Below, one piece after another: positions 1 to 64,000 of a stretch of DNA of 64,000 nucleotides. The notes under the pieces were generated by a model. It was not told the origin of the DNA. It did not search any database and was given only the letters and a program-made list of their open reading frames with translations. Made by a program: the position numbers and the translations under genes. How positions within the stretch are numbered: the first letter of the stretch is position 1; every line of letters begins with the position of its first letter. The DNA lies in the IMG/VR virus record IMGVR_UViG_3300044701_002789, positions 62,001 through 126,000 of that record. One strand, given 5' to 3'.

Positions 1-6
1 GTCAAG

Positions 7-80
7 CACCTCAGGTAGGATTCGAACCTACGGCTAACCGCTTAGAAGGCGGATACTCTAGTCCACTGAGTTACTGAGGC
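7..80 (-). tRNA. tRNA-Arg(UCU)
   Basis: Reverse complement GCCTCAG...CTGAGGT-G forms the acceptor stem; anticodon loop CT-TCT-AA; T loop TTCGAAT; CCA not encoded. Confidence 0.93.
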
Positions 81-103
81 AAAAGACAACTTAATGTTGT
101 CAA

Positions 104-224
104 TAGGAACGCTGGGGATTGAACCCAGAACCTCCCACTTATTCGGTATAGAGGGTACTGCCCCCCCATTAACAATCTTTTGATACCGTAAGGTGGGTGC
201 TCTAACCACTTGAGCTACGTTCCC
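104..224 (-). tRNA. tRNA, probably Ile(UAU), with a 47-nt insertion in the anticodon loop
   Basis: Acceptor GGGAACG/CGTTCCT-A, D arm GCTC/GAGC, anticodon stem CCCAC/GTGGG and T arm CTGGG-TTCAATC-CCCAG are intact, but 54 nt (139-192) replace the 7-nt loop. Confidence 0.8.
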
Positions 225-233
225 AATCAGACA

Positions 234-262
234 ATCGTATGGTATTTATACCAGATTGTCAA
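234..262 (-). promoter_or_regulatory. sigma70-type promoter (TTGACA-17-TACGAT) with an embedded late promoter TATAAATA (243-250), upstream of the interrupted tRNA
   Basis: -35 at 257-262, -10 at 234-239, 17-nt spacer. Confidence 0.65.
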
Positions 263-345
263 TGGGAGCAGGGGGACTTGAACCCCCACGGGCACTGCCC
301 AACGGATTTTAAGTCCGGTGCGTCTACCGATTCCGCCACGCTCCC
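263..345 (-). tRNA. tRNA-Leu(UAA), intronless
   Basis: GGGAGCG...TGCTCCC-A acceptor stem, anticodon loop CT-TAA-AA, long variable arm. Confidence 0.95.
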
Positions 346-354
346 GATGGGACA

Positions 355-383
355 ATCATAAGGCACGAACCTCAGATTGTCAA
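355..383 (-). promoter_or_regulatory. sigma70-type promoter for tRNA-Leu
   Basis: TTGACA (378-383), 17 nt, TATGAT (355-360). Confidence 0.7.
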
Positions 384-425
384 GGGGTGGAGTGGAGAGC
401 GGGTGGCGCTCCCTCAACCACCCCT
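383..425 (-). other. GC-rich two-stem hairpin heading the tRNA array
   Basis: AGGGGTGG/CCACCCCT outer stem plus GGGAGCG/CGCTCTC inner stem. Confidence 0.55.
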
Positions 426-427
426 AC

Positions 428-457
428 AAGATACCAGACAGATGGGGTGCCTGTCAA
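428..457 (-). promoter_or_regulatory. sigma70-type promoter
   Basis: TTGACA (452-457), 18 nt, TG-G-TATCTT (428-433); the -35 box overlaps the TGA stop of the Hc1-like gene. Confidence 0.5.
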
Positions 458-645
458 CCCCCCTTTACCTCTTTCCTGGTGTTCTTCTCTTCTGTGATCT
501 CGGCGCGGCGAGACTTGACTAGTTTAGTAATTTCTTGCAATGCCTTGCGTGCGCGGGTGCCTGCAGCATTATTACCATTAGTAAACTTTTCGTCTTCAAC
601 TTTCCAAGACTCAAAGGCGTCAAGAAGTTCTTGTGATGTAGACAT
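454..645 (-). CDS. Histone H1-like (Hc1 family) small DNA-binding protein
   Basis: KFTNGNNAAGTRARKALQEI motif typical of Hc1-like proteins; GGAGA RBS favours the ATG at 645; late promoter TATAAATA at 670-677. Confidence 0.7.
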   Translation of the reverse strand: MSTSQELLDAFESWKVEDEKFTNGNNAAGTRARKALQEITKLVKSRRAEITEEKNTRKEVKGG

Positions 646-681
646 AATAATCTCCAATAATTAAAAATTTATTTATACATG

Positions 682-1095
682 TTATTTGCAGTCTTCTACC
701 CAAGGAGCACACATTCTTATTGGTCCTCCTAATGATTTACACTCTTCAGTATAACATGTGTCATTATTTATAGGTTCTTCAATGTACTTTGGTTCATATT
801 TTTTATTAGCTTCTTTAATAATTCTATCATACTCGGGAGTCACTTTTTCTATTGCTCTATCAATATCTCTATTGATTCTTCTCTCAAGTTTTTTGGGATC
901 TTTGATAATAAAATCATTAATAGGTGTACTAGGATTTACTTCTCTTTGAACTTCATCAAAGAAATCCCAAATAAGTTCTTCTTTAATTCCAGTACAATTA
1001 GATAAAAATGCAATTATAGAGGTAAGAACAACTCCTATAATTGCATAAGTTTTAATATCTGGTTTTTTATTTCCAAAATTAAATTTAAATTTCAT
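682..1095 (-). CDS. Hypothetical membrane or lipoprotein-like protein
   Basis: Basic N-terminus, hydrophobic stretch ending LSNC, Cys-rich C-terminus. Confidence 0.7.
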   Translation of the reverse strand: MKFKFNFGNKKPDIKTYAIIGVVLTSIIAFLSNCTGIKEELIWDFFDEVQREVNPSTPINDFIIKDPKKLERRINRDIDRAIEKVTPEYDRIIKEANKKYEPKYIEEPINNDTCYTEECKSLGGPIRMCAPWVEDCK

Positions 1096-1101
1096 TCAAT
1101 A

Positions 1102-1698
1102 TTATTTTTTCTTTAAGAGTGCTTTACGATATTGTAAATCGGTTCTAGTGCCGGAATCCATACGACCTTGATTAGGTTGATGCTCCCCTGGTTTAGCAGG
1201 ACTTCCAACTCCTTTATAAGAACGATGCGAATAAGCAGCACCACTATGTTTAGAATCACCAGAAATCATCTTTCCGCCTTGAGAACGAGAATTCATATAA
1301 TCAGTTTCTGATTGCCCATGCCTACCTCTCCATAATTCTTGAAGAATACTATCTCTCCAACCCTCACTCATATTTACCATCATTTGCTCTGCTGCTTCTG
1401 AGGTTTCAGCATATCCTTCATCAAGAAGATGGGAGAGGATTATATCGTAGAGGTCGTAACTTTCGCGGTTTGTGTTTTTCTTAACACCTCTTTTATCTGC
1501 ATGGATTTTTTTCCTTACTGGTTCACCTTGGGTGTCCCAATCAGCAGGATGTAAAATATTTTCAAAATCGCGGGATTGTCTGCGCCCTACTCTTTGTCTT
1601 TCAGTTGCATTTCTGTATTTCTCAAGTTTATTTGCCTCACCAAGTTCCTGATCTTGATAAACCTGCGAATAAGCTTCTACTAAATCTACTGCTTCCAT
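1102..1698 (-). CDS. Putative internal/virion protein with the acidic DLYDIIL..L.DEGYA domain
   Basis: Domain shared with the ORF at 4353-5864; late promoter TATAAATA at 1718-1725. Confidence 0.65.
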   Translation of the reverse strand: MEAVDLVEAYSQVYQDQELGEANKLEKYRNATERQRVGRRQSRDFENILHPADWDTQGEPVRKKIHADKRGVKKNTNRESYDLYDIILSHLLDEGYAETSEAAEQMMVNMSEGWRDSILQELWRGRHGQSETDYMNSRSQGGKMISGDSKHSGAAYSHRSYKGVGSPAKPGEHQPNQGRMDSGTRTDLQYRKALLKKK

Positions 1699-1724
1699 TT
1701 TAACAATACTTTTCTTTTATTTAT

Positions 1725-1748
1725 AAAAAAAGGGACCCTAAGGTCCCC
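1725..1748 (-). terminator. Intrinsic terminator after rlpA-like gene
   Basis: GGGACC-TTAG-GGTCCC followed by T7. Confidence 0.8.
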
Positions 1749-1757
1749 GCTAAAATA

Positions 1758-2117
1758 TCAAATCACCCGATAACAAACTCTTGCAACTCCATTACTCGGA
1801 GAAGCAATGGATGCAAATGCACCATAAGACAAATCTAAATCACGACTAGCAATAAATGGACCCCTATCAGTCACACGAACAACCACAGACCTACCATTGG
1901 ATTGGTTTGTAACACGAAGGCGAGTTCCAAAAGGAAGCCAACGATGTGCTACAGAATTACCATAAGCATTGAATACATTTCCACTGGCAGTTAATTGTCC
2001 GTGAAATCCATCACCAACTCCATAATGAGAAGCAGTGGTACATCCACTTGCTGCCTTAGACTCAATAGGCAAAAGAACAGAAGAAAGAATAGCAAGAATT
2101 GAAAGTGTTTTAAACAT
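1758..2117 (-). CDS. rlpA: RlpA-like double-psi beta-barrel lytic transglycosylase, with signal peptide
   Basis: ASHYG..FHGQLTASG..FN...VAHRWLPFGT.LRVTN..NGRSVVVRVTDRGPF...DLDLS motif. Confidence 0.88.
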   Translation of the reverse strand: MFKTLSILAILSSVLLPIESKAASGCTTASHYGVGDGFHGQLTASGNVFNAYGNSVAHRWLPFGTRLRVTNQSNGRSVVVRVTDRGPFIASRDLDLSYGAFASIASPSNGVARVCYRVI

Positions 2118-2134
2118 AATTGAACTTCCTCACA

Positions 2135-2761
2135 TCAAGAATCAATGGTCGTATACTCAAACTTATTGAGATACTGCATAGCATAAGTTTCTCTTGGTCC
2201 CTTGTGACCCCAACGAATCCACTTAAACGCAAGACGCATATAATCGTTGATAGTACCTCCAGGACGACTCATGCGGTCTCTAATCATCTTCCAGTCAGGT
2301 TCATAAAACATATATTGAACCTGAGTCTCTAAAGTTGATGTATTACCACCATACCTTTTAGCAAAATGACCTAGACCATTGTATCTTGTTGAATCGGTCC
2401 ATTGTAAGATTCCATAACCACCACGATGACACCTATGATATGGAACTCTTGCACCTCCCTCACAAATATTGGGAACAAAGGTAGATTCTTGTTTAAGATT
2501 ACCCATAATTGTAGCAATTGCTACTTTATCACGAATACCTTCATCTTGAAGTGCATTTAAAACATAATGTTCATTTTCATTACACCCGTTACAAGTTATC
2601 CGTCTTTCTTTTGGTGTTTCCGGAGCAACCTCTTTGGTCGCTGTCTCCTGAATTGTGCTAGTTTGATTTAAAGTAGCATAACTCGGTGTTGGCAGTGTTG
2701 CCGCTGATGTTGCAACCGCACCAAGAAGAGATACGGTCACAGTTGTAAGGTTTTTTAGCAT
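2135..2761 (-). CDS. Phage tail lysozyme-like muramidase with N-terminal signal sequence
   Basis: IMGNLKQES...GYGILQWT motif; hydrophobic N-terminus followed by a Thr/Pro-rich linker. Confidence 0.75.
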   Translation of the reverse strand: MLKNLTTVTVSLLGAVATSAATLPTPSYATLNQTSTIQETATKEVAPETPKERRITCNGCNENEHYVLNALQDEGIRDKVAIATIMGNLKQESTFVPNICEGGARVPYHRCHRGGYGILQWTDSTRYNGLGHFAKRYGGNTSTLETQVQYMFYEPDWKMIRDRMSRPGGTINDYMRLAFKWIRWGHKGPRETYAMQYLNKFEYTTIDS

Positions 2762-2770
2762 TTAGTTTAA

Positions 2771-2836
2771 TAGAACTCTACATCCGTTTAGAAGAAGGGG
2801 TACACCTCTTTTTAGGAGGCATCTTCCACGGCTCTA
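2771..2836 (-). promoter_or_regulatory. Structured 5' leader of the lysozyme-rlpA operon
   Basis: Nested helices TAGAG/TTCTA, CCGT/ACGG, GGAAGA/TCTTCT and CCTC/GAGG, ending about 10 nt before the ATG. Confidence 0.5.
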
Positions 2837-2860
2837 ATTTTCAAATCAAGGACTCATAAT

Positions 2861-2919
2861 AAAAAACCCTGCTCATAACAGGGAATTTACATGATAAGTG
2901 ATTATTTAGGTTTTGTCAA
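2861..2919 (-). promoter_or_regulatory. sigma70 promoter and CTAAATA late box immediately followed by an intrinsic terminator
   Basis: TTGACA (2914-2919), 17 nt, TATCAT (2891-2896); CCCTG/CAGGG + T6 at 2861-2883. Confidence 0.6.
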
Positions 2920-2924
2920 GAGAG

Positions 2925-3410
2925 TCACCTTCCAATCTGTCCACCTGAACGAGAAACACCAGTACCTCTACCACCAGGAACTGTTCCGTATCTTCCAGAC
3001 ACTCTGGTATCAGAAGGTTCTGCTGAACCAAGATCTTGACCAGTTTTTATGTTAGTCACTCGTCTTCTTTTGTTACCAGAAACTGTTCCAACAGAACTTG
3101 GCGAATCTGGTCCTATTCTACCTCTAACGCCAGTTTGAGCATATTGACTTCTATGAACTCTGCCAGAATCTTGCGCCCTTTGTGCTGCAGTTCTGGCAGG
3201 TTTACTCGCTTCGTGTCTTTGATCCTTATCGTTTATCGCCTTTGTTATTTGGGTGATTTTTCTTACAGATTTAGACATTGTTTGAGGATTTCTATCCCTT
3301 CGCAACTGAGCAACTTTTTGAGACGCTTTAGGTCTACCTTTTCCCCACCAGTCTATTGTTTCTTGCTCTGATTTTCTTGCTTCTAAAATAAACTCTCTAA
3401 AAGTTTTCAT
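2925..3410 (-). CDS. Putative capsid-targeted internal protein, Arg/Gly-rich
   Basis: N-terminus MKTFREFILEA resembles the T4 internal-protein capsid targeting sequence (MKTYQEFIAE); late box GATAAATA at 3427-3434. Confidence 0.6.
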   Translation of the reverse strand: MKTFREFILEARKSEQETIDWWGKGRPKASQKVAQLRRDRNPQTMSKSVRKITQITKAINDKDQRHEASKPARTAAQRAQDSGRVHRSQYAQTGVRGRIGPDSPSSVGTVSGNKRRRVTNIKTGQDLGSAEPSDTRVSGRYGTVPGGRGTGVSRSGGQIGR

Positions 3411-3436
3411 ATTACACTTTTAGAAATATTTATCAT

Positions 3437-3787
3437 TTAGACACTGCCTACAGTCTCATTTTCAGACCATTCATCATCATCTTTTTCAATAGAAAAGTAG
3501 TCAATTTCTTCAACACCTTCTGGAATGTTAATCCATTCCTCAAACTCCGCTTGAAGTGCCTTAGCATTACGATGCCTATCTGCTTCATGGAGAAGTTCAA
3601 TTTTCTTGATTGCCCAACCACGCACTTGATTGAGGCATTCATTTTCAATGTTGATGTCCAAGTTAGTTTCTTCCTCTTGTTTAATGGGAGTGGGTTCCTG
3701 AGGAACCTCCGACACCTTGGACTCTACCACATCCTGATCCCTTGTCAAGTGGTTGAGGAAGTTCTTAATCTTTCTGAAAAATTTCAT
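3437..3787 (-). CDS. Hypothetical protein
   Basis: 116-aa ORF on the coding strand, filling the intergenic space. Confidence 0.7.
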   Translation of the reverse strand: MKFFRKIKNFLNHLTRDQDVVESKVSEVPQEPTPIKQEEETNLDINIENECLNQVRGWAIKKIELLHEADRHRNAKALQAEFEEWINIPEGVEEIDYFSIEKDDDEWSENETVGSV

Positions 3788-3841
3788 TCCGTTTTTAATC
3801 TATATATGAACCTACATAGTCATATTAGCAATTCTTATCTA

Positions 3842-4267
3842 ATGACCTGGAAATATAACAATCAAGAGTTTACAGAAGTCCCAAAAGACATGGAAGGTTT
3901 TGTTTACCTTATTACAAATCTCACCAATGATAAAAAATACATTGGAAAGAAACACTTTTGGACAAGACAAAAAGATCGTAAAACAGGTCGCAGAAAAAAG
4001 AAAGAAAGTGATTGGAAAAAATATTTTGGTTCTTGTGATGAATTAATTGAAGACGTAAAAAATCTCGGAGAAGATAAATTTCTCCGAGAAATTTTATATC
4101 TATGTCCTCACAAGAAATCTATGAGTTTTTATGAGACTATGGAACAATTCAAAAGAGATGTAATTCTTAGAGAAGACTACTACAATACAAATGTTGAAGG
4201 TAAGTTCTTTAGTAGTGAAGTAGAGAATATTTATGAGATTGTTCTTAAAAGCTCTAAAGCTTTATAA
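3842..4267 (+). CDS. GIY-YIG family nuclease (141 aa); the only credible plus-strand gene in the window
   Basis: GFVYLITN...KYIGKK motif; start reassigned to ATG 3842 because the upstream extension overlaps another gene. Confidence 0.8.
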   Translation: MTWKYNNQEFTEVPKDMEGFVYLITNLTNDKKYIGKKHFWTRQKDRKTGRRKKKESDWKKYFGSCDELIEDVKNLGEDKFLREILYLCPHKKSMSFYETMEQFKRDVILREDYYNTNVEGKFFSSEVENIYEIVLKSSKAL

Positions 4268-4291
4268 ACCATCTTCAAAACCGACAAACCG

Positions 4292-4342
4292 ATCCTAGCA
4301 ATAAAAAAGGGTCTTGTCAAGACCCCTTAGAGATGTTATGAT
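4292..4342. promoter_or_regulatory. Overlapping divergent sigma70 promoters within a bidirectional hairpin
   Basis: Minus: TTGACA (4315-4320)-17-TAGGAT (4292-4297). Plus: TTGTCA (4314-4319)-17-TATGAT (4337-4342). Inverted repeat GGGTCTT/AAGACCC. Confidence 0.55.
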
Positions 4343-4352
4343 TGAAAAATAA

Positions 4353-5864
4353 TCATCTGCCAGATGCTCTCCTTCTGCGAGCACGATAATCAGTAGGAAC
4401 CTCCATATAACCAGATTTACCTTTACCGCGCCTAGAATGATCAATGGAATTTTCATAATCACCATCTGCCTGCTTATGTTCTATATTTTTTTCAGCATTT
4501 AATCTATTAATACTTTTTTTATTTGCTTTAATTCTTTCACGGTCTCTTCTATCATTATTATTTTCACTTTCACCAGATCTTCTTAATTGCGAACCACGTC
4601 TAACCTGTGCTTGAATTGAATCTTTCCATTTTGGTTTATTATACTTTGTTTTCCCATCTTTATCAGTAACTGAGCGAATATCATCTCCAGTAATTCTATT
4701 AGCAATAGATCTTTGAGATCCTCTAACTGATTCATCAAGAATTTCTTCTCTCCACTCTTCACTCATATTTGCCATAATTACAGTTGCTGCTTCCTCGGTA
4801 TCAGCATATCCTTCATCAATAAGATGCTCAAGGATTATATCATAAAGATCTACAGTATCTTCGGAAATATATGATTCTACAAGTTCATAGGTCTCATTGA
4901 CATCAAGATTTTCAATTAAATCATAAGCTTCACTTTCAGTACTAACATATCCTTCCGCAATTAGATCATCAATTAAGAGATCTAGGAGTTCAAAACTTTC
5001 CTTAGCAGTAAGTCTTGCTTCTCTTTTTCTTGCTTCTCGTCTAGACTTTTTATCTTTAAAGGTTCCTGCTGGTTGACCTTGTTGGGGTTCTGTAGGACCT
5101 TCTCCAGCTGCTGCATTTTCAAGTTTTTTAGCAGCGAGTGATCTTCTATTTGCGGTTACAGTTCTTCCTGGGGGAAGTGCGGGTCTTTCTTTAGCAGGTT
5201 GACCAACTCTTGGATTTTCTGGAGTTCCTTCTTTTGCTTTTGGTTTTGCTGCAGGAGTTTCTTTCGGTTCTACTTTAGCGGCAAGATTACGAAGACCACC
5301 AGCTGCTGCTTTTCTGCCAGACTTAATAAATCCTTTGATTTTTTCCTTTGCGGAAGCAAGTTTACCCTTAACCTTCTCAGCACCCCTTTGCACCTTTCTA
5401 CCTGCCTCAGCGGCGCCTCCAGCGGCGGCAGAGACTGCTCCACCAGCAAGAGTCTTTGCTCTACTTCCTGCTTCTTTTGCTCTATCGGAAATATTTTTAG
5501 CAGCGCGAGTAGTTGCAACTTGAAGTCTCTTTACTGCGTGCTTTCTACCAACTCTTTCACGCTCAGCAGACTTCATTCTAGTGGCAGTTGCTGCTGCAGA
5601 TTTCTTTTCTCTTGCCCTTTTATTTGCCAAACGATTCATTCTTGACATTTCACTTTCTTCAGAAAGAATCTCATAGTCAAATACTTCTAGGCATTCATTG
5701 AGTGTTACTTCTCTTTCTGAGAGAATTTCTTCCATAATTTGAGTTAATTCATTATCAGAAAGATCATCAATAAATTCAAAATTTTCTTCTACTGTCAGAA
5801 TATCTTCCCTAAGATCTTCATCATAAACAGCAGTATATGCTTCGTATAGATTAAAAGCGTTCAT
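4353..5864 (-). CDS. Putative internal/virion protein: repeated acidic EGY domains alternating with Ala/Lys/Arg-rich segments
   Basis: Internal repeats LIDDLIAEGY and LEHLIDEGY; late promoter TATAAATA at 5891-5898. Confidence 0.7.
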   Translation of the reverse strand: MNAFNLYEAYTAVYDEDLREDILTVEENFEFIDDLSDNELTQIMEEILSEREVTLNECLEVFDYEILSEESEMSRMNRLANKRAREKKSAAATATRMKSAERERVGRKHAVKRLQVATTRAAKNISDRAKEAGSRAKTLAGGAVSAAAGGAAEAGRKVQRGAEKVKGKLASAKEKIKGFIKSGRKAAAGGLRNLAAKVEPKETPAAKPKAKEGTPENPRVGQPAKERPALPPGRTVTANRRSLAAKKLENAAAGEGPTEPQQGQPAGTFKDKKSRREARKREARLTAKESFELLDLLIDDLIAEGYVSTESEAYDLIENLDVNETYELVESYISEDTVDLYDIILEHLIDEGYADTEEAATVIMANMSEEWREEILDESVRGSQRSIANRITGDDIRSVTDKDGKTKYNKPKWKDSIQAQVRRGSQLRRSGESENNNDRRDRERIKANKKSINRLNAEKNIEHKQADGDYENSIDHSRRGKGKSGYMEVPTDYRARRRRASGR

Positions 5865-5897
5865 TTTTTAATTCTTAGTTTACTTTTAGTTATTTAT

Positions 5898-5922
5898 AAA
5901 AAAGGGGAGTTATAAACTCCCC
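5898..5922 (-). terminator. Intrinsic terminator after nrdB
   Basis: GGGGAGTT-TAT-AACTCCCC followed by a T tract. Confidence 0.8.
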
Positions 5923-5929
5923 AAGTAAC

Positions 5930-7141
5930 TCAAAGTTTAAATCCAGCAAATGTATCATTTTTCATATCTTGTTTAATTCCACCAATCAAATACGTCTCCT
6001 GCTCCGTTTCCTGGGGTGCCACTTGAAGTCCTTTTGAATTAATCCAATGAGAAGTCCAAGGTAAGGGGTTATTATTAGCAGGAATATCATAAAGAGGTCT
6101 GAGACCAATCGCCCGCATACGACGATTAGCAATCCATTCAACATATTGCTGAAGAAGTTTATCATTAAGACCAATCATACTACCATCCTTGAAAAGATAG
6201 TCTGCCCATCTCTTTTCTTCATTTACAGCAAGATCAAACATTCTATAAACCCACTCTTCTTCCTCCTTAGCAATTTGTTGCATTTCTGGATCATCGCCTT
6301 CTCGCCATTTGTTAAGAATATTCTGAGTAATTGCTAGGTGTTGGTTTTCGTCTCTGGCGATAAGGGAAATGATCTTGGCGGATCCTTCCATAAGTTTAAG
6401 TTCACCAAAGGCGAAACTGCAAGCAAAACTAACGTAGAAGCGAATACCTTCAAGAATATTAACGTTTGCAATTGCTCTGTAGAGTTTTCGTTTGACATCG
6501 TTGAGATTTTCCTTTGCGTAATTGACTCCCTCAAGATTATGCTTCCATGTTTCGGAAGTACCATACTGTTGGGCAGAATTAATAAAATCATTATACGCTT
6601 CAGTTACACTCTTGGAACGAACCATAATATGCTCGTCCTTAATAATAGTATCAAACACATCAGAGGGATTTGAATAAACATTCTTGATAATATAAGTGTA
6701 TGAACGACTATGAATCATCTCCATAAATCCCCATACTTCCATACATGCCTCAAGTTCGGGTAGAGAACAGTAAGGAATGAATGCCATTCCCGGTCCTCTA
6801 CCCTGAATTGAATCCAGCATAATTTGATACTTCAAATTAGAAGTGTAAATATGCTTCTGTTCTGGGCGAAGTATTTGATAATCTCCACGATCCTTCTGTA
6901 AAGAAACCTCTTCTGGTCTCCAAAAGTATCCAAGTTGTTGAGTAGTAAGTTTCTCAAAAATTGGATACTTATAGGAATCATATCTCTGAACCCCCAATGG
7001 TTTCCCAAAAAACATTGGTTGCTTTTTAGTGTCCACTTCCTCAGTATTAAAAACCGTCATTCCTTTAACTTCTGTGGAATGATCTGTGGAAGATACCTTA
7101 AATTCCATGCTTGTTTCTTTCTGCGTAGTTTTATTTAACAT
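5930..7141 (-). CDS. nrdB: Ribonucleotide reductase class Ia beta subunit (start may be 7108)
   Basis: FWRPEEV, EMIHSRSY, EGIRFY and RDENQH di-iron motifs. Confidence 0.97.
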   Translation of the reverse strand: MLNKTTQKETSMEFKVSSTDHSTEVKGMTVFNTEEVDTKKQPMFFGKPLGVQRYDSYKYPIFEKLTTQQLGYFWRPEEVSLQKDRGDYQILRPEQKHIYTSNLKYQIMLDSIQGRGPGMAFIPYCSLPELEACMEVWGFMEMIHSRSYTYIIKNVYSNPSDVFDTIIKDEHIMVRSKSVTEAYNDFINSAQQYGTSETWKHNLEGVNYAKENLNDVKRKLYRAIANVNILEGIRFYVSFACSFAFGELKLMEGSAKIISLIARDENQHLAITQNILNKWREGDDPEMQQIAKEEEEWVYRMFDLAVNEEKRWADYLFKDGSMIGLNDKLLQQYVEWIANRRMRAIGLRPLYDIPANNNPLPWTSHWINSKGLQVAPQETEQETYLIGGIKQDMKNDTFAGFKL

Positions 7142-7144
7142 AAT

Positions 7145-9499
7145 TCAAATAGTGCAACTTTCACAACTTTCTTCATCAGAATTTGAAATATCATCTAAGA
7201 GAGATTCAAGTTTTGCTTTAGCGTCATGAACCACTTCACCATTAAAATTTTCCAAATGGATTTTTCCAGCATGAAGATCAACTACTTCATCGGATTTAAT
7301 GTCATATGTGTTTTGATAATATGCAGTTTTCCAACCATACTTATAGAGTGTAAGAAGGTCTTGTGCCAATACACTCACAGGAACCTCATTGTTTGGATAG
7401 TTCTCTGGATTATAACTGGTATTACCAGAAATTGCTTGGTCAAAGAACTTCTGCATTACCGCAACAACATTAATATAACCACGATTACTCTTCATTTCCC
7501 AAAGAAGAGTATAATGATTCTTTAGAGACTGATACTGAGGAACAATCTGCTTAAGAGGTCCTTTCTTTGATTTTTTAATGGACAAGAAGTCTCTAGGTGG
7601 TTCAATTCCATTTGTTGCATTTGACACAACGGAACTGCTCTCCGAAGGCATTTGTGCGGACAATGTTGAGTGCCTAAGACCGTATTGTAGGATAGATGCC
7701 CTAAGAGATTCCCAATCATGTTGTAGTGGTATTGATGAAATTTCGTCTACTTCTTTTTTATAAGTGTCAATTGGAAGAATTCCTTCAGCATACTTAGTAC
7801 GACCAAAGTATTCACAATGACCCTTTTCTTTTGCAAGTTGATTAGATGCCTTTAATAGGTAATACTGAAAACTTTCAGAAAGACCATGAACCGCATCCCA
7901 TGCCTCTTGAGAATCGTAATTATATCCAAGTTTTGCAAGGTAATGTGCAAGACCAATATAACCAATTCCAAGAGCACGACGACGTTTGGTGAAATTCTCC
8001 GCTGCCTTGACTGGATAATTTTGATAATCAATCAGTTCATCTAGAGAACGAACCGCAAGATCACAAAGTTCTTCTAGTTCTTCATCAGATTTAACTTTAC
8101 CAACGTTGATTGCAGATAGAATGCAGGTTGCAATTTCTGCCTCATTGTCATCATCAATGTGCTGAAGTGGTGTAGTGGGAAGTGTGATTTCCTGGCAAAG
8201 ATTTGACATTGTAATCTGATCCTTAAAGGAACTATGAGAATTACAATGGTCAATATTCATAATGTAGATACGACCCGTCTCAGCACGTTCTTTGAGGAGA
8301 CTAAGAATAAGTTCCTGCGCTTTAACAGTTTTTTTCTTAACGGTTGGATCTTTTTCATATGAAACGTAGAGATCATCAAACCTGTCTGTTCCGAAAGAAT
8401 CATATAATCCAGGTACATCGTGCGGGGAGAAAAGCGTAATTTCACTGTCTTGAATAAACCTTTCATAAAATATCTTACTTAATTGAATTGAATAATCAAG
8501 TTTACGAACACGATTATCTTCAGTACCTTTGTTATTTTTGAGAACTAGAATGTCTTCTATTTCTTGGTGCCAGATTGGAAAGTGGACAGTCGCTGATCCA
8601 CCTCTGATGCCGTTTTGAGTGCAAGATCGGACAGTTGCTTCAAACTTTTTGAGGAAAGGGATAACGCCTGTGTGAATAACTTCTCCACCTCTGATTTTAC
8701 TGTTAATGCCACGGACTCGACCTGCTCCGATACCAATTCCTGCTCTTTGAGCAACATACCTAAAGATTGCAGAATCACCAGACTCAATACTAGGGAGGGT
8801 GTCATCAATATCAACAAGAACGCAACTTGCAAATTGACGAAGTGGGGTTCTAACTCCCCCCATGATTGGTGTAGGAATGTTGATTTTGTGTTTTGAGAGT
8901 GCATCGTAATATCTCTTTACATATGACATTCGTGTTTCTTTTGGATACCTTGAGAACTTTGTCAAGGCAATCATCATATACATGAACTGAGGGGATTCAA
9001 AAACATAACCAGTTGTTCTGTCCTGAACAAGATACTTATCTACTACTTGCCTAAGACCAGCATAAGTAAAAAGAAAATCTCTATCATGATCTATAAAAGA
9101 ATCTGCCTTTTCAATTTCTTCTATAGAATATTGAGTGTAAATATCACTATCATAAACTTCAGCGGAAACGCAATCAATAATATGCTGTTCCAGCGTAGGA
9201 AGTTCCTTCATTCTCCCATATAGTTGTTTACGAATAGCAAACAGTAGTAGTCTTGCAGCAACAAATTGATAATTAGGGTGATCTAAATCAATAAGATCAC
9301 TTGCACTGCGAATTAAAATTTCTTGAATTTCTTTAGTTGTAATTCCATCATAAAATTGAATACCTGATGTCATCTCAACTTGACTCGCAGAGACCCCTGC
9401 AAGACCCTTACACGCCTCTCCAACCATCAAGTGCATCTTGTCTAGGTCTAACGACTCTATACGTCCATCACGCTTTTTTACTTTCGTTCCGTTGCTCAT
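7145..9499 (-). CDS. nrdA: Ribonucleotide reductase class Ia alpha subunit
   Basis: N-terminal ATP cone (VKKRDG), SNLCQEI, APMPSESSS-type motif (AQMPSESSS), C-terminal CESC. Confidence 0.97.
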   Translation of the reverse strand: MSNGTKVKKRDGRIESLDLDKMHLMVGEACKGLAGVSASQVEMTSGIQFYDGITTKEIQEILIRSASDLIDLDHPNYQFVAARLLLFAIRKQLYGRMKELPTLEQHIIDCVSAEVYDSDIYTQYSIEEIEKADSFIDHDRDFLFTYAGLRQVVDKYLVQDRTTGYVFESPQFMYMMIALTKFSRYPKETRMSYVKRYYDALSKHKINIPTPIMGGVRTPLRQFASCVLVDIDDTLPSIESGDSAIFRYVAQRAGIGIGAGRVRGINSKIRGGEVIHTGVIPFLKKFEATVRSCTQNGIRGGSATVHFPIWHQEIEDILVLKNNKGTEDNRVRKLDYSIQLSKIFYERFIQDSEITLFSPHDVPGLYDSFGTDRFDDLYVSYEKDPTVKKKTVKAQELILSLLKERAETGRIYIMNIDHCNSHSSFKDQITMSNLCQEITLPTTPLQHIDDDNEAEIATCILSAINVGKVKSDEELEELCDLAVRSLDELIDYQNYPVKAAENFTKRRRALGIGYIGLAHYLAKLGYNYDSQEAWDAVHGLSESFQYYLLKASNQLAKEKGHCEYFGRTKYAEGILPIDTYKKEVDEISSIPLQHDWESLRASILQYGLRHSTLSAQMPSESSSVVSNATNGIEPPRDFLSIKKSKKGPLKQIVPQYQSLKNHYTLLWEMKSNRGYINVVAVMQKFFDQAISGNTSYNPENYPNNEVPVSVLAQDLLTLYKYGWKTAYYQNTYDIKSDEVVDLHAGKIHLENFNGEVVHDAKAKLESLLDDISNSDEESCESCTI

Positions 9500-10466
9500 A
9501 TTTTTTCCAATTAGTAAATTTGAGTTTTGCTTCCAACCCGAAATAGGTATTGGATTCTACCACATCCTGAACATTAAGTCCAGCAATGTACATTTGATTA
9601 ATATCCTTCTTGTCAATTGAAGAAGGCCAAATCACAACCTTTTCCCCACGATCAATACACTTTTCAATTCTAGAAATAATCTCTAGATTTCTGGGTTCAT
9701 TATCATAAATCCAAACCCTATCTCCAATATTAAGTTCTTCCACATTACCATCTGCTCCACAAAGAGCAATGCAGTTAGAAATAAACTCCGAATCAAATGG
9801 TCCCTCGGTAATGTAAACTGTCTTGTCTTTTTGTATATTATCAAGACCATAGATCTTCGGCGCATCTTCATCTAACATGATGGTGATGTATTTAACTAAT
9901 GGATTTGTTTTTAATGATCTTCCCTGAAACCCGATAAGTTCTTTATTGTAGAAAAGTGGTATTATTATCCTAGGTTCATCATATTTAACATTCTCAAAAG
10001 TTTGTTTAATTGAGTTAACCCATAGTTTAAATTTTTCAGTATAATAGAATTTATCTGAGTTTAATTTTCTACCTTCCAAATACTCTTTGGCAATTAGATT
10101 TTCTGATGCTTTTGGTAAATCTAATTTTTTACTAAATTTTGGTTTATCAAAGTTAAACTTGGGTTCTTCTACAACAAAATTTTTCCCAGTAAAACCAGAC
10201 TTAAATTTCTCCAAACAAAACTGCTTATGTAGAATTGGATCTATCTTTTTGAGAAAATTATTAAAAGACAAGTTTGCGCCACAATTGTGACACTTATAGT
10301 TCGTGTTACTTTTTATGGAATAAAAGTATCCCCTTGCCTTAGATTTATTCTTCTTAGAGTCCCCACAAATGGGACATCTACAATTATAAAGTCCGGGTTT
10401 AACTTTTTTAAATTTTTCTAGACGTGTTGACAATAGATTGATAAACTTATCATCAATCAAATTCAT
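9468..10466 (-). CDS. gp61: DNA primase gp61
   Basis: CPICGD...CHNC zinc ribbon; TOPRIM motif EGPFD. Confidence 0.93.
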   Translation of the reverse strand: MNLIDDKFINLLSTRLEKFKKVKPGLYNCRCPICGDSKKNKSKARGYFYSIKSNTNYKCHNCGANLSFNNFLKKIDPILHKQFCLEKFKSGFTGKNFVVEEPKFNFDKPKFSKKLDLPKASENLIAKEYLEGRKLNSDKFYYTEKFKLWVNSIKQTFENVKYDEPRIIIPLFYNKELIGFQGRSLKTNPLVKYITIMLDEDAPKIYGLDNIQKDKTVYITEGPFDSEFISNCIALCGADGNVEELNIGDRVWIYDNEPRNLEIISRIEKCIDRGEKVVIWPSSIDKKDINQMYIAGLNVQDVVESNTYFGLEAKLKFTNWKKYEQRNESKKA

Positions 10467-10468
10467 GA

Positions 10469-10858
10469 TCAGGGTTTCGGATTCTCCTGGATTATAACAG
10501 GAGTCGGGTCGGGTGTCAAGATGTCGCCAAATATATTATTTGGATTGTTGATTATTACGGTTAAAGCAATAATAATTCCCATACCAATCCACATCTTCTT
10601 TTCTATTTCTTGAATTCTAAGCAAAACTGCGTTATGATCGCTGTCCATTTTATCACGGAGTTTGTCAATCTTTGCAAATAATACTTCGTCCGCATTTTCT
10701 TGCTTTTGGATTTTTTGCTCATGTACCGCGAGTATTTTTCCTACGCTAATATTTACCTCGCTTAACTTTTCTATTGCATTATCTATTTTGACAACAACAT
10801 CTTTCAAGTCAACAAGTCTTTGCTCCAAAATAGCGACCTTTACAGATTCTTCTGACAT
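10469..10858 (-). CDS. Coiled-coil protein with a C-terminal transmembrane helix
   Basis: Heptad-rich body and MWIGMGIIIALTVII; start reassigned to ATG 10858. Confidence 0.7.
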   Translation of the reverse strand: MSEESVKVAILEQRLVDLKDVVVKIDNAIEKLSEVNISVGKILAVHEQKIQKQENADEVLFAKIDKLRDKMDSDHNAVLLRIQEIEKKMWIGMGIIIALTVIINNPNNIFGDILTPDPTPVIIQENPKP

Positions 10859-10868
10859 ATCCCATGCC

Positions 10869-10902
10869 CTTAGGTAAGTTTTTATCCTATAACTCACCTA
10901 AG
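10869..10902 (-). promoter_or_regulatory. 12-bp leader hairpin downstream of tandem late promoters (10921-10936)
   Basis: CTTAGGTGAGTT/AACTTACCTAAG with one G-U pair and a 10-nt loop. Confidence 0.5.
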
Positions 10903-10938
10903 CATTTAAACAGTCTAATATATTTATTTATTTATAAC

Positions 10939-11187
10939 TCACATCATACCCAAAGATTTCACCCAATCTTTGTATCTTTTGTTTACACTTCTTCCATCTA
11001 ATTTACCATTCTTTTTTTTGAAAAATGGAAGAGGATTAGATGTACCTGCATTAGGTCCACGAGAATCTGCATAAGCACTAAATCCTGCAGATCCATTAGG
11101 TGTTCCGGTATTCATAGATGGTCCACCTTCTTCTCTAAGATTCCTAAAATGTCTTACTATTATATCAGTTTTATCCATTTTTGTCAT
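10939..11187 (-). CDS. Hypothetical protein
   Basis: 82-aa ORF overlapping the upstream gene. Confidence 0.65.
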   Translation of the reverse strand: MTKMDKTDIIVRHFRNLREEGGPSMNTGTPNGSAGFSAYADSRGPNAGTSNPLPFFKKKNGKLDGRSVNKRYKDWVKSLGMM

Positions 11188-11557
11188 AGATTTTTTGAAG
11201 TTGTTCCAAACAAGTTATATCAACAAGTATATCGTGAATATAAGTCTTAGGGAACTCTGGAAGGCGATTCAGAAATAATATAATAGTTTTTACCTGAGAC
11301 CACATCTCTTTTTCAATTTTGAAAAATAACATAGGAGTTGTGGCCTCACCAAATATATTATAAAGAACAATAAAATGATTTATCAGTAAGTGGGTTTTTA
11401 AGATTCCCGTTTTTTTATATTTTTTCAGTAACCTCTTAATATATTTAAAATGATTTAAATCTTTTTGAAAATCATCTTTGGTTACTGCTTGAGGATTCTC
11501 GTAATTTTTTATTGCAAATAATAAAAAATTATCCTCATTCAATTCATTAAAAATCAT
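11171..11557 (-). CDS. Conserved T4-like hypothetical protein
   Basis: FAIKNYENP...FKYIKRLL...LLINH pattern; position upstream of primase as in cyanophages. Confidence 0.75.
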   Translation of the reverse strand: MIFNELNEDNFLLFAIKNYENPQAVTKDDFQKDLNHFKYIKRLLKKYKKTGILKTHLLINHFIVLYNIFGEATTPMLFFKIEKEMWSQVKTIILFLNRLPEFPKTYIHDILVDITCLEQLQKIYDKNG

Positions 11558-11567
11558 ATATTAATTA

Positions 11568-12431
11568 TCATGCGTAGGTAATTGTTGCTGCGGCAGAAAC
11601 AACTGAAACATCTCCAGAAACAATTTCAACAGTATATTCTCTTCCATCGTTTTTATCACTATCGTTTGCAACTGTAAGAATTGCAGTTTGAGTTCCAGAA
11701 TAATCTCCAGCATCAGAAAGTGCATTGGCATCCTCATACCACTGATAAGAAACTGGTGCATAGGAAGGAACTACAGTTACATCAACAGCAAATACTGCAT
11801 CTTCATCTGTTGCAATTCCAACCACATCTTCAGGGTCTGTCGTAATGGTGATGACTGCATCAGCAAAAACTACATCATCAGAAGCATCGCCAGAAGAAAT
11901 GTAAGAAGCAACGGTTCCGCTAGAAATTTCTGACATTGCAACAAGAGTTTCTGATTTAACTCTCAAATTGCCGTGCATATCAATATAAGTGTGGATTCCA
12001 ACCCAACCAGCATGAATACCACCATACTGTGTGGCAATTCCGGATGCTCCTGGGGACAAAAGACCAATTTCATACTTATCCACACCATAAACATCATGCT
12101 TAGGAATTGTGGTTGTTATTCCAACAACATTAGAAGAATAATTTGAATCTTCTAATGTGTAAATTGGTTTTTCTGATATTGTATATGCGACACCAGAAAT
12201 TACTGCACCAGTTAAGTATTGTGTGGTAGCAATAGCAATTAAACGGTCTGAAGTAATTCCAGAAATTACAGCAGACCCAAAAGTTCCACCAACTCCTATT
12301 GTTATTACATCGCCAGTAGAAATACCCGATGCAGTGAATGAAGTTGCAGATCCAATTATTTCTTTAGTTTCATAATTTACTTCTACAGTTCCTGTAGAAT
12401 AAAGACTATCTGCGATTCCCCAAAGTGCCAT
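11568..12431 (-). CDS. Virion structural protein with a C-terminal Ig-like domain
   Basis: MALWG start, beta-rich, VSYQWY Ig-like motif; late promoter TATAAATA at 12465-12472. Confidence 0.7.
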   Translation of the reverse strand: MALWGIADSLYSTGTVEVNYETKEIIGSATSFTASGISTGDVITIGVGGTFGSAVISGITSDRLIAIATTQYLTGAVISGVAYTISEKPIYTLEDSNYSSNVVGITTTIPKHDVYGVDKYEIGLLSPGASGIATQYGGIHAGWVGIHTYIDMHGNLRVKSETLVAMSEISSGTVASYISSGDASDDVVFADAVITITTDPEDVVGIATDEDAVFAVDVTVVPSYAPVSYQWYEDANALSDAGDYSGTQTAILTVANDSDKNDGREYTVEIVSGDVSVVSAAATITYA

Positions 12432-12472
12432 TCTTGTTACCTTTAACTAATTGTTTCGTAGAAGTATTTATA

Positions 12473-12501
12473 AAAAAGGAGAAGTATGTTACTTCTCCTT
12501 T
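12473..12501 (-). terminator. Intrinsic terminator
   Basis: GGAGAAGTA-ACA-TACTTCTCC followed by a T tract. Confidence 0.75.
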
Positions 12502-12668
12502 TCATTATTATTTTTTGTTGCCGCCACCAAAAAATGGTGTATAAATTGGTAAAGTGTATTTTCTTTTATATTTGGATTTCTTCCAATATATTCAGATAAT
12601 GCATATAGCACTGCAAAGAATATAGTTAGTCCACTATTTAATAGTAGACAACTATACCAAGTAATCAC
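12489..12668 (-). CDS. Small membrane protein (59 aa), possibly holin-like; not in the ORF track
   Basis: GTG start overlaps the upstream TGA (GTGA); translation MITWYSCLLLNSGLTIFFAVLYALSEYIGRNPNIKENTLYQFIHHFLVAATKNNNEKEK. Confidence 0.65.
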   Translation of the reverse strand: MITWYSCLLLNSGLTIFFAVLYALSEYIGRNPNIKENTLYQFIHHFLVAATKNNNEKEK

Positions 12669-12850
12669 TTCTCAGGGCAATTGGTGAGTAGTTTAGTTCT
12701 TACCATTTGTACTGCAACATTATCAATGTCATTATCAGTGCTTGCAGCATACTTTTCAAGAAGATGAATTACAAATCTTTTGACTTCACAACTTTGCCAG
12801 AACATACCGACAAGACTTTCACCTAATTTTACCAGCACATTAAAGTTCAT
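12665..12850 (-). CDS. Small hypothetical protein
   Basis: 61-aa ORF with GGAGG RBS; late box CTAAATA at 12881-12887. Confidence 0.7.
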   Translation of the reverse strand: MNFNVLVKLGESLVGMFWQSCEVKRFVIHLLEKYAASTDNDIDNVAVQMVRTKLLTNCPEK

Positions 12851-12891
12851 TGGTCTTCCTCCTATGGAAGTGGGTGTAATTATTTAGTATT

Positions 12892-15189
12892 TCAATCACC
12901 TGACCTATAACCACGAATTCCACCTAAACCATCTCTTGAATATACATCATTTTCATATTCTCTTGATGGAGTTGGTTTTGCTTTTTTTCGTGCAAGTCGC
13001 TGCATCGGAGTTGTTTGTTTTGGTTGTCCAGGTGGTTCATATCTACCAGGAACTCCTCTTCTTCTTCTATGTTGCGCGACAGTTCCGCCACTTCTAGTCA
13101 TCATCCCTTCAGGATTTTGTGCATCTTTAACTATTCGCATGGCTCTCCATGCAGGATCTTTTGTATTAGGTCTTGGTTGACCTTTTCTTGATCTTGCCCT
13201 TTCATCAATCATTTCACCTTCCATTTCGTAAGATTGATTTTGATTCTCTGAGGTTTCTGGTGGTTCAATTTTCTTCAATGCCTGCTGATTTGCCTTTGCA
13301 ACTTTTCCCTGCACTTGTGATAATTCTTTTTGGGTTTTTATTTGTTGTGGGGTTGTTGGATTCAAATCTTCTCTCAATCTAGATTGTTGCAATAACTTTT
13401 GAAGTAAACTTATAGTAGCGGCAGATTGTTGTCCTCTTGTTGTTCTAGGCGATTTCTGGCCAGAACTTCCTTTGGGATTAACAATTGCTTCATCTACTTT
13501 TTTGGGAATACCTTCATGCTTTGTTTTAGCAAAGTCACGAATTTTCTTTTCACTCATACTATCTACGATCTTAAGAACTTCAGCACTTGCTTCGGATCTT
13601 GGGGTTTCACCTCTTTTTACTGAAAGAGCAAGACCAAAAAGTTTTTGTTGCTGTTCACTTTCTGCCTTTTCGCAAATCATATTAAATTCTTCTTGAAGTT
13701 CACCAAATGTCCAATCGGAAAGGTCATATCCTTCATCAATCAAATAGGTAATCCACTCTCTAAAATGTGCAGTTCCTTGCTTTTTAAAAGCACCAGAAGC
13801 AGCACTTAGACCCCTACGGATTGCTTCTCCTGCATTTCCTCCAGATTTGCGGGTCTTCATCGCTTCTTTATGCCCTTCCCATGCAGATAAAACACCCCTA
13901 GCAATGGTATCTTTAATAGATCTTTTTTTATCTGGTTGAGATGAAGGTGCTTGAGTTTCTTTTGCCCGTTCAATATTTCTTTCCCTCTGCGAATCTTGTA
14001 ATCTTGTCAATACTTTTTGTCTTTCTGTTGGTTCGGGTTCTTGTTGTGTAGATTTTCTTGCAGATCTCCTTTTTTCATCTGCTGTTTTTTTTGTCGTAGC
14101 AGCACCACCTTTTAAATTAGATGCTCTTTTTCTAGATATTGGTTTTCCAGTAATTCTTTCTCTTGTTCTTGCAGGAAAAACAGTTTCTCCTGGTTTTAAT
14201 TTTCGTTCAATTAATAAACTATCTTCAGCAATATCAAATACCCATTCAACAAACTTTTCCTTTCCAAGTTCTTCAATAACAATTTCTACGCCATTCTCAT
14301 TTAACCCAAAGTTGTAGAAAAACTCAGTGGCAAGTTCAATAGCATTATCAAAATAAGACTCATCAAGTTCAACAGACTCAACAACATAACCACCAAGAAC
14401 AGAAATTTTTTCAGTAACTTCTGGTTTTAAATTTATAGTTTTATCTGCATAATTATCAACTTTTTTTTCTTTTATTTGTTTTTCATTTCGGGATGCTCTT
14501 TCATCAGCAACACCCAGAACTTCTTTAAGATCCTGACGCCAATCTGAAAATCCTTCACTCACTCCATATGTTTTTTTATTTTTAATGGCGTTGCTTCTAA
14601 CATTTCTGCGATTTGAAAGATACTTATCAGTTTTGGTATTAGATTTTCCATCATTATTAATATCACCGTCTTCTTGTCCAACTGGATCCAACTTACCTGC
14701 TCTAGATTTATCGTAATCATTTTTGGAACGATTACTACTAATTTCAACCGAACGAACTGTTGGTTTTGACCTTAATCTAGAAATTTCATCATATGGAACA
14801 TTTCTTTTATCTACAGTGCCATTTTGATAATTAATGGTCACATAAACCATTCTTGTTTCACTTTCTTCAGAAACTGCAACAGATCCACCAACTTTAATTC
14901 CTAGTTTTTCCTTTGCAGTCTTAATAACGTCTGCGCCATAATTTGTTTTTGAAGATCTCATTTGAAATGCCTTTTCTAGTGGAATATTATTTCTTTTCAT
15001 CAGATGACGAACATCATAGATAAATTGGCGAACTTTTTTTTCAAAAGTATCCACATCACCATCGTTATCCAAATCCGATGAAACTGGTTTAGATTTTTTG
15101 GGGGTAGATGCCCCAGGCTTCCCCAATTGTGGTTTAAAAACTTCTTCAAGATATGCGCTATGTAAATCAGTAGCAATATGAGAAAGCAT
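12892..15189 (-). CDS. Large mosaic virion/internal protein (DxDxDG motifs, EGY domain, DUF3008-like domain)
   Basis: DLDNDGDVD; DGDINNDG; YLIDEGYD; QQQKLFGLALSVKRGETP...MSEKKIRDFAKTK; late box ATAAATA at 15217-15223. Confidence 0.7.
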   Translation of the reverse strand: MLSHIATDLHSAYLEEVFKPQLGKPGASTPKKSKPVSSDLDNDGDVDTFEKKVRQFIYDVRHLMKRNNIPLEKAFQMRSSKTNYGADVIKTAKEKLGIKVGGSVAVSEESETRMVYVTINYQNGTVDKRNVPYDEISRLRSKPTVRSVEISSNRSKNDYDKSRAGKLDPVGQEDGDINNDGKSNTKTDKYLSNRRNVRSNAIKNKKTYGVSEGFSDWRQDLKEVLGVADERASRNEKQIKEKKVDNYADKTINLKPEVTEKISVLGGYVVESVELDESYFDNAIELATEFFYNFGLNENGVEIVIEELGKEKFVEWVFDIAEDSLLIERKLKPGETVFPARTRERITGKPISRKRASNLKGGAATTKKTADEKRRSARKSTQQEPEPTERQKVLTRLQDSQRERNIERAKETQAPSSQPDKKRSIKDTIARGVLSAWEGHKEAMKTRKSGGNAGEAIRRGLSAASGAFKKQGTAHFREWITYLIDEGYDLSDWTFGELQEEFNMICEKAESEQQQKLFGLALSVKRGETPRSEASAEVLKIVDSMSEKKIRDFAKTKHEGIPKKVDEAIVNPKGSSGQKSPRTTRGQQSAATISLLQKLLQQSRLREDLNPTTPQQIKTQKELSQVQGKVAKANQQALKKIEPPETSENQNQSYEMEGEMIDERARSRKGQPRPNTKDPAWRAMRIVKDAQNPEGMMTRSGGTVAQHRRRRGVPGRYEPPGQPKQTTPMQRLARKKAKPTPSREYENDVYSRDGLGGIRGYRSGD

Positions 15190-15193
15190 CTTC

Positions 15194-15787
15194 TTATTTT
15201 CGGTTAACTTTATACTTATTTATGAATTTCCTTATATTAAAATCTTTTATTTTTTTAGTTCCAGTCATATCCATAGTATACTGACGATAAGAATCTGTTC
15301 CAGTCTCTCGTTGATCTGCAGGAACTCCAGACTTATCAGTCCACTCAATGACATCTTTAATCCAAGGTTTAAACATCACACTATCTTCAGTGACGCAAAT
15401 TAAATAATTTGTACCTCTACGAATTATCTTTCCAACCAATCCATTATTCAAATTTTCTACCAAATCACCCTCATTAAATATTTCACCATTAATATACTTT
15501 TCTCTAAGATTTTTTTCGTATTCTTCCGAAACTTGATGAGAAGCAGGAACTAAAGGTGACGGTTTAGATCTATCTTGATCCGGATCTCGCTTTCCTGCTC
15601 TTTGATTTTTATTTGAAAATTTTATTCTAATTCCATTTGATTCAGTTTCAGATTCTCCCTCATACTCTCCAGTTTTTGGATTGTACCAACCACCATGACC
15701 ATCAGGAACTAATCCCAATCTCATGGCAGTAAGTTTTGCAAAATTTGGTTTATTTGCTTCTTTAATAAATTGGGAGAATTTTTTCAT
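15194..15787 (-). CDS. Homologue of the cyanophage 'cytidylyltransferase' locus lacking the catalytic domain; capsid-targeting-like N-terminus
   Basis: MKKFSQFIKEA, LGL..DGHGGW and GLVGKIIRRGTNYLICVTE are present; no FGRFNPP..GH motif. Confidence 0.6.
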   Translation of the reverse strand: MKKFSQFIKEANKPNFAKLTAMRLGLVPDGHGGWYNPKTGEYEGESETESNGIRIKFSNKNQRAGKRDPDQDRSKPSPLVPASHQVSEEYEKNLREKYINGEIFNEGDLVENLNNGLVGKIIRRGTNYLICVTEDSVMFKPWIKDVIEWTDKSGVPADQRETGTDSYRQYTMDMTGTKKIKDFNIRKFINKYKVNRK

Positions 15788-15820
15788 ATATTTTTGATTA
15801 TAATTATATTTATTGATACG

Positions 15821-15843
15821 AAAAAGAGGAGCGTTTGCTCCTC
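15821..15843 (-). terminator. Intrinsic terminator after mazG
   Basis: GAGGAGC-AAAC-GCTCCTC followed by T5. Confidence 0.8.
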
Positions 15844-15855
15844 TTTATTTACTAT

Positions 15856-16266
15856 TTAGACATCATTTTCTTCACGAACTTCTGATCGGTAAACATCAAA
15901 TGCCCCTTCTGGGTATCTTGCGCTAAGTTTTTCATAATTCATCTGCAAAATTTCATTGAAATTAGTATCCAATGCCATACATGCTTGAGCAATATACCAA
16001 CAAATATCTCCAAGTTCTCTTTTCATATGGAAGATATTTTCTTGATTATAAGGTTTTCCCTGCAAGAAGATTTTTTTCACAACCTCAGTGAATTCTCCCG
16101 CTTCTGCAGTTAATCCCAAAGCAGCAGTCATAAGACGACATGTATCTGCTTCCTGGGTTTCCAAATCAGTCAACCTAGTAACCAATGCTCCAAAATCGCT
16201 ACTAGCGGGCGATGTAGTCTGACGAACAAATTCAATATACTTATCAGAATCAATGTGCTTTTCCAT
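15856..16266 (-). CDS. mazG: MazG-like nucleoside triphosphate pyrophosphohydrolase
   Basis: GLTAEAGEFTEVVKK...ELGDICWY...NYEKLSARYP; start reassigned to ATG 16266, just after the gp41 stop. Confidence 0.9.
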   Translation of the reverse strand: MEKHIDSDKYIEFVRQTTSPASSDFGALVTRLTDLETQEADTCRLMTAALGLTAEAGEFTEVVKKIFLQGKPYNQENIFHMKRELGDICWYIAQACMALDTNFNEILQMNYEKLSARYPEGAFDVYRSEVREENDV

Positions 16267-16267
16267 A

Positions 16268-17644
16268 TTAGAATGTAAATCCTCCAAATTTGTTTTTAAA
16301 TGATTGCTTTTGTTGTTCTTCATCATCATACTCGGATTCCTTTCCATTGTCAAGGATATCCTTTTGAGCACTCTGCTCAACATCATATAATCTCATTTTT
16401 GCTCTATCAATTCCAACAACAAATCGTTTATGAAGTGTTGGGTCAGAGTATCTATTCTTCAACTGTTTAACCATAATCTGTCCCATTTCCTCTAATTCTT
16501 CAGTAGATATTAAAGCAAACATGAGATCAGCAGTTGCTGGCAAACCAAAAGATTCTGAAGTGTCTGTCAATTCTGGATCAGAAGAACCATATCCAGATCT
16601 TGTGGTTTGGGTAGCACTAAGGATTGGGACATTAGATTCAACAGCAAGTCCACGAAGTTCTTCGGCAATTGCTTTAATATATGAATATGAATTTATGTTA
16701 CTATTACCCTTATATCTGGATGAAGAACATATGTTCAAATAGTCAATAAAAATAATATCCGGTTTAAATGATTTCTTAAGTGCTAATTCATTTAAGAGTG
16801 CCTTAAAATGTCCAGCATGAGCAGATGCAGTTGGATATTCTTTAATGATCAATGTGCCGTGAGATTTCTTTGCTAGATTTAATACTTTATTTTCAAAAAT
16901 AGTTTTAGGTAAATTGACAATATCAGTGATGTTTACATTGAATAAATTAGCGTCTATTCTTTCTGCAATTTTCTCTTCTGCCATTTCTAGAGTAATGTAT
17001 AACACATTTTTACTTTGTATTAATGCTGAAGCGGCAAAATGACACAACGCTAAACTTTTACCAACACCAGTTCCTGCAAGAATTATATTCAAAGTTTTAT
17101 TAGGAAGACCACCCTTCGTAATTCTATTAAAATACTCCAAATCAAATTCTATCTTATCTTCAGTTTTATGATAAAGTTCGTATCTTTTCTCATAATCCAA
17201 AAGATAATCATGTCCAATGTGATTATCAAAAGACACTGCCAAAGCATCTTGTAAAATTGATGGAATTGCATCCCGGTTAGTCCCTCCAGCAAGTTGAAGG
17301 GACTCCATCAGTGCCAAAAAAATAGCACGATCGCGACACCACTTTTCGGTAGTGTCAATTAACCATTTCTGCTCAACTACAATTTCATCAAGGTTCTTCA
17401 CCAAACCCATGATTTTTTTATAACCTTGTTCAGTTAAATCGGTTCTTTTTTGTATTTCAATAGAAAGAACCTCTTTTGTAGGAACATTATTATAAGTTAA
17501 AACAAACTTAGAAATTTCTTCAAATACAATTTTTTGTTCTTGGTCTTCAAAATATTCTGGGGTAATAAAAGGAAGTACCTTTCTTAAATAATCTTCATTG
17601 TTAATTAGACTCCTGAGAACTAAAAATTCAATCTTCTCCATCAA
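16268..17644 (-). CDS. gp41: Replicative helicase gp41
   Basis: Walker A AGTGVGKS; YITLEMAEE; IDYLNI; SESFGLPATAD. Confidence 0.95.
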   Translation of the reverse strand: MMEKIEFLVLRSLINNEDYLRKVLPFITPEYFEDQEQKIVFEEISKFVLTYNNVPTKEVLSIEIQKRTDLTEQGYKKIMGLVKNLDEIVVEQKWLIDTTEKWCRDRAIFLALMESLQLAGGTNRDAIPSILQDALAVSFDNHIGHDYLLDYEKRYELYHKTEDKIEFDLEYFNRITKGGLPNKTLNIILAGTGVGKSLALCHFAASALIQSKNVLYITLEMAEEKIAERIDANLFNVNITDIVNLPKTIFENKVLNLAKKSHGTLIIKEYPTASAHAGHFKALLNELALKKSFKPDIIFIDYLNICSSSRYKGNSNINSYSYIKAIAEELRGLAVESNVPILSATQTTRSGYGSSDPELTDTSESFGLPATADLMFALISTEELEEMGQIMVKQLKNRYSDPTLHKRFVVGIDRAKMRLYDVEQSAQKDILDNGKESEYDDEEQQKQSFKNKFGGFTF

Positions 17645-18680
17645 GTTCCTCTTCTGTATCTACTTCTAGTTTTAACTTAGAATTTCCATAACTAAATTTA
17701 TGCTTAGCAATCTCGTCTAGTTTATCCATAAGATCCTTAGTAAAATACTTTTCCGGATCAGATAAAATAGTTTTTTCTGCAACTTTCTTCCCATTTATTT
17801 CATATCTACCGGCAGATCTTTTCCACATTCCACCATACTCTCCAAGTTGAAGAAGACCGTAATAACGATCTAATCCTCTTTGATCATAGTACAGTTTGAT
17901 TTCTACCTCTTGGTTCTCTTTACTCAAACGAGATTTATAAGTTCTTGCTCTGATTAAATTACCAACTACATCGGTTCCATCCTTTTCCTTACTCTTAGAA
18001 AGGTATATGATTGTAGAAGCAGCATATCGCAAACCTGAACCACCAGACATTTCTTTAGAAGAATACAAACTCATAGAGTCATATACATGATTGGTAACAA
18101 TCATTGGAATATTTGCTTGTCCCAACTTAAGGGTAAGCATTCGGAATGCTCCCTTAATCAGTTGAGGTTTTGTCATGTCCCTTGTATCCTTCTCTGCTAG
18201 TGTATCAGTAATCTCCTTATTTGTTGATAACATTCCCAGACTGTCTAAAACAAATATACATGGTTTTCTTTCATCTTCCGGTTTTTTCTGATAGATATCA
18301 ACTGCCTTAAGTGTCTTTGCTCTAAATTCTTCAACAGTGACAACATTGATTACGACAACTCTAGAAGTATCTAATCCTCTACTTTCTAACAATGCTTTAG
18401 TTATTGCAGATTCAGTATCAAAATATAAACAATAACCATCTGGATTATTTTCCAAAAAATTCTTAACCATCGCTAAAGCAAAAAAGGTTTTACCTGTTGC
18501 TTGCTCACCTGCAATCGCAGTGATTTTATTTCCAGAAACACCACTGTAAATACTACCAGACACTAAAGCATTGAAGATATAAGATCCAGTATCCACATAT
18601 GTTTCATCTTCAACAATATTTGAAGCAAGTTGTGCGTATTCTCCACCAATTTCTTTTACAAGGTCTTTTAAAAAATCCAT
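17628..18680 (-). CDS. uvsX: RecA-like recombinase UvsX
   Basis: GEQATGKT Walker A; LDSLGMLST; VTNHVY. Confidence 0.93.
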   Translation of the reverse strand: MDFLKDLVKEIGGEYAQLASNIVEDETYVDTGSYIFNALVSGSIYSGVSGNKITAIAGEQATGKTFFALAMVKNFLENNPDGYCLYFDTESAITKALLESRGLDTSRVVVINVVTVEEFRAKTLKAVDIYQKKPEDERKPCIFVLDSLGMLSTNKEITDTLAEKDTRDMTKPQLIKGAFRMLTLKLGQANIPMIVTNHVYDSMSLYSSKEMSGGSGLRYAASTIIYLSKSKEKDGTDVVGNLIRARTYKSRLSKENQEVEIKLYYDQRGLDRYYGLLQLGEYGGMWKRSAGRYEINGKKVAEKTILSDPEKYFTKDLMDKLDEIAKHKFSYGNSKLKLEVDTEEELDGED

Positions 18681-18806
18681 TTAATTTCTATCCTTATTTT
18701 TAAGTTTATATCTATAAGACCATAATCTACCATAAAGTTCAGAATTTTTATATTTAACTAACTCTATAATTAAATCTAGGTCTTTTTTGGTTATAGGCAA
18801 TTCCAT
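18681..18806 (-). CDS. Small hypothetical protein (41 aa)
   Basis: MELPITKKDL...LYGRLWSYR fills the gp43-uvsX gap; start reassigned to ATG 18806. Confidence 0.6.
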   Translation of the reverse strand: MELPITKKDLDLIIELVKYKNSELYGRLWSYRYKLKNKDRN

Positions 18807-18813
18807 TATAAGT

Positions 18814-21312
18814 CTAAGTGAAAAAGGAATCAAGAGTTGCTTTCCTTTCGGAATTCCACCCAATAGATCTCAAAATAGTATTCAACGGTTCAAGAAATCC
18901 CTTTTCAAACTGCGTATCATAATCCACATAAGGAATTAGGTCAAGTTCTTTTGGAAACTCCTGAATAAAAGAAATCACATTCTCATAGATTGGGTTTGGT
19001 TTTTTCAAATAGCAAAATTTTACCTTTTCGCCATTTTGAATCAATGAATACTTTTTATCCAACTCTTTCTTTTTAATATAATAGTTAAAAAGAAGAGCAC
19101 CACGAACTGCTATGGGAGTACTTTTTTCGTAGATTGATTGGACACAACTGTATTTTGTCAGATCATTCACAGATCGGGGGAAAGAAATGTCTTCTGGTGT
19201 TAGAGTTTTAAATTCTGAACGACAGTTTTCCACAAATGAAATTATATCATCTTCAGTTCCGCTCATAAGGATTTTAAAGGAATCTTTTAGCATTTTGCGA
19301 CATGGTGCCGGTGTTGAAGATTTGATTGCTTCAATTCCTTTAATTTTAAGTTTCGGTTCAGAATACCGCACACCTTCACTATCCCATACGCTCAAAATGT
19401 AACGCTTTTTTGCAGTCCAAATGCCACGCTCAGCAATACACTCCCTCTTCATTACCATTTTTTGCTCATAGGCATTTACATAGTCGGCCAGTTTTTGGTA
19501 AGAACTTTCAATATACTTTTCAAATTCCACCTGACAGACCTTATCAAGGAACGAAACAACGCTTTCAGTAATTTTCTCTCTTCCAGCGAATACCTTTTCA
19601 ACCAAAGGACCCATATTGATATAGAGAGAGTCAGTATCAGAAGCAATAACATAGTCTACTCCATCAGTTTTCAACGTCTTGTTTAAATAAGTGTTCATCT
19701 TATTCATAATCCACTGAATGGATACTTGCCCAGAAAGAGTAATGGCCTCAGCATTTTCTAATTTATAGTATCTAAAGTATTGATTTCCGATAGCACCATA
19801 AGCAGAGTTAAGTTGAATTTTTCTTGCCATCTGAATATTATTACATCTGGCAATCTCTTTTATGAGATCTTTCTTCTTTGTTTTTTCATACTCCTGTTCG
19901 GCAGCAAGCATTTTTTTCTTGAATATGGAACGTTCACTATAAATTTTTTCCATCAACTCTGGAAGAAAACCACGAACATCTTTCCTGAACATCGCCCCAT
20001 TTGCACATATGGCATAATTATTATATTTCTCAAAATCAAGTTCTTGATTAAGAATTCTATCAACATTTACTGTAGGATGTTTTTCATCCATAAGTGTTTC
20101 TGGAGAAATATTATATTGCATGATGAGGTGGGGATAAAGTGAGTTCAAGTCAAAACTCACAACCCATTCATAAACACCAGGAATCGGTTCTTTTACATAT
20201 GCTCCAGCATACTTTTCATTCTTTTCTGTTCTGTCTCTTTGTGGAATGACAACATTTCTTTTCTTTAAGTAGTTGTATATAATATTGTCCCACATGCGAA
20301 CTTGAGAAAAAACATCCTCATAGTTTGTTTTTGCATCATATGCCATAGTAATGGCAAGTTCAATAAGTTTTAACTTATCTTCTAGACGGTCTACAAGTTC
20401 TACGTCAACAATGTTATATTCTACAAATTTTTGCCATCCTTTAGTATAAAAATCCTTGAAGGTATCAAACTCCGAGTGGTCAAGTTTCTTTTGCCCCAAC
20501 TCTTGTGAGGCAATGTAATCAAGTCGGTAAGACTCTTGTGGTGGAGTTCCAGGAGACCACTTATACAGTTTTAAATAATCAAGTTGGGTAATTCCGCCTA
20601 TATCTATGCAAATTTGATTCCGATTATTTATCCAAACTTCATTTTGCGTAATGAGACCCCAAGGCGAAAATCTTTTCATTCTCTTTTCACCAAGAACACG
20701 CAACAAACGCCCACAAATATAAGGAACGTCAAAAAATTCAATGTTCCATCCAGTCAAAACTTCTGGAGGATTAAACTCCCAATAATTTATGAAGCGATTA
20801 AGCAAATCATATTCAGAAGCACATTCAATGTATTTTACATTTTTTTGTTTGTTCGTAAAGGGTTTGGTTCCCCAAGTAGTTATTTGTTTGCTTGAATAGT
20901 CCTGAATTGTAATTAGCAGTATTTCTTCATCGCAGGATTTTGTATCCGGAAAACCATTTTCAGATGTAGTCTCAATATCAAGGGTTACTAATTTAATCTT
21001 TGTGATATCAAACTTAATTTCATCTTCCGGATACTTGTCGGAAATATACTGATAGACATATCTTTCATTTCCATATACATTAAAGTTTTCAATTCCATCA
21101 TACTTTTTATATAATTCTCTACATTCTCGCACAGATCCTGGTTTAATTGCTTCTACATATTCACCATCTAAGGTTTTATATTTTGTAGGAATATTTGATT
21201 TCAGAAAAAGAGTAGGTGAATACTCTTCTTTGAACATAACATGCTCACCATTATCATAACCTCTAACCAGGAAATTATTCCCGATCATTTGGACATTTGT
21301 GTAAAATTTCAT
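18814..21312 (-). CDS. gp43: Family B DNA polymerase gp43
   Basis: Exonuclease DIET; FDLNSLYP; KIQLNSAYG; ASDTDS. Confidence 0.97.
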   Translation of the reverse strand: MKFYTNVQMIGNNFLVRGYDNGEHVMFKEEYSPTLFLKSNIPTKYKTLDGEYVEAIKPGSVRECRELYKKYDGIENFNVYGNERYVYQYISDKYPEDEIKFDITKIKLVTLDIETTSENGFPDTKSCDEEILLITIQDYSSKQITTWGTKPFTNKQKNVKYIECASEYDLLNRFINYWEFNPPEVLTGWNIEFFDVPYICGRLLRVLGEKRMKRFSPWGLITQNEVWINNRNQICIDIGGITQLDYLKLYKWSPGTPPQESYRLDYIASQELGQKKLDHSEFDTFKDFYTKGWQKFVEYNIVDVELVDRLEDKLKLIELAITMAYDAKTNYEDVFSQVRMWDNIIYNYLKKRNVVIPQRDRTEKNEKYAGAYVKEPIPGVYEWVVSFDLNSLYPHLIMQYNISPETLMDEKHPTVNVDRILNQELDFEKYNNYAICANGAMFRKDVRGFLPELMEKIYSERSIFKKKMLAAEQEYEKTKKKDLIKEIARCNNIQMARKIQLNSAYGAIGNQYFRYYKLENAEAITLSGQVSIQWIMNKMNTYLNKTLKTDGVDYVIASDTDSLYINMGPLVEKVFAGREKITESVVSFLDKVCQVEFEKYIESSYQKLADYVNAYEQKMVMKRECIAERGIWTAKKRYILSVWDSEGVRYSEPKLKIKGIEAIKSSTPAPCRKMLKDSFKILMSGTEDDIISFVENCRSEFKTLTPEDISFPRSVNDLTKYSCVQSIYEKSTPIAVRGALLFNYYIKKKELDKKYSLIQNGEKVKFCYLKKPNPIYENVISFIQEFPKELDLIPYVDYDTQFEKGFLEPLNTILRSIGWNSERKATLDSFFT

Positions 21313-21584
21313 TTGGTAATATTTTGATACTTTCCGAGAATGATTTCTTTAGGGTTAGTGACAGTAAAAAATTTATCAGAATGTACTAAGAAAGTATCTT
21401 GGGATGAATAGTCAGATAACCATGGAGAAAGAGTACTGTCCGAATTTATTATGAAGGGTTTTATTAGTTTCCAATCAGGATCTCCGAGAACAGCATCAAC
21501 TTCCTCAACTTCACTAATAATTGCGGTTCCATTATCAAATATAAGAATCTTAATTTTTTCCATTTTGCTCATCTCCAGATACAC
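21309..21584 (-). CDS. Hypothetical protein (true start probably 21563 or 21572)
   Basis: Resembles the neighbouring 21550 ORF (both start K.LI/AIL..G..IIS and end with W/P-containing motifs). Confidence 0.7.
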   Translation of the reverse strand: MYLEMSKMEKIKILIFDNGTAIISEVEEVDAVLGDPDWKLIKPFIINSDSTLSPWLSDYSSQDTFLVHSDKFFTVTNPKEIILGKYQNITK

Positions 21585-21861
21585 GGTTTTCGTAAAGTTC
21601 TTTTAATCTATCAACTGGTTCCACTATGGTAACAATCCACTCAGGATGTATTTCCACAGTTCTATCTTTAGATAGAATAGGCCAGTTATTCAAAGTTATG
21701 CTATGAGTAAAATCACCACCATTTAAAGCATAAGATCCTGCTAATTTGACCTCACAAGGATCCTCAAAAATATAATACATTAATGATTCTTGATAATATG
21801 CTTCTTTGATATTGGAGATTAAATTTTCCCCAGATTTTAGAATTGCAAGTTTTACAGTCAT
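21550..21861 (-). CDS. Hypothetical protein
   Basis: MTVKLAILKSGENLIS...; start reassigned downstream of the promoter at 21883-21911. Confidence 0.7.
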   Translation of the reverse strand: MTVKLAILKSGENLISNIKEAYYQESLMYYIFEDPCEVKLAGSYALNGGDFTHSITLNNWPILSKDRTVEIHPEWIVTIVEPVDRLKELYENRVSGDEQNGKN

Positions 21862-21882
21862 ATCAGTCGTACACCAATACAC

Positions 21883-21945
21883 ATTATACCACAAAAAAAT
21901 GGGGGAGTCAACCTGGATTTTGCCAGGAACTCCCCCATGCGGCGA
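21883..21945 (-). promoter_or_regulatory. hsp20 terminator overlapping a consensus sigma70 promoter
   Basis: GGGGGAGT/ACTCCCCC + T7; TTGACT (21906-21911)-17-TATAAT (21883-21888) with extended TG. Confidence 0.75.
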
Positions 21946-21965
21946 TGATAGTTAATACTATTTAT

Positions 21966-22400
21966 TTAAAAATAATCTTTTCTTTTATGATGCTCAGGAA
22001 CAATTTTTCTAATATTAATAATTAGAAGTCCATCTTCAAATGTTGCATCTTTTACTTCTGTATCATCTGCCATAGTCCATGACCTCTTAAAAGATCTCTG
22101 CGCTAATCCCTTATGGACATAATCGGTATCAGTTTCCTTATCTTCTTTTTGCCCCTCCACAAAAAGTTTCCCATCTTGGGTATACACATAAACTTCTTTT
22201 TTCTTAAATCCAGCAAGAGCAATTTCAAGTCTAGATTCTACATTACTAACTTGCACAAGATTATATGGAGGATAATTTGTTGTAGTTTCGTGTAACGTCA
22301 ATAAGCGATGAAAATATTCATCCATTCCAATACTGTATCTACCAATTCTATCCATTATTGCAGAAAGATCTGCTGTAGTATATCGGGAAAGATTATTCAT
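21966..22400 (-). CDS. hsp20: Small heat-shock protein Hsp20
   Basis: YPPYNL...LEIALAGF...KGLAQRSF...ATFEDGLL alpha-crystallin motifs. Confidence 0.93.
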   Translation of the reverse strand: MNNLSRYTTADLSAIMDRIGRYSIGMDEYFHRLLTLHETTTNYPPYNLVQVSNVESRLEIALAGFKKKEVYVYTQDGKLFVEGQKEDKETDTDYVHKGLAQRSFKRSWTMADDTEVKDATFEDGLLIINIRKIVPEHHKRKDYF

Positions 22401-22490
22401 AATAGTTCTCCTTTTTAAGCGAGTTTGTTTTTGACCCTTTCGGCGCCAATTAACAATGGGTAGATTTTAGTCTCACCCATCACTATTATA
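22401..22490 (-). promoter_or_regulatory. ROSE-like three-hairpin 5' UTR of hsp20
   Basis: TCGCT (UYGCU) pairs with the SD AAGGAG leaving a bulged G; two upstream hairpins; TATAAT at 22485-22490. Confidence 0.55.
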
Positions 22491-22504
22491 TATTAGATTT
22501 CAAT

Positions 22505-22528
22505 AAAAAGGGGAGTGTAGAACTCCCC
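22505..22528 (-). terminator. Intrinsic terminator after regA
   Basis: GGGGAGT/ACTCCCC followed by T5. Confidence 0.75.
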
Positions 22529-22533
22529 ACTTT

Positions 22534-22974
22534 TCATTCGGTTTCCTGAACCTTTACTTTTTTCCCGATATTATATTTTTGCTCAAGTTCCCACTCTCCT
22601 TTCTCCCGATAAGAAATTACCTTGATCTGGTTAAGTGGTGCAATGTCTAATATTTTATCAGTATCAACTACTGCGATTAGACCCCAATCGGAAAGCAAAC
22701 GTATAATTCTATTTCTTCGTTGAATATCGTTTACCGTAAGATTTGCGTGCTTACCATCAAGAGCAAAAAGTTCCTTAAAACTTACAATATAATATCTACC
22801 TTGCTTATGTAAAATGTGGCAAGATTGATACAGTTTCTTTTCTTTTCTTGATGCAACCCCAATCCTTGTCAAAGTCTCACGAACTTTCAAGAAATCATCA
22901 GGTTCATTAAGAATGACCTCCACCATCATGTTTGGAGACCAGTTTACTTGTGGTTCAATTGTTTGATTCGTCAT
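22534..22974 (-). CDS. regA: Translational repressor RegA
   Basis: DDFLKVRETLTRIG...LYQSCHILHKQGRYYIV.FKELF. Confidence 0.95.
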   Translation of the reverse strand: MTNQTIEPQVNWSPNMMVEVILNEPDDFLKVRETLTRIGVASRKEKKLYQSCHILHKQGRYYIVSFKELFALDGKHANLTVNDIQRRNRIIRLLSDWGLIAVVDTDKILDIAPLNQIKVISYREKGEWELEQKYNIGKKVKVQETE

Positions 22975-23357
22975 TTTGTTCCGCCTGTGTCAAGTCGTTT
23001 TTTTATAAAGTCAATCTGTTCTTTATTTAGAATTTTTAAAGCTTGTAATGCTTTTTCATTATTATAACCATAATATTTTTTTATGTATTCTAAATCCGTG
23101 ACCTTATCTTTTCGGATCCAAGGAGAAAATCTTTTCCTTTTCCTTAAAGTATTTAGATAAAACGCATATTGCATATCTTTATCTATATGACTATTCATGT
23201 TCATTTCATTAGCAAATAATATTGCATCAATATGACCAGATAGACATTTATTTATAATATAAGGTGGATAATCCTTGATGGAAGTTGGATCTTCGTTCAT
23301 CAAGTTCTTTTTAGTATTATTAATAGAATTCAACCAATCCTTTAATTCATGTGTCAT
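22971..23357 (-). CDS. gp62: Clamp loader small subunit gp62
   Basis: YPPYIINKCLS...ANEMN...KRKRFSPW...YYGYNNEKA. Confidence 0.9.
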   Translation of the reverse strand: MTHELKDWLNSINNTKKNLMNEDPTSIKDYPPYIINKCLSGHIDAILFANEMNMNSHIDKDMQYAFYLNTLRKRKRFSPWIRKDKVTDLEYIKKYYGYNNEKALQALKILNKEQIDFIKKRLDTGGTK

Positions 23358-24418
23358 CTAATAATCTCCAATTCACTGCCGGGTTCCCATATCTCTAAGG
23401 TAGTTCTCAATCTGTTTTCTTCAATTAGTTTTTCATACCTTTTAGATGATTTTTTCTTCCACCAAGTAATAACATCATTGACATCATGCTTAAACTCAGA
23501 AATATAATACCTTTTCTTTTCTGTTAATTTTTTAGCATTTTCAATTGCAGTATTGAATTGATTCAACTTGGTCTCATCCTTTAATGAATTTCGGATAATA
23601 GAAATCATCTTTTGCTGGATTTTCAATTTTTTGGAAGACTTGTCTGCAGGAACCAATCGTTCCCCATTATTTCTCTCATTGAACCACCAAAAGAAATCTC
23701 TAAATTCATCATCATGGAATAATGGAAGAAAATTACTTTCAGTGTCCCCAATATGTTTGAGATATGGTTTAAGACCATCATACATGGAAACGCCCTTAGT
23801 TGTTCCGTACAATGAAGTAGTCTCAAAATATTTTAAATCTGTACCATACTTTGTATCAAATTGATTTTTGAGTTCTTTAGAGCACGCTAAAAGCGCAAGA
23901 AGTTTACCCCCAAGATAATTATATCCAAATGGTTGAACAGGTACAATATTAAACGCCATCACGAATTCATTATTAATAGTTTCCAGAGGAAGAACTTTAT
24001 TAAAGTATTCGTTTCTTGGTTTTGAGTTAATAGTCGGAGACCCAAATCTAACTACCCCAAGAACCTTTTTAGTGTTAGTTTCTTCAACTATCCATTTATG
24101 GGTTCTACCTGGAATTGCTTCTTCTACGGCATTTGAAGCAGTTAAATTTAAAGTTTCCGAATACAACCACTGATTAAATTTAGATGTAGGTTTGGAACTT
24201 GTATCAACAACATGAATACAAATATCCATATCATTTGGATGCATTTGAAATGCATCAAACATTTCAGTTTCCGCACCAAACAAACATCCAGATCTAGAAG
24301 TTATTCTGTCTTTCTTCACAAAACGAAGATAATCATCAATACGATTAAATTGAGAATAGTAATTTATAAACTTATCTGCCGCATAAATGGCATCTTGTTC
24401 GGTTAAAATCAGTGTCAT
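23354..24418 (-). CDS. DUF4338-family (Druantia DruA-like / Mom-related) protein
   Basis: GYNYLGGKLLALL, ETTSLYG and YDGLKPY..IGDT motifs. Confidence 0.65.
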   Translation of the reverse strand: MTLILTEQDAIYAADKFINYYSQFNRIDDYLRFVKKDRITSRSGCLFGAETEMFDAFQMHPNDMDICIHVVDTSSKPTSKFNQWLYSETLNLTASNAVEEAIPGRTHKWIVEETNTKKVLGVVRFGSPTINSKPRNEYFNKVLPLETINNEFVMAFNIVPVQPFGYNYLGGKLLALLACSKELKNQFDTKYGTDLKYFETTSLYGTTKGVSMYDGLKPYLKHIGDTESNFLPLFHDDEFRDFFWWFNERNNGERLVPADKSSKKLKIQQKMISIIRNSLKDETKLNQFNTAIENAKKLTEKKRYYISEFKHDVNDVITWWKKKSSKRYEKLIEENRLRTTLEIWEPGSELEIIR

Positions 24419-24431
24419 TTAAATTCACACC

Positions 24432-25376
24432 CTAACGAAATTCGCATTCACACATTAACTCAGTAAGACATGCCAAAAGATTGATCTCTTGGTCCGCAAC
24501 AAATGCACACTGATATTGATACTTTGCAATAATAAGAACCGCAGCAGGAATTGACAATGGAACTAAGTGCTCATAAAATGCGTCATATATTCTTCTCATT
24601 ATCCTGGATGTATCATTATCCAAGTTGGAAACTACCCATTTACGAACTTCCGGAAAGTTCTTAGATTTCATATTTTTGATCAACTCCGTTACAGAAATAT
24701 CAGAGAAAGATGCGAGAATACCCGCATCAATTTTTCCACTTGTAGAATATCTCTGACATTCATTGAGAATACGTCTAAAATCTGGGAAATATTTTGTGAT
24801 CAGTTCAGCGAGAATTTTGTCTTCATATTGAATGTTTTCTAAATCTAAGATTGTTTGCAGTCTTTTAAAGAATGCTCCCGCAAGTTGCGTCTTTTGCTTT
24901 CCTTTAATTGAGAAATCAATTACTGCGCAGCGAGAATGAAGGGGTTCAATAATTTTGTTTTTATAGTTGCATGTGAAGATAAATCTACAGTTATTGTAGA
25001 ACGCTTCAATGTTTGCTCGCAAAAGAAGTTGAACATCATTGCCAGTATTATCTGCTTCATCAATAATAATAACTTTGTGCTTGGAAGATTCAACTAAAGA
25101 TACAGTAGAAGCAAAATTCTTTGCTTGATTTCTCACCGTGTCCAAAAATCGTCCTTCATCAGATCCATTAATAACATATGAATCAACACCCAGTTCATTG
25201 CAAAGCGCCTTTGCAATTGTGGTCTTACCAATTCCAGGAGGTCCAGAAAGCAGAAGATTTGGAATCTCTCCTTTCTCCACAAACTCCTTAAATGTTTTTT
25301 TGATGTCATCAGGAAGAATACAATCCTCAATTACTTGGGGACGATATTTTTCAAATAAAAGAAATTCACTTGTCAT
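24432..25376 (-). CDS. gp44: Clamp loader large subunit gp44
   Basis: EKYRP, GPPGIGKT, IIDEAD, SRC motif, FPDFRR. Confidence 0.95.
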   Translation of the reverse strand: MTSEFLLFEKYRPQVIEDCILPDDIKKTFKEFVEKGEIPNLLLSGPPGIGKTTIAKALCNELGVDSYVINGSDEGRFLDTVRNQAKNFASTVSLVESSKHKVIIIDEADNTGNDVQLLLRANIEAFYNNCRFIFTCNYKNKIIEPLHSRCAVIDFSIKGKQKTQLAGAFFKRLQTILDLENIQYEDKILAELITKYFPDFRRILNECQRYSTSGKIDAGILASFSDISVTELIKNMKSKNFPEVRKWVVSNLDNDTSRIMRRIYDAFYEHLVPLSIPAAVLIIAKYQYQCAFVADQEINLLACLTELMCECEFR

Positions 25377-25384
25377 AATTAAAA

Positions 25385-25699
25385 TTAGTATGCTTCAATG
25401 TTTGGTTGAATGATCGCTTTGTTATATGGATCATTAGGATTTTTTATATTAATATATCTTCTTATTGATGATGACATAATCTTAGCATCAACTCTTTCGG
25501 GTTGTTTAGTAACTGCCACTCCATCAACAAACCATACAGTGTACTCTTCGCAACTATCATTGAAATACTTCAGAATTTGCCAGTGAGTGGTAGTAAATAG
25601 AATATCTTGCTCTAACTCATCAGCAGAAGCATAATTTAGAAAAACAGAATATAGATATGAATCTAACTTTTTTGATGGATTAAAAAGATAATTTTCCAT
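25385..25699 (-). CDS. Hypothetical protein
   Basis: 104-aa ORF between gp45 and gp44. Confidence 0.65.
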   Translation of the reverse strand: MENYLFNPSKKLDSYLYSVFLNYASADELEQDILFTTTHWQILKYFNDSCEEYTVWFVDGVAVTKQPERVDAKIMSSSIRRYINIKNPNDPYNKAIIQPNIEAY

Positions 25700-25812
25700 T
25701 ATATATTTTTGTCACTAAGTATAAAGAGAATCAAATTCAACCCTAAATTGGGATGCTTTATAGATCCTTTAAGTTTCCAAAGTATTAAAGCTTGAGTAAA
25801 ACTTAGTCTCAT
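25699..25812 (-). CDS. 37-aa peptide, not in the ORF track
   Basis: ATG overlaps the gp45 stop (ATGA) and TAA overlaps the next ATG (TAATG); MRLSFTQALILWKLKGSIKHPNLGLNLILFILSDKNI. Confidence 0.5.
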   Translation of the reverse strand: MRLSFTQALILWKLKGSIKHPNLGLNLILFILSDKNI

Positions 25813-26474
25813 CCAAATTTGCTGTCAGGTTCAAGAGCAACCCAGTAAGAAACTGGCATGTCAGTGTTTTTAAAATGACAAAGCAGTTTTCTAGAAATCA
25901 CAACTTCATAGTTTCCTGGAAGAATTTTAATATTTTCAATTTTGAAATTAAATACAAACTCTTCATCAGTTTCCCCAACAATAATTGAGAAATCGTTTGA
26001 GGTATCATTCTTTTTATCGCGGACAAGCAATTTAATCACTCCCGCTTCACCAACAACAGAAAGATCTGGCAACTGATAAATTGCAGAAGCCTTGATCAAC
26101 TTTTCAAGTTGCTTAGTATCCACCAAAAAGCAAACATCACTACTAGGAAGAGTAATTTCTTTATCTGGTGGTGTTACTATGACACTAGGTTGTGCAAAGA
26201 AATACTTAGAGCGACTTCTTCCCTCTCGGATAACAACATAACTATCATTCTCAAAATCCAGTTCAGCATCCTTATGTAACAATAGTCCATTGAGAAACTG
26301 GTTGAGATCATAAATACCAAAATCTCTTGGGATCTCTTCTTCAATGGTTGCTTCAGCAAGAATTGTTTTTGAGACACTAATAGTTTTTAAAGTATTTCCT
26401 TGCTTAAAAAATAAAGACTGATTAATATTAGAAAAGTTTTTAATAATAGCAAAGGTGGTTTCAGAAAATTTCAT
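25809..26474 (-). CDS. gp45: Sliding clamp gp45
   Basis: KNFSNINQSL.FKQG; FGIYDLNQFL; YWVALE. Confidence 0.93.
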   Translation of the reverse strand: MKFSETTFAIIKNFSNINQSLFFKQGNTLKTISVSKTILAEATIEEEIPRDFGIYDLNQFLNGLLLHKDAELDFENDSYVVIREGRSRSKYFFAQPSVIVTPPDKEITLPSSDVCFLVDTKQLEKLIKASAIYQLPDLSVVGEAGVIKLLVRDKKNDTSNDFSIIVGETDEEFVFNFKIENIKILPGNYEVVISRKLLCHFKNTDMPVSYWVALEPDSKFG

Positions 26475-26484
26475 ATTTTATAAA

Positions 26485-26814
26485 TCAGCGAGAGAATTCA
26501 GTTAGACCGTTATTTTGGCGAGAATAATGCTTATCAAAGTGCATGAGAAGCATCGCATAGTGGATGACTTTCAAAAGATCACGCTTGTTTCTTCCATCCT
26601 TCTCACCATACCGACTTCCATATTTCAGTATATTTGCTTGACAGAAATCTTGGGCAAGTCCTTTTGCCGCCATTAGATCAATTGTTTGAATATCTTTATA
26701 ATCATCGTCAGTTCCACAATAATGACTATTATAAGTAGAGGTCACATAATCTTCAATATCCTTGATGATTTTATCTTCATTATATTTCCAAAGGTGGTTT
26801 GTATTTTCAGACAT
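26485..26814 (-). CDS. DUF3310-like protein
   Basis: HY...QTID...FCQANILKY..RYG.KDG...DLLKVIHY. Confidence 0.7.
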   Translation of the reverse strand: MSENTNHLWKYNEDKIIKDIEDYVTSTYNSHYCGTDDDYKDIQTIDLMAAKGLAQDFCQANILKYGSRYGEKDGRNKRDLLKVIHYAMLLMHFDKHYSRQNNGLTEFSR

Positions 26815-26834
26815 AAACGTAAATCAAACATTAA

Positions 26835-26892
26835 AAATGGAGAGGATGTAATTCCTCCCCAACAGTATACCATCATTTCTGAGGTGTGTCAA
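26835..26892 (-). promoter_or_regulatory. sigma70 promoter nested in the cobS terminator
   Basis: TTGACA (26887-26892)-17-TATACT (26864-26869); hairpin GGGGAGGA/TCCTCTCC followed by ATTTTT. Confidence 0.7.
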
Positions 26893-26901
26893 ATACCAGG
26901 A

Positions 26902-27990
26902 CTACTTTTTAGGCATGACAAAATTTGGGTCAATTTTATCGTACAGTTCCAGAAAAGCTTGTTTGGTTTCATCATCAAATCGGTTTATGCAAACCCGAAT
27001 TGCCTTACCTTTATCTCCAAAGATGGCATAAGCTCTGATTATATGAACAAGGCGACGAGTAGAAATGATCTCATCAATTCCACCATCATAAAATGTTTTT
27101 CGTATTACATCTGCCCAATCTACAAGTTTTTCGCAAAAATCATCATCAGTCATTCCTAAGGTATAACAAATAGACTCAAGAATTTTTCTTTCCGATGATT
27201 GTGGGGGATAAGACTGCTCAAACGTAACAGGAAAACGCTCAAGAAATGCTTCATTCAAAACATTAGTTCCAATAAAACGCCCATCTTCGGAACCTTTACC
27301 CTTAGTATTAGCAGTGGCAATTATATTAAATCCTTCTGCTGGAGAAATGTACTTTCCGATTTTCTTCAGAAAGATTCCAGTACCTTCAAGGATAGATTGA
27401 AGACACAAGATCTTATTTGATGCCAAATCAACTTCATCCAAAAGAAGAATAGCACCACGTTCTAATGCTTCAACTACTGGACCATTATGCCATGCCGTTT
27501 CTCCATTTACAAGACGAAATCCTCCAATAAGATCGTCTTCATCAGTTTCAATCGTAATATTGACACGAATAAGTTCCCTCTTTAATTGAGCACATGCTTG
27601 TTCCACACTATATGTTTTTCCATTTCCTGAAAGACCAGTAATAAAAACAGGATAAAACAAACCAGATTTAATAATACCTTTAATGTCATTAAAGTTTCCA
27701 AATTTGACAAAGTTATCATCAACTTCTGGAATAAGGTTTTGTGCATAATCAGGAATAACTGATATGGAATTAAAAGACTTTTCAATCTCATGAATATATT
27801 CTGTGGGTAACTCAAAATTCCACTTACCTTGGCAAATTTTATATTCTTCTATTGTTTGAGTTACAGATTCATAGTCGTATGAATTAATTGCACAAAATGC
27901 TCTAATGTCTCCAGTTGTTACTTCTGTCCCATAAAGAGACTTTAACGAATTTACAAGTTCTTCTTTTGTCACAATAATTTGGTCGTACAT
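26902..27990 (-). CDS. cobS: CobS-like MoxR-family AAA+ ATPase
   Basis: GLSGNGKT; LLLDEVD; TANTKG; AFLERF; ISTRRL; promoter TTGACA (28034-28039)-17-TATGAT (28011-28016). Confidence 0.88.
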   Translation of the reverse strand: MYDQIIVTKEELVNSLKSLYGTEVTTGDIRAFCAINSYDYESVTQTIEEYKICQGKWNFELPTEYIHEIEKSFNSISVIPDYAQNLIPEVDDNFVKFGNFNDIKGIIKSGLFYPVFITGLSGNGKTYSVEQACAQLKRELIRVNITIETDEDDLIGGFRLVNGETAWHNGPVVEALERGAILLLDEVDLASNKILCLQSILEGTGIFLKKIGKYISPAEGFNIIATANTKGKGSEDGRFIGTNVLNEAFLERFPVTFEQSYPPQSSERKILESICYTLGMTDDDFCEKLVDWADVIRKTFYDGGIDEIISTRRLVHIIRAYAIFGDKGKAIRVCINRFDDETKQAFLELYDKIDPNFVMPKK

Positions 27991-28043
27991 AATTTTTTGA
28001 ACTCCTTTAGATCATATAGTATAAATGGTTAGATGTCAAGTGA

Positions 28044-30104
28044 TTAAGCAATTTGCTTAATAAATTCATTTAAAATTTTCTTGTTGTTTCGTTTAGTCTT
28101 AAGACTATTCATAAATGCACTTTTAATTTCTCTTTTTGTTGCATCACTAGAAACATTGAATTCCGGGGATTCTGAAAGATTACTAGATCCTATCCCAAAA
28201 TAAACATGATATGCAGAATTGAATAGACAAAAAGATTTTTCTTTCTTCCAAGACGACATCGCTTGGGTGTATTCATTTCCATTTTTGTCACAATATTTTC
28301 TAATAAAAGATCCAGAGTGTAATGAATCCAATACTCTAATTCCAATAAAACTAGTATCGGAAAATTTATCAACTAAATTTTTTAATATAGTATCAGTTTG
28401 GTAATTAGTATCTTTTGGGAATAGATATGTTTTTCCAATTTTGCGATCCCTCAAAAAAACTGAGTGTACTGAATCAATTCTACTAGTCCCAATATATGGC
28501 TCGGTTTCCCATTTTCTATTAAATTGCCTATGATAAAACAATTGACTAGAATCGCCATCAGTCAAAACTACACATTGCACTTTTTGAATTTTATTCTGCT
28601 TTTTAAAGATTGGAATAATCTCATGTAAACAAATTAATGCTTCATTTAAGGGAGTGCTGGATAATGCCAACTCTGGAGGTGCTAATTCTGTATTAATGCA
28701 CATACAAACTCTGTAAATATTTTTCATTTGAATTTCTAGATTTAATGAATTTACCTTACTAGTAAATAAATTCATCAAAGAAAATCTAGGATCAATGCAA
28801 AAAATACCAGGAATTTTTGTATAGCAATTTGGTCTAATTTTATATGATGTATTATTTGCTATTGGATAATGCTCAGTGAATGCATAGACTTCAAAAGGAA
28901 TAGAAACTTTTTTACAGAACCAAATGAGGTTGTATAACTGTTTTATAGTATCTAATAGAACCTTACCCATAGATCCAGACCAATCTAAAATAAAAATCAA
29001 CCCATGATTTTTACCCTCAGTGACATTAGTAATTTTTTTAAAAATATCATCATTGAATTTATACATATGAATTTTAGAACAATCTAAAACCCCAGTGGGA
29101 GACACTAAAGATCTTGAGTAAGAATCTGCTGCTTTGCGACACTCAAATTCTTTAACCAGATAATTAACTTCTTTTTGGGCAGAAGTTTTAAAATCTCTAT
29201 ATCTAGAATCTATCCTATTAATGTAAGTTTTATGATTATCTGAAAGATTATTCCAAAAATTTGAACATGTGTTATGTATGGTAATATTATCAATTATTAC
29301 ATTTTTTAAATCAATTTTTGGAACTTCAACATAAACAGTTTCTTGCTTTTGGATTTCACTAAGAAGTTTTTTTATAGATTCTTCAAAAGATTCCATAGTT
29401 TCAACTTTTGGATCATTACCTGAAGAACCATTTTCTTTTGACTCTTCATGATCTTGTGAATCTTGAGAATTGTCCTCATCAAACGCACCAGTTAAACTAT
29501 CCGATTTAGTGGTATTTTCGGAATTTGTTTCTTGTTTAGAGGACTTTTCTTTAGATTCTTTTTTACAATACTCATACAGAACTTTTGAAGCGTATAATAC
29601 TTCATCAAACGTTTCGGCAGAAGCAATAAGATCTACAATATCTTTTTCTTCGCAAGAAAAATTTAGCCTTATAAAATTTCCTATTTTAAAATGAAGATTT
29701 ACCCTGTCTGCAAGATTCATATCATTGATTTCTTTATTTTCAAGAGAAAAGAAATCTTCATCATAAAGTTCTTTGTATCCAATAAAGAAAGACTTTGATA
29801 TTCCTGGATATCTACGCTTGATTAATTTTTCAATCCTGACATCTTCAACCACATTTACAAAATCTTTTGGGATGTCAGTTATTTCCATCCAGTCTTTAGT
29901 TGGAGTTTCTAAGGCATGTCCAACTTCATGTCCAACGAGAAGATCATAAACATTACTACTCGCTTTCTCCCACATAGGGAGAGTTAACACTCTAGTATTG
30001 ACATTGAAAGAAGCAGTTTGTACAGTTTTATGTTCTACAAGAAGATCCTCTGTCGCCAAAAGACGAGCAAGAATTCCTTTGATTTCGTAGTTTACCGACA
30101 TCAA
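28044..30104 (-). CDS. Zincin (HExxH) plus VWA-domain protein, CobT-like partner
   Basis: HEVGH; MIDAS DWSGS...STPL...LTDG. Confidence 0.8.
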   Translation of the reverse strand: MMSVNYEIKGILARLLATEDLLVEHKTVQTASFNVNTRVLTLPMWEKASSNVYDLLVGHEVGHALETPTKDWMEITDIPKDFVNVVEDVRIEKLIKRRYPGISKSFFIGYKELYDEDFFSLENKEINDMNLADRVNLHFKIGNFIRLNFSCEEKDIVDLIASAETFDEVLYASKVLYEYCKKESKEKSSKQETNSENTTKSDSLTGAFDEDNSQDSQDHEESKENGSSGNDPKVETMESFEESIKKLLSEIQKQETVYVEVPKIDLKNVIIDNITIHNTCSNFWNNLSDNHKTYINRIDSRYRDFKTSAQKEVNYLVKEFECRKAADSYSRSLVSPTGVLDCSKIHMYKFNDDIFKKITNVTEGKNHGLIFILDWSGSMGKVLLDTIKQLYNLIWFCKKVSIPFEVYAFTEHYPIANNTSYKIRPNCYTKIPGIFCIDPRFSLMNLFTSKVNSLNLEIQMKNIYRVCMCINTELAPPELALSSTPLNEALICLHEIIPIFKKQNKIQKVQCVVLTDGDSSQLFYHRQFNRKWETEPYIGTSRIDSVHSVFLRDRKIGKTYLFPKDTNYQTDTILKNLVDKFSDTSFIGIRVLDSLHSGSFIRKYCDKNGNEYTQAMSSWKKEKSFCLFNSAYHVYFGIGSSNLSESPEFNVSSDATKREIKSAFMNSLKTKRNNKKILNEFIKQIA

Positions 30105-30122
30105 ATATTTCCGATAACGACA

Positions 30123-30275
30123 TTAAGAGCATACAACAAAACCCTTCTTTTGGGAAGGGTTAAGTAGACGGTTTTTCAATTGTCTCCTCCTCGCCTTTGC
30201 TTGACGCAAAGCCTGAGGTTTAAGTTTTCGTTTTTGCTCTTTTTTGGAGTGGTGGTATCGGTTTGGGACTTGCAT
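30123..30275 (-). CDS. Highly basic 50-aa protein, not in the ORF track
   Basis: MQVPNRYHHSKKEQKRKLKPQALRQAKARRRQLKNRLLNPSQKKGFVVCS; late promoter TATAAATA at 30291-30298. Confidence 0.65.
   Translation of the reverse strand: MQVPNRYHHSKKEQKRKLKPQALRQAKARRRQLKNRLLNPSQKKGFVVCS
30134..30161 (-). terminator. Intrinsic terminator inside the 50-aa ORF
   Basis: CCCTTC-CCAAAA-GAAGGG followed by TTTTGTT. Confidence 0.6.
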
Positions 30276-30293
30276 GGGACCAAAAGAAACTAT

Positions 30294-32003
30294 TTATAGT
30301 ATATGGGAAAAATTGCTTCTCTTGTCCACCTGTATGACACTTTCAAATTTGTCCTCAAGTCCAGTTTTATGTGATATTACAAAAATATTTGCATCTGTAA
30401 TTACATATCTGATAATCTTAAGAAATTCATCAGTACCAGAACTATCCAAAGAACTATCAAACACCTCATCAAAAATGATCAAATTGCAAGAAACCGAATT
30501 TTTCAATTTAGCAACTTCTCTCCAAGCAAAAAGTAATGATAAATTAATTCTAGACTTTTCACCTTCACTGAAAGAACTGTAAGAAAAATCTTCATGGATT
30601 GGAGATTGAACACTTTCATTAAATTCATCATCTAAAGTGAAGTTAATATAAAAATCCATCATTTGAAGATATCTATTAATCTGTTGATTTATCAATGGCA
30701 GATATTTTTTGATAATCTTAGTTTTCACTCCACCATCCTTAAGTAATAAATACGAAAAATCATAGTAAGAAATTAATTCTTTTCTACTAGATAATTCCTC
30801 AAAGGTTTCATTTAAACTACTCTCAAATTGTTTCAATTTCTCATGTTCAGTATTTCTATTTTCAAGTTGTTTGGCAATAGTTTGAATTTCCTTTTCCAGA
30901 TCTCGGATTTGTCTCTGATGTCCAGAAACTCTTGTATTATTTTTAGAAATTTCATGGTTTAAATTAGTGATCTCTTTTGAGATTCGGAGAAAATGACTTT
31001 CTTTAATTTCTTCGTCTTTAATTGCATTTTCAAGTTCTTTGTAACCGGTTTTTAACTCTTTTGCTTTTATTTCTACTTCACTAATTTTATTTAAACGAAA
31101 TTCTTCATCAATTTCTTGTGTGCAAGTTGGGCAAATTACATTATTTGAAAAGAACTTATGATCATGAGTTATTGTAGATATTTTTTGAGATATTTTACCT
31201 TTAAGATTTCCAAGTTTTCTAAGTTTTTCTTTAGATTCAGAAACTTCTTCTAAATCTTCAGTTAAAGAAAAAATATCTTCTTCAATTTCAGAACTCTTTA
31301 AAATATAGGCGTCACATTCTTTAGTGAGTTTATCAATTACATTTCTTTTATTATCTATATTTTCTTTACCTCTACTTTCAAGTTCTTCAATAAAGTCTTT
31401 TTGCATTTGGACTTTATCCTTTAAAGATTCTTTTTTTAAATTTAAAGTTTTAATATCATCTTTTATAGTTCTAATCTTTTCTTTAATGATTGCATTCATA
31501 GTGGAAAAGACCTTAATATCTAAGAGATCTTCAATCACTTCTCTCCTGTGTGTGGGGGAGAGTTGCATAAATGGAACAAAATTACTGCTTCCAATTATAA
31601 CAATTTGAGTAAAAGACTTAAAATTCATTTTAAGTACAGTTTGTTCAAACCATTTTTGTTGGTCTACGGAAGAAGATGTTTGATCAAGTAAAGTATTATT
31701 AAAATAAATTTCAAAAATATTTGGTTTTATTCCACGACGAACTTTATAATTATTGGTTCCAATTTTGAATTCAACTTCAACTAAACAATCTTTCTCATTA
31801 ATAGAATTAACCAATTGAGGTTTATTTATTCCTCTAAATGATTTACCAAATAAACCAAATGTTAGTGCATCAAGAAAAGTACTTTTGCCGTAACCATTAC
31901 CACCAATTATTAAGGTAGTTTTAGATTTCTGAAAATCAATCTCAGTGAATTGATTCCCGTATGAGAGGAAATTTTTAAATTTTATTCTTTCAAAAATTAT
32001 CAT
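30294..32003 (-). CDS. gp46: Rad50/SbcC-like recombination ATPase gp46
   Basis: GGNGYGKST, CPTC zinc hook, FSEGEK, IFDEVFD. Confidence 0.95.
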   Translation of the reverse strand: MIIFERIKFKNFLSYGNQFTEIDFQKSKTTLIIGGNGYGKSTFLDALTFGLFGKSFRGINKPQLVNSINEKDCLVEVEFKIGTNNYKVRRGIKPNIFEIYFNNTLLDQTSSSVDQQKWFEQTVLKMNFKSFTQIVIIGSSNFVPFMQLSPTHRREVIEDLLDIKVFSTMNAIIKEKIRTIKDDIKTLNLKKESLKDKVQMQKDFIEELESRGKENIDNKRNVIDKLTKECDAYILKSSEIEEDIFSLTEDLEEVSESKEKLRKLGNLKGKISQKISTITHDHKFFSNNVICPTCTQEIDEEFRLNKISEVEIKAKELKTGYKELENAIKDEEIKESHFLRISKEITNLNHEISKNNTRVSGHQRQIRDLEKEIQTIAKQLENRNTEHEKLKQFESSLNETFEELSSRKELISYYDFSYLLLKDGGVKTKIIKKYLPLINQQINRYLQMMDFYINFTLDDEFNESVQSPIHEDFSYSSFSEGEKSRINLSLLFAWREVAKLKNSVSCNLIIFDEVFDSSLDSSGTDEFLKIIRYVITDANIFVISHKTGLEDKFESVIQVDKRSNFSHIL

Positions 32004-32004
32004 A

Positions 32005-32280
32005 TCAAATAAACTCTACGTTCTCCGAATAAGGTGGAATAACAATATCTTCCGATGAAAAAATTTTATATTCATACCCATGAAGATTACACGCTTTTAT
32101 TGCAATCTCTTTTTCCACTTCCATAACACTCATTTTAGGATAATCATCTTCTTCTAATAACAATGCAAAACGTACTGCATCATCCTTTTCCTCAAAAATA
32201 TAAAGAATATGGTTGCCAAGTTCATCAACGCCAGCATAAGCGCCTTGGTCTTCTTTCCCATCTACAGTAATTAAATACAT
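32005..32280 (-). CDS. Hypothetical protein
   Basis: 91-aa ORF between gp47 and gp46. Confidence 0.75.
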   Translation of the reverse strand: MYLITVDGKEDQGAYAGVDELGNHILYIFEEKDDAVRFALLLEEDDYPKMSVMEVEKEIAIKACNLHGYEYKIFSSEDIVIPPYSENVEFI

Positions 32281-33314
32281 TACACCATTTCCAAAGACTC
32301 TCTATAAACTTCTTCCAGCATATTAATTATAATAGTTTTATCCAAGTCACATTCACTTTCTGAAACATATCTCTGTAAGATTGAAAGAGTATCTTCAGAT
32401 TCAAGTGCTTCAAATTCTTCAGATTCAGTTATTTGGTGATTCTCAACTATTTTTAATTCAGCAACATTTGCAGTATACAGGTTATCAATAAATTTTTCAA
32501 ATTTCTTTTGATCTGTCTTTTTACGGACAATCACCCGAACTATTTTATTTTCATATTCGCGAACATCAAAAGTTTGGTATGGAGTATCTTCATAGTAGAT
32601 ATTATAAAACATTCTATATGGATTATCCACATAAATGTGTTCTGTGGTTTCAGTATCAAAGATAATAAAACCACGATCATCATTTACATCATTCCAATAA
32701 ATTTCATAAGGATTTCCAATATAATATACCTTACCATTGTCTGACCTAGTGTGATAGTGTCCAGAAAAAACCTTGGTAAAATTATCAAATATACCAGAAT
32801 CCAATCCGCTATCCATAATATGCCCACGATAAGGCGCAAACCCATTTAGTTCTAAGTGTCCCATAGCAATTTTACATGAAGTCTTTTTAATTTTGGTAAA
32901 AGACTTTTCACTGTTTTCTACATTTATCCAAGGCAACAAAAGTACATTTAAATTGCCAAGTTTTACTTCTGTAGGTTCTGAATATGTTTTTATATTTGAA
33001 TAATCTTTAAGAAGAAGGTCTGGGGAATTTATTTTATTTGAATTTCGGAAAAAAATGTCATGATTACCAACAATCATGTGGACATTATATTTGGAGAGAG
33101 GTTCTAAAACCACTCTCCTTGTCCAATCTAGTCCCCAGAAATCTATACTTTTACGACTATCAAAGGCGTCTCCCATGTGAATAACAGTATCAATCCCATG
33201 CTGTTCCAGTGTTGGGAAAAATACGTTTTTATAGAAGAGTTCAAAGTAATCGTGAAAAAGTCTTGAAGATTTTCTCGCTGTAAAATGTGTATCAGTGAGA
33301 ATGGCGACAAGCAT
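32280..33314 (-). CDS. gp47: Mre11/SbcD-like nuclease gp47
   Basis: TDTHF, HMGDAFD, GNHD, SGHYH. Confidence 0.95.
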   Translation of the reverse strand: MLVAILTDTHFTARKSSRLFHDYFELFYKNVFFPTLEQHGIDTVIHMGDAFDSRKSIDFWGLDWTRRVVLEPLSKYNVHMIVGNHDIFFRNSNKINSPDLLLKDYSNIKTYSEPTEVKLGNLNVLLLPWINVENSEKSFTKIKKTSCKIAMGHLELNGFAPYRGHIMDSGLDSGIFDNFTKVFSGHYHTRSDNGKVYYIGNPYEIYWNDVNDDRGFIIFDTETTEHIYVDNPYRMFYNIYYEDTPYQTFDVREYENKIVRVIVRKKTDQKKFEKFIDNLYTANVAELKIVENHQITESEEFEALESEDTLSILQRYVSESECDLDKTIIINMLEEVYRESLEMV

Positions 33315-33315
33315 T

Positions 33316-33813
33316 TCAATACCTCATTTTAATATGAACGGATTCCTTGATACTATTATACTCCGAATAATTGGATCCGTCAACACTTGAGTCGTCAGCA
33401 AAGACTTCCGAAAACCCAGTTCTTTCCAATATTTTGTTTTTAATTTCCAATTGACGCTTTTCTCTCTGTATTCTACGGAGAAAGGCATAGTGAATGATCT
33501 GCGTAAAATATGCAAAGGGATTCTGAGACTTTTCTGGGTTGAAATTGTGGAGGTATTGGATGCAGTTTTCAATGCCATCAGAAATCATATCATCCTTAAA
33601 CATATAATTTACAAAATTAGGTTTAAAGGACAAATGGGTGGCAATTTTAAGAATGCATTCGCCAATGTAATTAGGTATTGGGGGTTTTGGATTCCCATTT
33701 TCTTCCGCAACAGCAACCCTTCTCCTATACTCAATAAGAGCCTCTAAAAATTGTTTATTATTGACATAATGTTCAGATCTTTTTCTTTTTTTCATTACTG
33801 CGGTTGAAATCAT
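33316..33813 (-). CDS. gp55: Late-transcription sigma factor gp55
   Basis: HYVNNKQF, FVNYMFKDDMISDGIENC, NPFAYFTQI. Confidence 0.95.
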   Translation of the reverse strand: MISTAVMKKRKRSEHYVNNKQFLEALIEYRRRVAVAEENGNPKPPIPNYIGECILKIATHLSFKPNFVNYMFKDDMISDGIENCIQYLHNFNPEKSQNPFAYFTQIIHYAFLRRIQREKRQLEIKNKILERTGFSEVFADDSSVDGSNYSEYNSIKESVHIKMRY

Positions 33814-33839
33814 AAGAATGCTTAATTCAATATGTAGTT

Positions 33840-33898
33840 ATTATAGCATTTTTAATGGATAATGGCAACTTGACAGACCATTAAAAAGTGTGTAGAAT
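33840..33898. promoter_or_regulatory. Back-to-back divergent sigma70 promoters (gp55 promoter and an antisense promoter)
   Basis: Minus: TTGCCA (33863-33868)-17-TATAAT (33840-33845). Plus: TTGACA (33870-33875)-17-TAGAAT (33893-33898). Confidence 0.7.
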
Positions 33899-33926
33899 AG
33901 GCTTGTCCGGTTTGAAGGTGATGGCT

Positions 33927-34322
33927 CTAGCTATTATTATAAAGCTTTTCTAGGAGTATTTTAGCATCTGTAACACTACTAATGTATCCCATCTTTCTAG
34001 ATAAATTGCTTTTAGTGTTACCCATGTTAGGGTTTTCTGCTTTTTCTATAAATTGTTGGTGTAGTAAAATCATTTCAATATCTTTTGATTCTGACATAGT
34101 AAGTACATCCTTTAAATTTAAAATAAACAAATCATCAGTAGTAGTCTTTAACCAAGGTTCAATCTTATAACCATCTTTACCTAATTTGGATTTATAAGAT
34201 TTAATTACTACTGGATTATTAATAAGAAGAACATTATTGCCATTTTCTTCTGATGGAACTACTCTGGCAAATATTTCTTCACCTGTCTTTAGTTTTATTG
34301 TGGCATAAAAATCATCTTCCAT
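33927..34322 (-). CDS. Conserved hypothetical protein (Sm-like beta fold suspected)
   Basis: FYATIKLKTGEEIFA...PW; sits between uvsW and gp55 as in cyanophages. Confidence 0.75.
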   Translation of the reverse strand: MEDDFYATIKLKTGEEIFARVVPSEENGNNVLLINNPVVIKSYKSKLGKDGYKIEPWLKTTTDDLFILNLKDVLTMSESKDIEMILLHQQFIEKAENPNMGNTKSNLSRKMGYISSVTDAKILLEKLYNNS

Positions 34323-34324
34323 AG

Positions 34325-35797
34325 TTATTTTAGTTGAATTGGTATAATTTCGTAATTAAAGTCTTCTTCAGAATATATTTTAACTCGTTCTATAAAATGA
34401 TTTAAAGTATAATTCTTTCTTGAATTATATGTAGTATCATCGGAAATGTCATATAAGGTTGCTTTTTCTTTATTACTACTTTTTCTCAATACTCTACCGA
34501 TAGATTGTAAGTTTCTGATTCTAGATTTGCTTGGTGAAGCAAATATTACATTATGTAGGTTTTTGATAGAAATACCAGTACTAAAAACACCATAAGAAGC
34601 AACAATAATTGCATTATTTTCTCTTTCGGTTATTTCTCTAACTAATTCTCTTTCTGAAACGTTTACTCCACCATGAACAAAAAAGACCTTACGGTTTGAA
34701 TCACTATCACTATTTATGAGTTGGTACAATGGGAGTCCATGAGTTTCTACTCTAGAAAAAAGAATCAAAGTATTACCTTTTAAATCTAAAGCAAGTTTTT
34801 TAATAAAGTTGTTTCTTTTTTCATTAGTAATAATAAACTGAATTTCATCTTCATACTTATCAAATTTTTGTGGTTTATGCTTAAGTACTATACAATGAAT
34901 ATCTAATTTAGATGCTCTACCTTTCTCAATAAGTTCCTTAGTTCCCACTGCTTTGTATGGAGGACCAAATAGACCCGAAATGACCCATTCATGAGTCTTA
35001 GAGTCCTTTCCTCCATTAGATAGGGTTCCTGTGAATCCAAATCTATACTTCGCATTATGAGACTTTTTCATGATGTCTATTAAAGACTTTGATTTGCATC
35101 CATGACATTCATCAACGATTACACAATCATAATCTTCAAAAAATACTTTATTCATATTATAGATGCTTTGCCATGTGGACAAAGTTACTAATTTATCGGC
35201 AATTTTGTCTTGTCCTGAATAAACCATATGGCAGTAATTTTCCGGATCCCAACCATACTCTTGCCAATCTTTATACATTTGATGTATCAGTCCAGTTGTA
35301 GGGAAAACAACCAAGCACTTCAATTTCTTAGAAACATAGTATCTTATTAAAGAGTAAATCATAAAAGATTTACCAGAAGAGGTCGCAGATATGACTGTTT
35401 TTCTATTGTACCTTAAACATTCATATACTGTATTAATCTGGTATTCGTAAGGATCAAGATTAGAAATATACTTCATATATCCCTTAACACCTTCTTCTGT
35501 AATCTCTTCATTGACTTCAAATGGGAGACCATAATACTTATTATCACGGAACTCATATGTATATCCGTAATTTTTTATTTTGGCAATTACTTTATCCAGA
35601 AGTCCAGCATAAATTTCTCCTGTTGCAGTGCTTAGGAGTCTTATTTCTCCATCCCATCCTTTCTTTCTATACTGTGGCATAAACTTTGCCGACTCCACAC
35701 TAAATGTAAAGTGTGGGGCAAGTTCATATAAAATATGAGGTTCACATTCTAGTTTAATGTAAACCTCATTTTTCTTATGTATTATTACGTCACTCAT
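34325..35797 (-). CDS. uvsW: SF2 helicase UvsW
   Basis: SATSSGKS, VDECHG, GFTGT, LQSIGRVLR. Confidence 0.93.
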   Translation of the reverse strand: MSDVIIHKKNEVYIKLECEPHILYELAPHFTFSVESAKFMPQYRKKGWDGEIRLLSTATGEIYAGLLDKVIAKIKNYGYTYEFRDNKYYGLPFEVNEEITEEGVKGYMKYISNLDPYEYQINTVYECLRYNRKTVISATSSGKSFMIYSLIRYYVSKKLKCLVVFPTTGLIHQMYKDWQEYGWDPENYCHMVYSGQDKIADKLVTLSTWQSIYNMNKVFFEDYDCVIVDECHGCKSKSLIDIMKKSHNAKYRFGFTGTLSNGGKDSKTHEWVISGLFGPPYKAVGTKELIEKGRASKLDIHCIVLKHKPQKFDKYEDEIQFIITNEKRNNFIKKLALDLKGNTLILFSRVETHGLPLYQLINSDSDSNRKVFFVHGGVNVSERELVREITERENNAIIVASYGVFSTGISIKNLHNVIFASPSKSRIRNLQSIGRVLRKSSNKEKATLYDISDDTTYNSRKNYTLNHFIERVKIYSEEDFNYEIIPIQLK

Positions 35798-35829
35798 AGA
35801 ATCATTAAATTTCTATGATTATTTATGGG

Positions 35830-36264
35830 TTATCCCAAACCACTAGCAAAACGCATATATTCAATGCTATTTTTTATTTGAAAAGACCTATTGTGTATCA
35901 TTTTTAAAATATCTTGAAGATATGTAAGCATTATGTCATAATATTCAACCTTCAAGGATGCTTGCGATAAATTTTCATCAGCATCCATATATTTTTGTAG
36001 CGCATCTTTATCCCTTATTTTTTTGGGAAAAGGATTTTGAATATAAACATCAGGATCTGCTTTACCAGTATAGTATTCGTATTTCTGATGTCTGATATTT
36101 CTTTTTTGTTGTTCTGCTTTCTTTTTTAAGAGCATTATATTATTATAAATGTCATAGTATTTGGCATGTAAAATTGGGATATTTAAAGATTCTGTATGTA
36201 GATTGTCTGGATCTATTTTAGAATCTTGTTCCCACATCTCTTGTATTTTATCTAAATCAATCAT
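35830..36264 (-). CDS. uvsY: Recombination mediator UvsY
   Basis: LHAKYY...YYTGKA...IKNSIEY.RF..G; synteny. Confidence 0.88.
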   Translation of the reverse strand: MIDLDKIQEMWEQDSKIDPDNLHTESLNIPILHAKYYDIYNNIMLLKKKAEQQKRNIRHQKYEYYTGKADPDVYIQNPFPKKIRDKDALQKYMDADENLSQASLKVEYYDIMLTYLQDILKMIHNRSFQIKNSIEYMRFASGLG

Positions 36265-36267
36265 AGT

Positions 36268-36828
36268 TTATTTTGTAGGATTTAATGGTTTCCCCGTCTT
36301 GTCCACTATATTATACATCAAATACTTGAATGTGACATCTGCGGTTAAATACTCATTGTCCCTGTTTGTGGCGTCAAACTGGAGAGCACTCAACTGGTAG
36401 GGAAACATGGACTTAAATACTACATTAAAATTGAAGTTTTGACTACTGTTGAGTACCAATAGAGTCCCATCTGAATATAGATTCATATCTGATCTGAAAG
36501 GTTGTTCAAAGATTTCATTAGTCTTTTGCCAATCGTATATTTCTTGAAGACTTTCCGGAAATCCAAGACCCCTCATCCAATTCTGTATTTCCATATAGTT
36601 CTCTAGATTTTCATCAACCAAGAATTTTAATGTAAAATCCTCAAATTCCATTTTGTCACCAGGAACAGGGACATCATTTAAATAGTTTGGTTGATTTGCA
36701 ACTCCCAAAGTAATTCCAGGAATGTTCGCCACATTAGAAAAAAATGCAACCTTTGGCGCTCTATTTAAGGTAAACCTAAAACCAATTGAGGTTAAAAAGT
36801 TCCTATTTTCTATTTGATTTTTTGGCAT
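36268..36828 (-). CDS. gp3: Tail completion / tube terminator gp3
   Basis: NFL..IGFRF...ANIPG...PGDK...FLVDENLENY; late box at 36838-36844. Confidence 0.85.
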   Translation of the reverse strand: MPKNQIENRNFLTSIGFRFTLNRAPKVAFFSNVANIPGITLGVANQPNYLNDVPVPGDKMEFEDFTLKFLVDENLENYMEIQNWMRGLGFPESLQEIYDWQKTNEIFEQPFRSDMNLYSDGTLLVLNSSQNFNFNVVFKSMFPYQLSALQFDATNRDNEYLTADVTFKYLMYNIVDKTGKPLNPTK

Positions 36829-36851
36829 TTTTTTAGTTATTTATTTCCATT

Positions 36852-36876
36852 AAAAAAGGAGTCCCGAAGGACTCCC
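36852..36876 (-). terminator. UUCG-loop terminator after gp23
   Basis: GGAGTCC-TTCG-GGACTCC followed by T6. Confidence 0.88.
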
Positions 36877-36896
36877 TGTAACTTATATGAAATGGT

Positions 36897-38348
36897 TCAC
36901 ATAAGGTTGCGAACTTGTACTCTTCTATAGTATACGTTGCTATTAGGATTAATAGCACCCATACCTTGTGTACGACCTTCCGCAAATGGGTTAGCAACAA
37001 GACCGTAACGAGTCTTGAATCCAATTTTTGGTTGGAAGCTGTTCTCACCAACGGCACGAACCATTTGGAGAGGAACATAAGGACAATAGAAGAGTCCAGC
37101 GTCATAAGGAGAAGAACCCTTATAACCAACAACGTAATACTGGTTAGAACTTACGTTTGCAGCATATGGGTCAATATAGACACGGAACTTACCGAGAAGA
37201 ACACCAGCAAAGGTGTTACCAGTGTCATCAACGTTGAGATTTGCATTAAGAGCAGGAGTGTAATCAAGTACACCAGCCATGCTTAGAGCAGAAGCAACGT
37301 CAGCAGAGCACATGATAACATTACCCTTTCCTCTACGTGTTTGCTGCGCAATAGCGTTAGCGTCACGCTCAATTTGGAAAAGGAGACCTTTGAACTTCTC
37401 AACAGACCAACGACCGTTGGAGTCAACATCAAGGTCAAATGCACCAGCAGTTGCTACGTTTGCCTGAGCACCAGGACGTGCAACCTTGTAAATGGTACGG
37501 ATAACTTCACGGTTAATTTCAGCAAGAATTTCGCTAGACAAAATGTTAGCGAGTTCTGCTTCAGCATTAAGACCATGAATTGCCTTAAGGTCTTGAGCAA
37601 GTTCAAGACTGTACTCAGCTTTCAAAGCACGGGACTTTGCTTCAACGAGAACTTTCTCAATAGAGAAGTTCATTTCGTTGAACTGAGAGTTACCGTAACC
37701 GAGACCTTCTGCGTCAGCAGTGCTCATACCCTGACCAGTGGTATAGGCAAGTTGACCATCTGGGTTCAAGAGACCAGGGTTATCGTTGAAGTTACCTGGG
37801 CTGTTGTTTACACCAGCATTTGTAGTACCGAATCCTACAGTAGATCCAGAACCAACTCTTGCACCATCTACAGATGTGTACTGACCTTGATCTAAATCAA
37901 ACTGACTATTCTGTGCGGAATATGCGGTATCTACTTCGTCGTATAGGTTTTCTGGACCTTGACCTTGGACTTTACCATAGCGTGAACGCATAGCAAAGAT
38001 AAGACCAGTAGGACCATTCATTGGTTGAACGCCAGCGAGGTCATAAGCGACCAAGTTAGGCATTGAACGACGAATGAGACTAATGAGAACGGGGTCAAAA
38101 CCTGCAACTGGGCCTTCAGATGCGGCATAACCACTAAATCCAGCAGAAGTGCCAGAAGCAGTGCTCATGGATGGGGTTTCTGTCAAGAACTCACCATGAG
38201 AGAATGAATTCTGTTCTCTTAAAAATCTTTCTTGGTTTTCGAGCAAGACAGCGGTTACAGCTCTTCTGTGCGAATCTTTGATAGGATCTAATCCATCAAA
38301 GTCAAGAAGCGGTGCCCACTTTTCTTGCAATCTTTCGGATTGAAACAT
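36897..38348 (-). CDS. gp23: Major capsid protein gp23
   Basis: VQPMNGPTGLIFAMR, SRALKAEYSLELAQDLKAIHG, FYCPYVPL. Confidence 0.98.
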   Translation of the reverse strand: MFQSERLQEKWAPLLDFDGLDPIKDSHRRAVTAVLLENQERFLREQNSFSHGEFLTETPSMSTASGTSAGFSGYAASEGPVAGFDPVLISLIRRSMPNLVAYDLAGVQPMNGPTGLIFAMRSRYGKVQGQGPENLYDEVDTAYSAQNSQFDLDQGQYTSVDGARVGSGSTVGFGTTNAGVNNSPGNFNDNPGLLNPDGQLAYTTGQGMSTADAEGLGYGNSQFNEMNFSIEKVLVEAKSRALKAEYSLELAQDLKAIHGLNAEAELANILSSEILAEINREVIRTIYKVARPGAQANVATAGAFDLDVDSNGRWSVEKFKGLLFQIERDANAIAQQTRRGKGNVIMCSADVASALSMAGVLDYTPALNANLNVDDTGNTFAGVLLGKFRVYIDPYAANVSSNQYYVVGYKGSSPYDAGLFYCPYVPLQMVRAVGENSFQPKIGFKTRYGLVANPFAEGRTQGMGAINPNSNVYYRRVQVRNLM

Positions 38349-38402
38349 TGCTTTTACCTCTTTGTAAAAATGAAATTGTTTTTGTTTGATTTAATATTAA
38401 AT

Positions 38403-39605
38403 TCAGCGGTTTGCAACTGCTGAAAGAGTTCTGAGATAAGCGTTCATTGAATCTGAGTGGAACTCAGGTGAAACGTCTACACCTTCAGATAGTGTTTCAG
38501 ATGTTGCTAATGGAGCAACTACTCTTGATGGGAAATATGATTCCCTCAAAGTCTCCAGTTTTTCACGATATTGTGCATCACTTTCAAACTCAACACTTTC
38601 AGCAAGTGAAGCGAGCTTTTCTTTCTGTGTGGTAGCTAGACCTTCAGAAATTTCATCAAAGATTCTGTCTGCAACAGATTCAGATAAACGCTTGTTTAAA
38701 TGAATGTTCTTTTCAATTTGCTCGTTGAGTTTAGTCTCCATATCATCAAGTTTTTCTGCCATACTCTCAAGTACATCATATTTTTCTTCAGGTAATTCTA
38801 CATAATGCTCTTCAAAAAGTTGCTTGAGACCACCAAGGAATGACTCAGTGAGTTCTTCCTTGAGTCCGTTTTGAACGGCAAGAACGTTTTCGTTCATCCA
38901 TTCATCGGCAACATATTCTAGATATGCGTCTACACGCTCTTCTAGTTCTCCTGCGATTTCTTGAACTTGTTCTACAAGACGATTCTCGTATTCAACTTCA
39001 AGAGACTCGCGGATTTCATTAACTTTTGTGCGAAGTGCTGATTCAAAAATCAGTCTTGCTTTTTCTTGGAATTCTTCGGAGAGTTCCTCACCTTCAAGAA
39101 GGGCATTGACATCTTCATCAATGTCAAACTCTTCCTTCATATCATCATCTTCTTCTTCCTTTTTCTTTTTCTTAGAATCACCTTTTCCTTCTTCATCTCC
39201 TTCTTCATCATCTTCTTCATCATCTTCTTCTTCGGTAATCACATCTTCATCTTCATCTTCCATATCTTCTTCAATATAATCTTCATCTTCTAGTTCTTCT
39301 TCTTCCTTTACGGCATCAGACTTTTTAATTCCTTTCATAGGATCGGAACCTTTTGCGCCCTTATTTACAATATCCTTGACTTGCTTAAGGGGAGATCCTG
39401 CATCCTTTAGTTCTGCAGAACCATCGTCTGGTTTGTAATTTTGTGGTGTAGGTCCACCCAAATCTATCCAACTAGTAGATTGACCATCGGGAATACCCGT
39501 AGTCAATTTTTGCATAGGATCTGCTGCTTTAGCGTTTGCATTCACAGCAGTTCTGGATTGCTTAGTGCCTACTTCCATTTCCTGTAGATTTTTGCCACGA
39601 GACAT
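38403..39605 (-). CDS. gp22: Prohead core scaffold gp22
   Basis: Acidic coiled coil, YLEYVADEW; tandem late promoters at 39642-39653. Confidence 0.9.
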   Translation of the reverse strand: MSRGKNLQEMEVGTKQSRTAVNANAKAADPMQKLTTGIPDGQSTSWIDLGGPTPQNYKPDDGSAELKDAGSPLKQVKDIVNKGAKGSDPMKGIKKSDAVKEEEELEDEDYIEEDMEDEDEDVITEEEDDEEDDEEGDEEGKGDSKKKKKEEEDDDMKEEFDIDEDVNALLEGEELSEEFQEKARLIFESALRTKVNEIRESLEVEYENRLVEQVQEIAGELEERVDAYLEYVADEWMNENVLAVQNGLKEELTESFLGGLKQLFEEHYVELPEEKYDVLESMAEKLDDMETKLNEQIEKNIHLNKRLSESVADRIFDEISEGLATTQKEKLASLAESVEFESDAQYREKLETLRESYFPSRVVAPLATSETLSEGVDVSPEFHSDSMNAYLRTLSAVANR

Positions 39606-39663
39606 TTGAAACTCTCCGTTTAACTTTTAATTAAGTAACTATATTTATTTATAATTTAACATT

Positions 39664-40311
39664 TTACAATGAGTTTAAAAACTCATCAAATAGTTCAAGT
39701 TTTTTCTCTTGATACTGTCTTGTTTCAACTAAACGATTTATTTTTGTTCTAGTTTTTTCTATTAACCAAGAATTTCTAGATGCATCATAAATCCATTCAA
39801 CACCTTCCATAATTCCTTGAACAAAGGCATCAGGTGCAGAAGGATCTGCTACAATATCTGCAGCAGTAGCAAGCATGAAATCTTCACCAACTTCTTTATA
39901 ACCTTTATTATTTTCTCTAAGAGAACCAATTCCACGCGAAGAAACACCAAGGGTAACGCCATCATTGAGAAGTGATTCTGCAATTTTTCCCATTGGGGTA
40001 GAAAGAATTTGCGCCTTTCCAATCCAATTATTTCCCTCACATGTAAGAGAAACAATTTTATGAGAAACTCTATCAAGATTTACTGTGGGACCTTCTGGGT
40101 GTCCAAGTTCTCCAAGAGCACGACCTTTTTGAATATAATTTTCATTATAACGTCTCACTTCCTTTTCCATAATTGAAAATGGATACATTCTTCCATTTCT
40201 ATTCACACATTCCGATTGTAAAAAAGGTCCTGTAATATAAAGTCTTTGGGAATCACCCTTACCTTCTTTAATAACTTTAACCTGTTCTATTTCTTCTGTG
40301 ATTAATTTCAT
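39664..40311 (-). CDS. gp21: Prohead protease gp21
   Basis: NRNGRMY, GELGHP, GVSSRGIGS, DIVADPSAPDA. Confidence 0.95.
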   Translation of the reverse strand: MKLITEEIEQVKVIKEGKGDSQRLYITGPFLQSECVNRNGRMYPFSIMEKEVRRYNENYIQKGRALGELGHPEGPTVNLDRVSHKIVSLTCEGNNWIGKAQILSTPMGKIAESLLNDGVTLGVSSRGIGSLRENNKGYKEVGEDFMLATAADIVADPSAPDAFVQGIMEGVEWIYDASRNSWLIEKTRTKINRLVETRQYQEKKLELFDEFLNSL

Positions 40312-40315
40312 TTTC

Positions 40316-40582
40316 TTAGTTGGTGAATCCTACTTTTGATACTTTTATTTCTGCCGATGTCCAAATAACATCTGTTGGAAGTTTTTCCAAAAATTCAACA
40401 GAATTTCCAGGCATTGAAAAGTAGTTACTAGTCGCTGCACCAACTGAAGATGCAATTGCTACCGTAACAATTCCTGAAGTAATATTATGAAGTCTTAAAC
40501 AAGTTGCATTTGATATACTTGATGCCACTCCAGCACTAATTGGAGTAGATATTTCAGATTCAATTATTCTTGTTCTTTGCAT
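40316..40582 (-). CDS. Small hypothetical head-region protein
   Basis: 88-aa ORF; late box at 40604-40610. Confidence 0.7.
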   Translation of the reverse strand: MQRTRIIESEISTPISAGVASSISNATCLRLHNITSGIVTVAIASSVGAATSNYFSMPGNSVEFLEKLPTDVIWTSAEIKVSKVGFTN

Positions 40583-40615
40583 TTTATGAGATTGTATTTT
40601 AACTATTTATTTAAA

Positions 40616-40777
40616 TCATTCTCCTTCAGCATCTTCTGCGTTAAACAGAGAAGATGCTACATGTGGTCTTATTGCTTCAATTCTTTCTGCAGCTTTAGCA
40701 AACAAAACATCTTTAATCGTGTCGCTGATTTGAGCAGGTGACTCATCTGCCACAATCATATTCATAAGTTCTTCCAT
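40616..40777 (-). CDS. 53-aa acidic protein in the T4 gp67 (prohead core) position; not in the ORF track
   Basis: MEELMNMIVADESPAQISDTIKDVLFAKAAERIEAIRPHVASSLFNAEDAEGE; CTAAATA at 40803-40809. Confidence 0.7.
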   Translation of the reverse strand: MEELMNMIVADESPAQISDTIKDVLFAKAAERIEAIRPHVASSLFNAEDAEGE

Positions 40778-40817
40778 AAAAATTAATATGTTAACTATCT
40801 TTTATTTAGATTCTTTT

Positions 40818-42485
40818 TTATTTTGGAGGTTCTACTGCTTTATCATTAACTAATGGTTCTATTGGAACTTGCCCAGAAGCACCATTTATGTTGTCTCCTG
40901 TAGTAGGCATAGGTAGACCTGTAGCAGGATCAATAGGAGCATTGGGATCAGGAATTTTGCCCTCTTCAATTTCTTGTTGAATGAGAATATCTTCTTCCAA
41001 AATCTCTTCATCAGTTTGACGAAGTATTTTTCTTCTAATATAATTTTGTGAGTAATACTTACCGATATATGGTTCCGCAGTTGCTGCCATATTTAATCTT
41101 TCTGTCATTAACTCAGCTTCTTTTAGTTCTGAGAAATGATTATCATACAGGAAGTCATATTGAATATGTTCCCGCATTATCTTCCAATCTTCTGCAGTAA
41201 TTATATTCTTAAGAATTAATTGTGTTTTTAACATGTCGTTAAACATGTTAGAGAATCTTTTTCGCAATCTACCAACAAACTTAGTAAATTTCAGTTCATC
41301 GCGTAGAATTTCAGAAGAACGCCCAAGATTAAATCCACCTTCTCCCCCAATTCTTGTTGGCGGAACATTTAGTGAACGATAAAGTTTTTCTTGGAAATAT
41401 TTAATATCTGTAATCTCTCCGAGATTTTGACCTCCAGGAAGGGTGGTAATTTCTGTACCTCTACCACCTTCTCTTCTAGGCAACCAAAAGTCTTCAAGCA
41501 TACTCATGAATTTTTTATCATCGCGTAGTTCTCCAGTTGATGCATCATAAACAAGTTTATTTCTATAGCGCATCATAACATCACGAAGATATTGCTCTGC
41601 TTTTGCTTTTGGTAGATTGCCAACATCAATGTAAAAAATTCTACGTTCTGGTGCTCTTGATAATCTATAGATAACCAAACTATCTTCAATCATTCGGAGT
41701 TGATTGAGTGATTTAATTGCTTTATGGAGATATGAGAGACAAGTACCTTTATTTCTATCTACTAGACCAGAAGTGCAATAAGTGATAGAATCTCTTGAGA
41801 ACTTTACCCCACCATTTTGCGATGAAGAAGGTGTTCCAGGTTGACCCCCAAGCGATCCAACAGGATATGATGCTTTGGGAGTATACATAAAAAATTCTTC
41901 AATTTCTGGAAAATTATAATCTATTGGGTCATTTAAGTCATTTTTTATTGAACCCACACCTTCGTTCTTTTTCTTTTTCTGCTTTCTGATGAATCTCATC
42001 TTCATTGCATCAATATAACGAAGTTCTTGTATACCTTCTTGTGGATTTTTTATATCAATTAGTTTATGGTAATAGAGTCTACCATCAATATACCAATTTC
42101 TATAAATTTCATGACATTTTTTATCAAAATCTAATAATTCAAGAATATATTTAAATTCTTCTCTTATTTTTTCTTTAATGCCATCACTGGCGTTTAAATT
42201 TGATAATTCTATTTTTACCGGGGAATCATTAGTATCCGAAACAATTGCTTCATTTACAATATCTTCAATGGCACTATCAACTTCTGGATGAAGTGCCATT
42301 TCACGATATCTTTTTATCATTTCAAATTCGGTTCTATAGACACCTTCAATGTCTACATAAGAACCAAAAAATCCACTAGTCAAATAATGGTCAACCCCGT
42401 CCTCATTATTTTGAGGAACGGGGGACACTACTCCAGGTGATTGGAGATTTTTATCGTCAATTGAAAATCCAAATAATCTTGCCAT
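40818..42485 (-). CDS. gp20: Portal protein gp20
   Basis: RLSRAPERRIFYIDVGNLPK, EDFWLPRREGGRGTEI. Confidence 0.97.
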   Translation of the reverse strand: MARLFGFSIDDKNLQSPGVVSPVPQNNEDGVDHYLTSGFFGSYVDIEGVYRTEFEMIKRYREMALHPEVDSAIEDIVNEAIVSDTNDSPVKIELSNLNASDGIKEKIREEFKYILELLDFDKKCHEIYRNWYIDGRLYYHKLIDIKNPQEGIQELRYIDAMKMRFIRKQKKKKNEGVGSIKNDLNDPIDYNFPEIEEFFMYTPKASYPVGSLGGQPGTPSSSQNGGVKFSRDSITYCTSGLVDRNKGTCLSYLHKAIKSLNQLRMIEDSLVIYRLSRAPERRIFYIDVGNLPKAKAEQYLRDVMMRYRNKLVYDASTGELRDDKKFMSMLEDFWLPRREGGRGTEITTLPGGQNLGEITDIKYFQEKLYRSLNVPPTRIGGEGGFNLGRSSEILRDELKFTKFVGRLRKRFSNMFNDMLKTQLILKNIITAEDWKIMREHIQYDFLYDNHFSELKEAELMTERLNMAATAEPYIGKYYSQNYIRRKILRQTDEEILEEDILIQQEIEEGKIPDPNAPIDPATGLPMPTTGDNINGASGQVPIEPLVNDKAVEPPK

Positions 42486-42514
42486 TATTATAATAACTGT
42501 AATTGTTCAGTTAT

Positions 42515-43117
42515 TTAGGCTGCTTTTGGACTTGTAGGATACCAGAACTGAACTTGGAATTCTACGGTGAATTCTTCAATAGTATCTGATGTTTCGTATG
42601 ATAAATCAATCTGGGAAATATTTGTTGGGAAAATATCAACAAATTCATACTGGGCAAGTATGTTTGCATTTCCGCCAGTACCTTGACCACTCTCTTGAGC
42701 GACTACAGCACGACCAAGTTGTCTTACCGTAGCATTTGTCATATAAGATGCTGGTTCAGTAAGTCCACTATGGTCTGAATATTGACCAACATTTTGCATC
42801 CAAGCTTCAAATACTCTTCTGTACATGAAATCTTCATCATTGATAACTGTAATTGTCCAGGTATCAAATGTTCTGTCTCCAGCAACTTTTAAAATTCTAC
42901 CTCTAAATGGTATATCAATTGGTGCTATATTTGATGCTGGTAAAGCAGCTGCTTTACATAAGAATGTGAATTTTTCAGCATCAAATCCAACACTGTCTCC
43001 TTGGACATTAAGATTAATTCCAGGTAGAGAAGGCATTGTTACCTCAAATAGATTGGGTCTGGCGCCTCCACCAGATAGTTTTGTTTTGAATTGTGATAAA
43101 CCTTTAATGGTTGCCAT
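42515..43117 (-). CDS. gp19: Tail tube protein gp19
   Basis: GGARPNLFEV, FRGR.LKVAGDR.F..W, IEEFTVEF. Confidence 0.93.
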   Translation of the reverse strand: MATIKGLSQFKTKLSGGGARPNLFEVTMPSLPGINLNVQGDSVGFDAEKFTFLCKAAALPASNIAPIDIPFRGRILKVAGDRTFDTWTITVINDEDFMYRRVFEAWMQNVGQYSDHSGLTEPASYMTNATVRQLGRAVVAQESGQGTGGNANILAQYEFVDIFPTNISQIDLSYETSDTIEEFTVEFQVQFWYPTSPKAA

Positions 43118-43151
43118 TTTTAGATCCTCCTATTGTAATTAATTATAAAGA

Positions 43152-45338
43152 TCAAACAGAACCTGCAACTTCTTCAAATGAAACACCAGTTCTGGTTGCA
43201 ACAAATGTTAAAGTTACATAATTGATAGACTTAGCTGGTTTTAGGAAAATGTCTGCCCTAAATTCATTATTATCAATAATGTCTGGAGTATTATTGGAGG
43301 CATCGCAACGAACAAGAAATCCGTAAAGACCACGTTTTGCCTGAACATCGCGGAGATATGGTTCAACGACATTGATAAAGTTTGCTCTGGTAATTTCATC
43401 ATTCAATTCAAAGAGTTGAGCCTGCGCAGTTCTCTCTAGTGATTGCTCAATAGTTAAGAATAAGCGACGAACATTAATACGATCAAAAGCGGAAGCGTAA
43501 CCAAGAGCTGTTTTATCACCATAAAGTAAAATTCCAATTCCTGGTTGATTTACAATTGCATTAACTCTTTGTGGATACAATTGATCTCTTTGTGCCTTAT
43601 TTGGATTGTATGCAAGTTTGATTGCATTATTAAGAATTCCTCTTTGTTGTCCAGCTGGTGAGAACCAAGGATAAGCAAAAATGGAAGTTCTTACCATCAA
43701 TCCAGCAACGTCTGGGTTGCAAGGAATATAACGGAATTTATTGTTGAATCTGTCATAAGTGTACTTATAACCTGAATCAAAAACAGCGTATGATGATGAT
43801 GGTAATGGTGCAAAGAATTCAATAATATTATCGGTCTGCGTGTCAGTATTGGTAATATCCACTACCGCTTCGCGGTGAGGAGAAATAACTGCCATGCAAT
43901 CTTTTCTTGAATTTGCAATATCAATCAATGTTCTAGCCTTAGCTTGAGATTGATAGATATCACTTAGACCTGGACCCATGATTAAGTAATCTACTGCAAT
44001 TTCATCTCTATTTGAGAAAAGATTATAAGAAGTGATTAGATCTCCAAGTGTAACATTCATTCCACCATTATCGGAGTAATCTTTACCACCAGTTAAATTA
44101 TAAACTACATTTCCAAGGGCACTAAATGTTTTATCCTGTGCTGGTTCATTCCAGAGACCTTGTGGTGCAGTATAGGCAGTAAAAGAAGAACTAAAACCGA
44201 CTGGAGCAGTATCTTCATTTGCATTTTGATCATCAGAAGGATTGTCGCCAACAAAAAGATACTTTGAATAAAGTGCAATATAATTTTTCCACCAGATTTT
44301 TTGTGGGGAATTTACCGCAGAAATTGCATCAGAAGCTTTTGATAGTCCAATATGCTTTTCTAAGATATTTCCTTGAATTCCTGTAACGGATCCAGTGTCA
44401 TCAATTACAACTACGTGAATTTCATCACTTTTTGAGTTTCTTTCGCCTGCATACTGACTAGTGCCAGGTTTTGGTGCAATTGATCTCCAGAAAACTGAAG
44501 CATTACTTAATTCAATAGTTTGGTTATCATACCAATCAAGAACATTAGATGATCCTAATGTTGCACTAGTAGTTCCTACTCCTGCATTAGTAACAAATGT
44601 TACAACATCACTTGGTCTAAATGATCTCAGATCACTTCTCTGAGCATAAGTGATAGGAATTTCGGCATTAGAACCATCAACTAATGAAACTATTTTAACA
44701 TCAACAGTACGATTAGATGTTGATACGCCAGTTACGATACCTTTTAAGTAACCAGTAAATGTTGTGGTAGTGCCAATTCCAGCCGAAGGTACACTAGTTA
44801 ATGAAGTAGTAACACCATAACCAACTGCTATCTCTTCAATTACGGATGTTGCTATACCAGTAAAAGTTTGATCTGCTTTATCATCAATTACACAAACTTT
44901 TAAGTTATTTGCCCAGGATCCTGGATTTTTTGCTGCAAAAATATAATTTGCAACATCATCTGCATAGTTTGCCTCATAATCATCAAAGTTCTTGATTTTG
45001 AGACTTGGTTCACCTGCAGTTGATACGCCGGATGCATTTCTAATAGCGTTTGCATTCACTAAATTAGAACCACTGGTTCTTACGACCTTAAGAACACCAC
45101 CATAAGAAAGAAAAGAAGATGCACTCATCCAGTATTCGTACTGTGCATCTGTGGAAATTGGTTTTCCAAAAACGTTAATTAACTCTTGCTCTGTAGTGAT
45201 GTCAATTGGTTCATCAATAGGTCCAATTGCAAAAGGTCCTGCAATTGCCCCAATATTATCTAGTACATTATCAGCTCTTCCTACAGTTAAATCAACCTCA
45301 CGGATAAGAACACCGGGAGATAATTGAGGAGTAGCCAT
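43152..45338 (-). CDS. gp18: Tail sheath protein gp18
   Basis: SPGVLIREVD, PWFSPAG..RG, RINVRRLF; late box at 45372-45378. Confidence 0.95.
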   Translation of the reverse strand: MATPQLSPGVLIREVDLTVGRADNVLDNIGAIAGPFAIGPIDEPIDITTEQELINVFGKPISTDAQYEYWMSASSFLSYGGVLKVVRTSGSNLVNANAIRNASGVSTAGEPSLKIKNFDDYEANYADDVANYIFAAKNPGSWANNLKVCVIDDKADQTFTGIATSVIEEIAVGYGVTTSLTSVPSAGIGTTTTFTGYLKGIVTGVSTSNRTVDVKIVSLVDGSNAEIPITYAQRSDLRSFRPSDVVTFVTNAGVGTTSATLGSSNVLDWYDNQTIELSNASVFWRSIAPKPGTSQYAGERNSKSDEIHVVVIDDTGSVTGIQGNILEKHIGLSKASDAISAVNSPQKIWWKNYIALYSKYLFVGDNPSDDQNANEDTAPVGFSSSFTAYTAPQGLWNEPAQDKTFSALGNVVYNLTGGKDYSDNGGMNVTLGDLITSYNLFSNRDEIAVDYLIMGPGLSDIYQSQAKARTLIDIANSRKDCMAVISPHREAVVDITNTDTQTDNIIEFFAPLPSSSYAVFDSGYKYTYDRFNNKFRYIPCNPDVAGLMVRTSIFAYPWFSPAGQQRGILNNAIKLAYNPNKAQRDQLYPQRVNAIVNQPGIGILLYGDKTALGYASAFDRINVRRLFLTIEQSLERTAQAQLFELNDEITRANFINVVEPYLRDVQAKRGLYGFLVRCDASNNTPDIIDNNEFRADIFLKPAKSINYVTLTFVATRTGVSFEEVAGSV

Positions 45339-45420
45339 TTAAAATTCTCCTAACTCAGTTTACCTAAAAAATATTTATTAAAACCTTACTTTTCATTCGG
45401 GAAACGCTGCGTGAACAGAT

Positions 45421-45666
45421 CTACCAGTCAGGATATTCCCACATTTTAACACTTGGAGTATCTTTTCTACTTCCAATGATTCTTTTTTTAGTGCAATTTT
45501 TACATTCATAAGAAAAAGAAGAAGAAACCGGACCTCTATCTTTCCTTGTCCTATAAAATTCATCTATTAAATTTTTAGTCAATCCGCATTTCTTACATCT
45601 TCGTTCATATAAAAATAAATGATCAAGATTTAAATTATCATCTAGATTCATTACAAATAATTCCAC
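45421..45666 (-). CDS. Zinc-ribbon hypothetical protein (start may be 45651)
   Basis: CKKC...FYRTR...YECKNC. Confidence 0.7.
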   Translation of the reverse strand: MELFVMNLDDNLNLDHLFLYERRCKKCGLTKNLIDEFYRTRKDRGPVSSSFSYECKNCTKKRIIGSRKDTPSVKMWEYPDW

Positions 45667-47312
45667 ATGTATGAAAACTCTGCTTGAGCATCGCCATATT
45701 CATCGGTATACCATCTATCACCATTATTATCAACAAAAGTATTTTCATCATTTATTCCATCAACAATAAATCCAAAAGGAGACATATCTTGCTCTACTTG
45801 ATTTTTTTGTTCTTCATATATCTTTTTTCTTATATCTTGATCGGTTAATTCTTTAAAATAATCTTGAAGGATTAACCAAGCATATATTACTAAGCACATA
45901 ACTAAATCATCATTTCTACCTTCTTCACACTCAAAAGAATTTCCTTTTTGTATAAATGTAGTTAATTCGTTTATGATTTCAAAATCTTCAAATATTAATT
46001 TAGTATCTTCAATTAGAGTTTTTAAATTTAAACATCCAACTTTTTTAGTAGTTTTGGACATTTTTACGCCAAGTTGAACTTTTTTTCCAGAAAAACCTTG
46101 TCCTAATATTTGTCCAGCACGACCCCTCATTGTGCTCATTAAAAGATTAGGATATTCTAAGTCGTAGTGTAGACCTGCAGCAACTTGATCTCCAATATCA
46201 TTTACTTCACAAAGTATAAATGCTTTATTGTAAGAAGTTGCAACTTCTTTTATTATTTGAGGGAATAGAATAGGTCTTATTTGATTGTTTCTATACTTAG
46301 CAACTACCTTATGTGGGAACTGTGAGACATCTATTACCAAAAAGGCAGAATAGTCCTTCTCAACGCCTCTAGCAACGTCTACAGTGACCACATAGGTGTG
46401 ATCTTCCTGTGGGTCTTCATATACATCTAAACCGGCACTAGAAGTCTTTGGATTGGTGAAAACTAAACGATTTAAAACGGGACCAGATATTAGTGTATCG
46501 GAAGATCCTAAAAATAGACATTCAAATTCCTGCCTCCATTGACTTTCGCTGGTGTTTGCAATGGTAGTTTTTTTGAAGTTTTCATCTCTACCCGGAACAT
46601 CAGTCCAATGTACTTCAATGGGAACATATTCGTTTTTATTCTTTTGAGCATCATCCCATAACCGATAAAAATGATTCATACCGTAAGGAGTGCTGACCAC
46701 GATAACCTTAGAAGATAATCCGGAAGTAATTACTGGATATACCGAACTAAAGAAGTTATCTGCAACTTGGTTTGGAACGAACGCAAATTCGTCTAAGAAA
46801 ATAATATTATAAGTTCCTCCACGGATTGATGATGCAGAGGTTGACGCTGCAGTAATTTTTGATTTATTTTCCAGTTCCATAGAACCTTTATTCCATGAAA
46901 CAACACCTTGCTGTAACCATTTTGGTAGGTTCTCATAACCTGTCTGTAGACGATCTAAAAGATCTCTGGCAGTAGATGCTTTGTTGGCAAGAATTGCTAT
47001 ATTTACATTATCATTAAAAATAGCATAATGTAATAAGTATGAAACTACTGTAGTACTCTTTCCAGACTGTCTTGGTAGTTTACATATACTAAAGCGGTTA
47101 TTGTGGAATGTATCTACCATTTTTTCCTGGAAAGGATACATATCAAATCCAGTTAAACCATGGTCAAGTGTTACGATTTTAATATAATTTCTTGCAAAAT
47201 ATACCGGATCTTGGGCACACTTGACCCATTCAATAATTTGATCTTCGGTAAATTCCATTTTGGTATTCGCTTTTTTTAGAAGCGGATTACCAAGATAATA
47301 CTCATCTGCCAT
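45651..47312 (-). CDS. gp17: Terminase large subunit gp17
   Basis: PRQSGKST, FLDEFAF, STPYG, DVARG, HDD-equivalent NDDLVM. Confidence 0.97.
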   Translation of the reverse strand: MADEYYLGNPLLKKANTKMEFTEDQIIEWVKCAQDPVYFARNYIKIVTLDHGLTGFDMYPFQEKMVDTFHNNRFSICKLPRQSGKSTTVVSYLLHYAIFNDNVNIAILANKASTARDLLDRLQTGYENLPKWLQQGVVSWNKGSMELENKSKITAASTSASSIRGGTYNIIFLDEFAFVPNQVADNFFSSVYPVITSGLSSKVIVVSTPYGMNHFYRLWDDAQKNKNEYVPIEVHWTDVPGRDENFKKTTIANTSESQWRQEFECLFLGSSDTLISGPVLNRLVFTNPKTSSAGLDVYEDPQEDHTYVVTVDVARGVEKDYSAFLVIDVSQFPHKVVAKYRNNQIRPILFPQIIKEVATSYNKAFILCEVNDIGDQVAAGLHYDLEYPNLLMSTMRGRAGQILGQGFSGKKVQLGVKMSKTTKKVGCLNLKTLIEDTKLIFEDFEIINELTTFIQKGNSFECEEGRNDDLVMCLVIYAWLILQDYFKELTDQDIRKKIYEEQKNQVEQDMSPFGFIVDGINDENTFVDNNGDRWYTDEYGDAQAEFSYMWNYL

Positions 47313-47332
47313 AAATCACCACTTTACCTTTT

Positions 47333-47602
47333 TTACCATTTTACAAGATTAGACCAATAAGCTGCCGACATCTTTCCTTTTGCAATGTTTTTTGCATGTC
47401 TTGATTGAAATCTATGTCTACGACTTGCATATTGCTTAGATTCTCCCTTCTTTTTAGGGGATCCTTTTACGCCACGTTGACCAAATCTAATGATTGTTTC
47501 TTTTCCATCTTCACATGCTTTGACGACATGAGATTTTCCAGTTTGAGAATCTCCTACAGGTTGTGCTTTAGGTTTGTTGCAAGGCATTTCTGCCTTACTC
47601 AC
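47333..47602 (-). CDS. Small basic conserved protein
   Basis: IIRFGQ.G...RF.SRH...SAAYWS...W pattern recognised from viral proteins. Confidence 0.7.
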   Translation of the reverse strand: MSKAEMPCNKPKAQPVGDSQTGKSHVVKACEDGKETIIRFGQRGVKGSPKKKGESKQYASRRHRFQSRHAKNIAKGKMSAAYWSNLVKW

Positions 47603-49152
47603 TTTTTTTCATCTAATATTTCAACCTCTTCACCCATAGTTTTTACATAGTTTTTGTTTGATCCAGGTTTTCCTCTATCACCACCTTGATTTGCATAAAG
47701 TAAGGGTTCTCCTGGTTTTAATTCGGAAATTCTATAAGTTACTACTTTAGATCCGGGATAAATTTTTTCAATCTCATAAGATATTTCTGCTCTTGACGGA
47801 ACCTTTGCTTGTGGGAAAAATATTTGAATAGAGTAATATTTACCTCTCCAAGAAAGAGTTACGAAAAGATTATTTCCAGTTTTAGAAGGCATTCTTGTTG
47901 CTTCATTTACTTTAACACATTTATCTTTTCCATTCTCAGTTCCAGCATATCTATAATTTTTCCAACACGCCTTTCCATCAATACCCTGCTCTTTTCCTTT
48001 TTTGTTTTTAGATTCTGTCCAAACTGGATTTTCCTCTTCAATAGTTCCCGCTTTTATGATATCAATAAACTCTGCATAGAAATTACCATTAGCGTCTCTT
48101 ACTGTAGTACTTTCTTTTTGAGTTTCCATTTTTTTCAATTTACTGTAGTAATCTGGAAGTTCATCAAGATGTTGAAGTGCTGTTATTTTTGCCTTTTGTT
48201 TATCTGATGTATGCTCAAGTTCAACTTTAGTTCCCATTTTAATTTGTTTTTCTATGTGCGCTAATGAAACACCATGTTTCCTGGCAATTTCTTCTACAGT
48301 CTTATATGGTTGAGTTGGTCCTTTTGGATCTTTTTCTTCTGAAACTGGACATTCATTCATACCATGTACAGGGCACTTTTTACCCTTTCCTGTGTGTGTA
48401 CATGAACCATCAACTGCTTTACCTATACCAACCTCAGTAGGTTTAATTTTTTGTCCAGGAACTTTGAGACCAGTTGGAAGTGGTTTGCATACCTTATCAG
48501 TATTGCACCAATACATTCCCTTACCACACTTTTCTTCGCCTAGAATTTTTTCTACTAATGAGATTTCTTCTTTTCTAAAATTTGGTAATTGCGCACCAGT
48601 TCCACCTAATTTTTGTGCAACATTTTTAGCAGCATTACTTTCTCCAGCAGTTCCTGGACTATCTATTTTTTTAGTAATTTTATTTTGTTTTGATGCTTTT
48701 TTATGCTCAGAACCTATAGTAAAACTTGTTTCTTCATCAACTTTTTCGTCACTTTGAAGATATTCTGCTGCAGTATCAATATAATCTGCTGCCTTAGTGA
48801 TTTTTGATTGAACCCAAGCAGGAAGTTGCTGTTTTCCTGATTTTATGGATCTTCTGAGGTTTTTAACAGCATTTTCTATAGAGTCCAACTCATTTCTTGC
48901 CATATATCCTTCATCATCTGTTTTCTTACCAGAAGAAATTTCTTTATGGTCTTCGTTTAGTTTTTTCATTTTTTCTTTAATCCAATCGTCTGGTGTTTTT
49001 TTATGCTTATTTTTAAAAGAATTGTGAAGTTCTTTAGCAGTTACCCCATAAGATTTCATTATTTTTCGCATTAACTTATCAATAGAATCGTAAGTAATTT
49101 TGTTTAACTTAACTAGACCAACCTCTAGTTCTTCTACTGCTTTGGATAACAT
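47599..49152 (-). CDS. Mosaic late protein with a DUF5661-like domain and several short modules
   Basis: GTKVELEHT...ALQHLDELPDYY; WVQSKITKA; ACWKNY...CVK; late box at 49156-49162. Confidence 0.7.
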   Translation of the reverse strand: MLSKAVEELEVGLVKLNKITYDSIDKLMRKIMKSYGVTAKELHNSFKNKHKKTPDDWIKEKMKKLNEDHKEISSGKKTDDEGYMARNELDSIENAVKNLRRSIKSGKQQLPAWVQSKITKAADYIDTAAEYLQSDEKVDEETSFTIGSEHKKASKQNKITKKIDSPGTAGESNAAKNVAQKLGGTGAQLPNFRKEEISLVEKILGEEKCGKGMYWCNTDKVCKPLPTGLKVPGQKIKPTEVGIGKAVDGSCTHTGKGKKCPVHGMNECPVSEEKDPKGPTQPYKTVEEIARKHGVSLAHIEKQIKMGTKVELEHTSDKQKAKITALQHLDELPDYYSKLKKMETQKESTTVRDANGNFYAEFIDIIKAGTIEEENPVWTESKNKKGKEQGIDGKACWKNYRYAGTENGKDKCVKVNEATRMPSKTGNNLFVTLSWRGKYYSIQIFFPQAKVPSRAEISYEIEKIYPGSKVVTYRISELKPGEPLLYANQGGDRGKPGSNKNYVKTMGEEVEILDEKK

Positions 49153-49158
49153 TTTTAT

Positions 49159-49614
49159 TTATTTTTCTGGAGTATTTAACTTATTTTTTAGTAGTTTTGA
49201 AAGTTCTGCAGTAGAACCAACAAACAGAGCATTGGTGACATTAGTTGGTCCAGATGAGCGACTACTACCTTCAATGTCTTTTAGTTTTTTCTGGAGATCT
49301 AAAAGTTTTTCTGTAGCATCTGCAACGTTTTTAATTAATTGACCAGCGACTTCATATGCTCTAGGTTGTTCAGATTCCTGAGCAAGTTCTAAAATCCCAT
49401 TTATCGCTTCTTGCCCCTTTTCTATTATAGAATATAAATTACCTCTAGTGTATTCATAATCTTTTTCAATATCGCTGATATTGGAAGTATTGATTTTTAT
49501 TTTTTCTTGAGAAACTTCAGCATTTGCGTCAATATTCTCATTAACAGTGCTTATATCTACAACTTCTTTTGTTATATTAAAAACATCATCTAAACTGTCA
49601 AAACTTTTAGTCAT
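49159..49614 (-). CDS. gp16: Terminase small subunit gp16
   Basis: DYEYTRGNL...PRAYEV...NALFVGST.EL. Confidence 0.9.
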   Translation of the reverse strand: MTKSFDSLDDVFNITKEVVDISTVNENIDANAEVSQEKIKINTSNISDIEKDYEYTRGNLYSIIEKGQEAINGILELAQESEQPRAYEVAGQLIKNVADATEKLLDLQKKLKDIEGSSRSSGPTNVTNALFVGSTAELSKLLKNKLNTPEK

Positions 49615-50612
49615 AAAAATTCTCCACTAAACCCAAAATCATCTCCAAATTCAATTAAATCATTATCTGCTTCAGTTATTAACTGTATTTCTGAACCAGA
49701 AACATGATCTGTTATTATGGTATTATAAGATCCCCTAACTACAGTAATATCATTCCCATCTATAGCAGAAACTAACATAGTCTCATCATTTATTGTGATG
49801 TATGATTTTTCTGTAATTGAAGATATATCATTAACTGTAAATTTAGTATCTCCAGGTTCAATATCATTATTTAAAATAGCAACTGTATTTTCCGAGTAAC
49901 TTCTTGTTGCTACTGGGGTTTGGGAATAAGTCAAATCTCTAGTGAGTGAATTTGAATCCCCAGAAACAAATCCCAAAGAAACTTTTTTAATGATATCTTT
50001 TCCAACACCACCAGAAACTGGACCAAACAAATATGTTTTAGCAGTAAAGTTTAAAGTATAAATTAATGCTCTCCTTGTGGAAAAATCTCCTTCATAATCA
50101 TCTTGCATAGTGATACTATCTAATACTATAGGAATATCACGCTTTTCCCCAATAGTCTCTACTAAATCAATAGTTAAATTATATGAAGGTTGAAAATATG
50201 GTAAAATTTGCTCCACAATTTGAAGCATATCATCATTTATTTTACAAAATATAGATAGTTCAAAACTCATATTATAAGGTACTGGCATATACACTTTTTT
50301 CACATCAGTCCTATCTGAAACGGAACTAGTGATAAATGTTTGAGTTGTTGTTAATTTTCTAGCAGCATCATAAGATAGTCCAGTAAACTCAAATGACATT
50401 CTTGGTAAAGTTATTTGAACTGGTTTATTCAAATTTGGTTGTTGTTCTAATCTTGCAAGAAATTTCTGTGTTGGACCATATGCCAAAGGAACTTTTATAG
50501 ACGAAAATACATCATCATTATCATCTTTCTTTTTAATTATAATATTATTGAAAAGAGTTCCAAATCCAATAATAGTTTTACGAAATATTTCGTGATAAAA
50601 GTGTCCAAACAT
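49611..50612 (-). CDS. gp15: Tail terminator / sheath stabiliser gp15
   Basis: FGTLFNNI, VPLAYGP, LPRMSF, QIVEQILPYFQP. Confidence 0.92.
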   Translation of the reverse strand: MFGHFYHEIFRKTIIGFGTLFNNIIIKKKDDNDDVFSSIKVPLAYGPTQKFLARLEQQPNLNKPVQITLPRMSFEFTGLSYDAARKLTTTQTFITSSVSDRTDVKKVYMPVPYNMSFELSIFCKINDDMLQIVEQILPYFQPSYNLTIDLVETIGEKRDIPIVLDSITMQDDYEGDFSTRRALIYTLNFTAKTYLFGPVSGGVGKDIIKKVSLGFVSGDSNSLTRDLTYSQTPVATRSYSENTVAILNNDIEPGDTKFTVNDISSITEKSYITINDETMLVSAIDGNDITVVRGSYNTIITDHVSGSEIQLITEADNDLIEFGDDFGFSGEFL

Positions 50613-50629
50613 TTTCTATACCAGTTAAA

Positions 50630-52057
50630 TTAAGGATTCCCAAAAGGATTTATTTCATCAAAATCCAAAATTTCATCTCCTAAATCTTGGATATCATCAT
50701 TCTGCGCAAATCTATCTATAGTGCCAGATGTATTTATGGTTCTAATATTATAATTTGCTCCAGATGTTTCTCCTACTATGGTTTCTCCGGCAGAGAATTC
50801 TCCTGTAGCATTTGATACTTTTAAAATCTTAGTAACCACATCCCAGGACTTAACTCTTGCACTAATTCCACTTACAGATCCTACTACTTTTTCATTAAAT
50901 TTATATGTTCCCATTCCAACAATAACATCTGGAGGAGATATTTGAATAACAGGTGGTTCTATATATCCCAATCCAGCATTTTCAATTACAATTCTAATTA
51001 CTTGTCCAGAATTATTTATTATAGCATTTGCTGATGCCGCAAAAGATGATACACCAACAAATGAAACTTCTGGAGGTCTTAAATAACCAGATCCTCCATT
51101 TGTGACTGTTATTATTCCAAGTACACCGTCACCTATTGTTGCTACTGCAGTTGCTCCACTACCTCCACCTCCACGAATTACTACTTTAGGTGGTGTAGTA
51201 TATCCAGATCCAGGATTTGTTATATCAATACTTTGAACTCTCAATAATTTACTATCTGGTTCACATAAATCAACTATTCCTCCAATCATAGTAGCAATAC
51301 CAGTTGCTCTTGTTCCGGTGGGGGAAGTTGAAATTGCTACAGTAGGAGTAGATGTATAACTAGATCCTCTATCTGTTACTGTTATAGATCTTACACCACC
51401 ATTAACAATGGTTGTTATAGCACTTGCTGTAGATCCTAATCCAACTAATTGAAGAGTTTGTGTTACTGAATATTGATCCCTATCAGTAACAGTATCACCA
51501 GTACCATCACCATCAGAACCTCCTCCAGAAGGATCATCAATAAAGTCTACGCCAGTATTAATAAGCTCATCTTCATACCTAAACAATTCACATCTTAATT
51601 CATAAACATAATTTTTTTGTAATTGATAAAAAGGTTTTTCATGTTCAACATATTTTATTTCAAAAATTTTATTGCCAAGAGGGAAATATATCAAATCTCC
51701 TTCTTTAGGTCTAGATGATAATTTTACGTCAGGTAAATTTTCAATTAACGCTTGTATGTAAGTCTCCCATCTTTCTTTGGAAATTATTAAATTTAGGTCA
51801 TCTAATTCCTGTATTCCAAACTTTGAAAGTATAGTTCCTTGACCACCATAACCATCATAAGAATCTACATATGCTTCTATTGGATATGCAAAATTAAATT
51901 CGGATTGAACTACCTCTTCAATTACTTTATTCGTAGTTAAATACTGTCTTGGTAAGTAATATACTTCTACACCATAAATCTTAATAGATTCATTGATAAG
52001 ATCTTGCAATAGACCTTGTTCACTTTTTGATCCGTTTAAAAAGAATGGGTTTAACAT
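50630..52057 (-). CDS. gp14: Neck protein gp14 with inserted GxGY beta-repeats
   Basis: YYLPR, SKFGI, PKEGDLIYFP, FEIKYVEHE.PFYQL. Confidence 0.9.
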   Translation of the reverse strand: MLNPFFLNGSKSEQGLLQDLINESIKIYGVEVYYLPRQYLTTNKVIEEVVQSEFNFAYPIEAYVDSYDGYGGQGTILSKFGIQELDDLNLIISKERWETYIQALIENLPDVKLSSRPKEGDLIYFPLGNKIFEIKYVEHEKPFYQLQKNYVYELRCELFRYEDELINTGVDFIDDPSGGGSDGDGTGDTVTDRDQYSVTQTLQLVGLGSTASAITTIVNGGVRSITVTDRGSSYTSTPTVAISTSPTGTRATGIATMIGGIVDLCEPDSKLLRVQSIDITNPGSGYTTPPKVVIRGGGGSGATAVATIGDGVLGIITVTNGGSGYLRPPEVSFVGVSSFAASANAIINNSGQVIRIVIENAGLGYIEPPVIQISPPDVIVGMGTYKFNEKVVGSVSGISARVKSWDVVTKILKVSNATGEFSAGETIVGETSGANYNIRTINTSGTIDRFAQNDDIQDLGDEILDFDEINPFGNP

Positions 52058-52059
52058 AA

Positions 52060-52905
52060 TTATCCAATCATATCCAATGGTGGAAGTTCATACGTCAACG
52101 AGAATTTATCCATCAAAGAATCAATTTCTCTTTGTGCATCTTCTACTAGAGGTCTACCATCTATTTCAACGCCACCAGGAAGTTTCATTCCTCTAAATTT
52201 ATTTGAAAGATTATAACCCCATTGCCTTTTTATTAGTGCAGTTGTATACGCTTTCAAAAAAGAATCATTCCAAACTCTAGAATAGTCACTTGGATCTAAT
52301 AATCTAAGGCAATCAATAACTAAATATTGTCCAGGTTTTAAAGAAGACCAATCAATATCTAAGTATAGTCTATTTTGCCTCTTATTAAATCTTATTTGTT
52401 TTTGGGTTGTTAGTAAAAAGTCAATATCTTCCAAATAAGTCTTAACCATTGAATATGTCAATAATTCAGTAGATCCCCAATAATAAAGATCGTTTAAGAA
52501 TAATTGATATTTAATACTAAACATTCCACTTGATATAGAATTGGACCCTTCAAAATGAAATATTTTGTTTACTCCAAAAACATGAGGAGGAATAGACAAG
52601 TAATTACTATTTTCATAAAAATTAAAAGTTGTTGCTTGTCCATCAATAACAGAAGTTGTTGAGGTGGAAGCAATCCCAACACCACTAATTCCTGTTGCCC
52701 TTCCCCTATCAATATCGTCTTGTGTTATTTGATATTTTAAATATGTTTGATATGAACCATCAAAATGTCTTTGATGAAAAAATTGAAGGGCATCATCTAC
52801 TAAGTCATCAATTTGTTCTTCAGCAACATTAATTTCCAAAACAGGATATCCAAGTTTTCTCAAACAATAATCTACTAATTCTTGTTTACTTGATGGTTGT
52901 GACAT
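52060..52905 (-). CDS. gp13: Neck protein gp13
   Basis: YCLRKLGYPVLEIN, IKRQWG.NL.KF. Confidence 0.92.
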   Translation of the reverse strand: MSQPSSKQELVDYCLRKLGYPVLEINVAEEQIDDLVDDALQFFHQRHFDGSYQTYLKYQITQDDIDRGRATGISGVGIASTSTTSVIDGQATTFNFYENSNYLSIPPHVFGVNKIFHFEGSNSISSGMFSIKYQLFLNDLYYWGSTELLTYSMVKTYLEDIDFLLTTQKQIRFNKRQNRLYLDIDWSSLKPGQYLVIDCLRLLDPSDYSRVWNDSFLKAYTTALIKRQWGYNLSNKFRGMKLPGGVEIDGRPLVEDAQREIDSLMDKFSLTYELPPLDMIG

Positions 52906-53069
52906 TATAGTTTTGAAATAACTTCTTGTTGTTTTAAATACAATTTAATATAAGATTTTGCAAAATCTCTTAAAATATTAATATCGTCTATATTATCTAT
53001 CTCTCTAGATATTTTCTCATATTCAAACATTTTAGACATATTTTCTAGTGTTATGGCATCAGGATCCAT
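52905..53069 (-). CDS. 54-aa NblA-like helix-loop-helix protein; not in the ORF track
   Basis: MDPDAITLENMSKMFEYEKISREIDNIDDINILRDFAKSYIKLYLKQQEVISKL; TAATG overlap with gp13. Confidence 0.6.
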   Translation of the reverse strand: MDPDAITLENMSKMFEYEKISREIDNIDDINILRDFAKSYIKLYLKQQEVISKL

Positions 53070-53283
53070 TGGTCAAATTCCGCAATAAGGTTTTTATTTC
53101 ATTAATATCATCTTTTAGAGAATATATTTGATTCTCTAAATTTTTAATTTTTTCCACACTATTAATTTTATTTTTATATATTTCAACATATTCATTATAA
53201 CCATCAATATCAGTATTAATAATTGCATTATTATCAATATCACGAACCAAATGATCTTTTTCTTTTACTTTTATATGATTCAT
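53059..53283 (-). CDS. Small coiled-coil hypothetical protein
   Basis: 74-aa ORF coupled to its neighbours. Confidence 0.7.
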   Translation of the reverse strand: MNHIKVKEKDHLVRDIDNNAIINTDIDGYNEYVEIYKNKINSVEKIKNLENQIYSLKDDINEIKTLLRNLTNGS

Positions 53284-53293
53284 TTTAATTTAC

Positions 53294-56200
53294 CTATACT
53301 TTGGGTTTGATTGTTGCAATTGCTCTCAATTGACTTATAATTGGTGGCGTTGCTTGATTTGAACTAGACATCACAAGTTTAATTGCAAACCCATCAAAAT
53401 CTGGTAAATCGTCAATTGAATATTCATACTCACGGAATGATCTATCTGAAGATTGTTGAACAAAAGAGTCGGAAGAACCATCATTTTTTGATAAATCAAC
53501 TACTCGTTTAATTCCTTGACCGTCAATACTATAATTTGAATATCCTGGGAATAATTCAAAATATTGAATAGAATTTTCAGCATCACTTCTGAATAATTGG
53601 TACAATACTCTCATATCATTAAACTCATTTCTACTTGCAGTTAAAATAACTTTTAGTGAATTTGCAGGTATTTTAAGTCTTATAGGTTTAGATATGTAAA
53701 TTGCACTATGTTTGTCATTAATCAAACTTCTTACACTGTCATCATCAGCATAGTTAGAATTTTCACCAATTCCTAATGGATTATTAATTAAATTTGAAGT
53801 TAAAATCGCAGATGTTCTTATAGTATCAATAACCGGAGATACTCTAGAATCACTAGAATTCATTAAAAATTCCATAGTAAATGATTTACTTCCTGGAGTT
53901 TCGTTTAGGAAATTAGTTTCATTTATTTCCGAACAGATTATATTTGGATTTGCGAAATATGTAGTCTGATCAATTGGAATATCCACAAAACCTTGATCAA
54001 TGAATGATTTTTCATTGCCTCCAATACTAGTTCCACTGGTCGTTCTTACTCTTGTTGATATATTTGTTTTTGATGGTATAATGTGGGCAATATTTGGTGT
54101 TAAGGCTTCATATTGAATGTTATTTGATAAGAGAGCGCCAGATCTTCCAGTTTGTTCGGTTGATTGGAAATAAAGATCATTTGATCTATTAGTTCCAGTA
54201 CCTTCAGAGTCACTCATGTTCACTTTAATATGATATGAATTTAAATCAATTGCATGTATACTCTTATCAACATTTGTAAAATTATGAACTTTATTTATTC
54301 TTCTTAAGGAAATGCCATTAAATTCATACTTATACACTGGAACATTGGAATCATATGATTGACTTTGCGTGCCATCAATTCCTCTTTCTGTGGCGAAAAT
54401 TGTATTTTCCCCAGTAAGAGAAGTATATTTGATTATTTCATTTCCAATTATTACATATCCTGGATTAGATGTGTTAACTTCTTTTCCTTCAAAAGTTTCA
54501 AATCCCGAATTAGACAATACTGGAATAGTTAATGTTGAAGAATCAATTTGAGTAGATAACTTTGTATTAACTTCAGAAAGTGATGGTCTAACATCACTAA
54601 TTGAAACATAATTTTCGGAAGAATGCATACAATGGTTCATATGATATATTTTCATATGCAAACCATCATAATATTGATCTTCAATTATGTCATTAATAGT
54701 TACTCCAATACCTGTTGGAACTTCGGTTCCAGAAGAGTTTATATAATTTATTGTAGTCATTCCAGAAACGAATGTACCCTGTATATTGTCAATTATAAAA
54801 GAATTATTGACCGAAATAGAATCTACTGTAAGTTTTCCACCAAATCCAACATTTAACCCAAAATTATTTTCCGGAATGATTAAAGAGTCTCCAACAGAAT
54901 ATCCGAATCCTCCATTAGTTATTGTTGCACTTGAAATAGAACCATTATTGACAGTAATATTTGCGACAGCACCTTGACCAGAACCTGTTTCAGTATCTAA
55001 AATTACATTGGTGAAGGTAAATTGTCCGGAAGTTGGAGTATATCCAACACCCACTTGTGAGACTGTCACACCCAATCCAGATTGAGTAATACTACCTCCA
55101 ATTGCTACAAGTGTACCTGTTGCCAAGTTCTGTTTTAGTGTTATTCCAGGTTTTACTGTTGCTTGATTAAATCCTGTAGATCCTAATCCAACTATGATCT
55201 TTTTAGATAATGTTGTAAACTGATTTTCTCCAGTAACAGTTATTTTTTGATTTTTTAAACTCAATGTAGGATTGAAAAATCTAACCAAACCTTCATTTAC
55301 AAAATCTGCTCTATACAACCTATATTTAAGATCTTCTAATTGTGAAGGAGTCCAAGTAGATCCATTTTGGGATTTGAATAGACTTCCTAAAGTAGGTTGT
55401 GCAGATAATTTAATACCAGTTTGTATATCATCCTTACCAAGTTCCGCAACAAATACTCTATATTGAGGACTATTAGAAAGTAAAACTACAGCAAATTCCG
55501 ATGTTTGTTGACTTGCAATGGGCGATTGTCTTACTTCTAATTGTTGAGGACCTGGCAAATAAACTGGTGATGGGAAAGTAAACCTAGTAGCAACTGATCC
55601 ATTTGAAGATACTTCTATTTTGTCTGGAGTATAGGTTACTTCAGAGAATGGGATAACTACATTACTAGGAACTCCTCCACTCATGGTCCTTATTTGTAAA
55701 GTAACTGGAATGGAATCATCTTTAGTTTCAAAGAAAACATCTACGGCAGTTAAGAATATACCAGTATCTTCTCTAACATAAAATGATTGTGCTAGAGGAT
55801 CAACATTTTCCCAAACTCTGGTTTGGAAAGTTGGATTTGTTTGTTGCCTTCTTTGTGTGATTGTTGTTAAATTAGTTGTTGTATTTGTTATTGTAGTTAC
55901 ATTAATATTTCTTGCAGGAATTATAGTAACATTTCTAGTTGTTATGATATTACTTTCTGTTACATTTGAGACTGCAGAAGAAGAAAATTCTGCTTCTGCG
56001 GAACTTTCATTTACAGATTCATTAGAAATTTGCTGCAATGATTGAGTATCAATAACAGTAAATGTGTTTTCTCCATTAATCCATTGTGGATTACCTGGAA
56101 CATTTGGATCTGGAATGAACAAAGATCCTATTAATCTTCCTTGATTATCAGATACTAATCTAATATTTGAAATTCTTGCTATTGCTCCAGATTTTTTACC

Positions 56201-59200
56201 AATCAGCCTCATTCCAGCAGAAATTGATCCAAAATAATTTGTTTCTGATGGCATCTGTAATGATCTAGTATCTACATTTAATACTGTAGATGACTCACTA
56301 TAATCCTCTGGAAACGGACTTTGATTATAGGGATTTAATGCAAATATATCCAACTTTTGTGTGTTATTCTGATCTAGAATTTGACCAGTGGTAAAATCTA
56401 GTACAGGGATAGGATTTGTTATAAATGGAGGATTAGATCCGTCAAAAGGACCAGTTCTGTGATTTGGTTTACATAATCTAAATCTTATTTTATTAGTTAC
56501 AAAATGTGGATCACTTTCAACAGTTTCTCCAATTTCAAATTTACCAGAAATCATTTCAATTTCTAGTAATTTTGGTATTATGTATTTACTAACATCTATA
56601 CCTTCAAAGAAAGAATAGAATCTAGTAACTGGTCTCAAACCTTTTACATCAAATTCAATATTTCTACTTCTTAAAAATCTTACTGGTTCTGTATAGTTAG
56701 ATATAGATTCGGAAGTAGTTGTTGTAGTTAAAATTTCTGGAGGAATAATTATTGTTCTAGTATTACTAGTGGATTCTGTACTTGTAGTATTAACGCGATT
56801 TTCAATAATAGATCCATTATTGCCAGGAACAAATCTAATAGATAATGATCTAGCAGTTGATCTACCAATCTCAGTTAAGAAATTATTTGCAGCATCAGTG
56901 GGCAATAGTCTTCTTATTAGTTCTCTGTCAGCATCTGTTACACGATCTCTAATCACTGCTAAATTAATAATATCAGAACCCACTAAATTTTGAACATTAT
57001 TTGAAAAAATTCTTGAATTTAGATCTGGTCTAAAATCTATATCAATTCCACCAATTCTTCTAATTCCAGTAAGTATGTTTCTAGCATTTGTAATCCAATC
57101 AAAAGGAGGTATTCCAGTTTGTGGTAATGGCGGATTAGTCCACACTTCTCTGTTGACTACAACATTTTGAACCCTTGTTATATTTTCATCGGGCAAAGGT
57201 TCTTGATTATTGACAACTTCATTAAAACTTGTAGTATTGATTGTTCTTTCTTCAACCCAACTATCAATTGGAGGATTTAATTCAATAAGACCTGACCAAT
57301 ATTTTACTAAAAATGGAGTAACACTTTCAGTTTTAGATGCATATGGTTGCTCAAAATATTGAATATTATTATAATTTAATGTAATTAAATCGCCAGTTTT
57401 TCTTATTCCAGGAGAACCTAAATCAGATACATAACTTTGATCCTTATTTGGTTCATAAGTTGTCCCAATACCTTCAATGACCTCAGAACCTAACTGTAAA
57501 TCAATTGAAGTAGTATAATGTAGAGGTCTTAGAGTATTTGTGCTAGTGTCAATGCAAGTTCTAAAACTCGGATTCTGTAAATCATGATATTCATGGGAAT
57601 TAAAATTATCTACAAAAAATCCAGATTTAAATCTATCTAGACCTGTTTCTACATCACGAATAGTGAAATTTTCCGTCTTACTTTCCAACATAGAAAGTGT
57701 GGTAAATTTTTCAACCCTTTCAATTCTATCTTCCAATAAAGATATATCTTGCATTCTATATCTCTTATGGACAGACATATCCACATTTATATTTTTGGCA
57801 TTATAAACATAAGGTGGAATGTAGATAGTTGCAATATCAAATGCATTTGATTTCAATGGTGGTGGAACTGGATTTTCTGAAGGAATTCCCTCAGAAACCT
57901 CAAAAGTTCCATCTGAATTGAGATACACTCTATCAATTCTACCCAAATAGTAAGAATATGATATTACGATATTCTCATCTGGACAAAGAGGATACTTAGA
58001 ATATTGACCAGAGTTATCAAAATTTCTTGAATCAAATTCAAAAGGTGACTTGGTTGATAAAACATAAGGGGCAACGCGAGGTCTTATGTCAATATAATCA
58101 GTAAGTCTTGAATTTTGATAATATGAAATATCATGTTTAAATAAATTTTCTGCATAACTATTTGCAGTTACAAATTCTCCAGTATCTAAAGAATCTATGG
58201 TATAATTTTGAAATACTATTTTTAGTTTTTTCTTAGGTTCTTCAACATTTTTCTTTCTTACAATTCTACTATAATCGTAGATAGTATCTCTTTGTCCATC
58301 ATCAAGTAGATAATTTTGAGTTATATTTTTACTACCATTGAAGAGTTGGGAAACTGTTGATCTAGTATTAGATTCTTTACCAACTATAGTTTCATTTTCT
58401 GCAAATTGGAAAGTATTTAAATAAACATACTCTAAAGAATCTGAATCTATTTTACTTACGACAATTGCAACTGATCCAGTTGTTTCTCCAATAATTTGCT
58501 CTCCAATTATAAAATTTTGATTATTTACCAATGGATTGGTAAATGATGTCAATTTAACCCTTGGAAGAAATGGATCTTCTATTCCATTTGATTCATAAAT
58601 TCCGATAACGCGGATAACATCACAAACATTTAATGAAATTTCGTCATCTTGAACCCTCGTTCCATAAGGAATTCTGTATGAAAGACCATCATTTAAAGTA
58701 GTAGTTCCGATACCCGAAGAATTATATTTTGACCCATCAACGATTAAAGTAGAAACTTTGTTTAACTTTTTAATTTTAGAAGTAGGTTTTAAGTTTATTA
58801 TAGTGGTTATAATATCCGCAGTTCCACTGGATTTGGTCAATCCTCTAAACGTTAATATTTTTCCGGTGGTATCCAAATCATATTTGTCTCTTCTTATGGG
58901 TTCAATAGAACCATCAGAGTAAGTTATAACAAATCTATCTTCGTCAAATGAATCAAAAAATATATCTTTTTCTATAGAATCTATAGTTACACTTATTGTA
59001 CTATTAGAATTTACTGAAACATCTTTGTATATTCTTCTTTGCTTTAACTCACCATCATCAAAATTTATAGAAGAAATATTAGATTGATTTAATCTAGTTA
59101 ATAATGAAGAATTTTCAGAACTCAAAATAGAGGATATTTTTAATACATTTGTCACTTCAAATGTTCCCGTAGTCAAAGTTCCATTACAAACTCCAGAAAC

Positions 59201-61099
59201 TGAAATGATACTAGATACTGTAAAGTTTGTTCCGCCAGCACCAACATTAGTTACTACATTATAAATTGGATCTCCACTAAAACTTGTGCCTGTGTATGAA
59301 ATTATATCACCAATTTTTATAGTATTTGTGAATGTATTCTCTAAACCAGCAGAAACTACACCATTATTAAATCTAAATGTTGTGCCCGGTTTTGCAATAT
59401 AAGATTTTTTATCTAATACTGTGTCACAATTAAATATTTTTCCATCAATATTTGAGTATATAGATTTAATATCATTTATTGAATAATCAGTAACTTCATT
59501 TATTAATCTACTATCTTCTATACTATCTATGATAATAGGTTCATTTTCTAAGAAATTTCCAGAAACATTATATAAAGTTAGAATTTTACTACCAATAGAA
59601 AGATTTTCCGTCAAGTAACCAGATGCATTACTTCGTTTACCTTTAATATGAGTAGATTTTGAGAGGATAGAACTAAATCCGGCAGTTAAACCAATTTTAG
59701 TGTAAGTTTGAATATCAAATAAACGCAAACTTAATCTACTGGTGTTATCAACATAATCACTTTCTGGAACAAAATCATATACTCTTGCTACTCCTATTTC
59801 ATCGCCTGCTGCTACAGATTTATTTAAACCAAGTCTAGAATTGTTAAGACTTACTGTTGCATCCGTCCCTAACCCTATTGCAGCGGATCCGTAGATATTA
59901 TTAACTACGACTAGAGATCCCGCATTGTATGGGATTACTTGATTCTGTAAGGTTTTTGTTGTTCTAGGTTTCTTGACATCAAGTAATCTTGCTGATATAG
60001 TTTCTACATCATACCCATTAACATACGCCTTTCCAGGTCCAATCTGATATACCATCATATCTTCTGATGGTATATTTCCATTTATTGTTTGCTGACCTTC
60101 AAAGTAAATACCATTACTTAGCACCCTATCGTTTAAACTGTCTCTAACAAATAATGTGAATGGTTTTACAAAATAATTTCCAGACTCATCAAAAGTTCTT
60201 TTTGCTAATTCGTCCCTAATTAAGTTATATTGAACATTTGTATTAAAAAATTCTGGTATACCGTTGCTTACTCTTAATAGTTCTACAAAATTAGATGTTT
60301 CAAGGTCATTTAGATCTCTTTTATCTAAGACCAATTCCATTGAAAATCTATCTGCACCAGGGGCGGCATAATTATTAAACCCTTGAGCATTATCCGATAG
60401 AGATTCATCTTGATTTTGATTTACAATACTTTCTATTACATTAAAACCAACTTTATATGATGGGTTTAATGAGTATTGATCAAGTAATATAAACTGTGGC
60501 GATACTCTTGCAAAAATTCCGCGAACAAAATAAATTCCAGAAGCAATGGATACTCCAGATGCTCTAGAAGTTCTAATAACATTAGCAACTCCTTGACCAG
60601 CAGGTATAGAGAAAGACAACTCACCATATGAGAGACTAGACTCTAATACTAATGTTTCACCATCCTGAAATATTTTGTTTTCAAAATTACTTCCACCACT
60701 TTCCAAATATTTAACATAAAGTGTATAGTTATTTCTTTCGGAATTTATATTGCTTAAAACATAAAAAATTTCAGCAGAAACGCCACTTAAGGAACCCCTT
60801 ACCTTTTTCCCAACAAGATCCTTAAAATATACTGATATTGGAATATTTCCAAATTGACTTTCAACTTCAACAGCATTGATAGGATTTTCATACCTGATTT
60901 GTCCAGGTATTACCATGGAACCTTCTTTGAAGATATGACTTCCAAAATTTTCAATCTGATTTTGTAAAATAGATTGTAAATTGGTTAACTCTCTTGCCTG
61001 TATTGGATACCCAGGTTTAAATAATACCTTATAGTAATCCTTAATTGGGTCAAAATCATCATAATAAGGAAAAACATTTAAGTTAGTTTCTTGTGGCAT
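53294..61099 (-). CDS. Very large virion structural protein (VrlC/DUF4815-type, baseplate-associated)
   Basis: PYYDDF...VLFKPG.PIQARELT.LQS N-terminus; RFKSGFFVDNF; 2601 aa. Confidence 0.85.
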   Translation of the reverse strand: MPQETNLNVFPYYDDFDPIKDYYKVLFKPGYPIQARELTNLQSILQNQIENFGSHIFKEGSMVIPGQIRYENPINAVEVESQFGNIPISVYFKDLVGKKVRGSLSGVSAEIFYVLSNINSERNNYTLYVKYLESGGSNFENKIFQDGETLVLESSLSYGELSFSIPAGQGVANVIRTSRASGVSIASGIYFVRGIFARVSPQFILLDQYSLNPSYKVGFNVIESIVNQNQDESLSDNAQGFNNYAAPGADRFSMELVLDKRDLNDLETSNFVELLRVSNGIPEFFNTNVQYNLIRDELAKRTFDESGNYFVKPFTLFVRDSLNDRVLSNGIYFEGQQTINGNIPSEDMMVYQIGPGKAYVNGYDVETISARLLDVKKPRTTKTLQNQVIPYNAGSLVVVNNIYGSAAIGLGTDATVSLNNSRLGLNKSVAAGDEIGVARVYDFVPESDYVDNTSRLSLRLFDIQTYTKIGLTAGFSSILSKSTHIKGKRSNASGYLTENLSIGSKILTLYNVSGNFLENEPIIIDSIEDSRLINEVTDYSINDIKSIYSNIDGKIFNCDTVLDKKSYIAKPGTTFRFNNGVVSAGLENTFTNTIKIGDIISYTGTSFSGDPIYNVVTNVGAGGTNFTVSSIISVSGVCNGTLTTGTFEVTNVLKISSILSSENSSLLTRLNQSNISSINFDDGELKQRRIYKDVSVNSNSTISVTIDSIEKDIFFDSFDEDRFVITYSDGSIEPIRRDKYDLDTTGKILTFRGLTKSSGTADIITTIINLKPTSKIKKLNKVSTLIVDGSKYNSSGIGTTTLNDGLSYRIPYGTRVQDDEISLNVCDVIRVIGIYESNGIEDPFLPRVKLTSFTNPLVNNQNFIIGEQIIGETTGSVAIVVSKIDSDSLEYVYLNTFQFAENETIVGKESNTRSTVSQLFNGSKNITQNYLLDDGQRDTIYDYSRIVRKKNVEEPKKKLKIVFQNYTIDSLDTGEFVTANSYAENLFKHDISYYQNSRLTDYIDIRPRVAPYVLSTKSPFEFDSRNFDNSGQYSKYPLCPDENIVISYSYYLGRIDRVYLNSDGTFEVSEGIPSENPVPPPLKSNAFDIATIYIPPYVYNAKNINVDMSVHKRYRMQDISLLEDRIERVEKFTTLSMLESKTENFTIRDVETGLDRFKSGFFVDNFNSHEYHDLQNPSFRTCIDTSTNTLRPLHYTTSIDLQLGSEVIEGIGTTYEPNKDQSYVSDLGSPGIRKTGDLITLNYNNIQYFEQPYASKTESVTPFLVKYWSGLIELNPPIDSWVEERTINTTSFNEVVNNQEPLPDENITRVQNVVVNREVWTNPPLPQTGIPPFDWITNARNILTGIRRIGGIDIDFRPDLNSRIFSNNVQNLVGSDIINLAVIRDRVTDADRELIRRLLPTDAANNFLTEIGRSTARSLSIRFVPGNNGSIIENRVNTTSTESTSNTRTIIIPPEILTTTTTSESISNYTEPVRFLRSRNIEFDVKGLRPVTRFYSFFEGIDVSKYIIPKLLEIEMISGKFEIGETVESDPHFVTNKIRFRLCKPNHRTGPFDGSNPPFITNPIPVLDFTTGQILDQNNTQKLDIFALNPYNQSPFPEDYSESSTVLNVDTRSLQMPSETNYFGSISAGMRLIGKKSGAIARISNIRLVSDNQGRLIGSLFIPDPNVPGNPQWINGENTFTVIDTQSLQQISNESVNESSAEAEFSSSAVSNVTESNIITTRNVTIIPARNINVTTITNTTTNLTTITQRRQQTNPTFQTRVWENVDPLAQSFYVREDTGIFLTAVDVFFETKDDSIPVTLQIRTMSGGVPSNVVIPFSEVTYTPDKIEVSSNGSVATRFTFPSPVYLPGPQQLEVRQSPIASQQTSEFAVVLLSNSPQYRVFVAELGKDDIQTGIKLSAQPTLGSLFKSQNGSTWTPSQLEDLKYRLYRADFVNEGLVRFFNPTLSLKNQKITVTGENQFTTLSKKIIVGLGSTGFNQATVKPGITLKQNLATGTLVAIGGSITQSGLGVTVSQVGVGYTPTSGQFTFTNVILDTETGSGQGAVANITVNNGSISSATITNGGFGYSVGDSLIIPENNFGLNVGFGGKLTVDSISVNNSFIIDNIQGTFVSGMTTINYINSSGTEVPTGIGVTINDIIEDQYYDGLHMKIYHMNHCMHSSENYVSISDVRPSLSEVNTKLSTQIDSSTLTIPVLSNSGFETFEGKEVNTSNPGYVIIGNEIIKYTSLTGENTIFATERGIDGTQSQSYDSNVPVYKYEFNGISLRRINKVHNFTNVDKSIHAIDLNSYHIKVNMSDSEGTGTNRSNDLYFQSTEQTGRSGALLSNNIQYEALTPNIAHIIPSKTNISTRVRTTSGTSIGGNEKSFIDQGFVDIPIDQTTYFANPNIICSEINETNFLNETPGSKSFTMEFLMNSSDSRVSPVIDTIRTSAILTSNLINNPLGIGENSNYADDDSVRSLINDKHSAIYISKPIRLKIPANSLKVILTASRNEFNDMRVLYQLFRSDAENSIQYFELFPGYSNYSIDGQGIKRVVDLSKNDGSSDSFVQQSSDRSFREYEYSIDDLPDFDGFAIKLVMSSSNQATPPIISQLRAIATIKPKV

Positions 61100-61104
61100 A
61101 ACCT

Positions 61105-62679
61105 TTAGAATTGCAAAATGATTTTAATATCTTCTTTTTGATTTTTAGATCTTGTTATGGAAGGTCTATTATCTACATATATTATATTACCAGAATATTT
61201 TTTAACTTCCGGATTAGAAATTCCGTACTGAAATTCTTGACCCAAATAATATACTTTATTATTTATTTGGGTTGTAATACCGGGGGACGAAGGAGTTCCA
61301 AATTCATTATCTATTTCCAAATTGAAATTTTCACCTTGAATTATTAAACTTCCTCCTGCACCGGGAAAAGATGTAAAACTAATTTTTTTAAATCCGTAAT
61401 CTGGACTATCATTTTTAGTTTCATCATAGTTAAACCCATAAGATGATCTATCCTGCCAATACTTCAATATTCCGGTATTTCTATCATACGAAATGACTTT
61501 TCCTACAGCAGTCATTCCTGCCCCTACAGTCTGGGATATTTGACTATCTTGAGGGAAAACCGCATCTTCAATATTTCCTTTTAATTTTATTGCGGACAAA
61601 GAACTAACTTTATCATCAGTTAATAAATCTGTGGAATTATATTTTTTTGGACTTTCCACAATACCAAATCTTGAAATTTGATTTCCTACAATAAAATCTG
61701 GATTTTCGTTATCATTTTCAATTCTAGAATATAATAAGACATTAAAAGATCCAAGTTCACGATAAACGTCATGACCATGCCCACCTTTGGGTGGAATAAT
61801 AACATCAAAAATAGGAGACGAAAAGTTTGGTGTATTTGTATCTATTGATGAATTTTTTAAATTTATTGTTCCATATGTATAACCTTCACCACCATTAGAA
61901 ACTGTCACTGATTCTACTTGCGATTCATTATTAATTACAATAGTAGCAGTTGCTCCAGTACCATCACCATCAATTGGAACATTAGTGTACACCGTATCCC
62001 CAGGACCCAAATTAGATCCTCTGTCAACGATTGTTACAATTTTTAATTGTCCACTTGTTTTCGCATTTAATTTTATGGGTGAACTGGAAGTATCTTCTCC
62101 CCAATTTTTCGGGACAGGAATAAAATTAATACTATCAAATTTAATTATATCACTAGGAGGTATCGTGAATAAGTATTTCCATACATAACCATCACCACTA
62201 TCACCCGCAGATCTTGGTTCTAAATCTGAAAATGTTGGTTCATCTAAAGATGGTCTTCCTTCCGGATTTTCCGGATCTGTTCCGTTATGTAAACATATAT
62301 AAACCTTGTACTCACTATTAATTACATAAAAATTTGAATTATATAAATTTGTAGACTGTGAAGGTAAAGATAATTTTGTTCTACTGATATCATGACGATA
62401 CATGTCATAAGTTATACCAGATTCCCACGTTATTTTTCTTACAACCAAACTAACATCACTAGGTTTTATTTTTTTCAATGCGATCATTGAATCCCAATAA
62501 TCATTCTCTTGATCAAAATTGTCTTTTGGTGATGGTGGAGTTGCATCCCAATTTTCATCATAATCGGTAGCATTTGGAAGACCGATAAAAGTATAATATG
62601 ATCTATCAGTAGATATTAAATTTGAAACAAAATTTTTCGCATTTAATATCCTTAATTGGTCAGTTATAATTGCAGACAT
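61105..62679 (-). CDS. gp8: Baseplate wedge protein gp8
   Basis: YDMYRHD, VYICL, GDGYVWKYLF, SGNIIYVDNR. Confidence 0.9.
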   Translation of the reverse strand: MSAIITDQLRILNAKNFVSNLISTDRSYYTFIGLPNATDYDENWDATPPSPKDNFDQENDYWDSMIALKKIKPSDVSLVVRKITWESGITYDMYRHDISRTKLSLPSQSTNLYNSNFYVINSEYKVYICLHNGTDPENPEGRPSLDEPTFSDLEPRSAGDSGDGYVWKYLFTIPPSDIIKFDSINFIPVPKNWGEDTSSSPIKLNAKTSGQLKIVTIVDRGSNLGPGDTVYTNVPIDGDGTGATATIVINNESQVESVTVSNGGEGYTYGTINLKNSSIDTNTPNFSSPIFDVIIPPKGGHGHDVYRELGSFNVLLYSRIENDNENPDFIVGNQISRFGIVESPKKYNSTDLLTDDKVSSLSAIKLKGNIEDAVFPQDSQISQTVGAGMTAVGKVISYDRNTGILKYWQDRSSYGFNYDETKNDSPDYGFKKISFTSFPGAGGSLIIQGENFNLEIDNEFGTPSSPGITTQINNKVYYLGQEFQYGISNPEVKKYSGNIIYVDNRPSITRSKNQKEDIKIILQF

Positions 62680-62698
62680 TTTACGGTTTTTTATATAT

Positions 62699-64000
62699 TT
62701 ATGTAGTTGAATACCCGATATATTTTAATCTATTAAATCTTTGGATCACTGGAGAAGTAGATATTCCATTATATCCATAAGATATGAATTCATTTTCGGT
62801 TTTTTCAGTTGAAGAAGAAATTCTTCCCCAACTATATTCGCCATAAAAATCACTGAATCCTAATCCGGTCAAATTATTATATGAAGATACTCCAACAATT
62901 ACTTTGGCAACATATGTTATTCCAATGCCCGGAACTGATGTTTGTGCGATGGAAACTGAAGCAACTTGATAAGTATTATCTATAAAACTATTTCCTATAG
63001 ATAATACATTTCCCGATAAATCTAAAGATTTTAAACCATTACCGAGATTGGAATTTTTAACTATAAAATAATAACCAGTTTGAATACCACTAATTCCCGT
63101 TGTTGCTATCCCCACTTTTACTATATCAGTATCTCTCAAAACCGAATCTTGAGGAATGAATAAATCAAACACAATACCTGTTAATGCGGCACCAACTGAT
63201 ATTGTTGAAATTCCAGTAATAACACCAAAATCTCCTTCATATGAAATATTATCTAAAATTTCGTATTTTGGAGATGGAGACTCAAAAAGAATTTCTGGTG
63301 GTTGCATTTGATCATAACCAAACCCTCCCGTTGATATTGAAACCGAAGATACAGATCCATTTGTAATAAAAGACTGTGCTTGTGCTCTACCGGTAGTTCC
63401 CAACCCAATTGGATTGCTTATAGAAATTGATGGATCAGTGCTATACCCTATACCACCATCATTAATAATAATAGATGAAATAGTTCCTGAAGATGAAACA
63501 ATTGCTGTTGCTGCGGCAGAAGTCACAGAGTCTTGAGATATTATAATAATTTTATTTTGTGGTTTTTCATTTACCCCGTTATGGAAATATTCTTTTTCAC
63601 TATCAAAGAAAGTCTTAACACTTTCCACAAAAATGATGTCAGTACCTAATCCGACATTTTGAATTATATTTGTTGTTGGATATATGTAAGGTTCATAATA
63701 TACCCTATCTTTTCCGACATAATTTCCATTAATAATCTTATCTTCAGTTTGTTTGCACCATAAAACTGGTCTAAAACGAGTAGACTCTCTATCTATTCCT
63801 TGATCATTATAGAAGTTGGTTTTAGTAGTATCTACGTTAGTTATAGATTCTATAATTCTAGTTTTTTCTTGATATAATGGATCATCACTATTAATTGTTA
63901 GTTCATCCCCAATTTTAACAGTTTCTAAAATATCAAAATTAAATGTATCTACATTACTAGTTCCGGTGTAAAAAATTATTGAACACTTATCTTCTGGTTT
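62699..64000 (-). CDS. Baseplate wedge protein gp7-like, C-terminal part (5' end beyond the window)
   Basis: The frame is open to the window edge (KPEDKCSIIFYTG...ETVKIGDEL); ends with the YSWGRI motif; lies upstream of gp8. Confidence 0.75.
   Translation of the reverse strand, partial: KPEDKCSIIFYTGTSNVDTFNFDILETVKIGDELTINSDDPLYQEKTRIIESITNVDTTKTNFYNDQGIDRESTRFRPVLWCKQTEDKIINGNYVGKDRVYYEPYIYPTTNIIQNVGLGTDIIFVESVKTFFDSEKEYFHNGVNEKPQNKIIIISQDSVTSAAATAIVSSSGTISSIIINDGGIGYSTDPSISISNPIGLGTTGRAQAQSFITNGSVSSVSISTGGFGYDQMQPPEILFESPSPKYEILDNISYEGDFGVITGISTISVGAALTGIVFDLFIPQDSVLRDTDIVKVGIATTGISGIQTGYYFIVKNSNLGNGLKSLDLSGNVLSIGNSFIDNTYQVASVSIAQTSVPGIGITYVAKVIVGVSSYNNLTGLGFSDFYGEYSWGRISSSTEKTENEFISYGYNGISTSPVIQRFNRLKYIGYSTT

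What the first reader, a model, noticed from the sequence alone, without database searches (positions are those of the whole stretch)
104..224. Phage tRNA with a structured 47-nt insertion inside the anticodon
Seen: every tRNA arm is intact, but the anticodon loop holds 47 extra nt, closed by CGGTAT/ATACCG with a stacked GGGGGG/CCCTCT stem. The gene has its own sigma70 box pair and a late promoter. Excision registers: after position 34 or 35 gives UAU-AA (Ile); after 36 gives UAC (Val); after U33 gives AAU, with the insert ending in G. Ile(UAU) is favoured because it restores A37/A38, the D and variable loops look Ile-like, and the neighbours Arg(UCU) and Leu(UAA) also read A-ending codons of an AT-rich genome. 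Established: bacterial tRNA introns are typically self-splicing group I/II introns far longer than 47 nt, and bacteria lack the archaeal/eukaryal splicing endonuclease. The bulge geometry here does not match a canonical bulge-helix-bulge. Inference: this is either a new nuclease-plus-ligase splicing route, a masked tRNA that resists host anticodon nucleases until activated, a decoy, or a pseudogene.
Basis: partly seen in the sequence, partly recalled or inferred. Interest (0 to 1): 0.82.

Follow-up and report, generated by a model that had tools for sequence, protein, structure and literature searches.

The report
Cyanophage isoleucine tRNA gene split by insert
A cyanophage gene for the isoleucine tRNA that reads AUA carries a 47-base hairpin-forming insert in the middle of its anticodon; it is real but seen in one phage genotype only, and nothing yet shows that it is spliced out.

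Summary
Window 224..104 (- strand) is a complete tRNA with 47 extra bases in the anticodon loop (Rfam tRNA model, 53.8 bits). Seven uninterrupted homologues show that precise removal restores the loop CUUAUAA, so this is tRNA-Ile(UAU). These include cultured Synechococcus phages B3/B23 and the closest syntenic relative, L008.

The insert is not a group I intron, a known ribozyme or a bulge-helix-bulge intron. It occurs in one clonal genotype only: four IMG/VR contigs that are 100% identical. Covariation therefore cannot be tested. The exons carry no private substitutions.

New context:
- The tRNA array holds a free-standing homing-endonuclease gene related to I-Ssp6803I. It is absent from both relatives checked (B3, L008), whose gene is intact.
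- Fourteen bases of the insert are a near-perfect inverted copy of the adjacent promoter spacer.
- The same phage has at least four other tRNA genes with 39-49-base inserts of an unrelated, conserved type. They lie beside a Ro-like RNA-binding protein gene.
- No RNA ligase, RtcB, kinase or splicing endonuclease appeared in about 98 kb inspected.

Best reading (about 0.45): a recent DNA-level insertion that leaves a non-decoding allele. Close rival (about 0.32): an intron spliced by proteins.

The parts
104..224 (-). Interrupted tRNA-Ile(UAU) gene, 121 nt
   Evidence: Rfam RF00005 match at 53.8 bits over model positions 1-71. Removing the 47 nt in silico gives a tRNA that ARAGORN calls tRNA-Ile(tat).
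190..224 (-). 5' exon: acceptor 5' strand, D arm, anticodon-stem 5' strand and loop bases C-U-U (the next A belongs to either side)
   Evidence: Identical to B3 tRNA-Ile(TAT) except one D-loop base, and that base is shared with L006, L010 and L011.
143..189 (-). 47-nt insert (equivalent register 142-188), lying between anticodon positions 34/35 or 35/36
   Evidence: A gap of 47 columns against seven uninterrupted homologues. No other copy occurs in the window or loci, the phage database, IMG/VR beyond the same phage, or the metagenome and genome collections.
183..188 (-). 5' arm of the closing helix (CGGUAU)
   Evidence: Pairs with 149-144 in the minimum-free-energy and centroid folds.
144..149 (-). 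3' arm of the closing helix (AUACCG)
150..167 (-). Inner hairpin: G run, loop CAGUA, CCCUCU. It has 6 bp, 2 of them G.U, and stacks directly on the closing helix.
   Evidence: The G.U pairs become A.C mismatches on the opposite strand, so the stem is specific to the tRNA-sense RNA (read from the sequence).
168..182 (-). 15-nt unpaired bulge. Together with the next three G it holds the 14-nt stretch that is an inverted near-copy of the upstream spacer.
   Evidence: CCCATTAACAATCT at 165-178 (+) against CCCATTGACAATCT at 253-266 (-). With at most 1 mismatch, the only sites in 64 kb are these two and 374-387 (-). Local alignment against shuffles: 8 of 2000 ungapped and 3 of 2000 gapped reach the observed score. 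In a genome-wide tiling it only ties for the top score.
104..142 (-). 3' exon: loop bases A-U-A-A, anticodon-stem 3' strand, variable loop, T arm, acceptor 3' strand and discriminator A
   Evidence: 100% identical to B3, L007 and L008.
225..262 (-). Spacer with the gene's own promoters, which also folds as a hairpin: TTGACA-17-TACGAT (262..234) and the late-type TATAAATA (250..243)
   Evidence: Promoter scan. TATAAATA search, in which all 10 matches in the window lie on the coding strand. Hairpin fold at -12 kcal/mol, z -4.6.
263..345 (-). Upstream neighbour tRNA-Leu(UAA), uninterrupted
6..80 (-). Downstream neighbour tRNA-Arg(UCU), uninterrupted

Best explanation
This is a genuine T4-like cyanophage gene for tRNA-Ile(UAU). 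In one phage lineage it acquired a 47-bp hairpin-forming piece of DNA exactly in the middle of the anticodon.

I think the insert most likely arose at the DNA level and recently, in a tRNA array crowded with homing-endonuclease genes. It could be filler copied partly from the neighbouring spacer during repair of a break in the palindromic anticodon-coding DNA. Or it could have been kept because it destroys an endonuclease target.

The gene is still transcribed from its own early and late promoters. The transcript has a split anticodon, so it cannot decode AUA unless something removes the hairpin, and nothing known in bacteria or phages would do so. On this reading the present allele is non-decoding: a young pseudogene, or an allele that gives immunity to the endonuclease.

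Shown:
- The identity of the gene.
- The size and position of the insert.
- Its restriction to one genotype.
- The absence of ribozyme, group I and bulge-helix-bulge features.
- The co-occurrence with the endonuclease gene.

Inferred:
- The DNA-level origin.
- The link to the endonuclease.
- The lack of splicing.
For: 1. All copies of the insert are one clonal sequence. The four IMG/VR contigs are 100% identical over up to 7.6 kb.
2. All seven other homologues are uninterrupted: B3, B23, L006-L011. They include L008, which has the same Leu-Ile-Arg-Gly-Lys-Tyr gene order and flanking genes 73-77% identical at the nucleotide level.
3. No Rfam intron or ribozyme family matches the insert, and there is no bulge-helix-bulge (sequence).
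4. Fourteen nt of the insert are a 13/14 inverted copy of the -35/spacer sequence about 75 nt upstream. A gapped alignment extends into the tRNA-Leu 3' end. This is what break repair with templated filler would leave.
5. A free-standing PD-(D/E)XK gene lies about 900 bp away in the array: Pfam PDDEXK_5 at E 1.6e-17, PDB 2OST (I-Ssp6803I) at E 9e-6. [quoted passage not shown]
6. That gene is absent from L008, where the Lys-Tyr spacing is about 70 bp against about 640 bp. It is also absent from all cyanophage records, including B3 and B23.
7. Homologues of this endonuclease sit inside the tRNA arrays of unrelated phages.
8. No RNA ligase, RtcB, Pnk or EndA family was found in 40 window ORFs, nor on record for about 35 kb downstream.
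9. Zero private substitutions in 74 exon bases is compatible with a recent event. By my estimate the neutral divergence since the insertion would be below about 0.04 per site.
Against: - AUA makes up 20.9 per 1000 codons, 26% of Ile codons, in a genome of 33.6% G+C.
- The gene is one of four individually promoted tRNAs for A-ending codons. Relatives keep it intact, so its loss should carry a cost.
- The junctions are perfectly clean, with no base lost or duplicated.
- The insert ends in a perfect 6-bp helix that brings the two exon ends together. Its inner stem uses G.U pairs that work only in the sense RNA. These are features expected of a spliced intron.
- The resemblance to the spacer is only about 70% with gaps outside the 14-nt core. 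It is not unique genome-wide.
- The endonuclease link rests on one insert-bearing genotype against two relatives without the gene. The likeliest target of the enzyme is next to its own insertion site (tRNA-Lys/Tyr), not tRNA-Ile.
- The same phage keeps at least four other insert-bearing tRNA genes. It may therefore have a way to process such transcripts.
Confidence: 0.45

Rival explanations
1. The insert is a true intron removed by proteins. The 12-bp coaxial helix presents both junctions in one internal loop. An endonuclease of the host or the phage cuts there, and an RNA ligase rejoins the halves to give tRNA-Ile(UAU). The DNA insert could spread, or be retained, together with a free-standing homing endonuclease. 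That would resemble the 'collaborative homing' of the psbA intron and F-CphI in cyanophage S-PM2.
For: - The exons are pristine and the promoters intact.
- Demand for AUA decoding is high.
- The junctions are clean, and a terminal 6-bp helix plus a sense-specific G.U stem hold the exon ends together.
- Presence/absence among relatives is the pattern seen for mobile introns.
- The same phage has at least four more tRNA genes with 39-49-nt inserts in the anticodon arm. At least two become canonical tRNAs on removal of the insert: Asn-GUU and Gly-GCC.
- The insert module of those genes is conserved, with compensatory changes, in phages B3/B23 and in an Aeromonas phage.
- Short 'enigmatic' tRNA introns were reported in Lak megaphages (bioRxiv 10.1101/356790).
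- There is a precedent for an intron paired with a free-standing endonuclease in cyanophages (PMC6083498).
- This phage itself has a group I intron in psbA.
Against: - No enzymatic tRNA splicing pathway is known in bacteria or phages.
- No ligase or splicing endonuclease was seen in about 98 kb.
- There is no bulge-helix-bulge.
- The insert is unrelated to the conserved module of the other insert-bearing tRNAs: shuffle p 0.24-0.31 and no covariance-model hit at E<=1. Whatever handles those would not obviously recognise this one.
- Only one genotype carries it, so conservation or covariation cannot be shown.
- The fold is only z -1.9 against shuffles.
Confidence: 0.32
2. The unspliced, tRNA-shaped RNA is the product and has a job other than decoding. 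It could be a decoy or sponge for a host nuclease or enzyme that recognises the anticodon. Or it could be a ligand of the phage's Ro-like (DUF2828) RNA-binding protein, by analogy with bacterial Y RNAs that mimic tRNA.
For: - The tRNA body is intact and the promoters are strong.
- A DUF2828/DUF7788 protein is encoded at the end of the same array. It matches phrog_850 'RNA-binding protein' at E 2e-151, and related Atlas clusters carry VWA_2 and TROVE.
- That gene is followed directly by four tRNA-like genes with a conserved inserted hairpin module. The same gene order occurs in B3.
Against: - The Ile insert lacks that module.
- Its relatives are ordinary tRNA-Ile genes.
- Only one genotype carries it.
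- There is no evidence of any binding partner.
- The TROVE assignment of DUF2828 is a lead, not a test: the sequence search of the PDB found nothing.
Confidence: 0.1
3. The insert is a miniature transposable element (MITE-like, or a hairpin remnant of the IS200/IS605 type) that landed in the anticodon.
For: It has perfect 6-bp terminal inverted repeats and an internal hairpin, and the insertion is clean.
Against: - There is no target-site duplication (sequence).
- There is no second copy in 64 kb plus about 35 kb of this phage.
- There is none in 50,697 phage records, none in IMG/VR apart from the same phage, and none in 185,579 genomes with a pattern that keeps the structure.
- At 47 bp it is shorter than known elements of either kind (own knowledge).
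Confidence: 0.06
4. The insert is an assembly or sequencing artefact, or a self-splicing ribozyme.
For: None beyond the oddity of the structure.
Against: - The same sequence occurs in four assemblies from four samples.
- No Rfam ribozyme or intron match at E<=10.
- Own knowledge: the smallest self-splicing group I introns are about 200 nt. A register that ends the insert in G gives AAU or an 8-nt loop, not the UAU of the homologues.
Confidence: 0.03

Closest known systems
'Enigmatic' short introns in tRNA genes of Lak megaphages (Devoto et al., bioRxiv 10.1101/356790)
   Same: Both are short inserts in the anticodon region of phage tRNA genes. Both are present in some phage genomes and absent from close relatives, identical wherever present, matched by no Rfam family, and without a known removal mechanism.
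   Different: - The Lak phages infect Prevotella, and several of their tRNAs are affected.
- Their excision points were predicted with the eukaryotic tRNAscan model, which assumes position 37/38.
- Here the insert splits the anticodon itself (34/35 or 35/36), in a cyanomyovirus, in a single genotype.
Group I introns in bacterial tRNA anticodon loops, e.g. Synechocystis tRNA-fMet with I-Ssp6803I (PMC1995217; PMC3984707)
   Same: The location is the same: the anticodon loop of a cyanobacterial-world tRNA gene. Both are associated with a PD-(D/E)XK homing endonuclease of the same Pfam family.
   Different: - Those introns are self-splicing ribozymes of about 200-650 nt, and the endonuclease gene lies inside the intron.
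- Here the insert is 47 nt, has no Rfam Intron_gpI match, and does not follow the U...G splice-site rule in the register that restores UAU.
- The endonuclease gene is free-standing and about 900 bp away.
Collaborative homing: the S-PM2 psbA group I intron plus the free-standing endonuclease F-CphI (PMC6083498)
   Same: Both are in T4-like cyanophages. An insert that lacks its own endonuclease gene interrupts a conserved gene while a free-standing endonuclease is encoded nearby. In S-PM2 the insert protects the phage's own copy from cleavage.
   Different: - In S-PM2 the insert is a proven self-splicing intron and the endonuclease target is known to be the intron insertion site.
- Here neither splicing nor the target has been tested.
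- The endonuclease is separated from the insert by three tRNA genes.
Archaeal and eukaryal tRNA introns (bulge-helix-bulge; EndA/TSEN plus RtcB or Trl1)
   Same: Both are short, non-catalytic inserts in the anticodon arm that pair so as to hold the exon ends together. In eukaryotes tRNA-Ile(UAU) is also one of the intron-containing tRNAs (own knowledge).
   Different: - There is no bulge-helix-bulge here: both junctions lie in one 4x5 internal loop.
- The position is 34/35-35/36, not 37/38.
- No EndA or RtcB was found in the parts of the genome seen.
- The host is a bacterium.
The conserved insert module in other tRNA genes of this phage, of phages B3/B23 and of Aeromonas phage Ahp1 (found here)
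   Same: The same phage has tRNA genes with 38-49-nt inserts in the anticodon arm. At least two of them become canonical tRNAs when the insert is removed in silico.
   Different: - Those inserts share an A-rich lead, a covarying 6-bp hairpin and a C-N-GCAA motif.
- They sit mostly in the 5' strand of the anticodon stem (27/28 or 29/30).
- They are conserved across phage families and cluster beside a DUF2828 gene.
- The Ile insert has none of these features.
Intervening sequences of bacterial 23S rRNA, excised by RNase III without religation (own knowledge)
   Same: Both are hairpin-shaped extra segments, inserted into a structural RNA gene in some strains only and handled by host RNases.
   Different: Fragmented rRNA still works. 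A tRNA cut in the anticodon does not, so excision without ligation would not rescue decoding.

Membership tests
tRNA (Rfam RF00005), isoacceptor Ile(UAU) | Cloverleaf arms and conserved tRNA positions | tested here: met
   53.8 bits against a gathering score of 29, over model positions 1-71.
tRNA (Rfam RF00005), isoacceptor Ile(UAU) | A 7-nt anticodon loop with UAU | tested here: not met
   The loop is 54 nt in the gene. It becomes CUUAUAA only after the 47 nt are removed, as in seven homologues.
Group I intron | Conserved P1-P9 catalytic core, about 200 nt or more | tested here: not met
   No RF00028 match at E<=10 in window 1-600. The same model finds this phage's psbA intron at 80.7 bits.
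Group I intron | 5' exon ends in U and the intron ends in G, in the register that restores the tRNA | tested here: not met
   The registers that restore UAU end the insert in A. The register ending in G gives AAU or an 8-nt loop (sequence).
Small self-cleaving ribozymes (hammerhead, twister, hairpin, pistol, hatchet) | A match to the family model | tested here: not met
   No such match overlaps 143-189 at E<=10.
Bulge-helix-bulge tRNA intron | Two 3-nt bulges on opposite strands, separated by a 4-bp helix, each holding a splice site | tested here: not met
   Both junctions lie in one internal loop (CUUA on one side, AAUAA on the other) between the anticodon stem and the closing helix.
Bulge-helix-bulge tRNA intron | EndA-type endonuclease and RtcB- or Trl1-type ligase available | tested here: inconclusive
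   None among 40 window ORFs, nor in the precomputed Pfam hits for about 35 kb downstream. About 125-160 kb of the phage, and the host, were not seen.
Phage tRNA 'enigmatic introns' (Lak type; a descriptive class) | A short non-ribozyme insert in the anticodon arm of a phage tRNA gene, with presence/absence among relatives and identical sequence where present | tested here: met
   The class is described in 10.1101/356790.
Phage tRNA 'enigmatic introns' (Lak type; a descriptive class) | Removal from the RNA | not testable with these tools
   No transcript data are available. It was not shown for the Lak phages either.
Conserved insert module of this phage, B3 and Ahp1 | A-rich lead, covarying 6-bp hairpin and C-N-GCAA motif (model R1) | tested here: not met
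   R1 recovers all seven members at 34-45 bits but gives no hit at 143-189 at E<=1. Pairwise similarity is no better than shuffles.
MITE or IS-derived element | Terminal inverted repeats | tested here: met
   A perfect 6-bp repeat, CGGTAT/ATACCG.
MITE or IS-derived element | Target-site duplication and multiple copies | tested here: not met
   No duplication at the junctions. No second copy anywhere searched.
Collaborative homing pair (insert plus free-standing homing endonuclease) | A free-standing endonuclease gene near the insert, absent from genomes that lack the insert | tested here: met
   PDDEXK_5 gene at L004 3574-3969. It is absent from L008 and from B3/B23.
Collaborative homing pair (insert plus free-standing homing endonuclease) | The endonuclease cuts the uninterrupted allele at the insertion site, and the insert splices | not testable with these tools
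   This needs a cleavage assay and RNA analysis.

The most novel reading that the evidence does not exclude
A T4-like cyanophage, or its bacterial host, removes short structured inserts from phage tRNA precursors with a protein endonuclease and an RNA ligase. This would be a tRNA splicing pathway in the bacterial world that uses neither a ribozyme nor a bulge-helix-bulge. The 47-nt insert in tRNA-Ile(UAU) would be one substrate. The conserved-module inserts in tRNA-Asn, tRNA-Gly and others, beside the Ro-like protein gene, would be another.
Probability: 0.25. Interest if true: 0.9.

Novelty: new member of a known kind. Interest (0 to 1): 0.6.

Why it matters
Short inserts in phage tRNA genes have been seen before but never explained. 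If any of them is spliced, bacteria or their viruses have an enzymatic tRNA splicing route so far credited only to archaea and eukaryotes.

This locus is a compact test case. It holds one tRNA with a private insert in the anticodon, and several more with a conserved insert module. It also holds a Ro-like RNA-binding protein gene, several homing-endonuclease genes and a bona fide group I intron, all in one phage. Cultured relatives (B3/B23) carry the conserved-module type.

If the Ile insert is not spliced, it shows something else: how selfish nucleases and break repair can knock out a useful phage tRNA gene.

Tried and rejected
- ARAGORN in default mode misses the gene. Its intron mode calls Val(UAC) with a 47-nt intron. 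I rejected this because seven homologues read UAU.
- A Rfam search of the region at E<=10 gives no ribozyme or intron family. The weak YrlA, CRISPR-repeat and mascRNA matches are far below their gathering scores.
- I tried bulge-helix-bulge geometry by hand. The two junctions face each other, so I rejected it.
- Searches for the insert elsewhere all came back empty or returned only the same phage:
  - exact and exon-anchored patterns in IMG/VR
  - an exon-anchored pattern in JGI metagenomes (0 hits)
  - a structure-keeping pattern in 185,579 genomes (0 hits)
  - blastn against phage records (nothing real)
  - the window and fetched loci (nothing above chance except the spacer match)
- Homology of the Ile insert to the conserved module of the other insert-bearing tRNAs is not significant.
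- I looked for closer relatives through the neighbouring Hc1-like protein. Their tRNA arrays lack tRNA-Ile(UAU) altogether, so they do not help date the insertion.
- I considered the insert as a minimal acceptor/T-arm mimic cut out by RNase P and RNase Z. The 12-bp coaxial helix fits. But the expected cuts give an 8-nt loop, there is no T-loop sequence, and a ligase would still be needed. I left this as an untested idea.
- I considered the insert as the remnant of a deleted group I intron. The splice-site rules do not fit.
- The walk along the contig for ligase genes stopped at record position 196.8 kb. About 125 kb of the 224.5-kb contig, or about 160 kb of the 258-kb genome, remains unseen.
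Full report
**1. The observation.** On the minus strand, window 224..104 matches the Rfam tRNA model from first to last position (53.8 bits, E 8.5e-11). It has 50 nt where the model expects three loop positions. ARAGORN in default mode reports only the neighbours, tRNA-Arg(UCU) at 6-80 and tRNA-Leu(UAA) at 263-345.

Read directly, the anticodon stem CCCAC/GUGGG encloses 54 nt:
- CUUA;
- a 6-bp helix CGGUAU/AUACCG (188-183 with 149-144);
- a 15-nt bulge (182-168);
- a 6-bp stem formed by the G run (167-161) with CCCUCU (155-150), around the loop CAGUA;
- AAUAA.

Two pairs of the inner stem are G.U, so it forms only in the tRNA-sense RNA. The folds agree with this anatomy. As a whole the insert is only modestly more stable than shuffles (z -1.9).

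The gene has its own TTGACA-17-TACGAT promoter (262..234) and a T4-type late box TATAAATA (250..243).

**2. Which tRNA it is.** Cultured Synechococcus phages B3 and B23 (Kyanoviridae) carry an annotated tRNA-Ile(TAT). It is identical to the two halves of this gene apart from one D-loop base, and it has the loop CTTATAA.

Five more uninterrupted homologues came from IMG/VR and JGI metagenomes: L006 to L011, including L007. The alignment gap is exactly 47 columns. The boundary is ambiguous by one A: 189..143 or 188..142.

So the insert splits the anticodon between positions 34/35 or 35/36. The ancestral anticodon is UAU. The Val(UAC) reading, which ARAGORN's intron mode prefers, and the AAU reading are excluded.

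Every exon base of the window gene is shared with at least one homologue, so there are no private substitutions. L006, L010 and L011 show a compensatory G-C to A-U change in the acceptor stem. This shows that the family evolves under tRNA constraints.

**3. How widespread the insert is.** The exact insert, and any insert of 20-50 nt between the same exon flanks, occurs in only four IMG/VR contigs of 224-258 kb. These contigs are 100% identical to the window and to each other over all overlaps, up to 7.6 kb. Together they amount to one genotype.

Other searches found nothing:
- the same pattern in JGI metagenome contigs;
- a structure-keeping pattern in 185,579 genomes;
- blastn against 50,697 phage records;
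- the rest of the window and the fetched loci.

The closest syntenic relative is metagenome contig L008. It has the same order Leu-Ile-Arg-Gly-Lys-Tyr, flanking genes 73-77% identical at the nucleotide level, and a spacer about 26% diverged. Its tRNA-Ile gene is intact. The insert was thus gained within this lineage. With zero changes in 74 exon bases, an inactivating insertion would have to be recent: by my estimate, below about 0.04 substitutions per site.

**4. What the insert is not.** No Rfam intron or ribozyme family matches it at E<=10. The same library detects a real group I intron in this phage's psbA gene at 80.7 bits.

The registers that restore UAU do not obey the group I rule of a U before the intron and a G at its end.

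The two junctions face each other across a single 4x5-nt internal loop at the base of the closing helix. A bulge-helix-bulge has two 3-nt bulges staggered by 4 bp, so this is not one.

There is no target-site duplication and no second copy, which argues against a miniature transposon.

**5. Genomic context.** The window is from a T4-like cyanomyovirus. It encodes:
- ribonucleotide reductase;
- UvsX, UvsW and UvsY;
- gp41-like helicase, clamp and clamp loader;
- gp23 capsid protein and RegA;
- a late sigma factor.

The window has 33.6% G+C.

The interrupted gene is the second of an array of about 31 tRNA genes that runs off the window start. The first four tRNAs each have their own promoter and decode A-ending codons: Leu-UAA, Ile-UAU, Arg-UCU and Gly-UCC. 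In 51 window ORFs, ATA is 20.9 per 1000 codons (26% of Ile codons), AGA 27.0, TTA 25.2 and GGA 27.6. Losing this tRNA should therefore cost something.

**6. Homing endonucleases.** About 900 bp further along the array, between tRNA-Lys(CUU) and an unusual tRNA-Tyr, lies a 131-aa ORF (L004 3574-3969). It matches Pfam PDDEXK_5 (E 1.6e-17) and PDB 2OST, I-Ssp6803I (E 9e-6).

[quoted passage not shown] It recognises a 23-bp pseudo-palindromic target (PMC1995217, PMC3384342).

Where the phage gene is present and absent:
- It is absent from L008, where the Lys-Tyr spacing is about 70 bp against about 640 bp.
- It is absent from every cyanophage record, B3 and B23 included.
- Homologues sit free-standing inside the tRNA arrays of Mycobacterium phage Wilder and Vibrio phage Chester.
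- T4 likewise has SegB in its tRNA cluster.

The same array region also holds an HNH gene, and a SegE-like GIY-YIG gene lies nearby.

So the genotype with the insert has the endonuclease, and the two relatives that could be checked have neither. This recalls the collaborative homing of the psbA intron and F-CphI in cyanophage S-PM2, where the intron protects the phage's own gene from its free-standing nuclease (PMC6083498).

The link is circumstantial. It rests on one genotype against two. By analogy with other free-standing endonucleases, the likeliest target lies next to the enzyme's own insertion site.

**7. A hint about origin.** Fourteen bases of the insert, read on the opposite strand (165-178), are CCCATTAACAATCT. 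About 75 nt upstream, at the junction of tRNA-Leu and the spacer (253-266, minus strand), the sequence is CCCATTGACAATCT. With at most one mismatch, the only sites in 64 kb are these two and the equivalent spot before tRNA-Leu.

Local alignment of the insert to the flanking 360 nt beats all but 8 of 2000 shuffles ungapped, and all but 3 of 2000 gapped. The gapped alignment extends into the inverted tRNA-Leu T arm. In a genome-wide tiling the score only ties for first place, so I rate this as suggestive.

It fits filler DNA copied from nearby sequence in inverted orientation during break repair. At the RNA level the same stretch could form a 14-bp duplex, including one G.U pair, with the tRNA-Leu trailer.

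**8. Other insert-bearing tRNA genes in the same phage.** Fetching the contig beyond the array (L020) showed a 512-aa DUF2828/DUF7788 gene. It matches phrog_850 'RNA-binding protein' (E 2e-151), and related Atlas clusters carry vWA and TROVE domains. It is therefore probably Ro60-like, although a sequence search of the PDB found nothing.

The gene is followed by a 740-nt stretch without ORFs that holds four tRNA-like genes of about 87-120 nt. Removing a 47-nt or a 49-nt insert from the 5' strand of the anticodon stem of two of them gives canonical tRNA-Asn(GUU) and tRNA-Gly(GCC). A third has about 39 extra nt in the anticodon loop.

Their inserts share a module: an A-rich lead, a 6-bp hairpin and a C-N-GCAA motif. 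The module is nearly identical in the Asn and Gly genes, although the tRNA bodies differ. The same module occurs in the 110-nt 'pseudo-tRNAs' of B3, B23 and L007, again next to the DUF2828 orthologue (71% amino-acid identity), and in Aeromonas phage Ahp1.

Over seven copies the hairpin is 100% paired, and three of its six pairs show compensatory changes.

A covariance model of the module recovers all seven copies. It also gives a weak hit at the start of the DUF2828 gene. It does not hit the Ile insert at E<=1, and pairwise similarity is no better than shuffles.

This phage lineage thus maintains insert-bearing tRNA genes under selection, which raises the prior that such transcripts are processed or used. 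But the Ile insert is not of that type.

**9. Search for a splicing toolkit.** Pfam scans of 40 window ORFs found no RNA ligase, RtcB, polynucleotide kinase or EndA. Neither did the precomputed Pfam hits for about 35 kb downstream of the array, up to contig position 196.8 kb. Only an RNase T-like exonuclease and a small SNase-like nuclease appeared. About 125 kb of the 224.5-kb contig, or about 160 kb of the 258-kb genome, and the host remain unseen.

**10. Literature.** Full-text searches found no report of a tRNA intron in a cyanophage. The closest precedent is the 'enigmatic' tRNA introns of Lak megaphages. They are also polymorphic among genomes, identical where present, and unexplained (10.1101/356790).

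**11. Verdict.** The feature is real and the tRNA identity is settled. The data are about evenly split between two readings.

I give 0.45 to a recent DNA-level insertion that leaves a non-decoding allele. It may be a repair scar, or an allele immune to an endonuclease, in an array rich in endonuclease genes. In its favour:
- the single genotype;
- the intact relatives;
- the resemblance to the spacer;
- the absence of any known mechanism or enzyme.

I give 0.32 to a protein-spliced intron. In its favour:
- the clean junctions;
- the terminal helix and the sense-specific stem;
- the intact exons and promoters;
- the high AUA usage;
- the other insert-bearing tRNA genes in the same phage.

Smaller shares go to a non-decoding tRNA-like RNA (0.10), a miniature transposon (0.06) and an artefact or ribozyme (0.03).

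RNA evidence across the junction would decide between the two main readings.

Noticed in passing
L020 12362-12948 (same phage, about 7 kb beyond the window start; + strand of L020 = window minus strand): Four tRNA-like genes of about 87-120 nt lie in a 740-nt ORF-free stretch right after a DUF2828/DUF7788 (probably Ro60-like TROVE+vWA) gene. Each carries a conserved insert module in the anticodon arm: an A-rich lead, a covarying 6-bp hairpin and C-N-GCAA. Removing the insert in silico gives canonical tRNA-Asn(GUU) and tRNA-Gly(GCC). They could be spliced tRNAs or phage Y-RNA analogues.
   Followed up: partly
L007 2994-3103 and 3241-3351; L021 26705-26814 (phage B3); L014 597-710 (Aeromonas phage Ahp1): The same insert module occurs in 'tRNA-Pseudo/OTHER' genes of cultured cyanophages B3 and B23 and of a Straboviridae Aeromonas phage. 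It sits at position 29/30 of the anticodon stem, and the anticodon loops are intact (UCG, GUU). In B3 the gene lies beside the DUF2828 orthologue and is followed by tRNA-Arg, Gly and Ile(UAU).
   Followed up: partly
L004 3574-3969 (-), equal to L020 6543-6938 (+): A free-standing homing-endonuclease gene related to I-Ssp6803I (PD-(D/E)XK) is inserted between tRNA-Lys(CUU) and tRNA-Tyr. It is absent from the syntenic relative L008. The adjacent tRNA-Lys differs strongly from L008's in its D loop and anticodon arm. Homologues lie inside the tRNA arrays of Mycobacterium phage Wilder and Vibrio phage Chester.
   Followed up: partly
window 225-262, 346-385 and 81-103 (- strand): Each spacer between the first tRNAs is at once a sigma-70-type promoter and a strong hairpin: GAC of the -35 box pairs with GTC just before or after the -10 box (z -4.2 to -5.7). 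In L008 the inner stem of the Leu-Ile spacer is kept by compensatory changes. The hairpins may serve as terminators or processing signals for the upstream tRNA.
   Followed up: partly
window 384-427 (- strand), with a TTGACA-18-TATCTT promoter at 457..428: A G+C-rich 44-nt nested hairpin (-26 kcal/mol, z -4.1) with its own promoter lies just upstream of the tRNA-Leu promoter. It matches no Rfam family, and its function is unknown.
   Followed up: no
L004 3484-3574 (-); L008 5-95 (-); L025 4135-4225: A 91-nt tRNA-Tyr(GUA) has an oversized D loop. Both ARAGORN and the Rfam scan missed it in this phage. It is conserved in L008, with compensatory changes in the anticodon stem.
   Followed up: no
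L023 6588-9688 (same phage, about 21 kb beyond the window start): psbA is interrupted by a group I intron (Rfam RF00028, 80.7 bits, L023 7472-7674). ORFs follow, one of them with a NUMOD3 motif typical of homing endonucleases. The arrangement resembles S-PM2 psbA with F-CphI.
   Followed up: partly
L020 10650-10736, 12300-12360, 12590-12650 and 12770-12825; L004 about 4020-4075: A repeated long hairpin (AGATGnnTCAGCAAT ... nnCATCT) precedes the DUF2828 gene, each long tRNA-like gene and the PD-(D/E)XK gene. The motif TCAGCAAT recurs in its loop, in the insert module and at the start of the DUF2828 ORF. It may be a protein-binding or promoter element.
   Followed up: no
window 3841-4266 (+ strand): This is the only clear plus-strand gene in the first 64 kb. 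It is a SegE-like GIY-YIG homing endonuclease (precomputed Pfam PF19835), a third nuclease family near the array.
   Followed up: no
window 33927-34322 (-), 23354-24418 (-) and 482-673 (-): Three proteins were noted: an Sm-like protein (PF16243), a protein with a DruA-like domain (PF14236), and a 63-aa Hc1 histone-like protein directly upstream of the tRNA array. The Hc1-like protein is 81-87% identical across hundreds of cyanophage contigs.
   Followed up: no
window, whole: All ten exact TATAAATA matches lie on the coding (minus) strand. The total number is no more than chance predicts, so the strand bias, not the count, marks them as likely late promoters.
   Followed up: no

What the first reader, a model, noticed from the sequence alone, without database searches (positions are those of the whole stretch)
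1102..15787. Family of putative capsid-targeted, protease-cleavable internal proteins
Seen: two ORFs start with near matches to the T4 internal-protein targeting peptide (MKTFREFILEA at 3410; MKKFSQFIKEA at 15787). Three ORFs (1102-1698, 4353-5864, 12892-15189) share an acidic L(I/L)DEGY domain that ends in hydrophobic-x-Glu and is followed by very basic, low-complexity segments (FILE|ARK, ILDE|SVRG, MIDE|RARSRK). Each has a late promoter. Established: T4 gp21 cleaves after (I/L)-x-E, and T4 internal proteins are injected with the DNA, with IPI* blocking GmrSD restriction. Inference: a large arsenal of packaged polyproteins released as basic peptides, which may condense DNA or act as injected counter-defence effectors.
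Basis: partly seen in the sequence, partly recalled or inferred. Interest (0 to 1): 0.62.

Follow-up and report, generated by a model that had tools for sequence, protein, structure and literature searches.

The report
Cyanophage internal head proteins, T4-type leader
A large T4-like cyanophage carries late genes whose products start with the same short "address label" that phage T4 uses to load proteins into its head. This probably explains how several puzzling virion proteins of marine cyanophages get packaged, but cleavage and function are still untested.

Summary

- **Leader:** ORFs B (2925-3410) and E (15194-15787) begin MKTFREFILE|A and MKKFSQFIKE|A. They match T4's capsid-targeting sequence (CTS) at the residues T4 needs for targeting (4, 7) and processing (8, 10).
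- **Specificity:** the same DNA pattern finds only ipII, ipIII and gp61.1 in T4. The leader is essentially invariant in about 60 homologues of E and 53 of B. It also heads over 100 otherwise unrelated, mostly basic ORFs on T4-like cyanophage contigs.
- **E:** a short form of the cyanophage core protein T4-GC190 ("cytidylyltransferase"), found by mass spectrometry in S-SM1, S-SCSM1 and S-CREM2 virions. The enzyme domain is missing here.
- **A, C, D:** A and C share a real three-helix "EGY" domain of about 40 residues. D shares only an 8-residue word. None has the leader, but their relatives are virion proteins in S-SCSM1 and S-SM1.
- **Machinery:** the gp21 protease and the gp23 FLTE cleavage motif are conserved. 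All five ORFs have NATAAATA late-promoter motifs.

Best reading: internal head proteins imported by a conserved CTS and trimmed by gp21. New members of a known kind.

The parts
2925..3410 (-). ORF B, 161 aa, pI 11.5: CTS-like leader plus a variable middle and a conserved Gly/Arg/Ser-rich C-terminal part. It is the best candidate for a T4-style basic internal protein; the predicted mature form (residues 11-161) has pI 11.6.
   Evidence: no hit in isolate phages, but 53 unnamed clusters in metagenomes
3381..3410 (-). Leader of B, residues 1-10 (MKTFREFILE, followed by A). 9 of 12 residues are identical to T4 IPII.
   Evidence: K2, T3, F7, L9, E10 and A11 are at least 90% conserved in 53 homologues
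3427..3434 (-). Late-promoter-like GATAAATA upstream of B
15194..15787 (-). ORF E, 197 aa: short form of the cyanophage core virion protein T4-GC190. It has the leader, a small N-terminal beta domain and a C-terminal SH3-like (KOW/Tudor-type) barrel. The central nucleotidyltransferase domain of the long forms is absent.
   Evidence: virion MS of homologues
15758..15787 (-). Leader of E, residues 1-10 (MKKFSQFIKE, followed by A)
15807..15814 (-). Late-promoter-like AATAAATA upstream of E, preceded by a stem-loop with a T run
1102..1698 (-). ORF A, 198 aa: N-terminal helix with LVE|AY, a disordered linker, an EGY three-helix domain and a basic tail (residues 121-198, pI 10.1). Homologue of the S-SCSM1 ORF89 virion protein.
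1342..1458 (-). EGY domain of A (residues 81-119); pLDDT above 90 in the model
1718..1725 (-). TATAAATA late-promoter motif upstream of A, directly after the terminator-like stem-loop at 1731-1748
4353..5864 (-). ORF C, 503 aa mosaic: acidic 1-72 (pI 4.05), basic 73-284 (pI 11.6), two EGY copies in 285-378 (pI 4.05), basic tail 379-503 (pI 10.7). It is bracketed by terminator-like hairpins.
4737..4994 (-). The two EGY domain copies of C (residues 291-321 and 338-376)
5891..5898 (-). TATAAATA late-promoter motif upstream of C, after the stem-loop at 5904-5922
12892..15189 (-). ORF D, 765 aa mosaic. The N-part resembles T4-GC191 and S-SCSM1 ORF92, with DxDxDG...KYL motifs. Then come an acidic helical block, basic stretches, its own LIDEGY motif, DUF3008, a Q-rich stretch and a basic tail (664-765, pI 11.5).
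13495..13665 (-). DUF3008 (PF11450) inside D, residues 509-565. In S-SCSM1 it is a separate 69-aa virion protein (ORF93).
13666..13767 (-). D's conserved F.EW..LIDEGYDLS motif (residues 475-508). Homology to the A/C EGY domain is inconclusive.
15217..15224 (-). CATAAATA late-promoter-like motif upstream of D, inside the 3' end of E
39664..40311 (-). gp21 prohead protease (Peptidase_S77), the presumed processing enzyme
38403..39605 (-). gp22 scaffolding core protein, the presumed docking partner of the leader (inferred from T4)
38178..38189 (-). FLTE in gp23 (residues 54-57). It aligns exactly with T4 gp23 FLTE, which ends at Glu65, the known gp21 cleavage site.
10939..12431 (-). Further genes of the same virion-protein islet between primase and MazG: 10939-11187 (like S-SCSM1 ORF97 and S-SM1 GC426) and 11568-12431 (like S-SCSM1 ORF95 and S-SM1 GC425)

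Best explanation
The window comes from a 258-kb T4-like cyanophage; psbA lies elsewhere in the genome. B and E are late proteins that start with a 10-residue leader, the cyanophage counterpart of the T4 capsid-targeting sequence (CTS). Most likely the leader, predicted to be a short helix, docks the proteins onto the gp22 scaffolding core while the prohead assembles. The gp21 protease then cuts after Glu10, and the mature proteins stay in the head with the DNA and leave with it at infection. B matures to a very basic, largely low-complexity protein (pI 11.6) that resembles T4 IPII/IPIII in kind but not in sequence. E is the carrier part of the cyanophage virion protein T4-GC190: leader, small beta domain and KOW/Tudor-like barrel. 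In this phage it has no nucleotidyltransferase cargo. A, C and D lack the leader. They are mosaics of acidic helical modules and basic disordered stretches. They are probably also prohead-core or internal proteins, possibly docked through their conserved N-termini, which contain LxE|A. They would be cut at (L/I)xE module boundaries, so that basic fragments remain with the DNA. Shown: the sequence features, their conservation and modularity, presence of the protease, late-promoter motifs, and virion association of homologues. Inferred: docking, cleavage, internal location, ejection and any function after ejection.
For: Leader match to T4. Positions 4 and 7 are aromatic, position 8 is Ile and position 10 is Glu, followed by Ala. 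T4 mutagenesis maps targeting to positions 4 and 7 and processing to positions 8 and 10 (PMC9026906). B is 9/12 identical to IPII. Specificity. The pattern finds ipII, ipIII and gp61.1 in T4 and 1-3 ORFs per cyanophage, with reversed-pattern controls at 0. Codons differ at synonymous sites, so selection acts on the peptide. Conservation. 63 of 71 T4-GC190 ORFs carry the strict leader, and the rest are one-residue variants or fragments; K2, F7 and E10 are invariant and F4 nearly so (48 of 51) among the leader-bearing ORFs. The leader is at least 90% conserved in 53 B homologues, whose next ~60 residues vary freely. Portability. An IMG/VR scan for MKTF.EFI.EA gave at least 119 hits. 79 of 80 ORFs have no upstream in-frame Met, and 74 of 79 loci share genes with this phage. 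The bodies belong to many unrelated families, mostly pI 9.4-11.5. One ORF, L066:4321-5436, joins the leader, an EGY domain and a basic tail. Virion presence. T4-GC190 gave 25 peptides in S-SM1 and was found in S-SCSM1 and S-CREM2. S-SCSM1 ORF89, 92 and 93, relatives of A, D and DUF3008, are virion proteins. S-SM1 GC1454 and GC1455, relatives of C and D, are too. Machinery. gp21 is present (E 2e-37; 43% identical to T4 gp21), and gp23 FLTE aligns with the T4 cleavage site. Timing. NATAAATA lies upstream of all five ORFs.
Against: No cyanophage data show cleavage after Glu10 or a location inside the capsid. T4-GC190 was not detected in the older S-PM2 and Syn9 proteomes. The S-SCSM1 and S-CREM2 authors caution that abundant late proteins could co-purify with virions. 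T4 gp61.1 carries the same leader and is not annotated as a head protein in the T4 record, so the leader alone may not be diagnostic. A, C and D have no leader, and D's EGY match is not significant. [LI]xE is common in acidic helices, and A's proposed site lies inside a predicted helix, so the boundary sites could be structural rather than cleavage sites. The mature parts show no similarity to any T4 head protein.
Confidence: 0.65

Rival explanations
1. A, C and D, and possibly E, are assembly-only prohead core or scaffold accessory proteins, functional analogues of T4 gp67 and gp68. They are chopped by gp21 and mostly expelled before DNA packaging. They are not an injected arsenal; any fragments left behind are by-products.
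For: Their acidic helical modules joined to basic stretches resemble the T4 gp68 and gp67 layout (sequences, charge maps). N-terminal LxE|A motifs resemble those of T4 gp22, gp67 and gp21. The T4-GC numbers of the EGY-type proteins and of PSSM2_195 (207 and 191) do not appear among the detected proteins in the proteome table.
Against: Relatives were detected in mature virions of S-SCSM1 and S-SM1 with several peptides each. There is no sequence similarity to gp67, gp68 or gp22. The basic fragments would plausibly be held by DNA.
Confidence: 0.2
2. These are virion proteins that are not internal, for example neck, tail or capsid-surface components. The leader would then be a conserved assembly helix unrelated to core targeting.
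For: Neighbouring islet genes are annotated as tail-fibre or S-layer-like virion proteins. E ends in an SH3-like barrel, a common protein-binding fold in virion parts.
Against: The leader matches the T4 CTS at exactly the mapped functional positions. It is attached to many unrelated, highly basic, disordered bodies, which is unlike ordered external parts. Structured external proteins rarely have pI 11 and low complexity.
Confidence: 0.1
3. These are abundant late, non-structural DNA-binding proteins that co-purify with virions. The N-terminal motif would serve expression or turnover, not packaging.
For: The S-SCSM1 and S-CREM2 authors raise co-purification as a possibility. The proteins are basic and would stick to DNA. 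A late Hc1 histone-like gene sits nearby.
Against: Detection recurs in independent phages, laboratories and purification runs. Synonymous variation in the leader codons argues against an mRNA-level signal. The invariant Glu10-Ala/Ser junction fits a protease site.
Confidence: 0.05

Closest known systems
T4 internal proteins IPII and IPIII (and IPI) with the capsid-targeting sequence
   Same: They have an N-terminal 10-residue leader of the same consensus (M-K-T-aromatic-x-E/Q-F-I/L-x-E, then Ala). The bodies are basic and unrelated to each other. They are late genes in a genome with gp21, gp22 and gp23. The leader is portable across diverse cargo.
   Different: The mature parts show no sequence similarity. 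Position 4 is Phe rather than Tyr. Cargo types differ: Gly/Arg-rich proteins and the T4-GC190 carrier. Packaging, cleavage and ejection are experimentally shown in T4 and untested here.
Cyanophage core protein T4-GC190 ('cytidylyltransferase' / NMNAT-like virion protein; PSSM2_194, SSM1_190, S-SCSM1 ORF91)
   Same: E aligns with its N-terminal region (leader plus GHGGWY block) and its C-terminal barrel. The locus is the same, between MazG and primase.
   Different: E lacks the central PF01467 domain, and the whole genome has none. Short forms of 552-570 nt also occur in P-HM1, P-HM2 and Syn1. The literature did not link this protein to a CTS.
T4 prohead core proteins gp67 and gp68, and packaged Alt
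   Same: They combine acidic helical and basic segments and are cut by gp21 at (L/I)xE. Alt is a packaged enzyme trimmed at both ends.
   Different: There is no detectable homology. The EGY domain and the DxDxDG...KYL motifs have no T4 counterpart.
Ejection / inner-body proteins of giant phages (phiKZ, SPN3US)
   Same: Many head-internal proteins are processed after Glu by a gp21-related protease, and paralogues share identical N-terminal propeptides.
   Different: The cleavage motif differs (A/S-x-E), the propeptides are unrelated and the head architecture is different.
DUF3008 (PF11450)
   Same: D residues 509-565 match the whole model (E 6.8e-12). The stand-alone version is a virion protein in S-SCSM1.
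   Different: Here it is embedded in a 765-aa mosaic protein. The family has no known function.

Membership tests
T4-type CTS-bearing internal head proteins | N-terminal ~10-residue leader with aromatic residues at 4 and 7, Ile/Leu at 8, Glu at 10 and a small residue at 11 | tested here: met
   Met for B and E. Not met for A, C and D, whose N-termini are different.
T4-type CTS-bearing internal head proteins | The genome encodes a gp21-type prohead protease and a gp22 scaffold, and the (L/I)xE cleavage specificity is conserved | tested here: met
   PF03420 hit E 2e-37, 43% identity to T4 gp21, gp22 homologue present, gp23 FLTE aligned with the T4 cleavage site. The specificity itself is inferred.
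T4-type CTS-bearing internal head proteins | The leader is removed by the prohead protease | not testable with these tools
   Needs N-terminal sequencing or semi-tryptic MS. Published cyanophage proteomes used tryptic searches.
T4-type CTS-bearing internal head proteins | The protein is present in the mature virion, inside the head | tested here: inconclusive
   Homologues of E, A, C and D are in virion proteomes of S-SM1, S-SCSM1 and S-CREM2. The location within the particle is unknown. There are no data for B's family or for this phage.
T4-type CTS-bearing internal head proteins | The leader is portable: the same leader sits on unrelated bodies | tested here: met
   At least 119 IMG/VR matches across many unrelated body families, nearly all on T4-like cyanophage contigs.
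T4-type CTS-bearing internal head proteins | Late expression | tested here: inconclusive
   NATAAATA motifs lie 23-35 nt upstream of all five ORFs, with strong strand bias (10 vs 0 TATAAATA). No transcript data.
T4-type CTS-bearing internal head proteins | Ejection into the host with the DNA | not testable with these tools
   Experimental only.
T4-GC190 cytidylyltransferase / NMNAT-like | Nucleotidyltransferase domain (PF01467) | tested here: not met
   E has no Pfam hit, and the genome has no PF01467 match. PSSM2_194 has one at residues 120-236. E belongs to the gene family by its N- and C-terminal regions, but it is not an enzyme.
EGY-domain mosaic proteins (phrog_3708 / phrog_1418 group) | ~40-residue three-helix domain (..D.hLe.L..EGYA.T.e.A...M.NMSE.W...I) | tested here: met
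   A (E 4e-20) and C (two copies) are met. D is not met (E 11).
DUF3008 (PF11450) | Full-length match above the gathering score | tested here: met
   D residues 509-565, 45.8 bits against a cut-off of 24.
T4 gp67/gp68 prohead core proteins | Sequence homology | tested here: not met
   BLAST and HMM gave only noise. The resemblance is architectural only.

The most novel reading that the evidence does not exclude
The T4 capsid-targeting leader is an ancient, portable import tag conserved across the T4 superfamily. Marine T4-like cyanophages use it to load an exchangeable cargo set into the head for co-injection. The set would include Gly/Arg-rich DNA-binding proteins, the T4-GC190 carrier with or without an NMNAT-type enzyme, and other candidate enzymes seen on related contigs. 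The leaderless EGY and D-type mosaics would be true polyproteins that gp21 cuts into acidic docking modules, which are expelled, and basic peptides, which stay on the DNA. The interval between MazG and primase, which holds gp61.1 in T4, would be a conserved internal-protein islet.
Probability: 0.4. Interest if true: 0.75.

Novelty: new member of a known kind. Interest (0 to 1): 0.6.

Why it matters
Several cyanophage proteome papers report an NMNAT/cytidylyltransferase-like protein and neighbouring unknown proteins in purified virions. They leave open whether these are truly packaged. A T4-type capsid-targeting leader on that protein family gives a concrete, testable packaging mechanism. It extends the CTS system from T-even coliphages to the distant and ecologically dominant marine cyanomyoviruses. 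It also defines a simple sequence rule for listing candidate injected proteins in ocean viromes. Some of these may act in the first seconds of infection, for instance in DNA condensation or counter-defence. The rule also suggests a tool for loading foreign proteins into cyanophage heads.

Tried and rejected
- **Complex prediction**, gp21 with residues 1-40 of B: no verdict (score 0.00). This is not evidence either way.
- **Foldseek against PDB:** for E only weak KOW/Tudor/SH3-like hits (E about 1e-3 to 1e-2), used as a fold lead only. For A nothing meaningful (E above 2).
- **PDB sequence searches** for D, C and the E family: nothing.
- **Pfam:** no hits for A, B, C or E.
- **ESM Atlas for A:** only unnamed viral clusters and a low-confidence model.
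- **tblastn of B against isolate phages:** no match. Relatives were found only in metagenomes.
- **D as an EGY-domain protein:** rejected as unproven.
- **Homology of EGY, B or D to T4 gp67, gp68, gp22 or the IPs:** none beyond the leader.
- **Searching the Sullivan 2010 supplements** for leader strings: nothing found. The S-SCSM1 supplement holds no peptide-level data.
- **Literature searches** for a CTS or internal proteins in cyanophages returned only T4 reviews.
- **Chance resemblance of the leader:** rejected on the controls.

Full report
**Context.** The window is bases 62001-126000 of a complete 258,284-bp virus record. It carries nrdA/nrdB, primase gp61, helicase gp41, UvsX and MazG. 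It also has a T4-type head module: gp20, gp21, gp22 and gp23 at 36.9-42.5 kb. psbA lies elsewhere in the genome. DNA and protein searches place it among T4-like cyanomyoviruses such as P-SSM2, P-SSM5, S-SCSM1 and S-SRM01. All flagged ORFs are on the minus strand. I call them A (1102-1698), B (2925-3410), C (4353-5864), D (12892-15189) and E (15194-15787).

**The leader is real and specific.** B starts MKTFREFILE|A and E starts MKKFSQFIKE|A.
- They are the only ORFs in the genome that fit MK.[FYW]..[FYW][ILVM].E at the N-terminus.
- A third ORF outside the window, G000:42681-43256, 191 aa and pI 10.4, has the same leader but Asp at position 10.
- A back-translated DNA pattern finds exactly ipII, ipIII and gp61.1 in T4, B and E here, and one to three ORFs in P-SSM2, S-SCSM1, Sf-CH5 and S-SM1. 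The reversed pattern finds nothing in any of them.
- T4 genetics maps capsid targeting to CTS residues 4 and 7 and processing to residues 8 and 10 (PMC9026906). These are the best-conserved positions here.
- The matched codons differ at synonymous sites, so the peptide is what is conserved.

**The leader is conserved within families and portable between them.**
- E is a member of the cyanophage core family T4-GC190. Its ends align with PSSM2_194, S-SCSM1 ORF91 and SfCH5_126, but the central nucleotidyltransferase domain is missing.
- The genome has no PF01467 domain at all.
- Among 71 family ORFs from 80 IMG/VR loci, 63 carry the strict leader. The others are one-residue variants, alternative starts or fragments. 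K2, F7 and E10 are invariant and F4 nearly so (48 of 51), position 8 is L, I or F, and position 11 is mostly A, S or T.
- B has no relative in isolate phages but has 53 unnamed clusters in metagenomes. There the leader is at least 90% conserved, the next ~60 residues vary with indels, and a Gly/Arg/Ser-rich C-terminal part is conserved.
- In the 80 loci, 91 of 2152 ORFs start with the motif against 0.15 expected.
79 of 80 ORFs have no upstream in-frame Met, and 74 of 79 loci share genes with this phage. The bodies fall into many unrelated families of 60-438 aa, mostly with pI 9.4-11.5.
- This pattern of a conserved leader on diverse basic bodies is what is described for T-even internal proteins (PMC3012670).

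**Virion evidence from relatives.**
- Sullivan et al. 2010 detected T4-GC190 in purified S-SM1 virions with 25 peptides.
- In S-SM1 the whole MazG-primase interval is a run of virion proteins: GC1453, GC190, GC1454, GC1455, GC425 and GC426.
- GC1454 and GC1455 share motifs and architecture with C and D.
- In S-SCSM1, ORF89 (relative of A), ORF91 (relative of E, called NMNAT), ORF92 (relative of D) and ORF93 (DUF3008, embedded in D) are virion proteins. So are ORF95 and ORF97, which are relatives of window ORFs 11568-12431 and 10939-11187.
- S-CREM2 virions also contain the cytidylyltransferase and the genes next to it.
- Those authors could not say whether the enzyme is truly packaged. I found no paper linking it to a CTS.

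**Processing machinery and timing.**
- The window's gp21 is a Peptidase_S77 (E 2e-37) and 43% identical to T4 gp21 across the conserved blocks.
- gp23 aligns with T4 gp23 so that its FLTE (residues 54-57) sits on T4's FLTE ending at Glu65, the established maturation cleavage site.
- NATAAATA motifs lie 23-35 nt upstream of all five ORFs. TATAAATA occurs 10 times on the minus strand and never on the plus strand of the window.
- A and C each sit behind a hairpin, a T run and then TATAAATA, and B and C are followed by terminator-like hairpins.

**The EGY claim is only partly right.**
- A and C share a 47-residue stretch (64% identity, E 4e-18) and similar N-termini.
- An HMM iterated over 4698 ORFs finds A, two copies in C, S-SCSM1 ORF89, PSSM2_212, SfCH5_137 and about 24 metagenomic ORFs. 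It does not find D (E 11).
- D has its own conserved motif around LIDEGYDLS, just before DUF3008. Profile-profile comparison with EGY is inconclusive: probability 48% over 15 columns.
- The AlphaFold model of A shows a long N-terminal helix, a disordered linker, a confident three-helix EGY unit (pLDDT above 90) and a disordered tail.
- About 24 of 29 EGY domains end in [LIV]xE followed by basic or low-complexity sequence. The family N-terminus (M-D-x-K-x-L-x-x-L-x-E-A-Y) also contains LxE|A. Both fit gp21 sites but do not prove them.
- Charge maps confirm the alternating acidic and basic modules.
- One metagenomic ORF combines leader, EGY domain and basic tail, which ties the two features together.

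**Interpretation.**
- B and E are best explained as CTS-bearing internal head proteins. I put this at about 0.75.
- For A, C and D, virion association is likely. Internal location and polyprotein-like processing are plausible but unproven; I put this at about 0.45.
- E's C-terminal domain is an SH3-like barrel with weak KOW/Tudor matches. Its role is open: it may bind DNA or protein.
- Nothing here speaks to counter-defence.
- The system works like the T4 IP/CTS system, and the leader-bearing proteins pass every membership test that sequence can address. Cleavage, internal location and ejection remain experimental questions.

Noticed in passing
window 454-657 (-), with TATAAATA at 670-677: A small ORF matches the chlamydial histone H1-like protein Hc1 (PF07432, E 1.7e-16) and has its own late-promoter motif. 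It is a possible further DNA-condensing late protein next to A.
   Followed up: partly
L021:267-431 (T4 NC_000866 18966-19130, gene 61.1): T4 gp61.1 (54 aa, function unknown) starts MKTFKEFIKE, a CTS-like leader. It lies next to primase gene 61, in the interval that holds the virion-protein islet in cyanophages. It may be an unrecognised T4 head protein or a remnant.
   Followed up: partly
G000:C1:42681-43256 (-), outside the window: A third leader-bearing basic ORF in the same genome (191 aa, pI 10.4) starts MKTFKQFMADA, with Asp at position 10. In T4 that change allows targeting but blocks cleavage.
   Followed up: partly
L084:9431-9880, L136, L152, L161, L108 and others: One leader-bearing family (130-220 aa, pI about 10) has a conserved YHGTS...IKKSGF block after the leader. 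It may be a small packaged enzyme. Pfam gave no hit.
   Followed up: partly
L149, L172, L138 (IMG/VR): Another leader-bearing family (134-140 aa) has a YGPGLYGNPTASG block, which resembles DPBB/RlpA-type wall-binding domains.
   Followed up: no
window 3833-4267 (+): A SegE-type GIY-YIG homing endonuclease (PF19835, E 2.3e-38) is the only clear plus-strand gene in the region. It is inserted between B and C.
   Followed up: partly
window 1758-2117 (-) and 2135-2761 (-): A DPBB_1 lytic-transglycosylase-like protein and a Phage_lysozyme2 protein lie between A and B. Both have signal-peptide-like N-termini.
   Followed up: no
whole genome G000: There is no PF01467 nucleotidyltransferase domain anywhere in the genome, so this phage has only the enzyme-less carrier form of T4-GC190. 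Sullivan's table lists short forms in P-HM1, P-HM2 and Syn1.
   Followed up: yes
L003:9627-9833 (S-SCSM1 ORF93, DUF3008): This stand-alone DUF3008 virion protein ends in RTFKEFLEYIE, a leader-like motif at its C-terminus. It could be chance, or a C-terminal propeptide like that of T4 Alt.
   Followed up: no
window 1731-1748, 5904-5922, 12474-12502, 15823-15846: Hairpin plus T-run elements run directly into NATAAATA motifs upstream of A, C, ORF 11568-12431 and E. They resemble the composite terminator-promoter cassettes described in T4-like phages.
   Followed up: partly
window 6-80 (-) and 263-345 (-): tRNA-Arg(TCT) and tRNA-Leu(TAA) genes lie at the start of the window.
   Followed up: no
window 682-1095 (-): A 137-aa ORF (phrog_3316) between A and the Hc1-like gene has a hydrophobic N-terminus ending in a lipobox-like LSNC.
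   Followed up: no

What the first reader, a model, noticed from the sequence alone, without database searches (positions are those of the whole stretch)
22401..22490. ROSE-like RNA thermometer controlling phage hsp20
Seen: an approximately 78-nt leader with three hairpins: ATGGGT/ACCCAT; TTGGC-G-CC-GAAA-GG-GTCAA; and CTC-G-CTT-AAA-AAG-GAG, which buries the SD 7 nt before the ATG. Established: ROSE elements precede small heat-shock genes, have 2-4 hairpins, and use U(U/C)GCU paired to the SD with a bulged G; all of these features are present here. Inference: the phage senses temperature or heat stress itself to time chaperone synthesis.
Basis: partly seen in the sequence, partly recalled or inferred. 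Interest (0 to 1): 0.62.

Follow-up and report, generated by a model that had tools for sequence, protein, structure and literature searches.

The report
ROSE-like leader of cyanophage hsp20
The small heat-shock gene of this T4-like cyanophage, and of every relative examined, is preceded by a conserved two-hairpin RNA leader whose ribosome-binding-site hairpin matches the proven ibpA/ibpB RNA thermometers of E. coli almost letter for letter, so it is very probably a translational sensor of temperature and perhaps of protein aggregation, a kind I did not find reported for phages.

Summary
Upstream of a 144-aa Hsp20 gene (21966-22400, -) lie a regA terminator, a TATAAT box and three hairpins. 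The last hairpin pairs CUCGCUU, with a bulged G, to the SD AAGGAG, 7 nt before the ATG.

I collected hsp20 leaders from 243 loci chosen by protein similarity only, plus seven divergent cyanophage isolates.
- Hairpin 1 is private to this phage.
- Hairpin 2 is conserved as a structure. All five lower-stem pairs show compensatory changes, the bulged G is invariant, and the loop is capped by GNRA or UUCG.
- The anti-SD arm is 99.5% conserved, as conserved as the SD itself, while the loop, linker and spacer vary. 183 of 187 unique leaders carry the exact motif.

The element meets every sequence and structure feature that defines ROSE-like thermometers. It stays below the gathering score of all three Rfam ROSE models, but the validated E. 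coli ibpA element also fails the ROSE_3 model. A model built from the phage leaders picks out the ibpB and ibpA leaders as its two best hits in 8 kb of E. coli DNA.

The protein is IbpA-like and keeps R93 and Y34, the residues IbpA needs to repress its own mRNA.

Temperature response is predicted only. SD masking is not unusually strong for this genome. I found no prior report in Rfam or in the papers searched.

The parts
22510..22528 (-). Intrinsic terminator hairpin of regA (7-bp stem, 5 G-C pairs), followed by a T run at 22509-22505. It marks the upstream border of the hsp20 transcription unit.
   Evidence: (terminator scan). 142 of 187 related leaders have a run of five or more T upstream.
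22485..22490 (-). -10-like promoter box TATAAT, within TATATAATA. Relatives have TATAATTA, NTAAATA or a perfect T4-late TATAAATA 4-8 nt before the conserved hairpin. The transcription start is inferred at about 22478.
   Evidence: All 187 unique leaders have such a box. The promoter class and the start site are inferred, not shown.
22456..22480 (-). Hairpin 1 (ATGGGT, 13-nt loop, ACCCAT). It is a lineage-specific insertion, not part of the conserved element, and is probably the 5'-terminal stem-loop in this phage.
   Evidence: fold; present only in the window and the identical loci L001 and L002; single copy in the genome.
22431..22449 (-). Predicted to stay folded up to at least 45 C.
   Evidence: all 5 lower-stem pairs show compensatory changes; bulged G identical in 92 of 92 leaders; top pairs 96.5%; loop 57%, switching between GNRA and UUCG; pairing probability 0.94 at 25 C and 0.79 at 45 C.
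22424..22430 (-). Single-stranded A/C-rich, G-free linker (AAACAAA here; 10-12 nt in relatives).
   Evidence: 70% column identity; the base composition is conserved rather than the sequence.
22408..22423 (-). It contains the ROSE core UCGCU paired to AGGA.
   Evidence: anti-SD arm 99.5% and SD arm 99.3% identical; loop 62%; -2.5 kcal/mol at 25 C, zero near 46 C; predicted melting midpoint about 36 C; same arms as E. coli ibpA and ibpB.
22398..22407 (-). 7-nt spacer AACUAUU and the AUG start codon. The minimum-energy fold leaves both unpaired.
21966..22400 (-). hsp20, encoding a 144-aa class-A, IbpA-like small heat-shock protein. It keeps the equivalents of IbpA Y34, R93 and R97 (Y43, R102 and R106 here).
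   Evidence: PF00011; best NCBIfam match is IbpA, 91.9 bits, below the 212-bit cut-off; alignment; 190 of 190 unique phage proteins keep these residues.
22534..22974 (-). regA (translational repressor), the upstream neighbour. It is context only: the leader goes with hsp20, not with regA.
   Evidence: PF01818, E 6e-44. Syn19, S-ShM2, S-RIM8 and S-P4 have the leader without an adjacent regA.

Best explanation
The hsp20 mRNA of this T4-like cyanomyovirus starts just downstream of a -10 or late-type promoter box. Its 5'UTR is a ROSE-like translational control element made of two conserved hairpins.

The first is a stable hairpin at or near the 5' end, with an invariant bulged G and a GNRA or UUCG cap. 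It probably helps the leader fold and protects the mRNA. This phage has an extra, private hairpin in front of it.

The second is a weak sensor hairpin. In it CUCGCUU pairs with the SD AAGGAG around a bulged G, while the AUG stays free. At low temperature the SD is sequestered. As temperature rises the sensor hairpin melts first, the 30S subunit gains access and Hsp20 synthesis increases. Its predicted stability is about 3 kcal/mol lower than that of the E. coli ibpA sensor, which would fit a lower working range suited to aquatic hosts.

The element most likely came into phages together with a class-A (IbpA-type) small heat-shock gene.

Shown: the sequence, the structure, their conservation and covariation, and the identity of the core to validated thermometers.
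Inferred: the transcription start, the melting behaviour, and the effect on translation.
For: 1. All three hairpins are in the sequence, and RNAfold gives them as the minimum-energy fold.
2. Leaders were sampled by Hsp20 protein similarity only. 183 of 187 unique leaders carry CUCGCU[U/G], a 2-4 nt loop, AAGGAG, then 4-8 nt and ATG. Nineteen different loops occur. Three of the four exceptions keep every pair: one U-A to C-G double change, one U-G wobble, and one UUGCU variant. The fourth loses only the terminal pair.
3. RNAalifold predicts the bulged SD helix on its own.
4. In the formal pair counts, 96.4% of cells pair, against at most 59% in slid registers and 0 of 500 shuffles. All 5 lower-stem pairs of hairpin A show compensatory changes.
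5. The anti-SD arm is 99.5% identical across 92 leaders that are at most 90% alike. The loop (62%), linker (70%) and spacer (73%) drift.
6. The element persists down to about 40% Hsp20 identity in seven divergent cyanophage isolates, including phages where hsp20 is not next to regA. The variable position alternates UCGCU and UUGCU, exactly the degenerate position of the ROSE consensus.
7. The E. coli ibpA sensor is CUCGCUG-AUUU-CAGGAG with the same bulge, following a hairpin that also has a bulged G. The phage-derived model's two best hits in 8 kb of E. coli DNA are the ibpB and ibpA leaders.
8. The published definition of a ROSE-like element is fully matched (PMC11342760, PMC11182007). The two-hairpin Pseudomonas ibpA thermometers have the same layout and the same behaviour: hairpin I stays stable, hairpin II melts, and the AUG is free (PMC3669281).
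9. Predicted melting: the sensor helix falls from 0.90 at 15 C to 0.33 at 45 C, while hairpin A stays at 0.79 or above. The SD opening energy is in the same range as for the validated ibpA element.
10. Cyanophage small heat-shock proteins group with bacterial class A proteins, not with host proteins (PMC3827213). The best NCBIfam match is IbpA.
Against: 1. There is no experimental or expression evidence. No RNA sequencing run was listed for this locus, and the transcription start is inferred.
2. No Rfam ROSE model reaches its gathering score: ROSE_3 gives 13.4 bits against 43, and ROSE and ROSE_2 give no hit at E up to 10.
3. The sensor hairpin is weak (-2.5 kcal/mol at 25 C). The predicted SD opening energy is only the genome median, rank 58 of 116.
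4. The predicted drop in opening energy between 25 and 45 C is only about 1 kcal/mol in the window. The model re-pairs GGAG with codons 4-6 at high temperature.
5. The SD helix has almost no covariation, because the SD is fixed. Its support is conservation, which a protein-binding site would also explain.
6. In 76 of 178 leaders the energy model prefers a shifted register without the bulge.
7. It is not obvious why a lytic aquatic phage with a possibly late promoter would need to sense heat.
Confidence: 0.6

Rival explanations
1. The leader is mainly an operator for feedback by Hsp20 itself, as with E. coli IbpA. Free Hsp20 oligomers would bind the structured 5'UTR and block translation. When Hsp20 is drawn into aggregating proteins, for example during mass synthesis of virion proteins, repression would be lifted. 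On this reading the phage senses proteotoxic load, and temperature is secondary. This is compatible with the thermometer reading and may act together with it.
For: The phage Hsp20 is IbpA-like. It keeps the equivalents of IbpA Y34, R93 and R97 in 190 of 190 unique proteins, whereas the non-repressing paralog IbpB has F, Q and L at those positions. R93 and Y34 are essential for IbpA to bind its own 5'UTR, and R93 co-occurs with ROSE thermometers in alpha- and gamma-proteobacteria (PMC10474464). IbpA represses both the ibpA and ibpB leaders, and that repression depends on the stem-loops (bioRxiv 10.1101/2020.04.20.050740). Those are the two leaders that the phage model finds in E. coli. The invariant bulged G and GCC/GG top of hairpin A look like a recognition feature rather than a purely thermodynamic one.
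Against: IbpA self-repression needs oligomers held by the C-terminal I-E-I motif. The window's protein ends in VPEHHKRKDYF and has no such motif. R93 may be kept for reasons of chaperone structure alone. No binding data exist for any phage Hsp20. Which part of the UTR IbpA recognises is not known.
Confidence: 0.28
2. The leader is a constitutive expression-setting element with no sensing role. The 5' hairpin would protect the mRNA against 5'-end-dependent decay. The weak SD hairpin would simply set a fixed, moderate translation rate.
For: Hairpin A sits at the inferred 5' end, and its caps switch between ultra-stable tetraloops, GNRA and UUCG. That points to stability rather than sequence recognition. 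The Pseudomonas study also proposes an mRNA-stabilising role for hairpin I (PMC3669281). Predicted SD masking is average for this genome.
Against: A fixed dampener would not need the exact ROSE core and bulged G to be kept at 99.5% identity across phages whose Hsp20 proteins have diverged to about 40% identity. Many other sequences could mask an SD equally well. The same core in ibpA and ibpB has been shown to respond to temperature.
Confidence: 0.1
3. The conserved ACUCGCUUAAA stretch is a DNA element, a Pho box bound by host PhoB, as annotated upstream of hsp20 in S-PM2d.
For: PMC10976474 lists ATTCAAACTCGCTTAAATA at -31 of S-PM2d hsp20 as a putative Pho box.
Against: In that same study hsp20 did not respond to phosphate depletion, and its upstream fragment is not among those reported as bound by PhoB. 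The motif lies downstream of the -10 box, inside the leader. The commonest variant, CTTTTAAA, matches only 4 of the 8 positions of the consensus PyTTAAPyPy(T/A) (from the loop census). The conservation pattern follows RNA pairing: wobble and compensatory changes in the arms, and a free loop.
Confidence: 0.02
4. The leader is an operator for the phage translational repressor RegA, whose gene lies immediately upstream.
For: regA lies directly upstream in this phage and in many relatives. From general knowledge, T4 RegA binds translation initiation regions.
Against: The leader is equally conserved in Syn19, S-ShM2, S-RIM8 and S-P4, where hsp20 is not next to regA. A weaker version also occurs in a Pseudomonas jumbo phage. 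The region between the SD and the AUG, where T4 RegA acts, is the variable part (73% identity, lengths of 4-8 nt).
Confidence: 0.03

Closest known systems
E. coli ibpA and ibpB ROSE-like RNA thermometers (Rfam ROSE_2, RF01832)
   Same: They sit in the 5'UTR of a class-A small heat-shock gene. The sensor hairpin is CUCGCUG-AUUU-CAGGAG in ibpA and CUCGCUU-CUUAG-AAGGAG in ibpB. Both have the same bulged G and the same UCGCU-to-AGGA pairing. A stable hairpin precedes each, with a bulged G in ibpA and a UUCG cap in ibpB. The AUG lies 7-9 nt after the SD. The protein keeps IbpA R93 and Y34.
   Different: The phage sensor is about 3 kcal/mol weaker and lacks the outer clamp pairs of ROSE_2. The linker is longer and A/C-rich. 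The conserved core has two hairpins instead of three or four. The promoter is a -10 or late-type phage box, not sigma-32. The ROSE_2 model does not detect the phage element. The setting is a virus of cyanobacteria.
Short two-hairpin ROSE-like ibpA thermometers of Pseudomonas (Rfam ROSE_3, RF02523; PMC3669281)
   Same: They have the same overall layout: a UTR of about 60 nt, a stable hairpin I that does not respond to temperature and may stabilise the 5' end, a short hairpin II holding the SD and U(U/C)GCU, and an unpaired AUG. ROSE_3 is the only ROSE model that gives any hit here.
   Different: The score is far below threshold (13.4 against 43 bits). Hairpin I of Pseudomonas is rich in G-C pairs; I did not compare it with the phage's conserved bulged-G-plus-tetraloop design. 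The phage hairpin II is predicted to be less stable than the E. coli ibpA sensor; it was not compared with Pseudomonas.
ROSE1 and other alpha-proteobacterial ROSE elements (RF00435)
   Same: They share the U(U/C)GCU anti-SD, the bulged G and the small heat-shock gene context, as defined in PMC11342760.
   Different: They have three or four hairpins and are more than 100 nt long. No hit from the model was seen.
Cyanobacterial hsp17 thermometer of Synechocystis (single hairpin; mentioned in PMC3669281)
   Same: It controls translation of a small heat-shock gene through the SD, in a cyanobacterial cell.
   Different: It is not ROSE-type: a single hairpin without the UCGCU and bulged-G core (this rests on my own knowledge). 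It belongs to the host-type small heat-shock lineage, from which the phage protein is distinct (PMC3827213).
Known phage RNA thermometers: lambda cIII, SPbeta blyA (fourU), and the sigma-70 gene of a gut Caudoviricetes phage (fourU) (PMC11182007)
   Same: They are temperature-responsive leaders encoded by phages.
   Different: None is ROSE-like, none controls a chaperone gene, and none belongs to a core gene of a whole virus family.

Membership tests
ROSE-like RNA thermometers (definition in PMC11342760, PMC11182007, PMC3669281) | Located in the 5'UTR of a small heat-shock gene (classically class A, IbpA-type) or another stress gene | tested here: met
   The Hsp20 ORF starts 7 nt after the SD. 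The best NCBIfam match is IbpA. That this stretch is a UTR is inferred from the terminator and the -10 box.
ROSE-like RNA thermometers (definition in PMC11342760, PMC11182007, PMC3669281) | Two to four hairpins | tested here: met
   There are three in the window. Two are conserved in all relatives.
ROSE-like RNA thermometers (definition in PMC11342760, PMC11182007, PMC3669281) | The 3'-proximal hairpin holds the SD, imperfectly paired to a conserved U(U/C)GCU | tested here: met
   UCGCU (22422-22418) pairs with AGGA. It is present in 183 of 187 unique leaders. UUGCU variants occur in L228, S-CRM01 and C48C1. PA5oct has UUGCG instead.
ROSE-like RNA thermometers (definition in PMC11342760, PMC11182007, PMC3669281) | A predicted bulged G in the anti-SD strand | tested here: met
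   G22420 is bulged in the minimum-energy fold and in the RNAalifold consensus. Caveat: in 76 of 178 leaders, where the SD is followed by C, the energy model prefers a shifted register in which this G pairs. This does not apply to the window.
ROSE-like RNA thermometers (definition in PMC11342760, PMC11182007, PMC3669281) | Heat melts the SD hairpin and raises translation; deleting the bulged G or strengthening the stem abolishes induction | not testable with these tools
   Predictions only. The sensor helix falls from 0.90 at 15 C to 0.33 at 45 C. Deleting the bulge is predicted to change the hairpin from -2.5 to -6.6 kcal/mol at 25 C.
Rfam families ROSE (RF00435), ROSE_2 (RF01832), ROSE_3 (RF02523) | Covariance-model score at or above the gathering threshold | tested here: not met
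   ROSE_3 gives 13.4 bits (gathering score 43, E 9.7). ROSE and ROSE_2 give no hit at E up to 10. The whole phage genome has no ROSE_3 hit at E <= 0.001. Control: validated E. coli ibpA scores 100.4 bits on ROSE_2 but only 20.8 on ROSE_3, so these models are specific to lineages.
IbpA-type self-repression module (PMC10474464; bioRxiv 10.1101/2020.04.20.050740) | The small heat-shock protein carries R93 and Y34 (IbpA numbering) | tested here: met
   Y43 and R102 of the window protein align to Y34 and R93. Both, and the equivalent of R97, are kept in 190 of 190 unique phage proteins. IbpB has F, Q and L at these positions.
IbpA-type self-repression module (PMC10474464; bioRxiv 10.1101/2020.04.20.050740) | C-terminal I-x-I oligomerisation motif required for repression | tested here: not met
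   The window's protein ends in VPEHHKRKDYF and has no I-E-I equivalent in the alignment.
IbpA-type self-repression module (PMC10474464; bioRxiv 10.1101/2020.04.20.050740) | The protein binds its own 5'UTR and represses translation | not testable with these tools
   This needs binding and translation assays.
Cyanobacterial Pho box (PMC10976474) | Direct repeats matching PyTTAAPyPy(T/A) in the promoter, PhoB binding, and a response to phosphate | tested here: not met
   The commonest leader variant matches 4 of 8 positions (loop census). The motif lies downstream of the -10 box. The paper itself reports that S-PM2d hsp20 did not respond to phosphate depletion, and it is not listed among the fragments bound by PhoB.

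The most novel reading that the evidence does not exclude
The leader is a dual sensor that cyanomyoviruses and some jumbo phages have carried along with an IbpA-type chaperone gene. Phage Hsp20 would bind its own ROSE-like 5'UTR through R102 (the equivalent of IbpA R93) and hairpin A with its bulged G. The virus would then measure the aggregation load of the infected cell, and temperature as well, and would adjust chaperone output during virion assembly. This would be the first RNA-based proteostasis feedback loop encoded by a virus, and it would sit in a core gene of the most abundant marine myoviruses.
Probability: 0.25. Interest if true: 0.78.

Novelty: new member of a known kind. Interest (0 to 1): 0.62.

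Why it matters
hsp20 is one of the 25 core genes shared by the 16 cyanomyovirus genomes compared in PMC3037559, yet neither its role nor its control is known.

A conserved ROSE-like leader would have four consequences.
1. It would take ROSE thermometers beyond the bacterial lineages in which they have been described, into viruses and into cyanobacterial cells.
2. By the count in PMC11182007 it would be only the fourth phage RNA thermometer, and the first that is ROSE-type or belongs to a family-wide core gene.
3. It would show a regulatory RNA travelling with its gene through lateral transfer and staying nearly unchanged while the protein diverged to about 40% identity.
4. It would offer a direct experimental route to when and why cyanophages make Hsp20, with relevance to infection outcomes in warming waters.

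The weak sensor hairpin also offers a natural low-temperature variant of the ROSE design.

Tried and rejected
- **Rfam scan of the region and ROSE_3 search of the whole phage genome.** No family reached its threshold. A weak PrrB/RsmZ hit on the regA end and terminator was judged to be chance.
- **SD masking as a discriminator.** The hsp20 SD opening energy is the genome median, so predicted masking strength cannot be used as evidence.
- **Motif rarity in one genome.** Two occurrences against 0.56 expected, which is weak on its own.
- **Host copies.** Scanning one genome per species with the phage Hsp20 alignment gave only four loci, all in unlikely MAGs and probably mis-binned phage DNA. I could not centre a genome search on cyanobacteria, because 'of' needs a handle and none was available. 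Host small heat-shock leaders were therefore not examined. The class-A origin rests on PMC3827213.
- **Pho-box reading.** Rejected (PMC10976474).
- **RegA-operator reading.** Rejected because the leader is conserved where regA is not adjacent.
- **Expression class of hsp20.** The Syn9 transcriptome paper (PMC5029184) is not held, and other searches gave nothing.
- **MAFFT alignment of the variable-length hairpin A stem.** It was misaligned. I replaced it with an alignment fitted to a covariance model. That alignment leans towards the modelled structure, and this was allowed for by the slid-register control.
- **Not used.** The large protein searches, structure prediction and complex prediction were not needed.
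Full report
**What is at the coordinates**

The feature lies on the minus strand. Reading 5' to 3', the order is as follows:
- the stop codon of regA (Pfam PF01818, E 6e-44);
- a terminator hairpin at 22528-22510 with a T run;
- a TATAAT box at 22490-22485;
- hairpin 1: ATGGGT, a 13-nt loop, ACCCAT (22480-22456);
- hairpin 2: UUGGC-G-CC, GAAA, GG-GUCAA (22449-22431, bulged G at 22444);
- an A/C-rich linker;
- hairpin 3: CUC-G-CUU, AAA, AAG-GAG (22423-22408, bulged G at 22420);
- a 7-nt spacer;
- the ATG at 22400 of a 144-aa Hsp20 (PF00011, E 4e-15).

RNAfold returns exactly these three hairpins as the minimum-energy fold: -19.9 kcal/mol, z = -2.46, with 4 of 200 shuffles folding as well.

The window is part of a complete 258,284-bp phage genome with terminal repeats. 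It is a T4-like cyanomyovirus whose nearest isolate is the freshwater Synechococcus phage S-SRM01.

**Is it more than chance?**

Within this one genome the case is weak.
- The strict motif occurs twice in 258 kb against 0.56 expected.
- The predicted energy needed to open the SD is 3.9 kcal/mol at 25 C. That is the median of 116 SD-bearing ORFs of the phage, rank 58.

Comparison with other phages decides the question. I fetched 243 loci from IMG/VR using three divergent Hsp20 proteins as queries, so the sampling did not depend on the RNA.
- Of 187 unique leaders, 183 have CUCGCU[U/G], a loop of 2-4 nt in 19 different sequences, AAGGAG, then 4-8 nt and ATG.
- Three of the four exceptions keep every pair: a U-A to C-G double change, a U-A to U-G change, and a C-G to U-G change that creates UUGCU. 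The fourth loses only the terminal pair.

I then analysed 92 leaders that are at most 90% alike.
- RNAalifold predicts the bulged SD helix without any prompting.
- On the alignment fitted to a covariance model, 96.4% of cells pair, against at most 59% in slid registers. No shuffle out of 500 reaches the observed values.
- Column conservation follows the structure. The anti-SD arm is 99.5% identical and the SD arm 99.3%. The sensor loop is 62%, the linker 70% and the spacer 73%.

**The three hairpins are not equivalent**

Hairpin 1 exists only in this phage and in two identical metagenome contigs. It is single-copy in the genome, so it is a private insertion.

Hairpin 2, which I call hairpin A, is conserved as a structure.
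- All five lower-stem pairs show compensatory changes. Examples are GGAU/GUCC, GUAC/GUAC, GUC/GAC, GAUC/GAUC, GAAC/GUUC and GUAACU/AGUUAC.
- The bulged G on the 5' strand is identical in 92 of 92 leaders.
- The CC/GG top is 96.5% conserved.
- The cap switches between GNRA and UUCG.

In relatives a -10-like or T4-late-like box (TATAATTA, NTAAATA, or a perfect TATAAATA) lies 4-8 nt upstream of hairpin A. Hairpin A is therefore probably the 5' end of the mRNA. This is an inference.

**How far the element reaches**

hsp20 homologues occur in 506 of 50,697 phage records, nearly all of them cyanophages. I examined seven divergent cyanophage isolates: Syn19, S-ShM2, S-RIM8, S-P4, S-N03 and S-CRM01 at about 40% Hsp20 identity, and C48C1 at about 29%. 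All have the same layout: box, bulged-G hairpin, linker, CU(C/U)GCUU loop and AGGAG.

This holds also where hsp20 is not next to regA. The Pseudomonas jumbo phage PA5oct has a weaker version.

The variable position alternates UCGCU and UUGCU, which is exactly the degenerate position of the ROSE consensus. S-PM2 has the motif too. There it was annotated as a putative Pho box, but in that study hsp20 did not respond to phosphate, and its fragment is not among those bound by PhoB (PMC10976474).

**Comparison with known thermometers**

The literature defines a ROSE-like element by four features: two to four hairpins, the SD in the last one, imperfect pairing of the SD to U(U/C)GCU, and a predicted bulged G (PMC11342760, PMC11182007). 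All four are met here.

The Rfam models are not met. ROSE_3 gives 13.4 bits against a gathering score of 43, and ROSE and ROSE_2 give no hit.

As a control I scanned the validated E. coli ibpA leader. It scores 100.4 bits on ROSE_2 but only 20.8 on ROSE_3. The ROSE models are therefore specific to lineages and do not detect each other's members.

That alignment also shows the E. coli sensor as CUCGCUG-AUUU-CAGGAG with the same bulged G. It follows a hairpin that itself has a bulged G on the 5' strand.

In the reverse direction, I ran the phage-derived model without filters over 8 kb of E. coli DNA on both strands. Its two best hits are the leaders immediately upstream of ibpB (ACUCGCUU-CUUAG-AAGGAGA, after a UUCG-capped hairpin) and of ibpA. 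Both carry experimentally established thermometers (bioRxiv 10.1101/2020.04.20.050740). The E-values are weak, 0.6 and 2.3.

The closest overall architecture is the short two-hairpin ibpA thermometer of Pseudomonas. There hairpin I is stable, insensitive to temperature and possibly an mRNA stabiliser, hairpin II melts, and the AUG is free (PMC3669281).

**Predicted physics**

- In isolation the phage sensor hairpin is worth -3.7 kcal/mol at 15 C, -2.5 at 25 C and -1.1 at 37 C. It reaches zero near 46 C.
- The E. coli ibpA sensor is about 3 kcal/mol more stable.
- Deleting the bulged G is predicted to add about 4 kcal/mol of stability.
- In the context of the window's leader the sensor helix probability falls from 0.90 at 15 C to 0.79 at 25 C, 0.53 at 35 C and 0.33 at 45 C. 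Hairpin A stays at 0.79 or above.
- SD opening energies for the phage leaders have medians of 5.4 kcal/mol at 15 C, 4.4 at 25 C, 3.4 at 35 C and 2.4 at 45 C. The same calculation gives 3.1-4.1 kcal/mol at 25 C for E. coli ibpA, so the ranges agree.

There are two caveats.
1. In the 76 of 178 leaders where the SD is followed by C, the energy model prefers a shifted register, GCUUU/GGAGC. That register also buries GGAG but pairs the 'bulged' G. Measured independently of register, GGAG pairs with the anti-SD segment with median probability 0.92 at 15 C, 0.88 at 25 C and 0.73 at 45 C. The invariant CUC, which is unpaired in the shifted register, argues for the canonical register.
2. In the window, the model re-pairs GGAG with codons 4-6 at high temperature.

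**The protein**

The best NCBIfam match of the phage Hsp20 is IbpA: 91.9 bits, well above any other small heat-shock family but below the equivalog cut-off of 212. The phage proteins are 26-36% identical to E. coli IbpA.

Published phylogeny places cyanophage small heat-shock proteins with bacterial class A, not with host cyanobacterial proteins, and proposes lateral transfer (PMC3827213). In line with this, a scan of one genome per prokaryote species found no cellular homologue apart from four probably mis-binned contigs.

IbpA represses its own mRNA and the ibpB mRNA by binding their thermometer-containing 5'UTRs. Repression is relieved when IbpA is drawn into aggregates. It needs R93 and Y34, which IbpB lacks (PMC10474464; bioRxiv 10.1101/2020.04.20.050740).

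All 190 unique phage Hsp20 proteins keep the equivalents of Y34, R93 and R97. E. coli IbpB has F, Q and L at these positions. This makes an IbpA-like feedback loop a serious complement or rival to pure thermosensing.

Against it, the C-terminal I-E-I oligomerisation motif required in E. coli is absent from the window's protein.

**Verdict**

There is a real, strongly selected, structured 5'UTR element. It satisfies the defining sequence and structure features of ROSE-like thermometers, and it is most simply explained as having travelled into phages with a class-A small heat-shock gene.

My confidence by level:
- about 0.95 that it is a functional cis-regulatory RNA;
- about 0.6 that it regulates translation by sequestering the SD in a temperature-dependent way;
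- about 0.25-0.3 that Hsp20 feedback is the main or an additional input.

Rfam 15 has no family for this element. Searches of the open literature found no report of a ROSE-like element in a phage or upstream of cyanophage hsp20. A 2024 paper counts only three phage RNA thermometers, none of them ROSE-type (PMC11182007).

I therefore classify it as a new member of a known kind in an unexpected host range, with function still to be shown. 

Noticed in passing
window 23354-24418 (-): A 354-aa ORF sits between the clamp-loader genes gp62 and gp44. It has a Pfam DruA (Druantia defence protein) domain hit, E 6e-10, covering profile positions 78-177 of 297. This is an unusual passenger for a replication module.
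   Followed up: no
L257:100-211 (Pseudomonas phage PA5oct, NC_071039.1): PA5oct-like Pseudomonas jumbo phages carry a weaker version of the same two-hairpin hsp20 leader: GAGU-G-CC...GG-GCUC, then CUUGCG-UAA-AGGAG. Their Hsp20 is closest to the cyanophage proteins in the phage collection, at about 35% identity. Hsp20 homologues in Pelagibacter, Methylophilales, Vibrio, Campylobacter and Agrobacterium phages were listed but not examined.
   Followed up: partly
L007:1445-1503 and 75 other leaders where the SD is followed by C: The energy model prefers an alternative register, GCUUU/GGAGC, which also buries the SD but pairs the 'bulged' G. Whether the two registers coexist or exchange is unknown. 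It could matter for how the sensor is tuned.
   Followed up: partly
L245-L248 (genome contigs): Cyanophage-type hsp20 contigs (67-83% identical protein) sit in MAGs labelled Acidibacter, Psychromonas, Thermoplasmata and Actinomycetota. This is most likely phage DNA binned into the wrong genomes.
   Followed up: no
window 22502-22635 (-): A weak Rfam PrrB/RsmZ hit (23.3 bits against a gathering score of 44, E 0.0046) spans the 3' end of regA and its terminator. It is probably chance, arising from GGA motifs plus a terminator.
   Followed up: no
window 21883-21911 (-): A near-consensus sigma-70 promoter (TTGACT, 17 nt, TATAAT; 11 of 12 positions, with TG) lies just downstream of hsp20. It stands in front of, or overlaps, the start of a DUF6561 ORF at 21550-21894.
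   Followed up: no
L244:4890-4958 (-) (E. coli K-12 ibpA-ibpB spacer): The E. coli ibpB leader has the same sensor arms as the phage (CUCGCUU and AAGGAG), after a UUCG-capped hairpin. It is closer to the phage element than the ibpA leader is.
   Followed up: partly
window 22383-22388 (-), codons 4-6 of hsp20: CUUUCC in the coding region is predicted to capture GGAG once the sensor hairpin has melted. It is specific to the window and not conserved in relatives.
   Followed up: no
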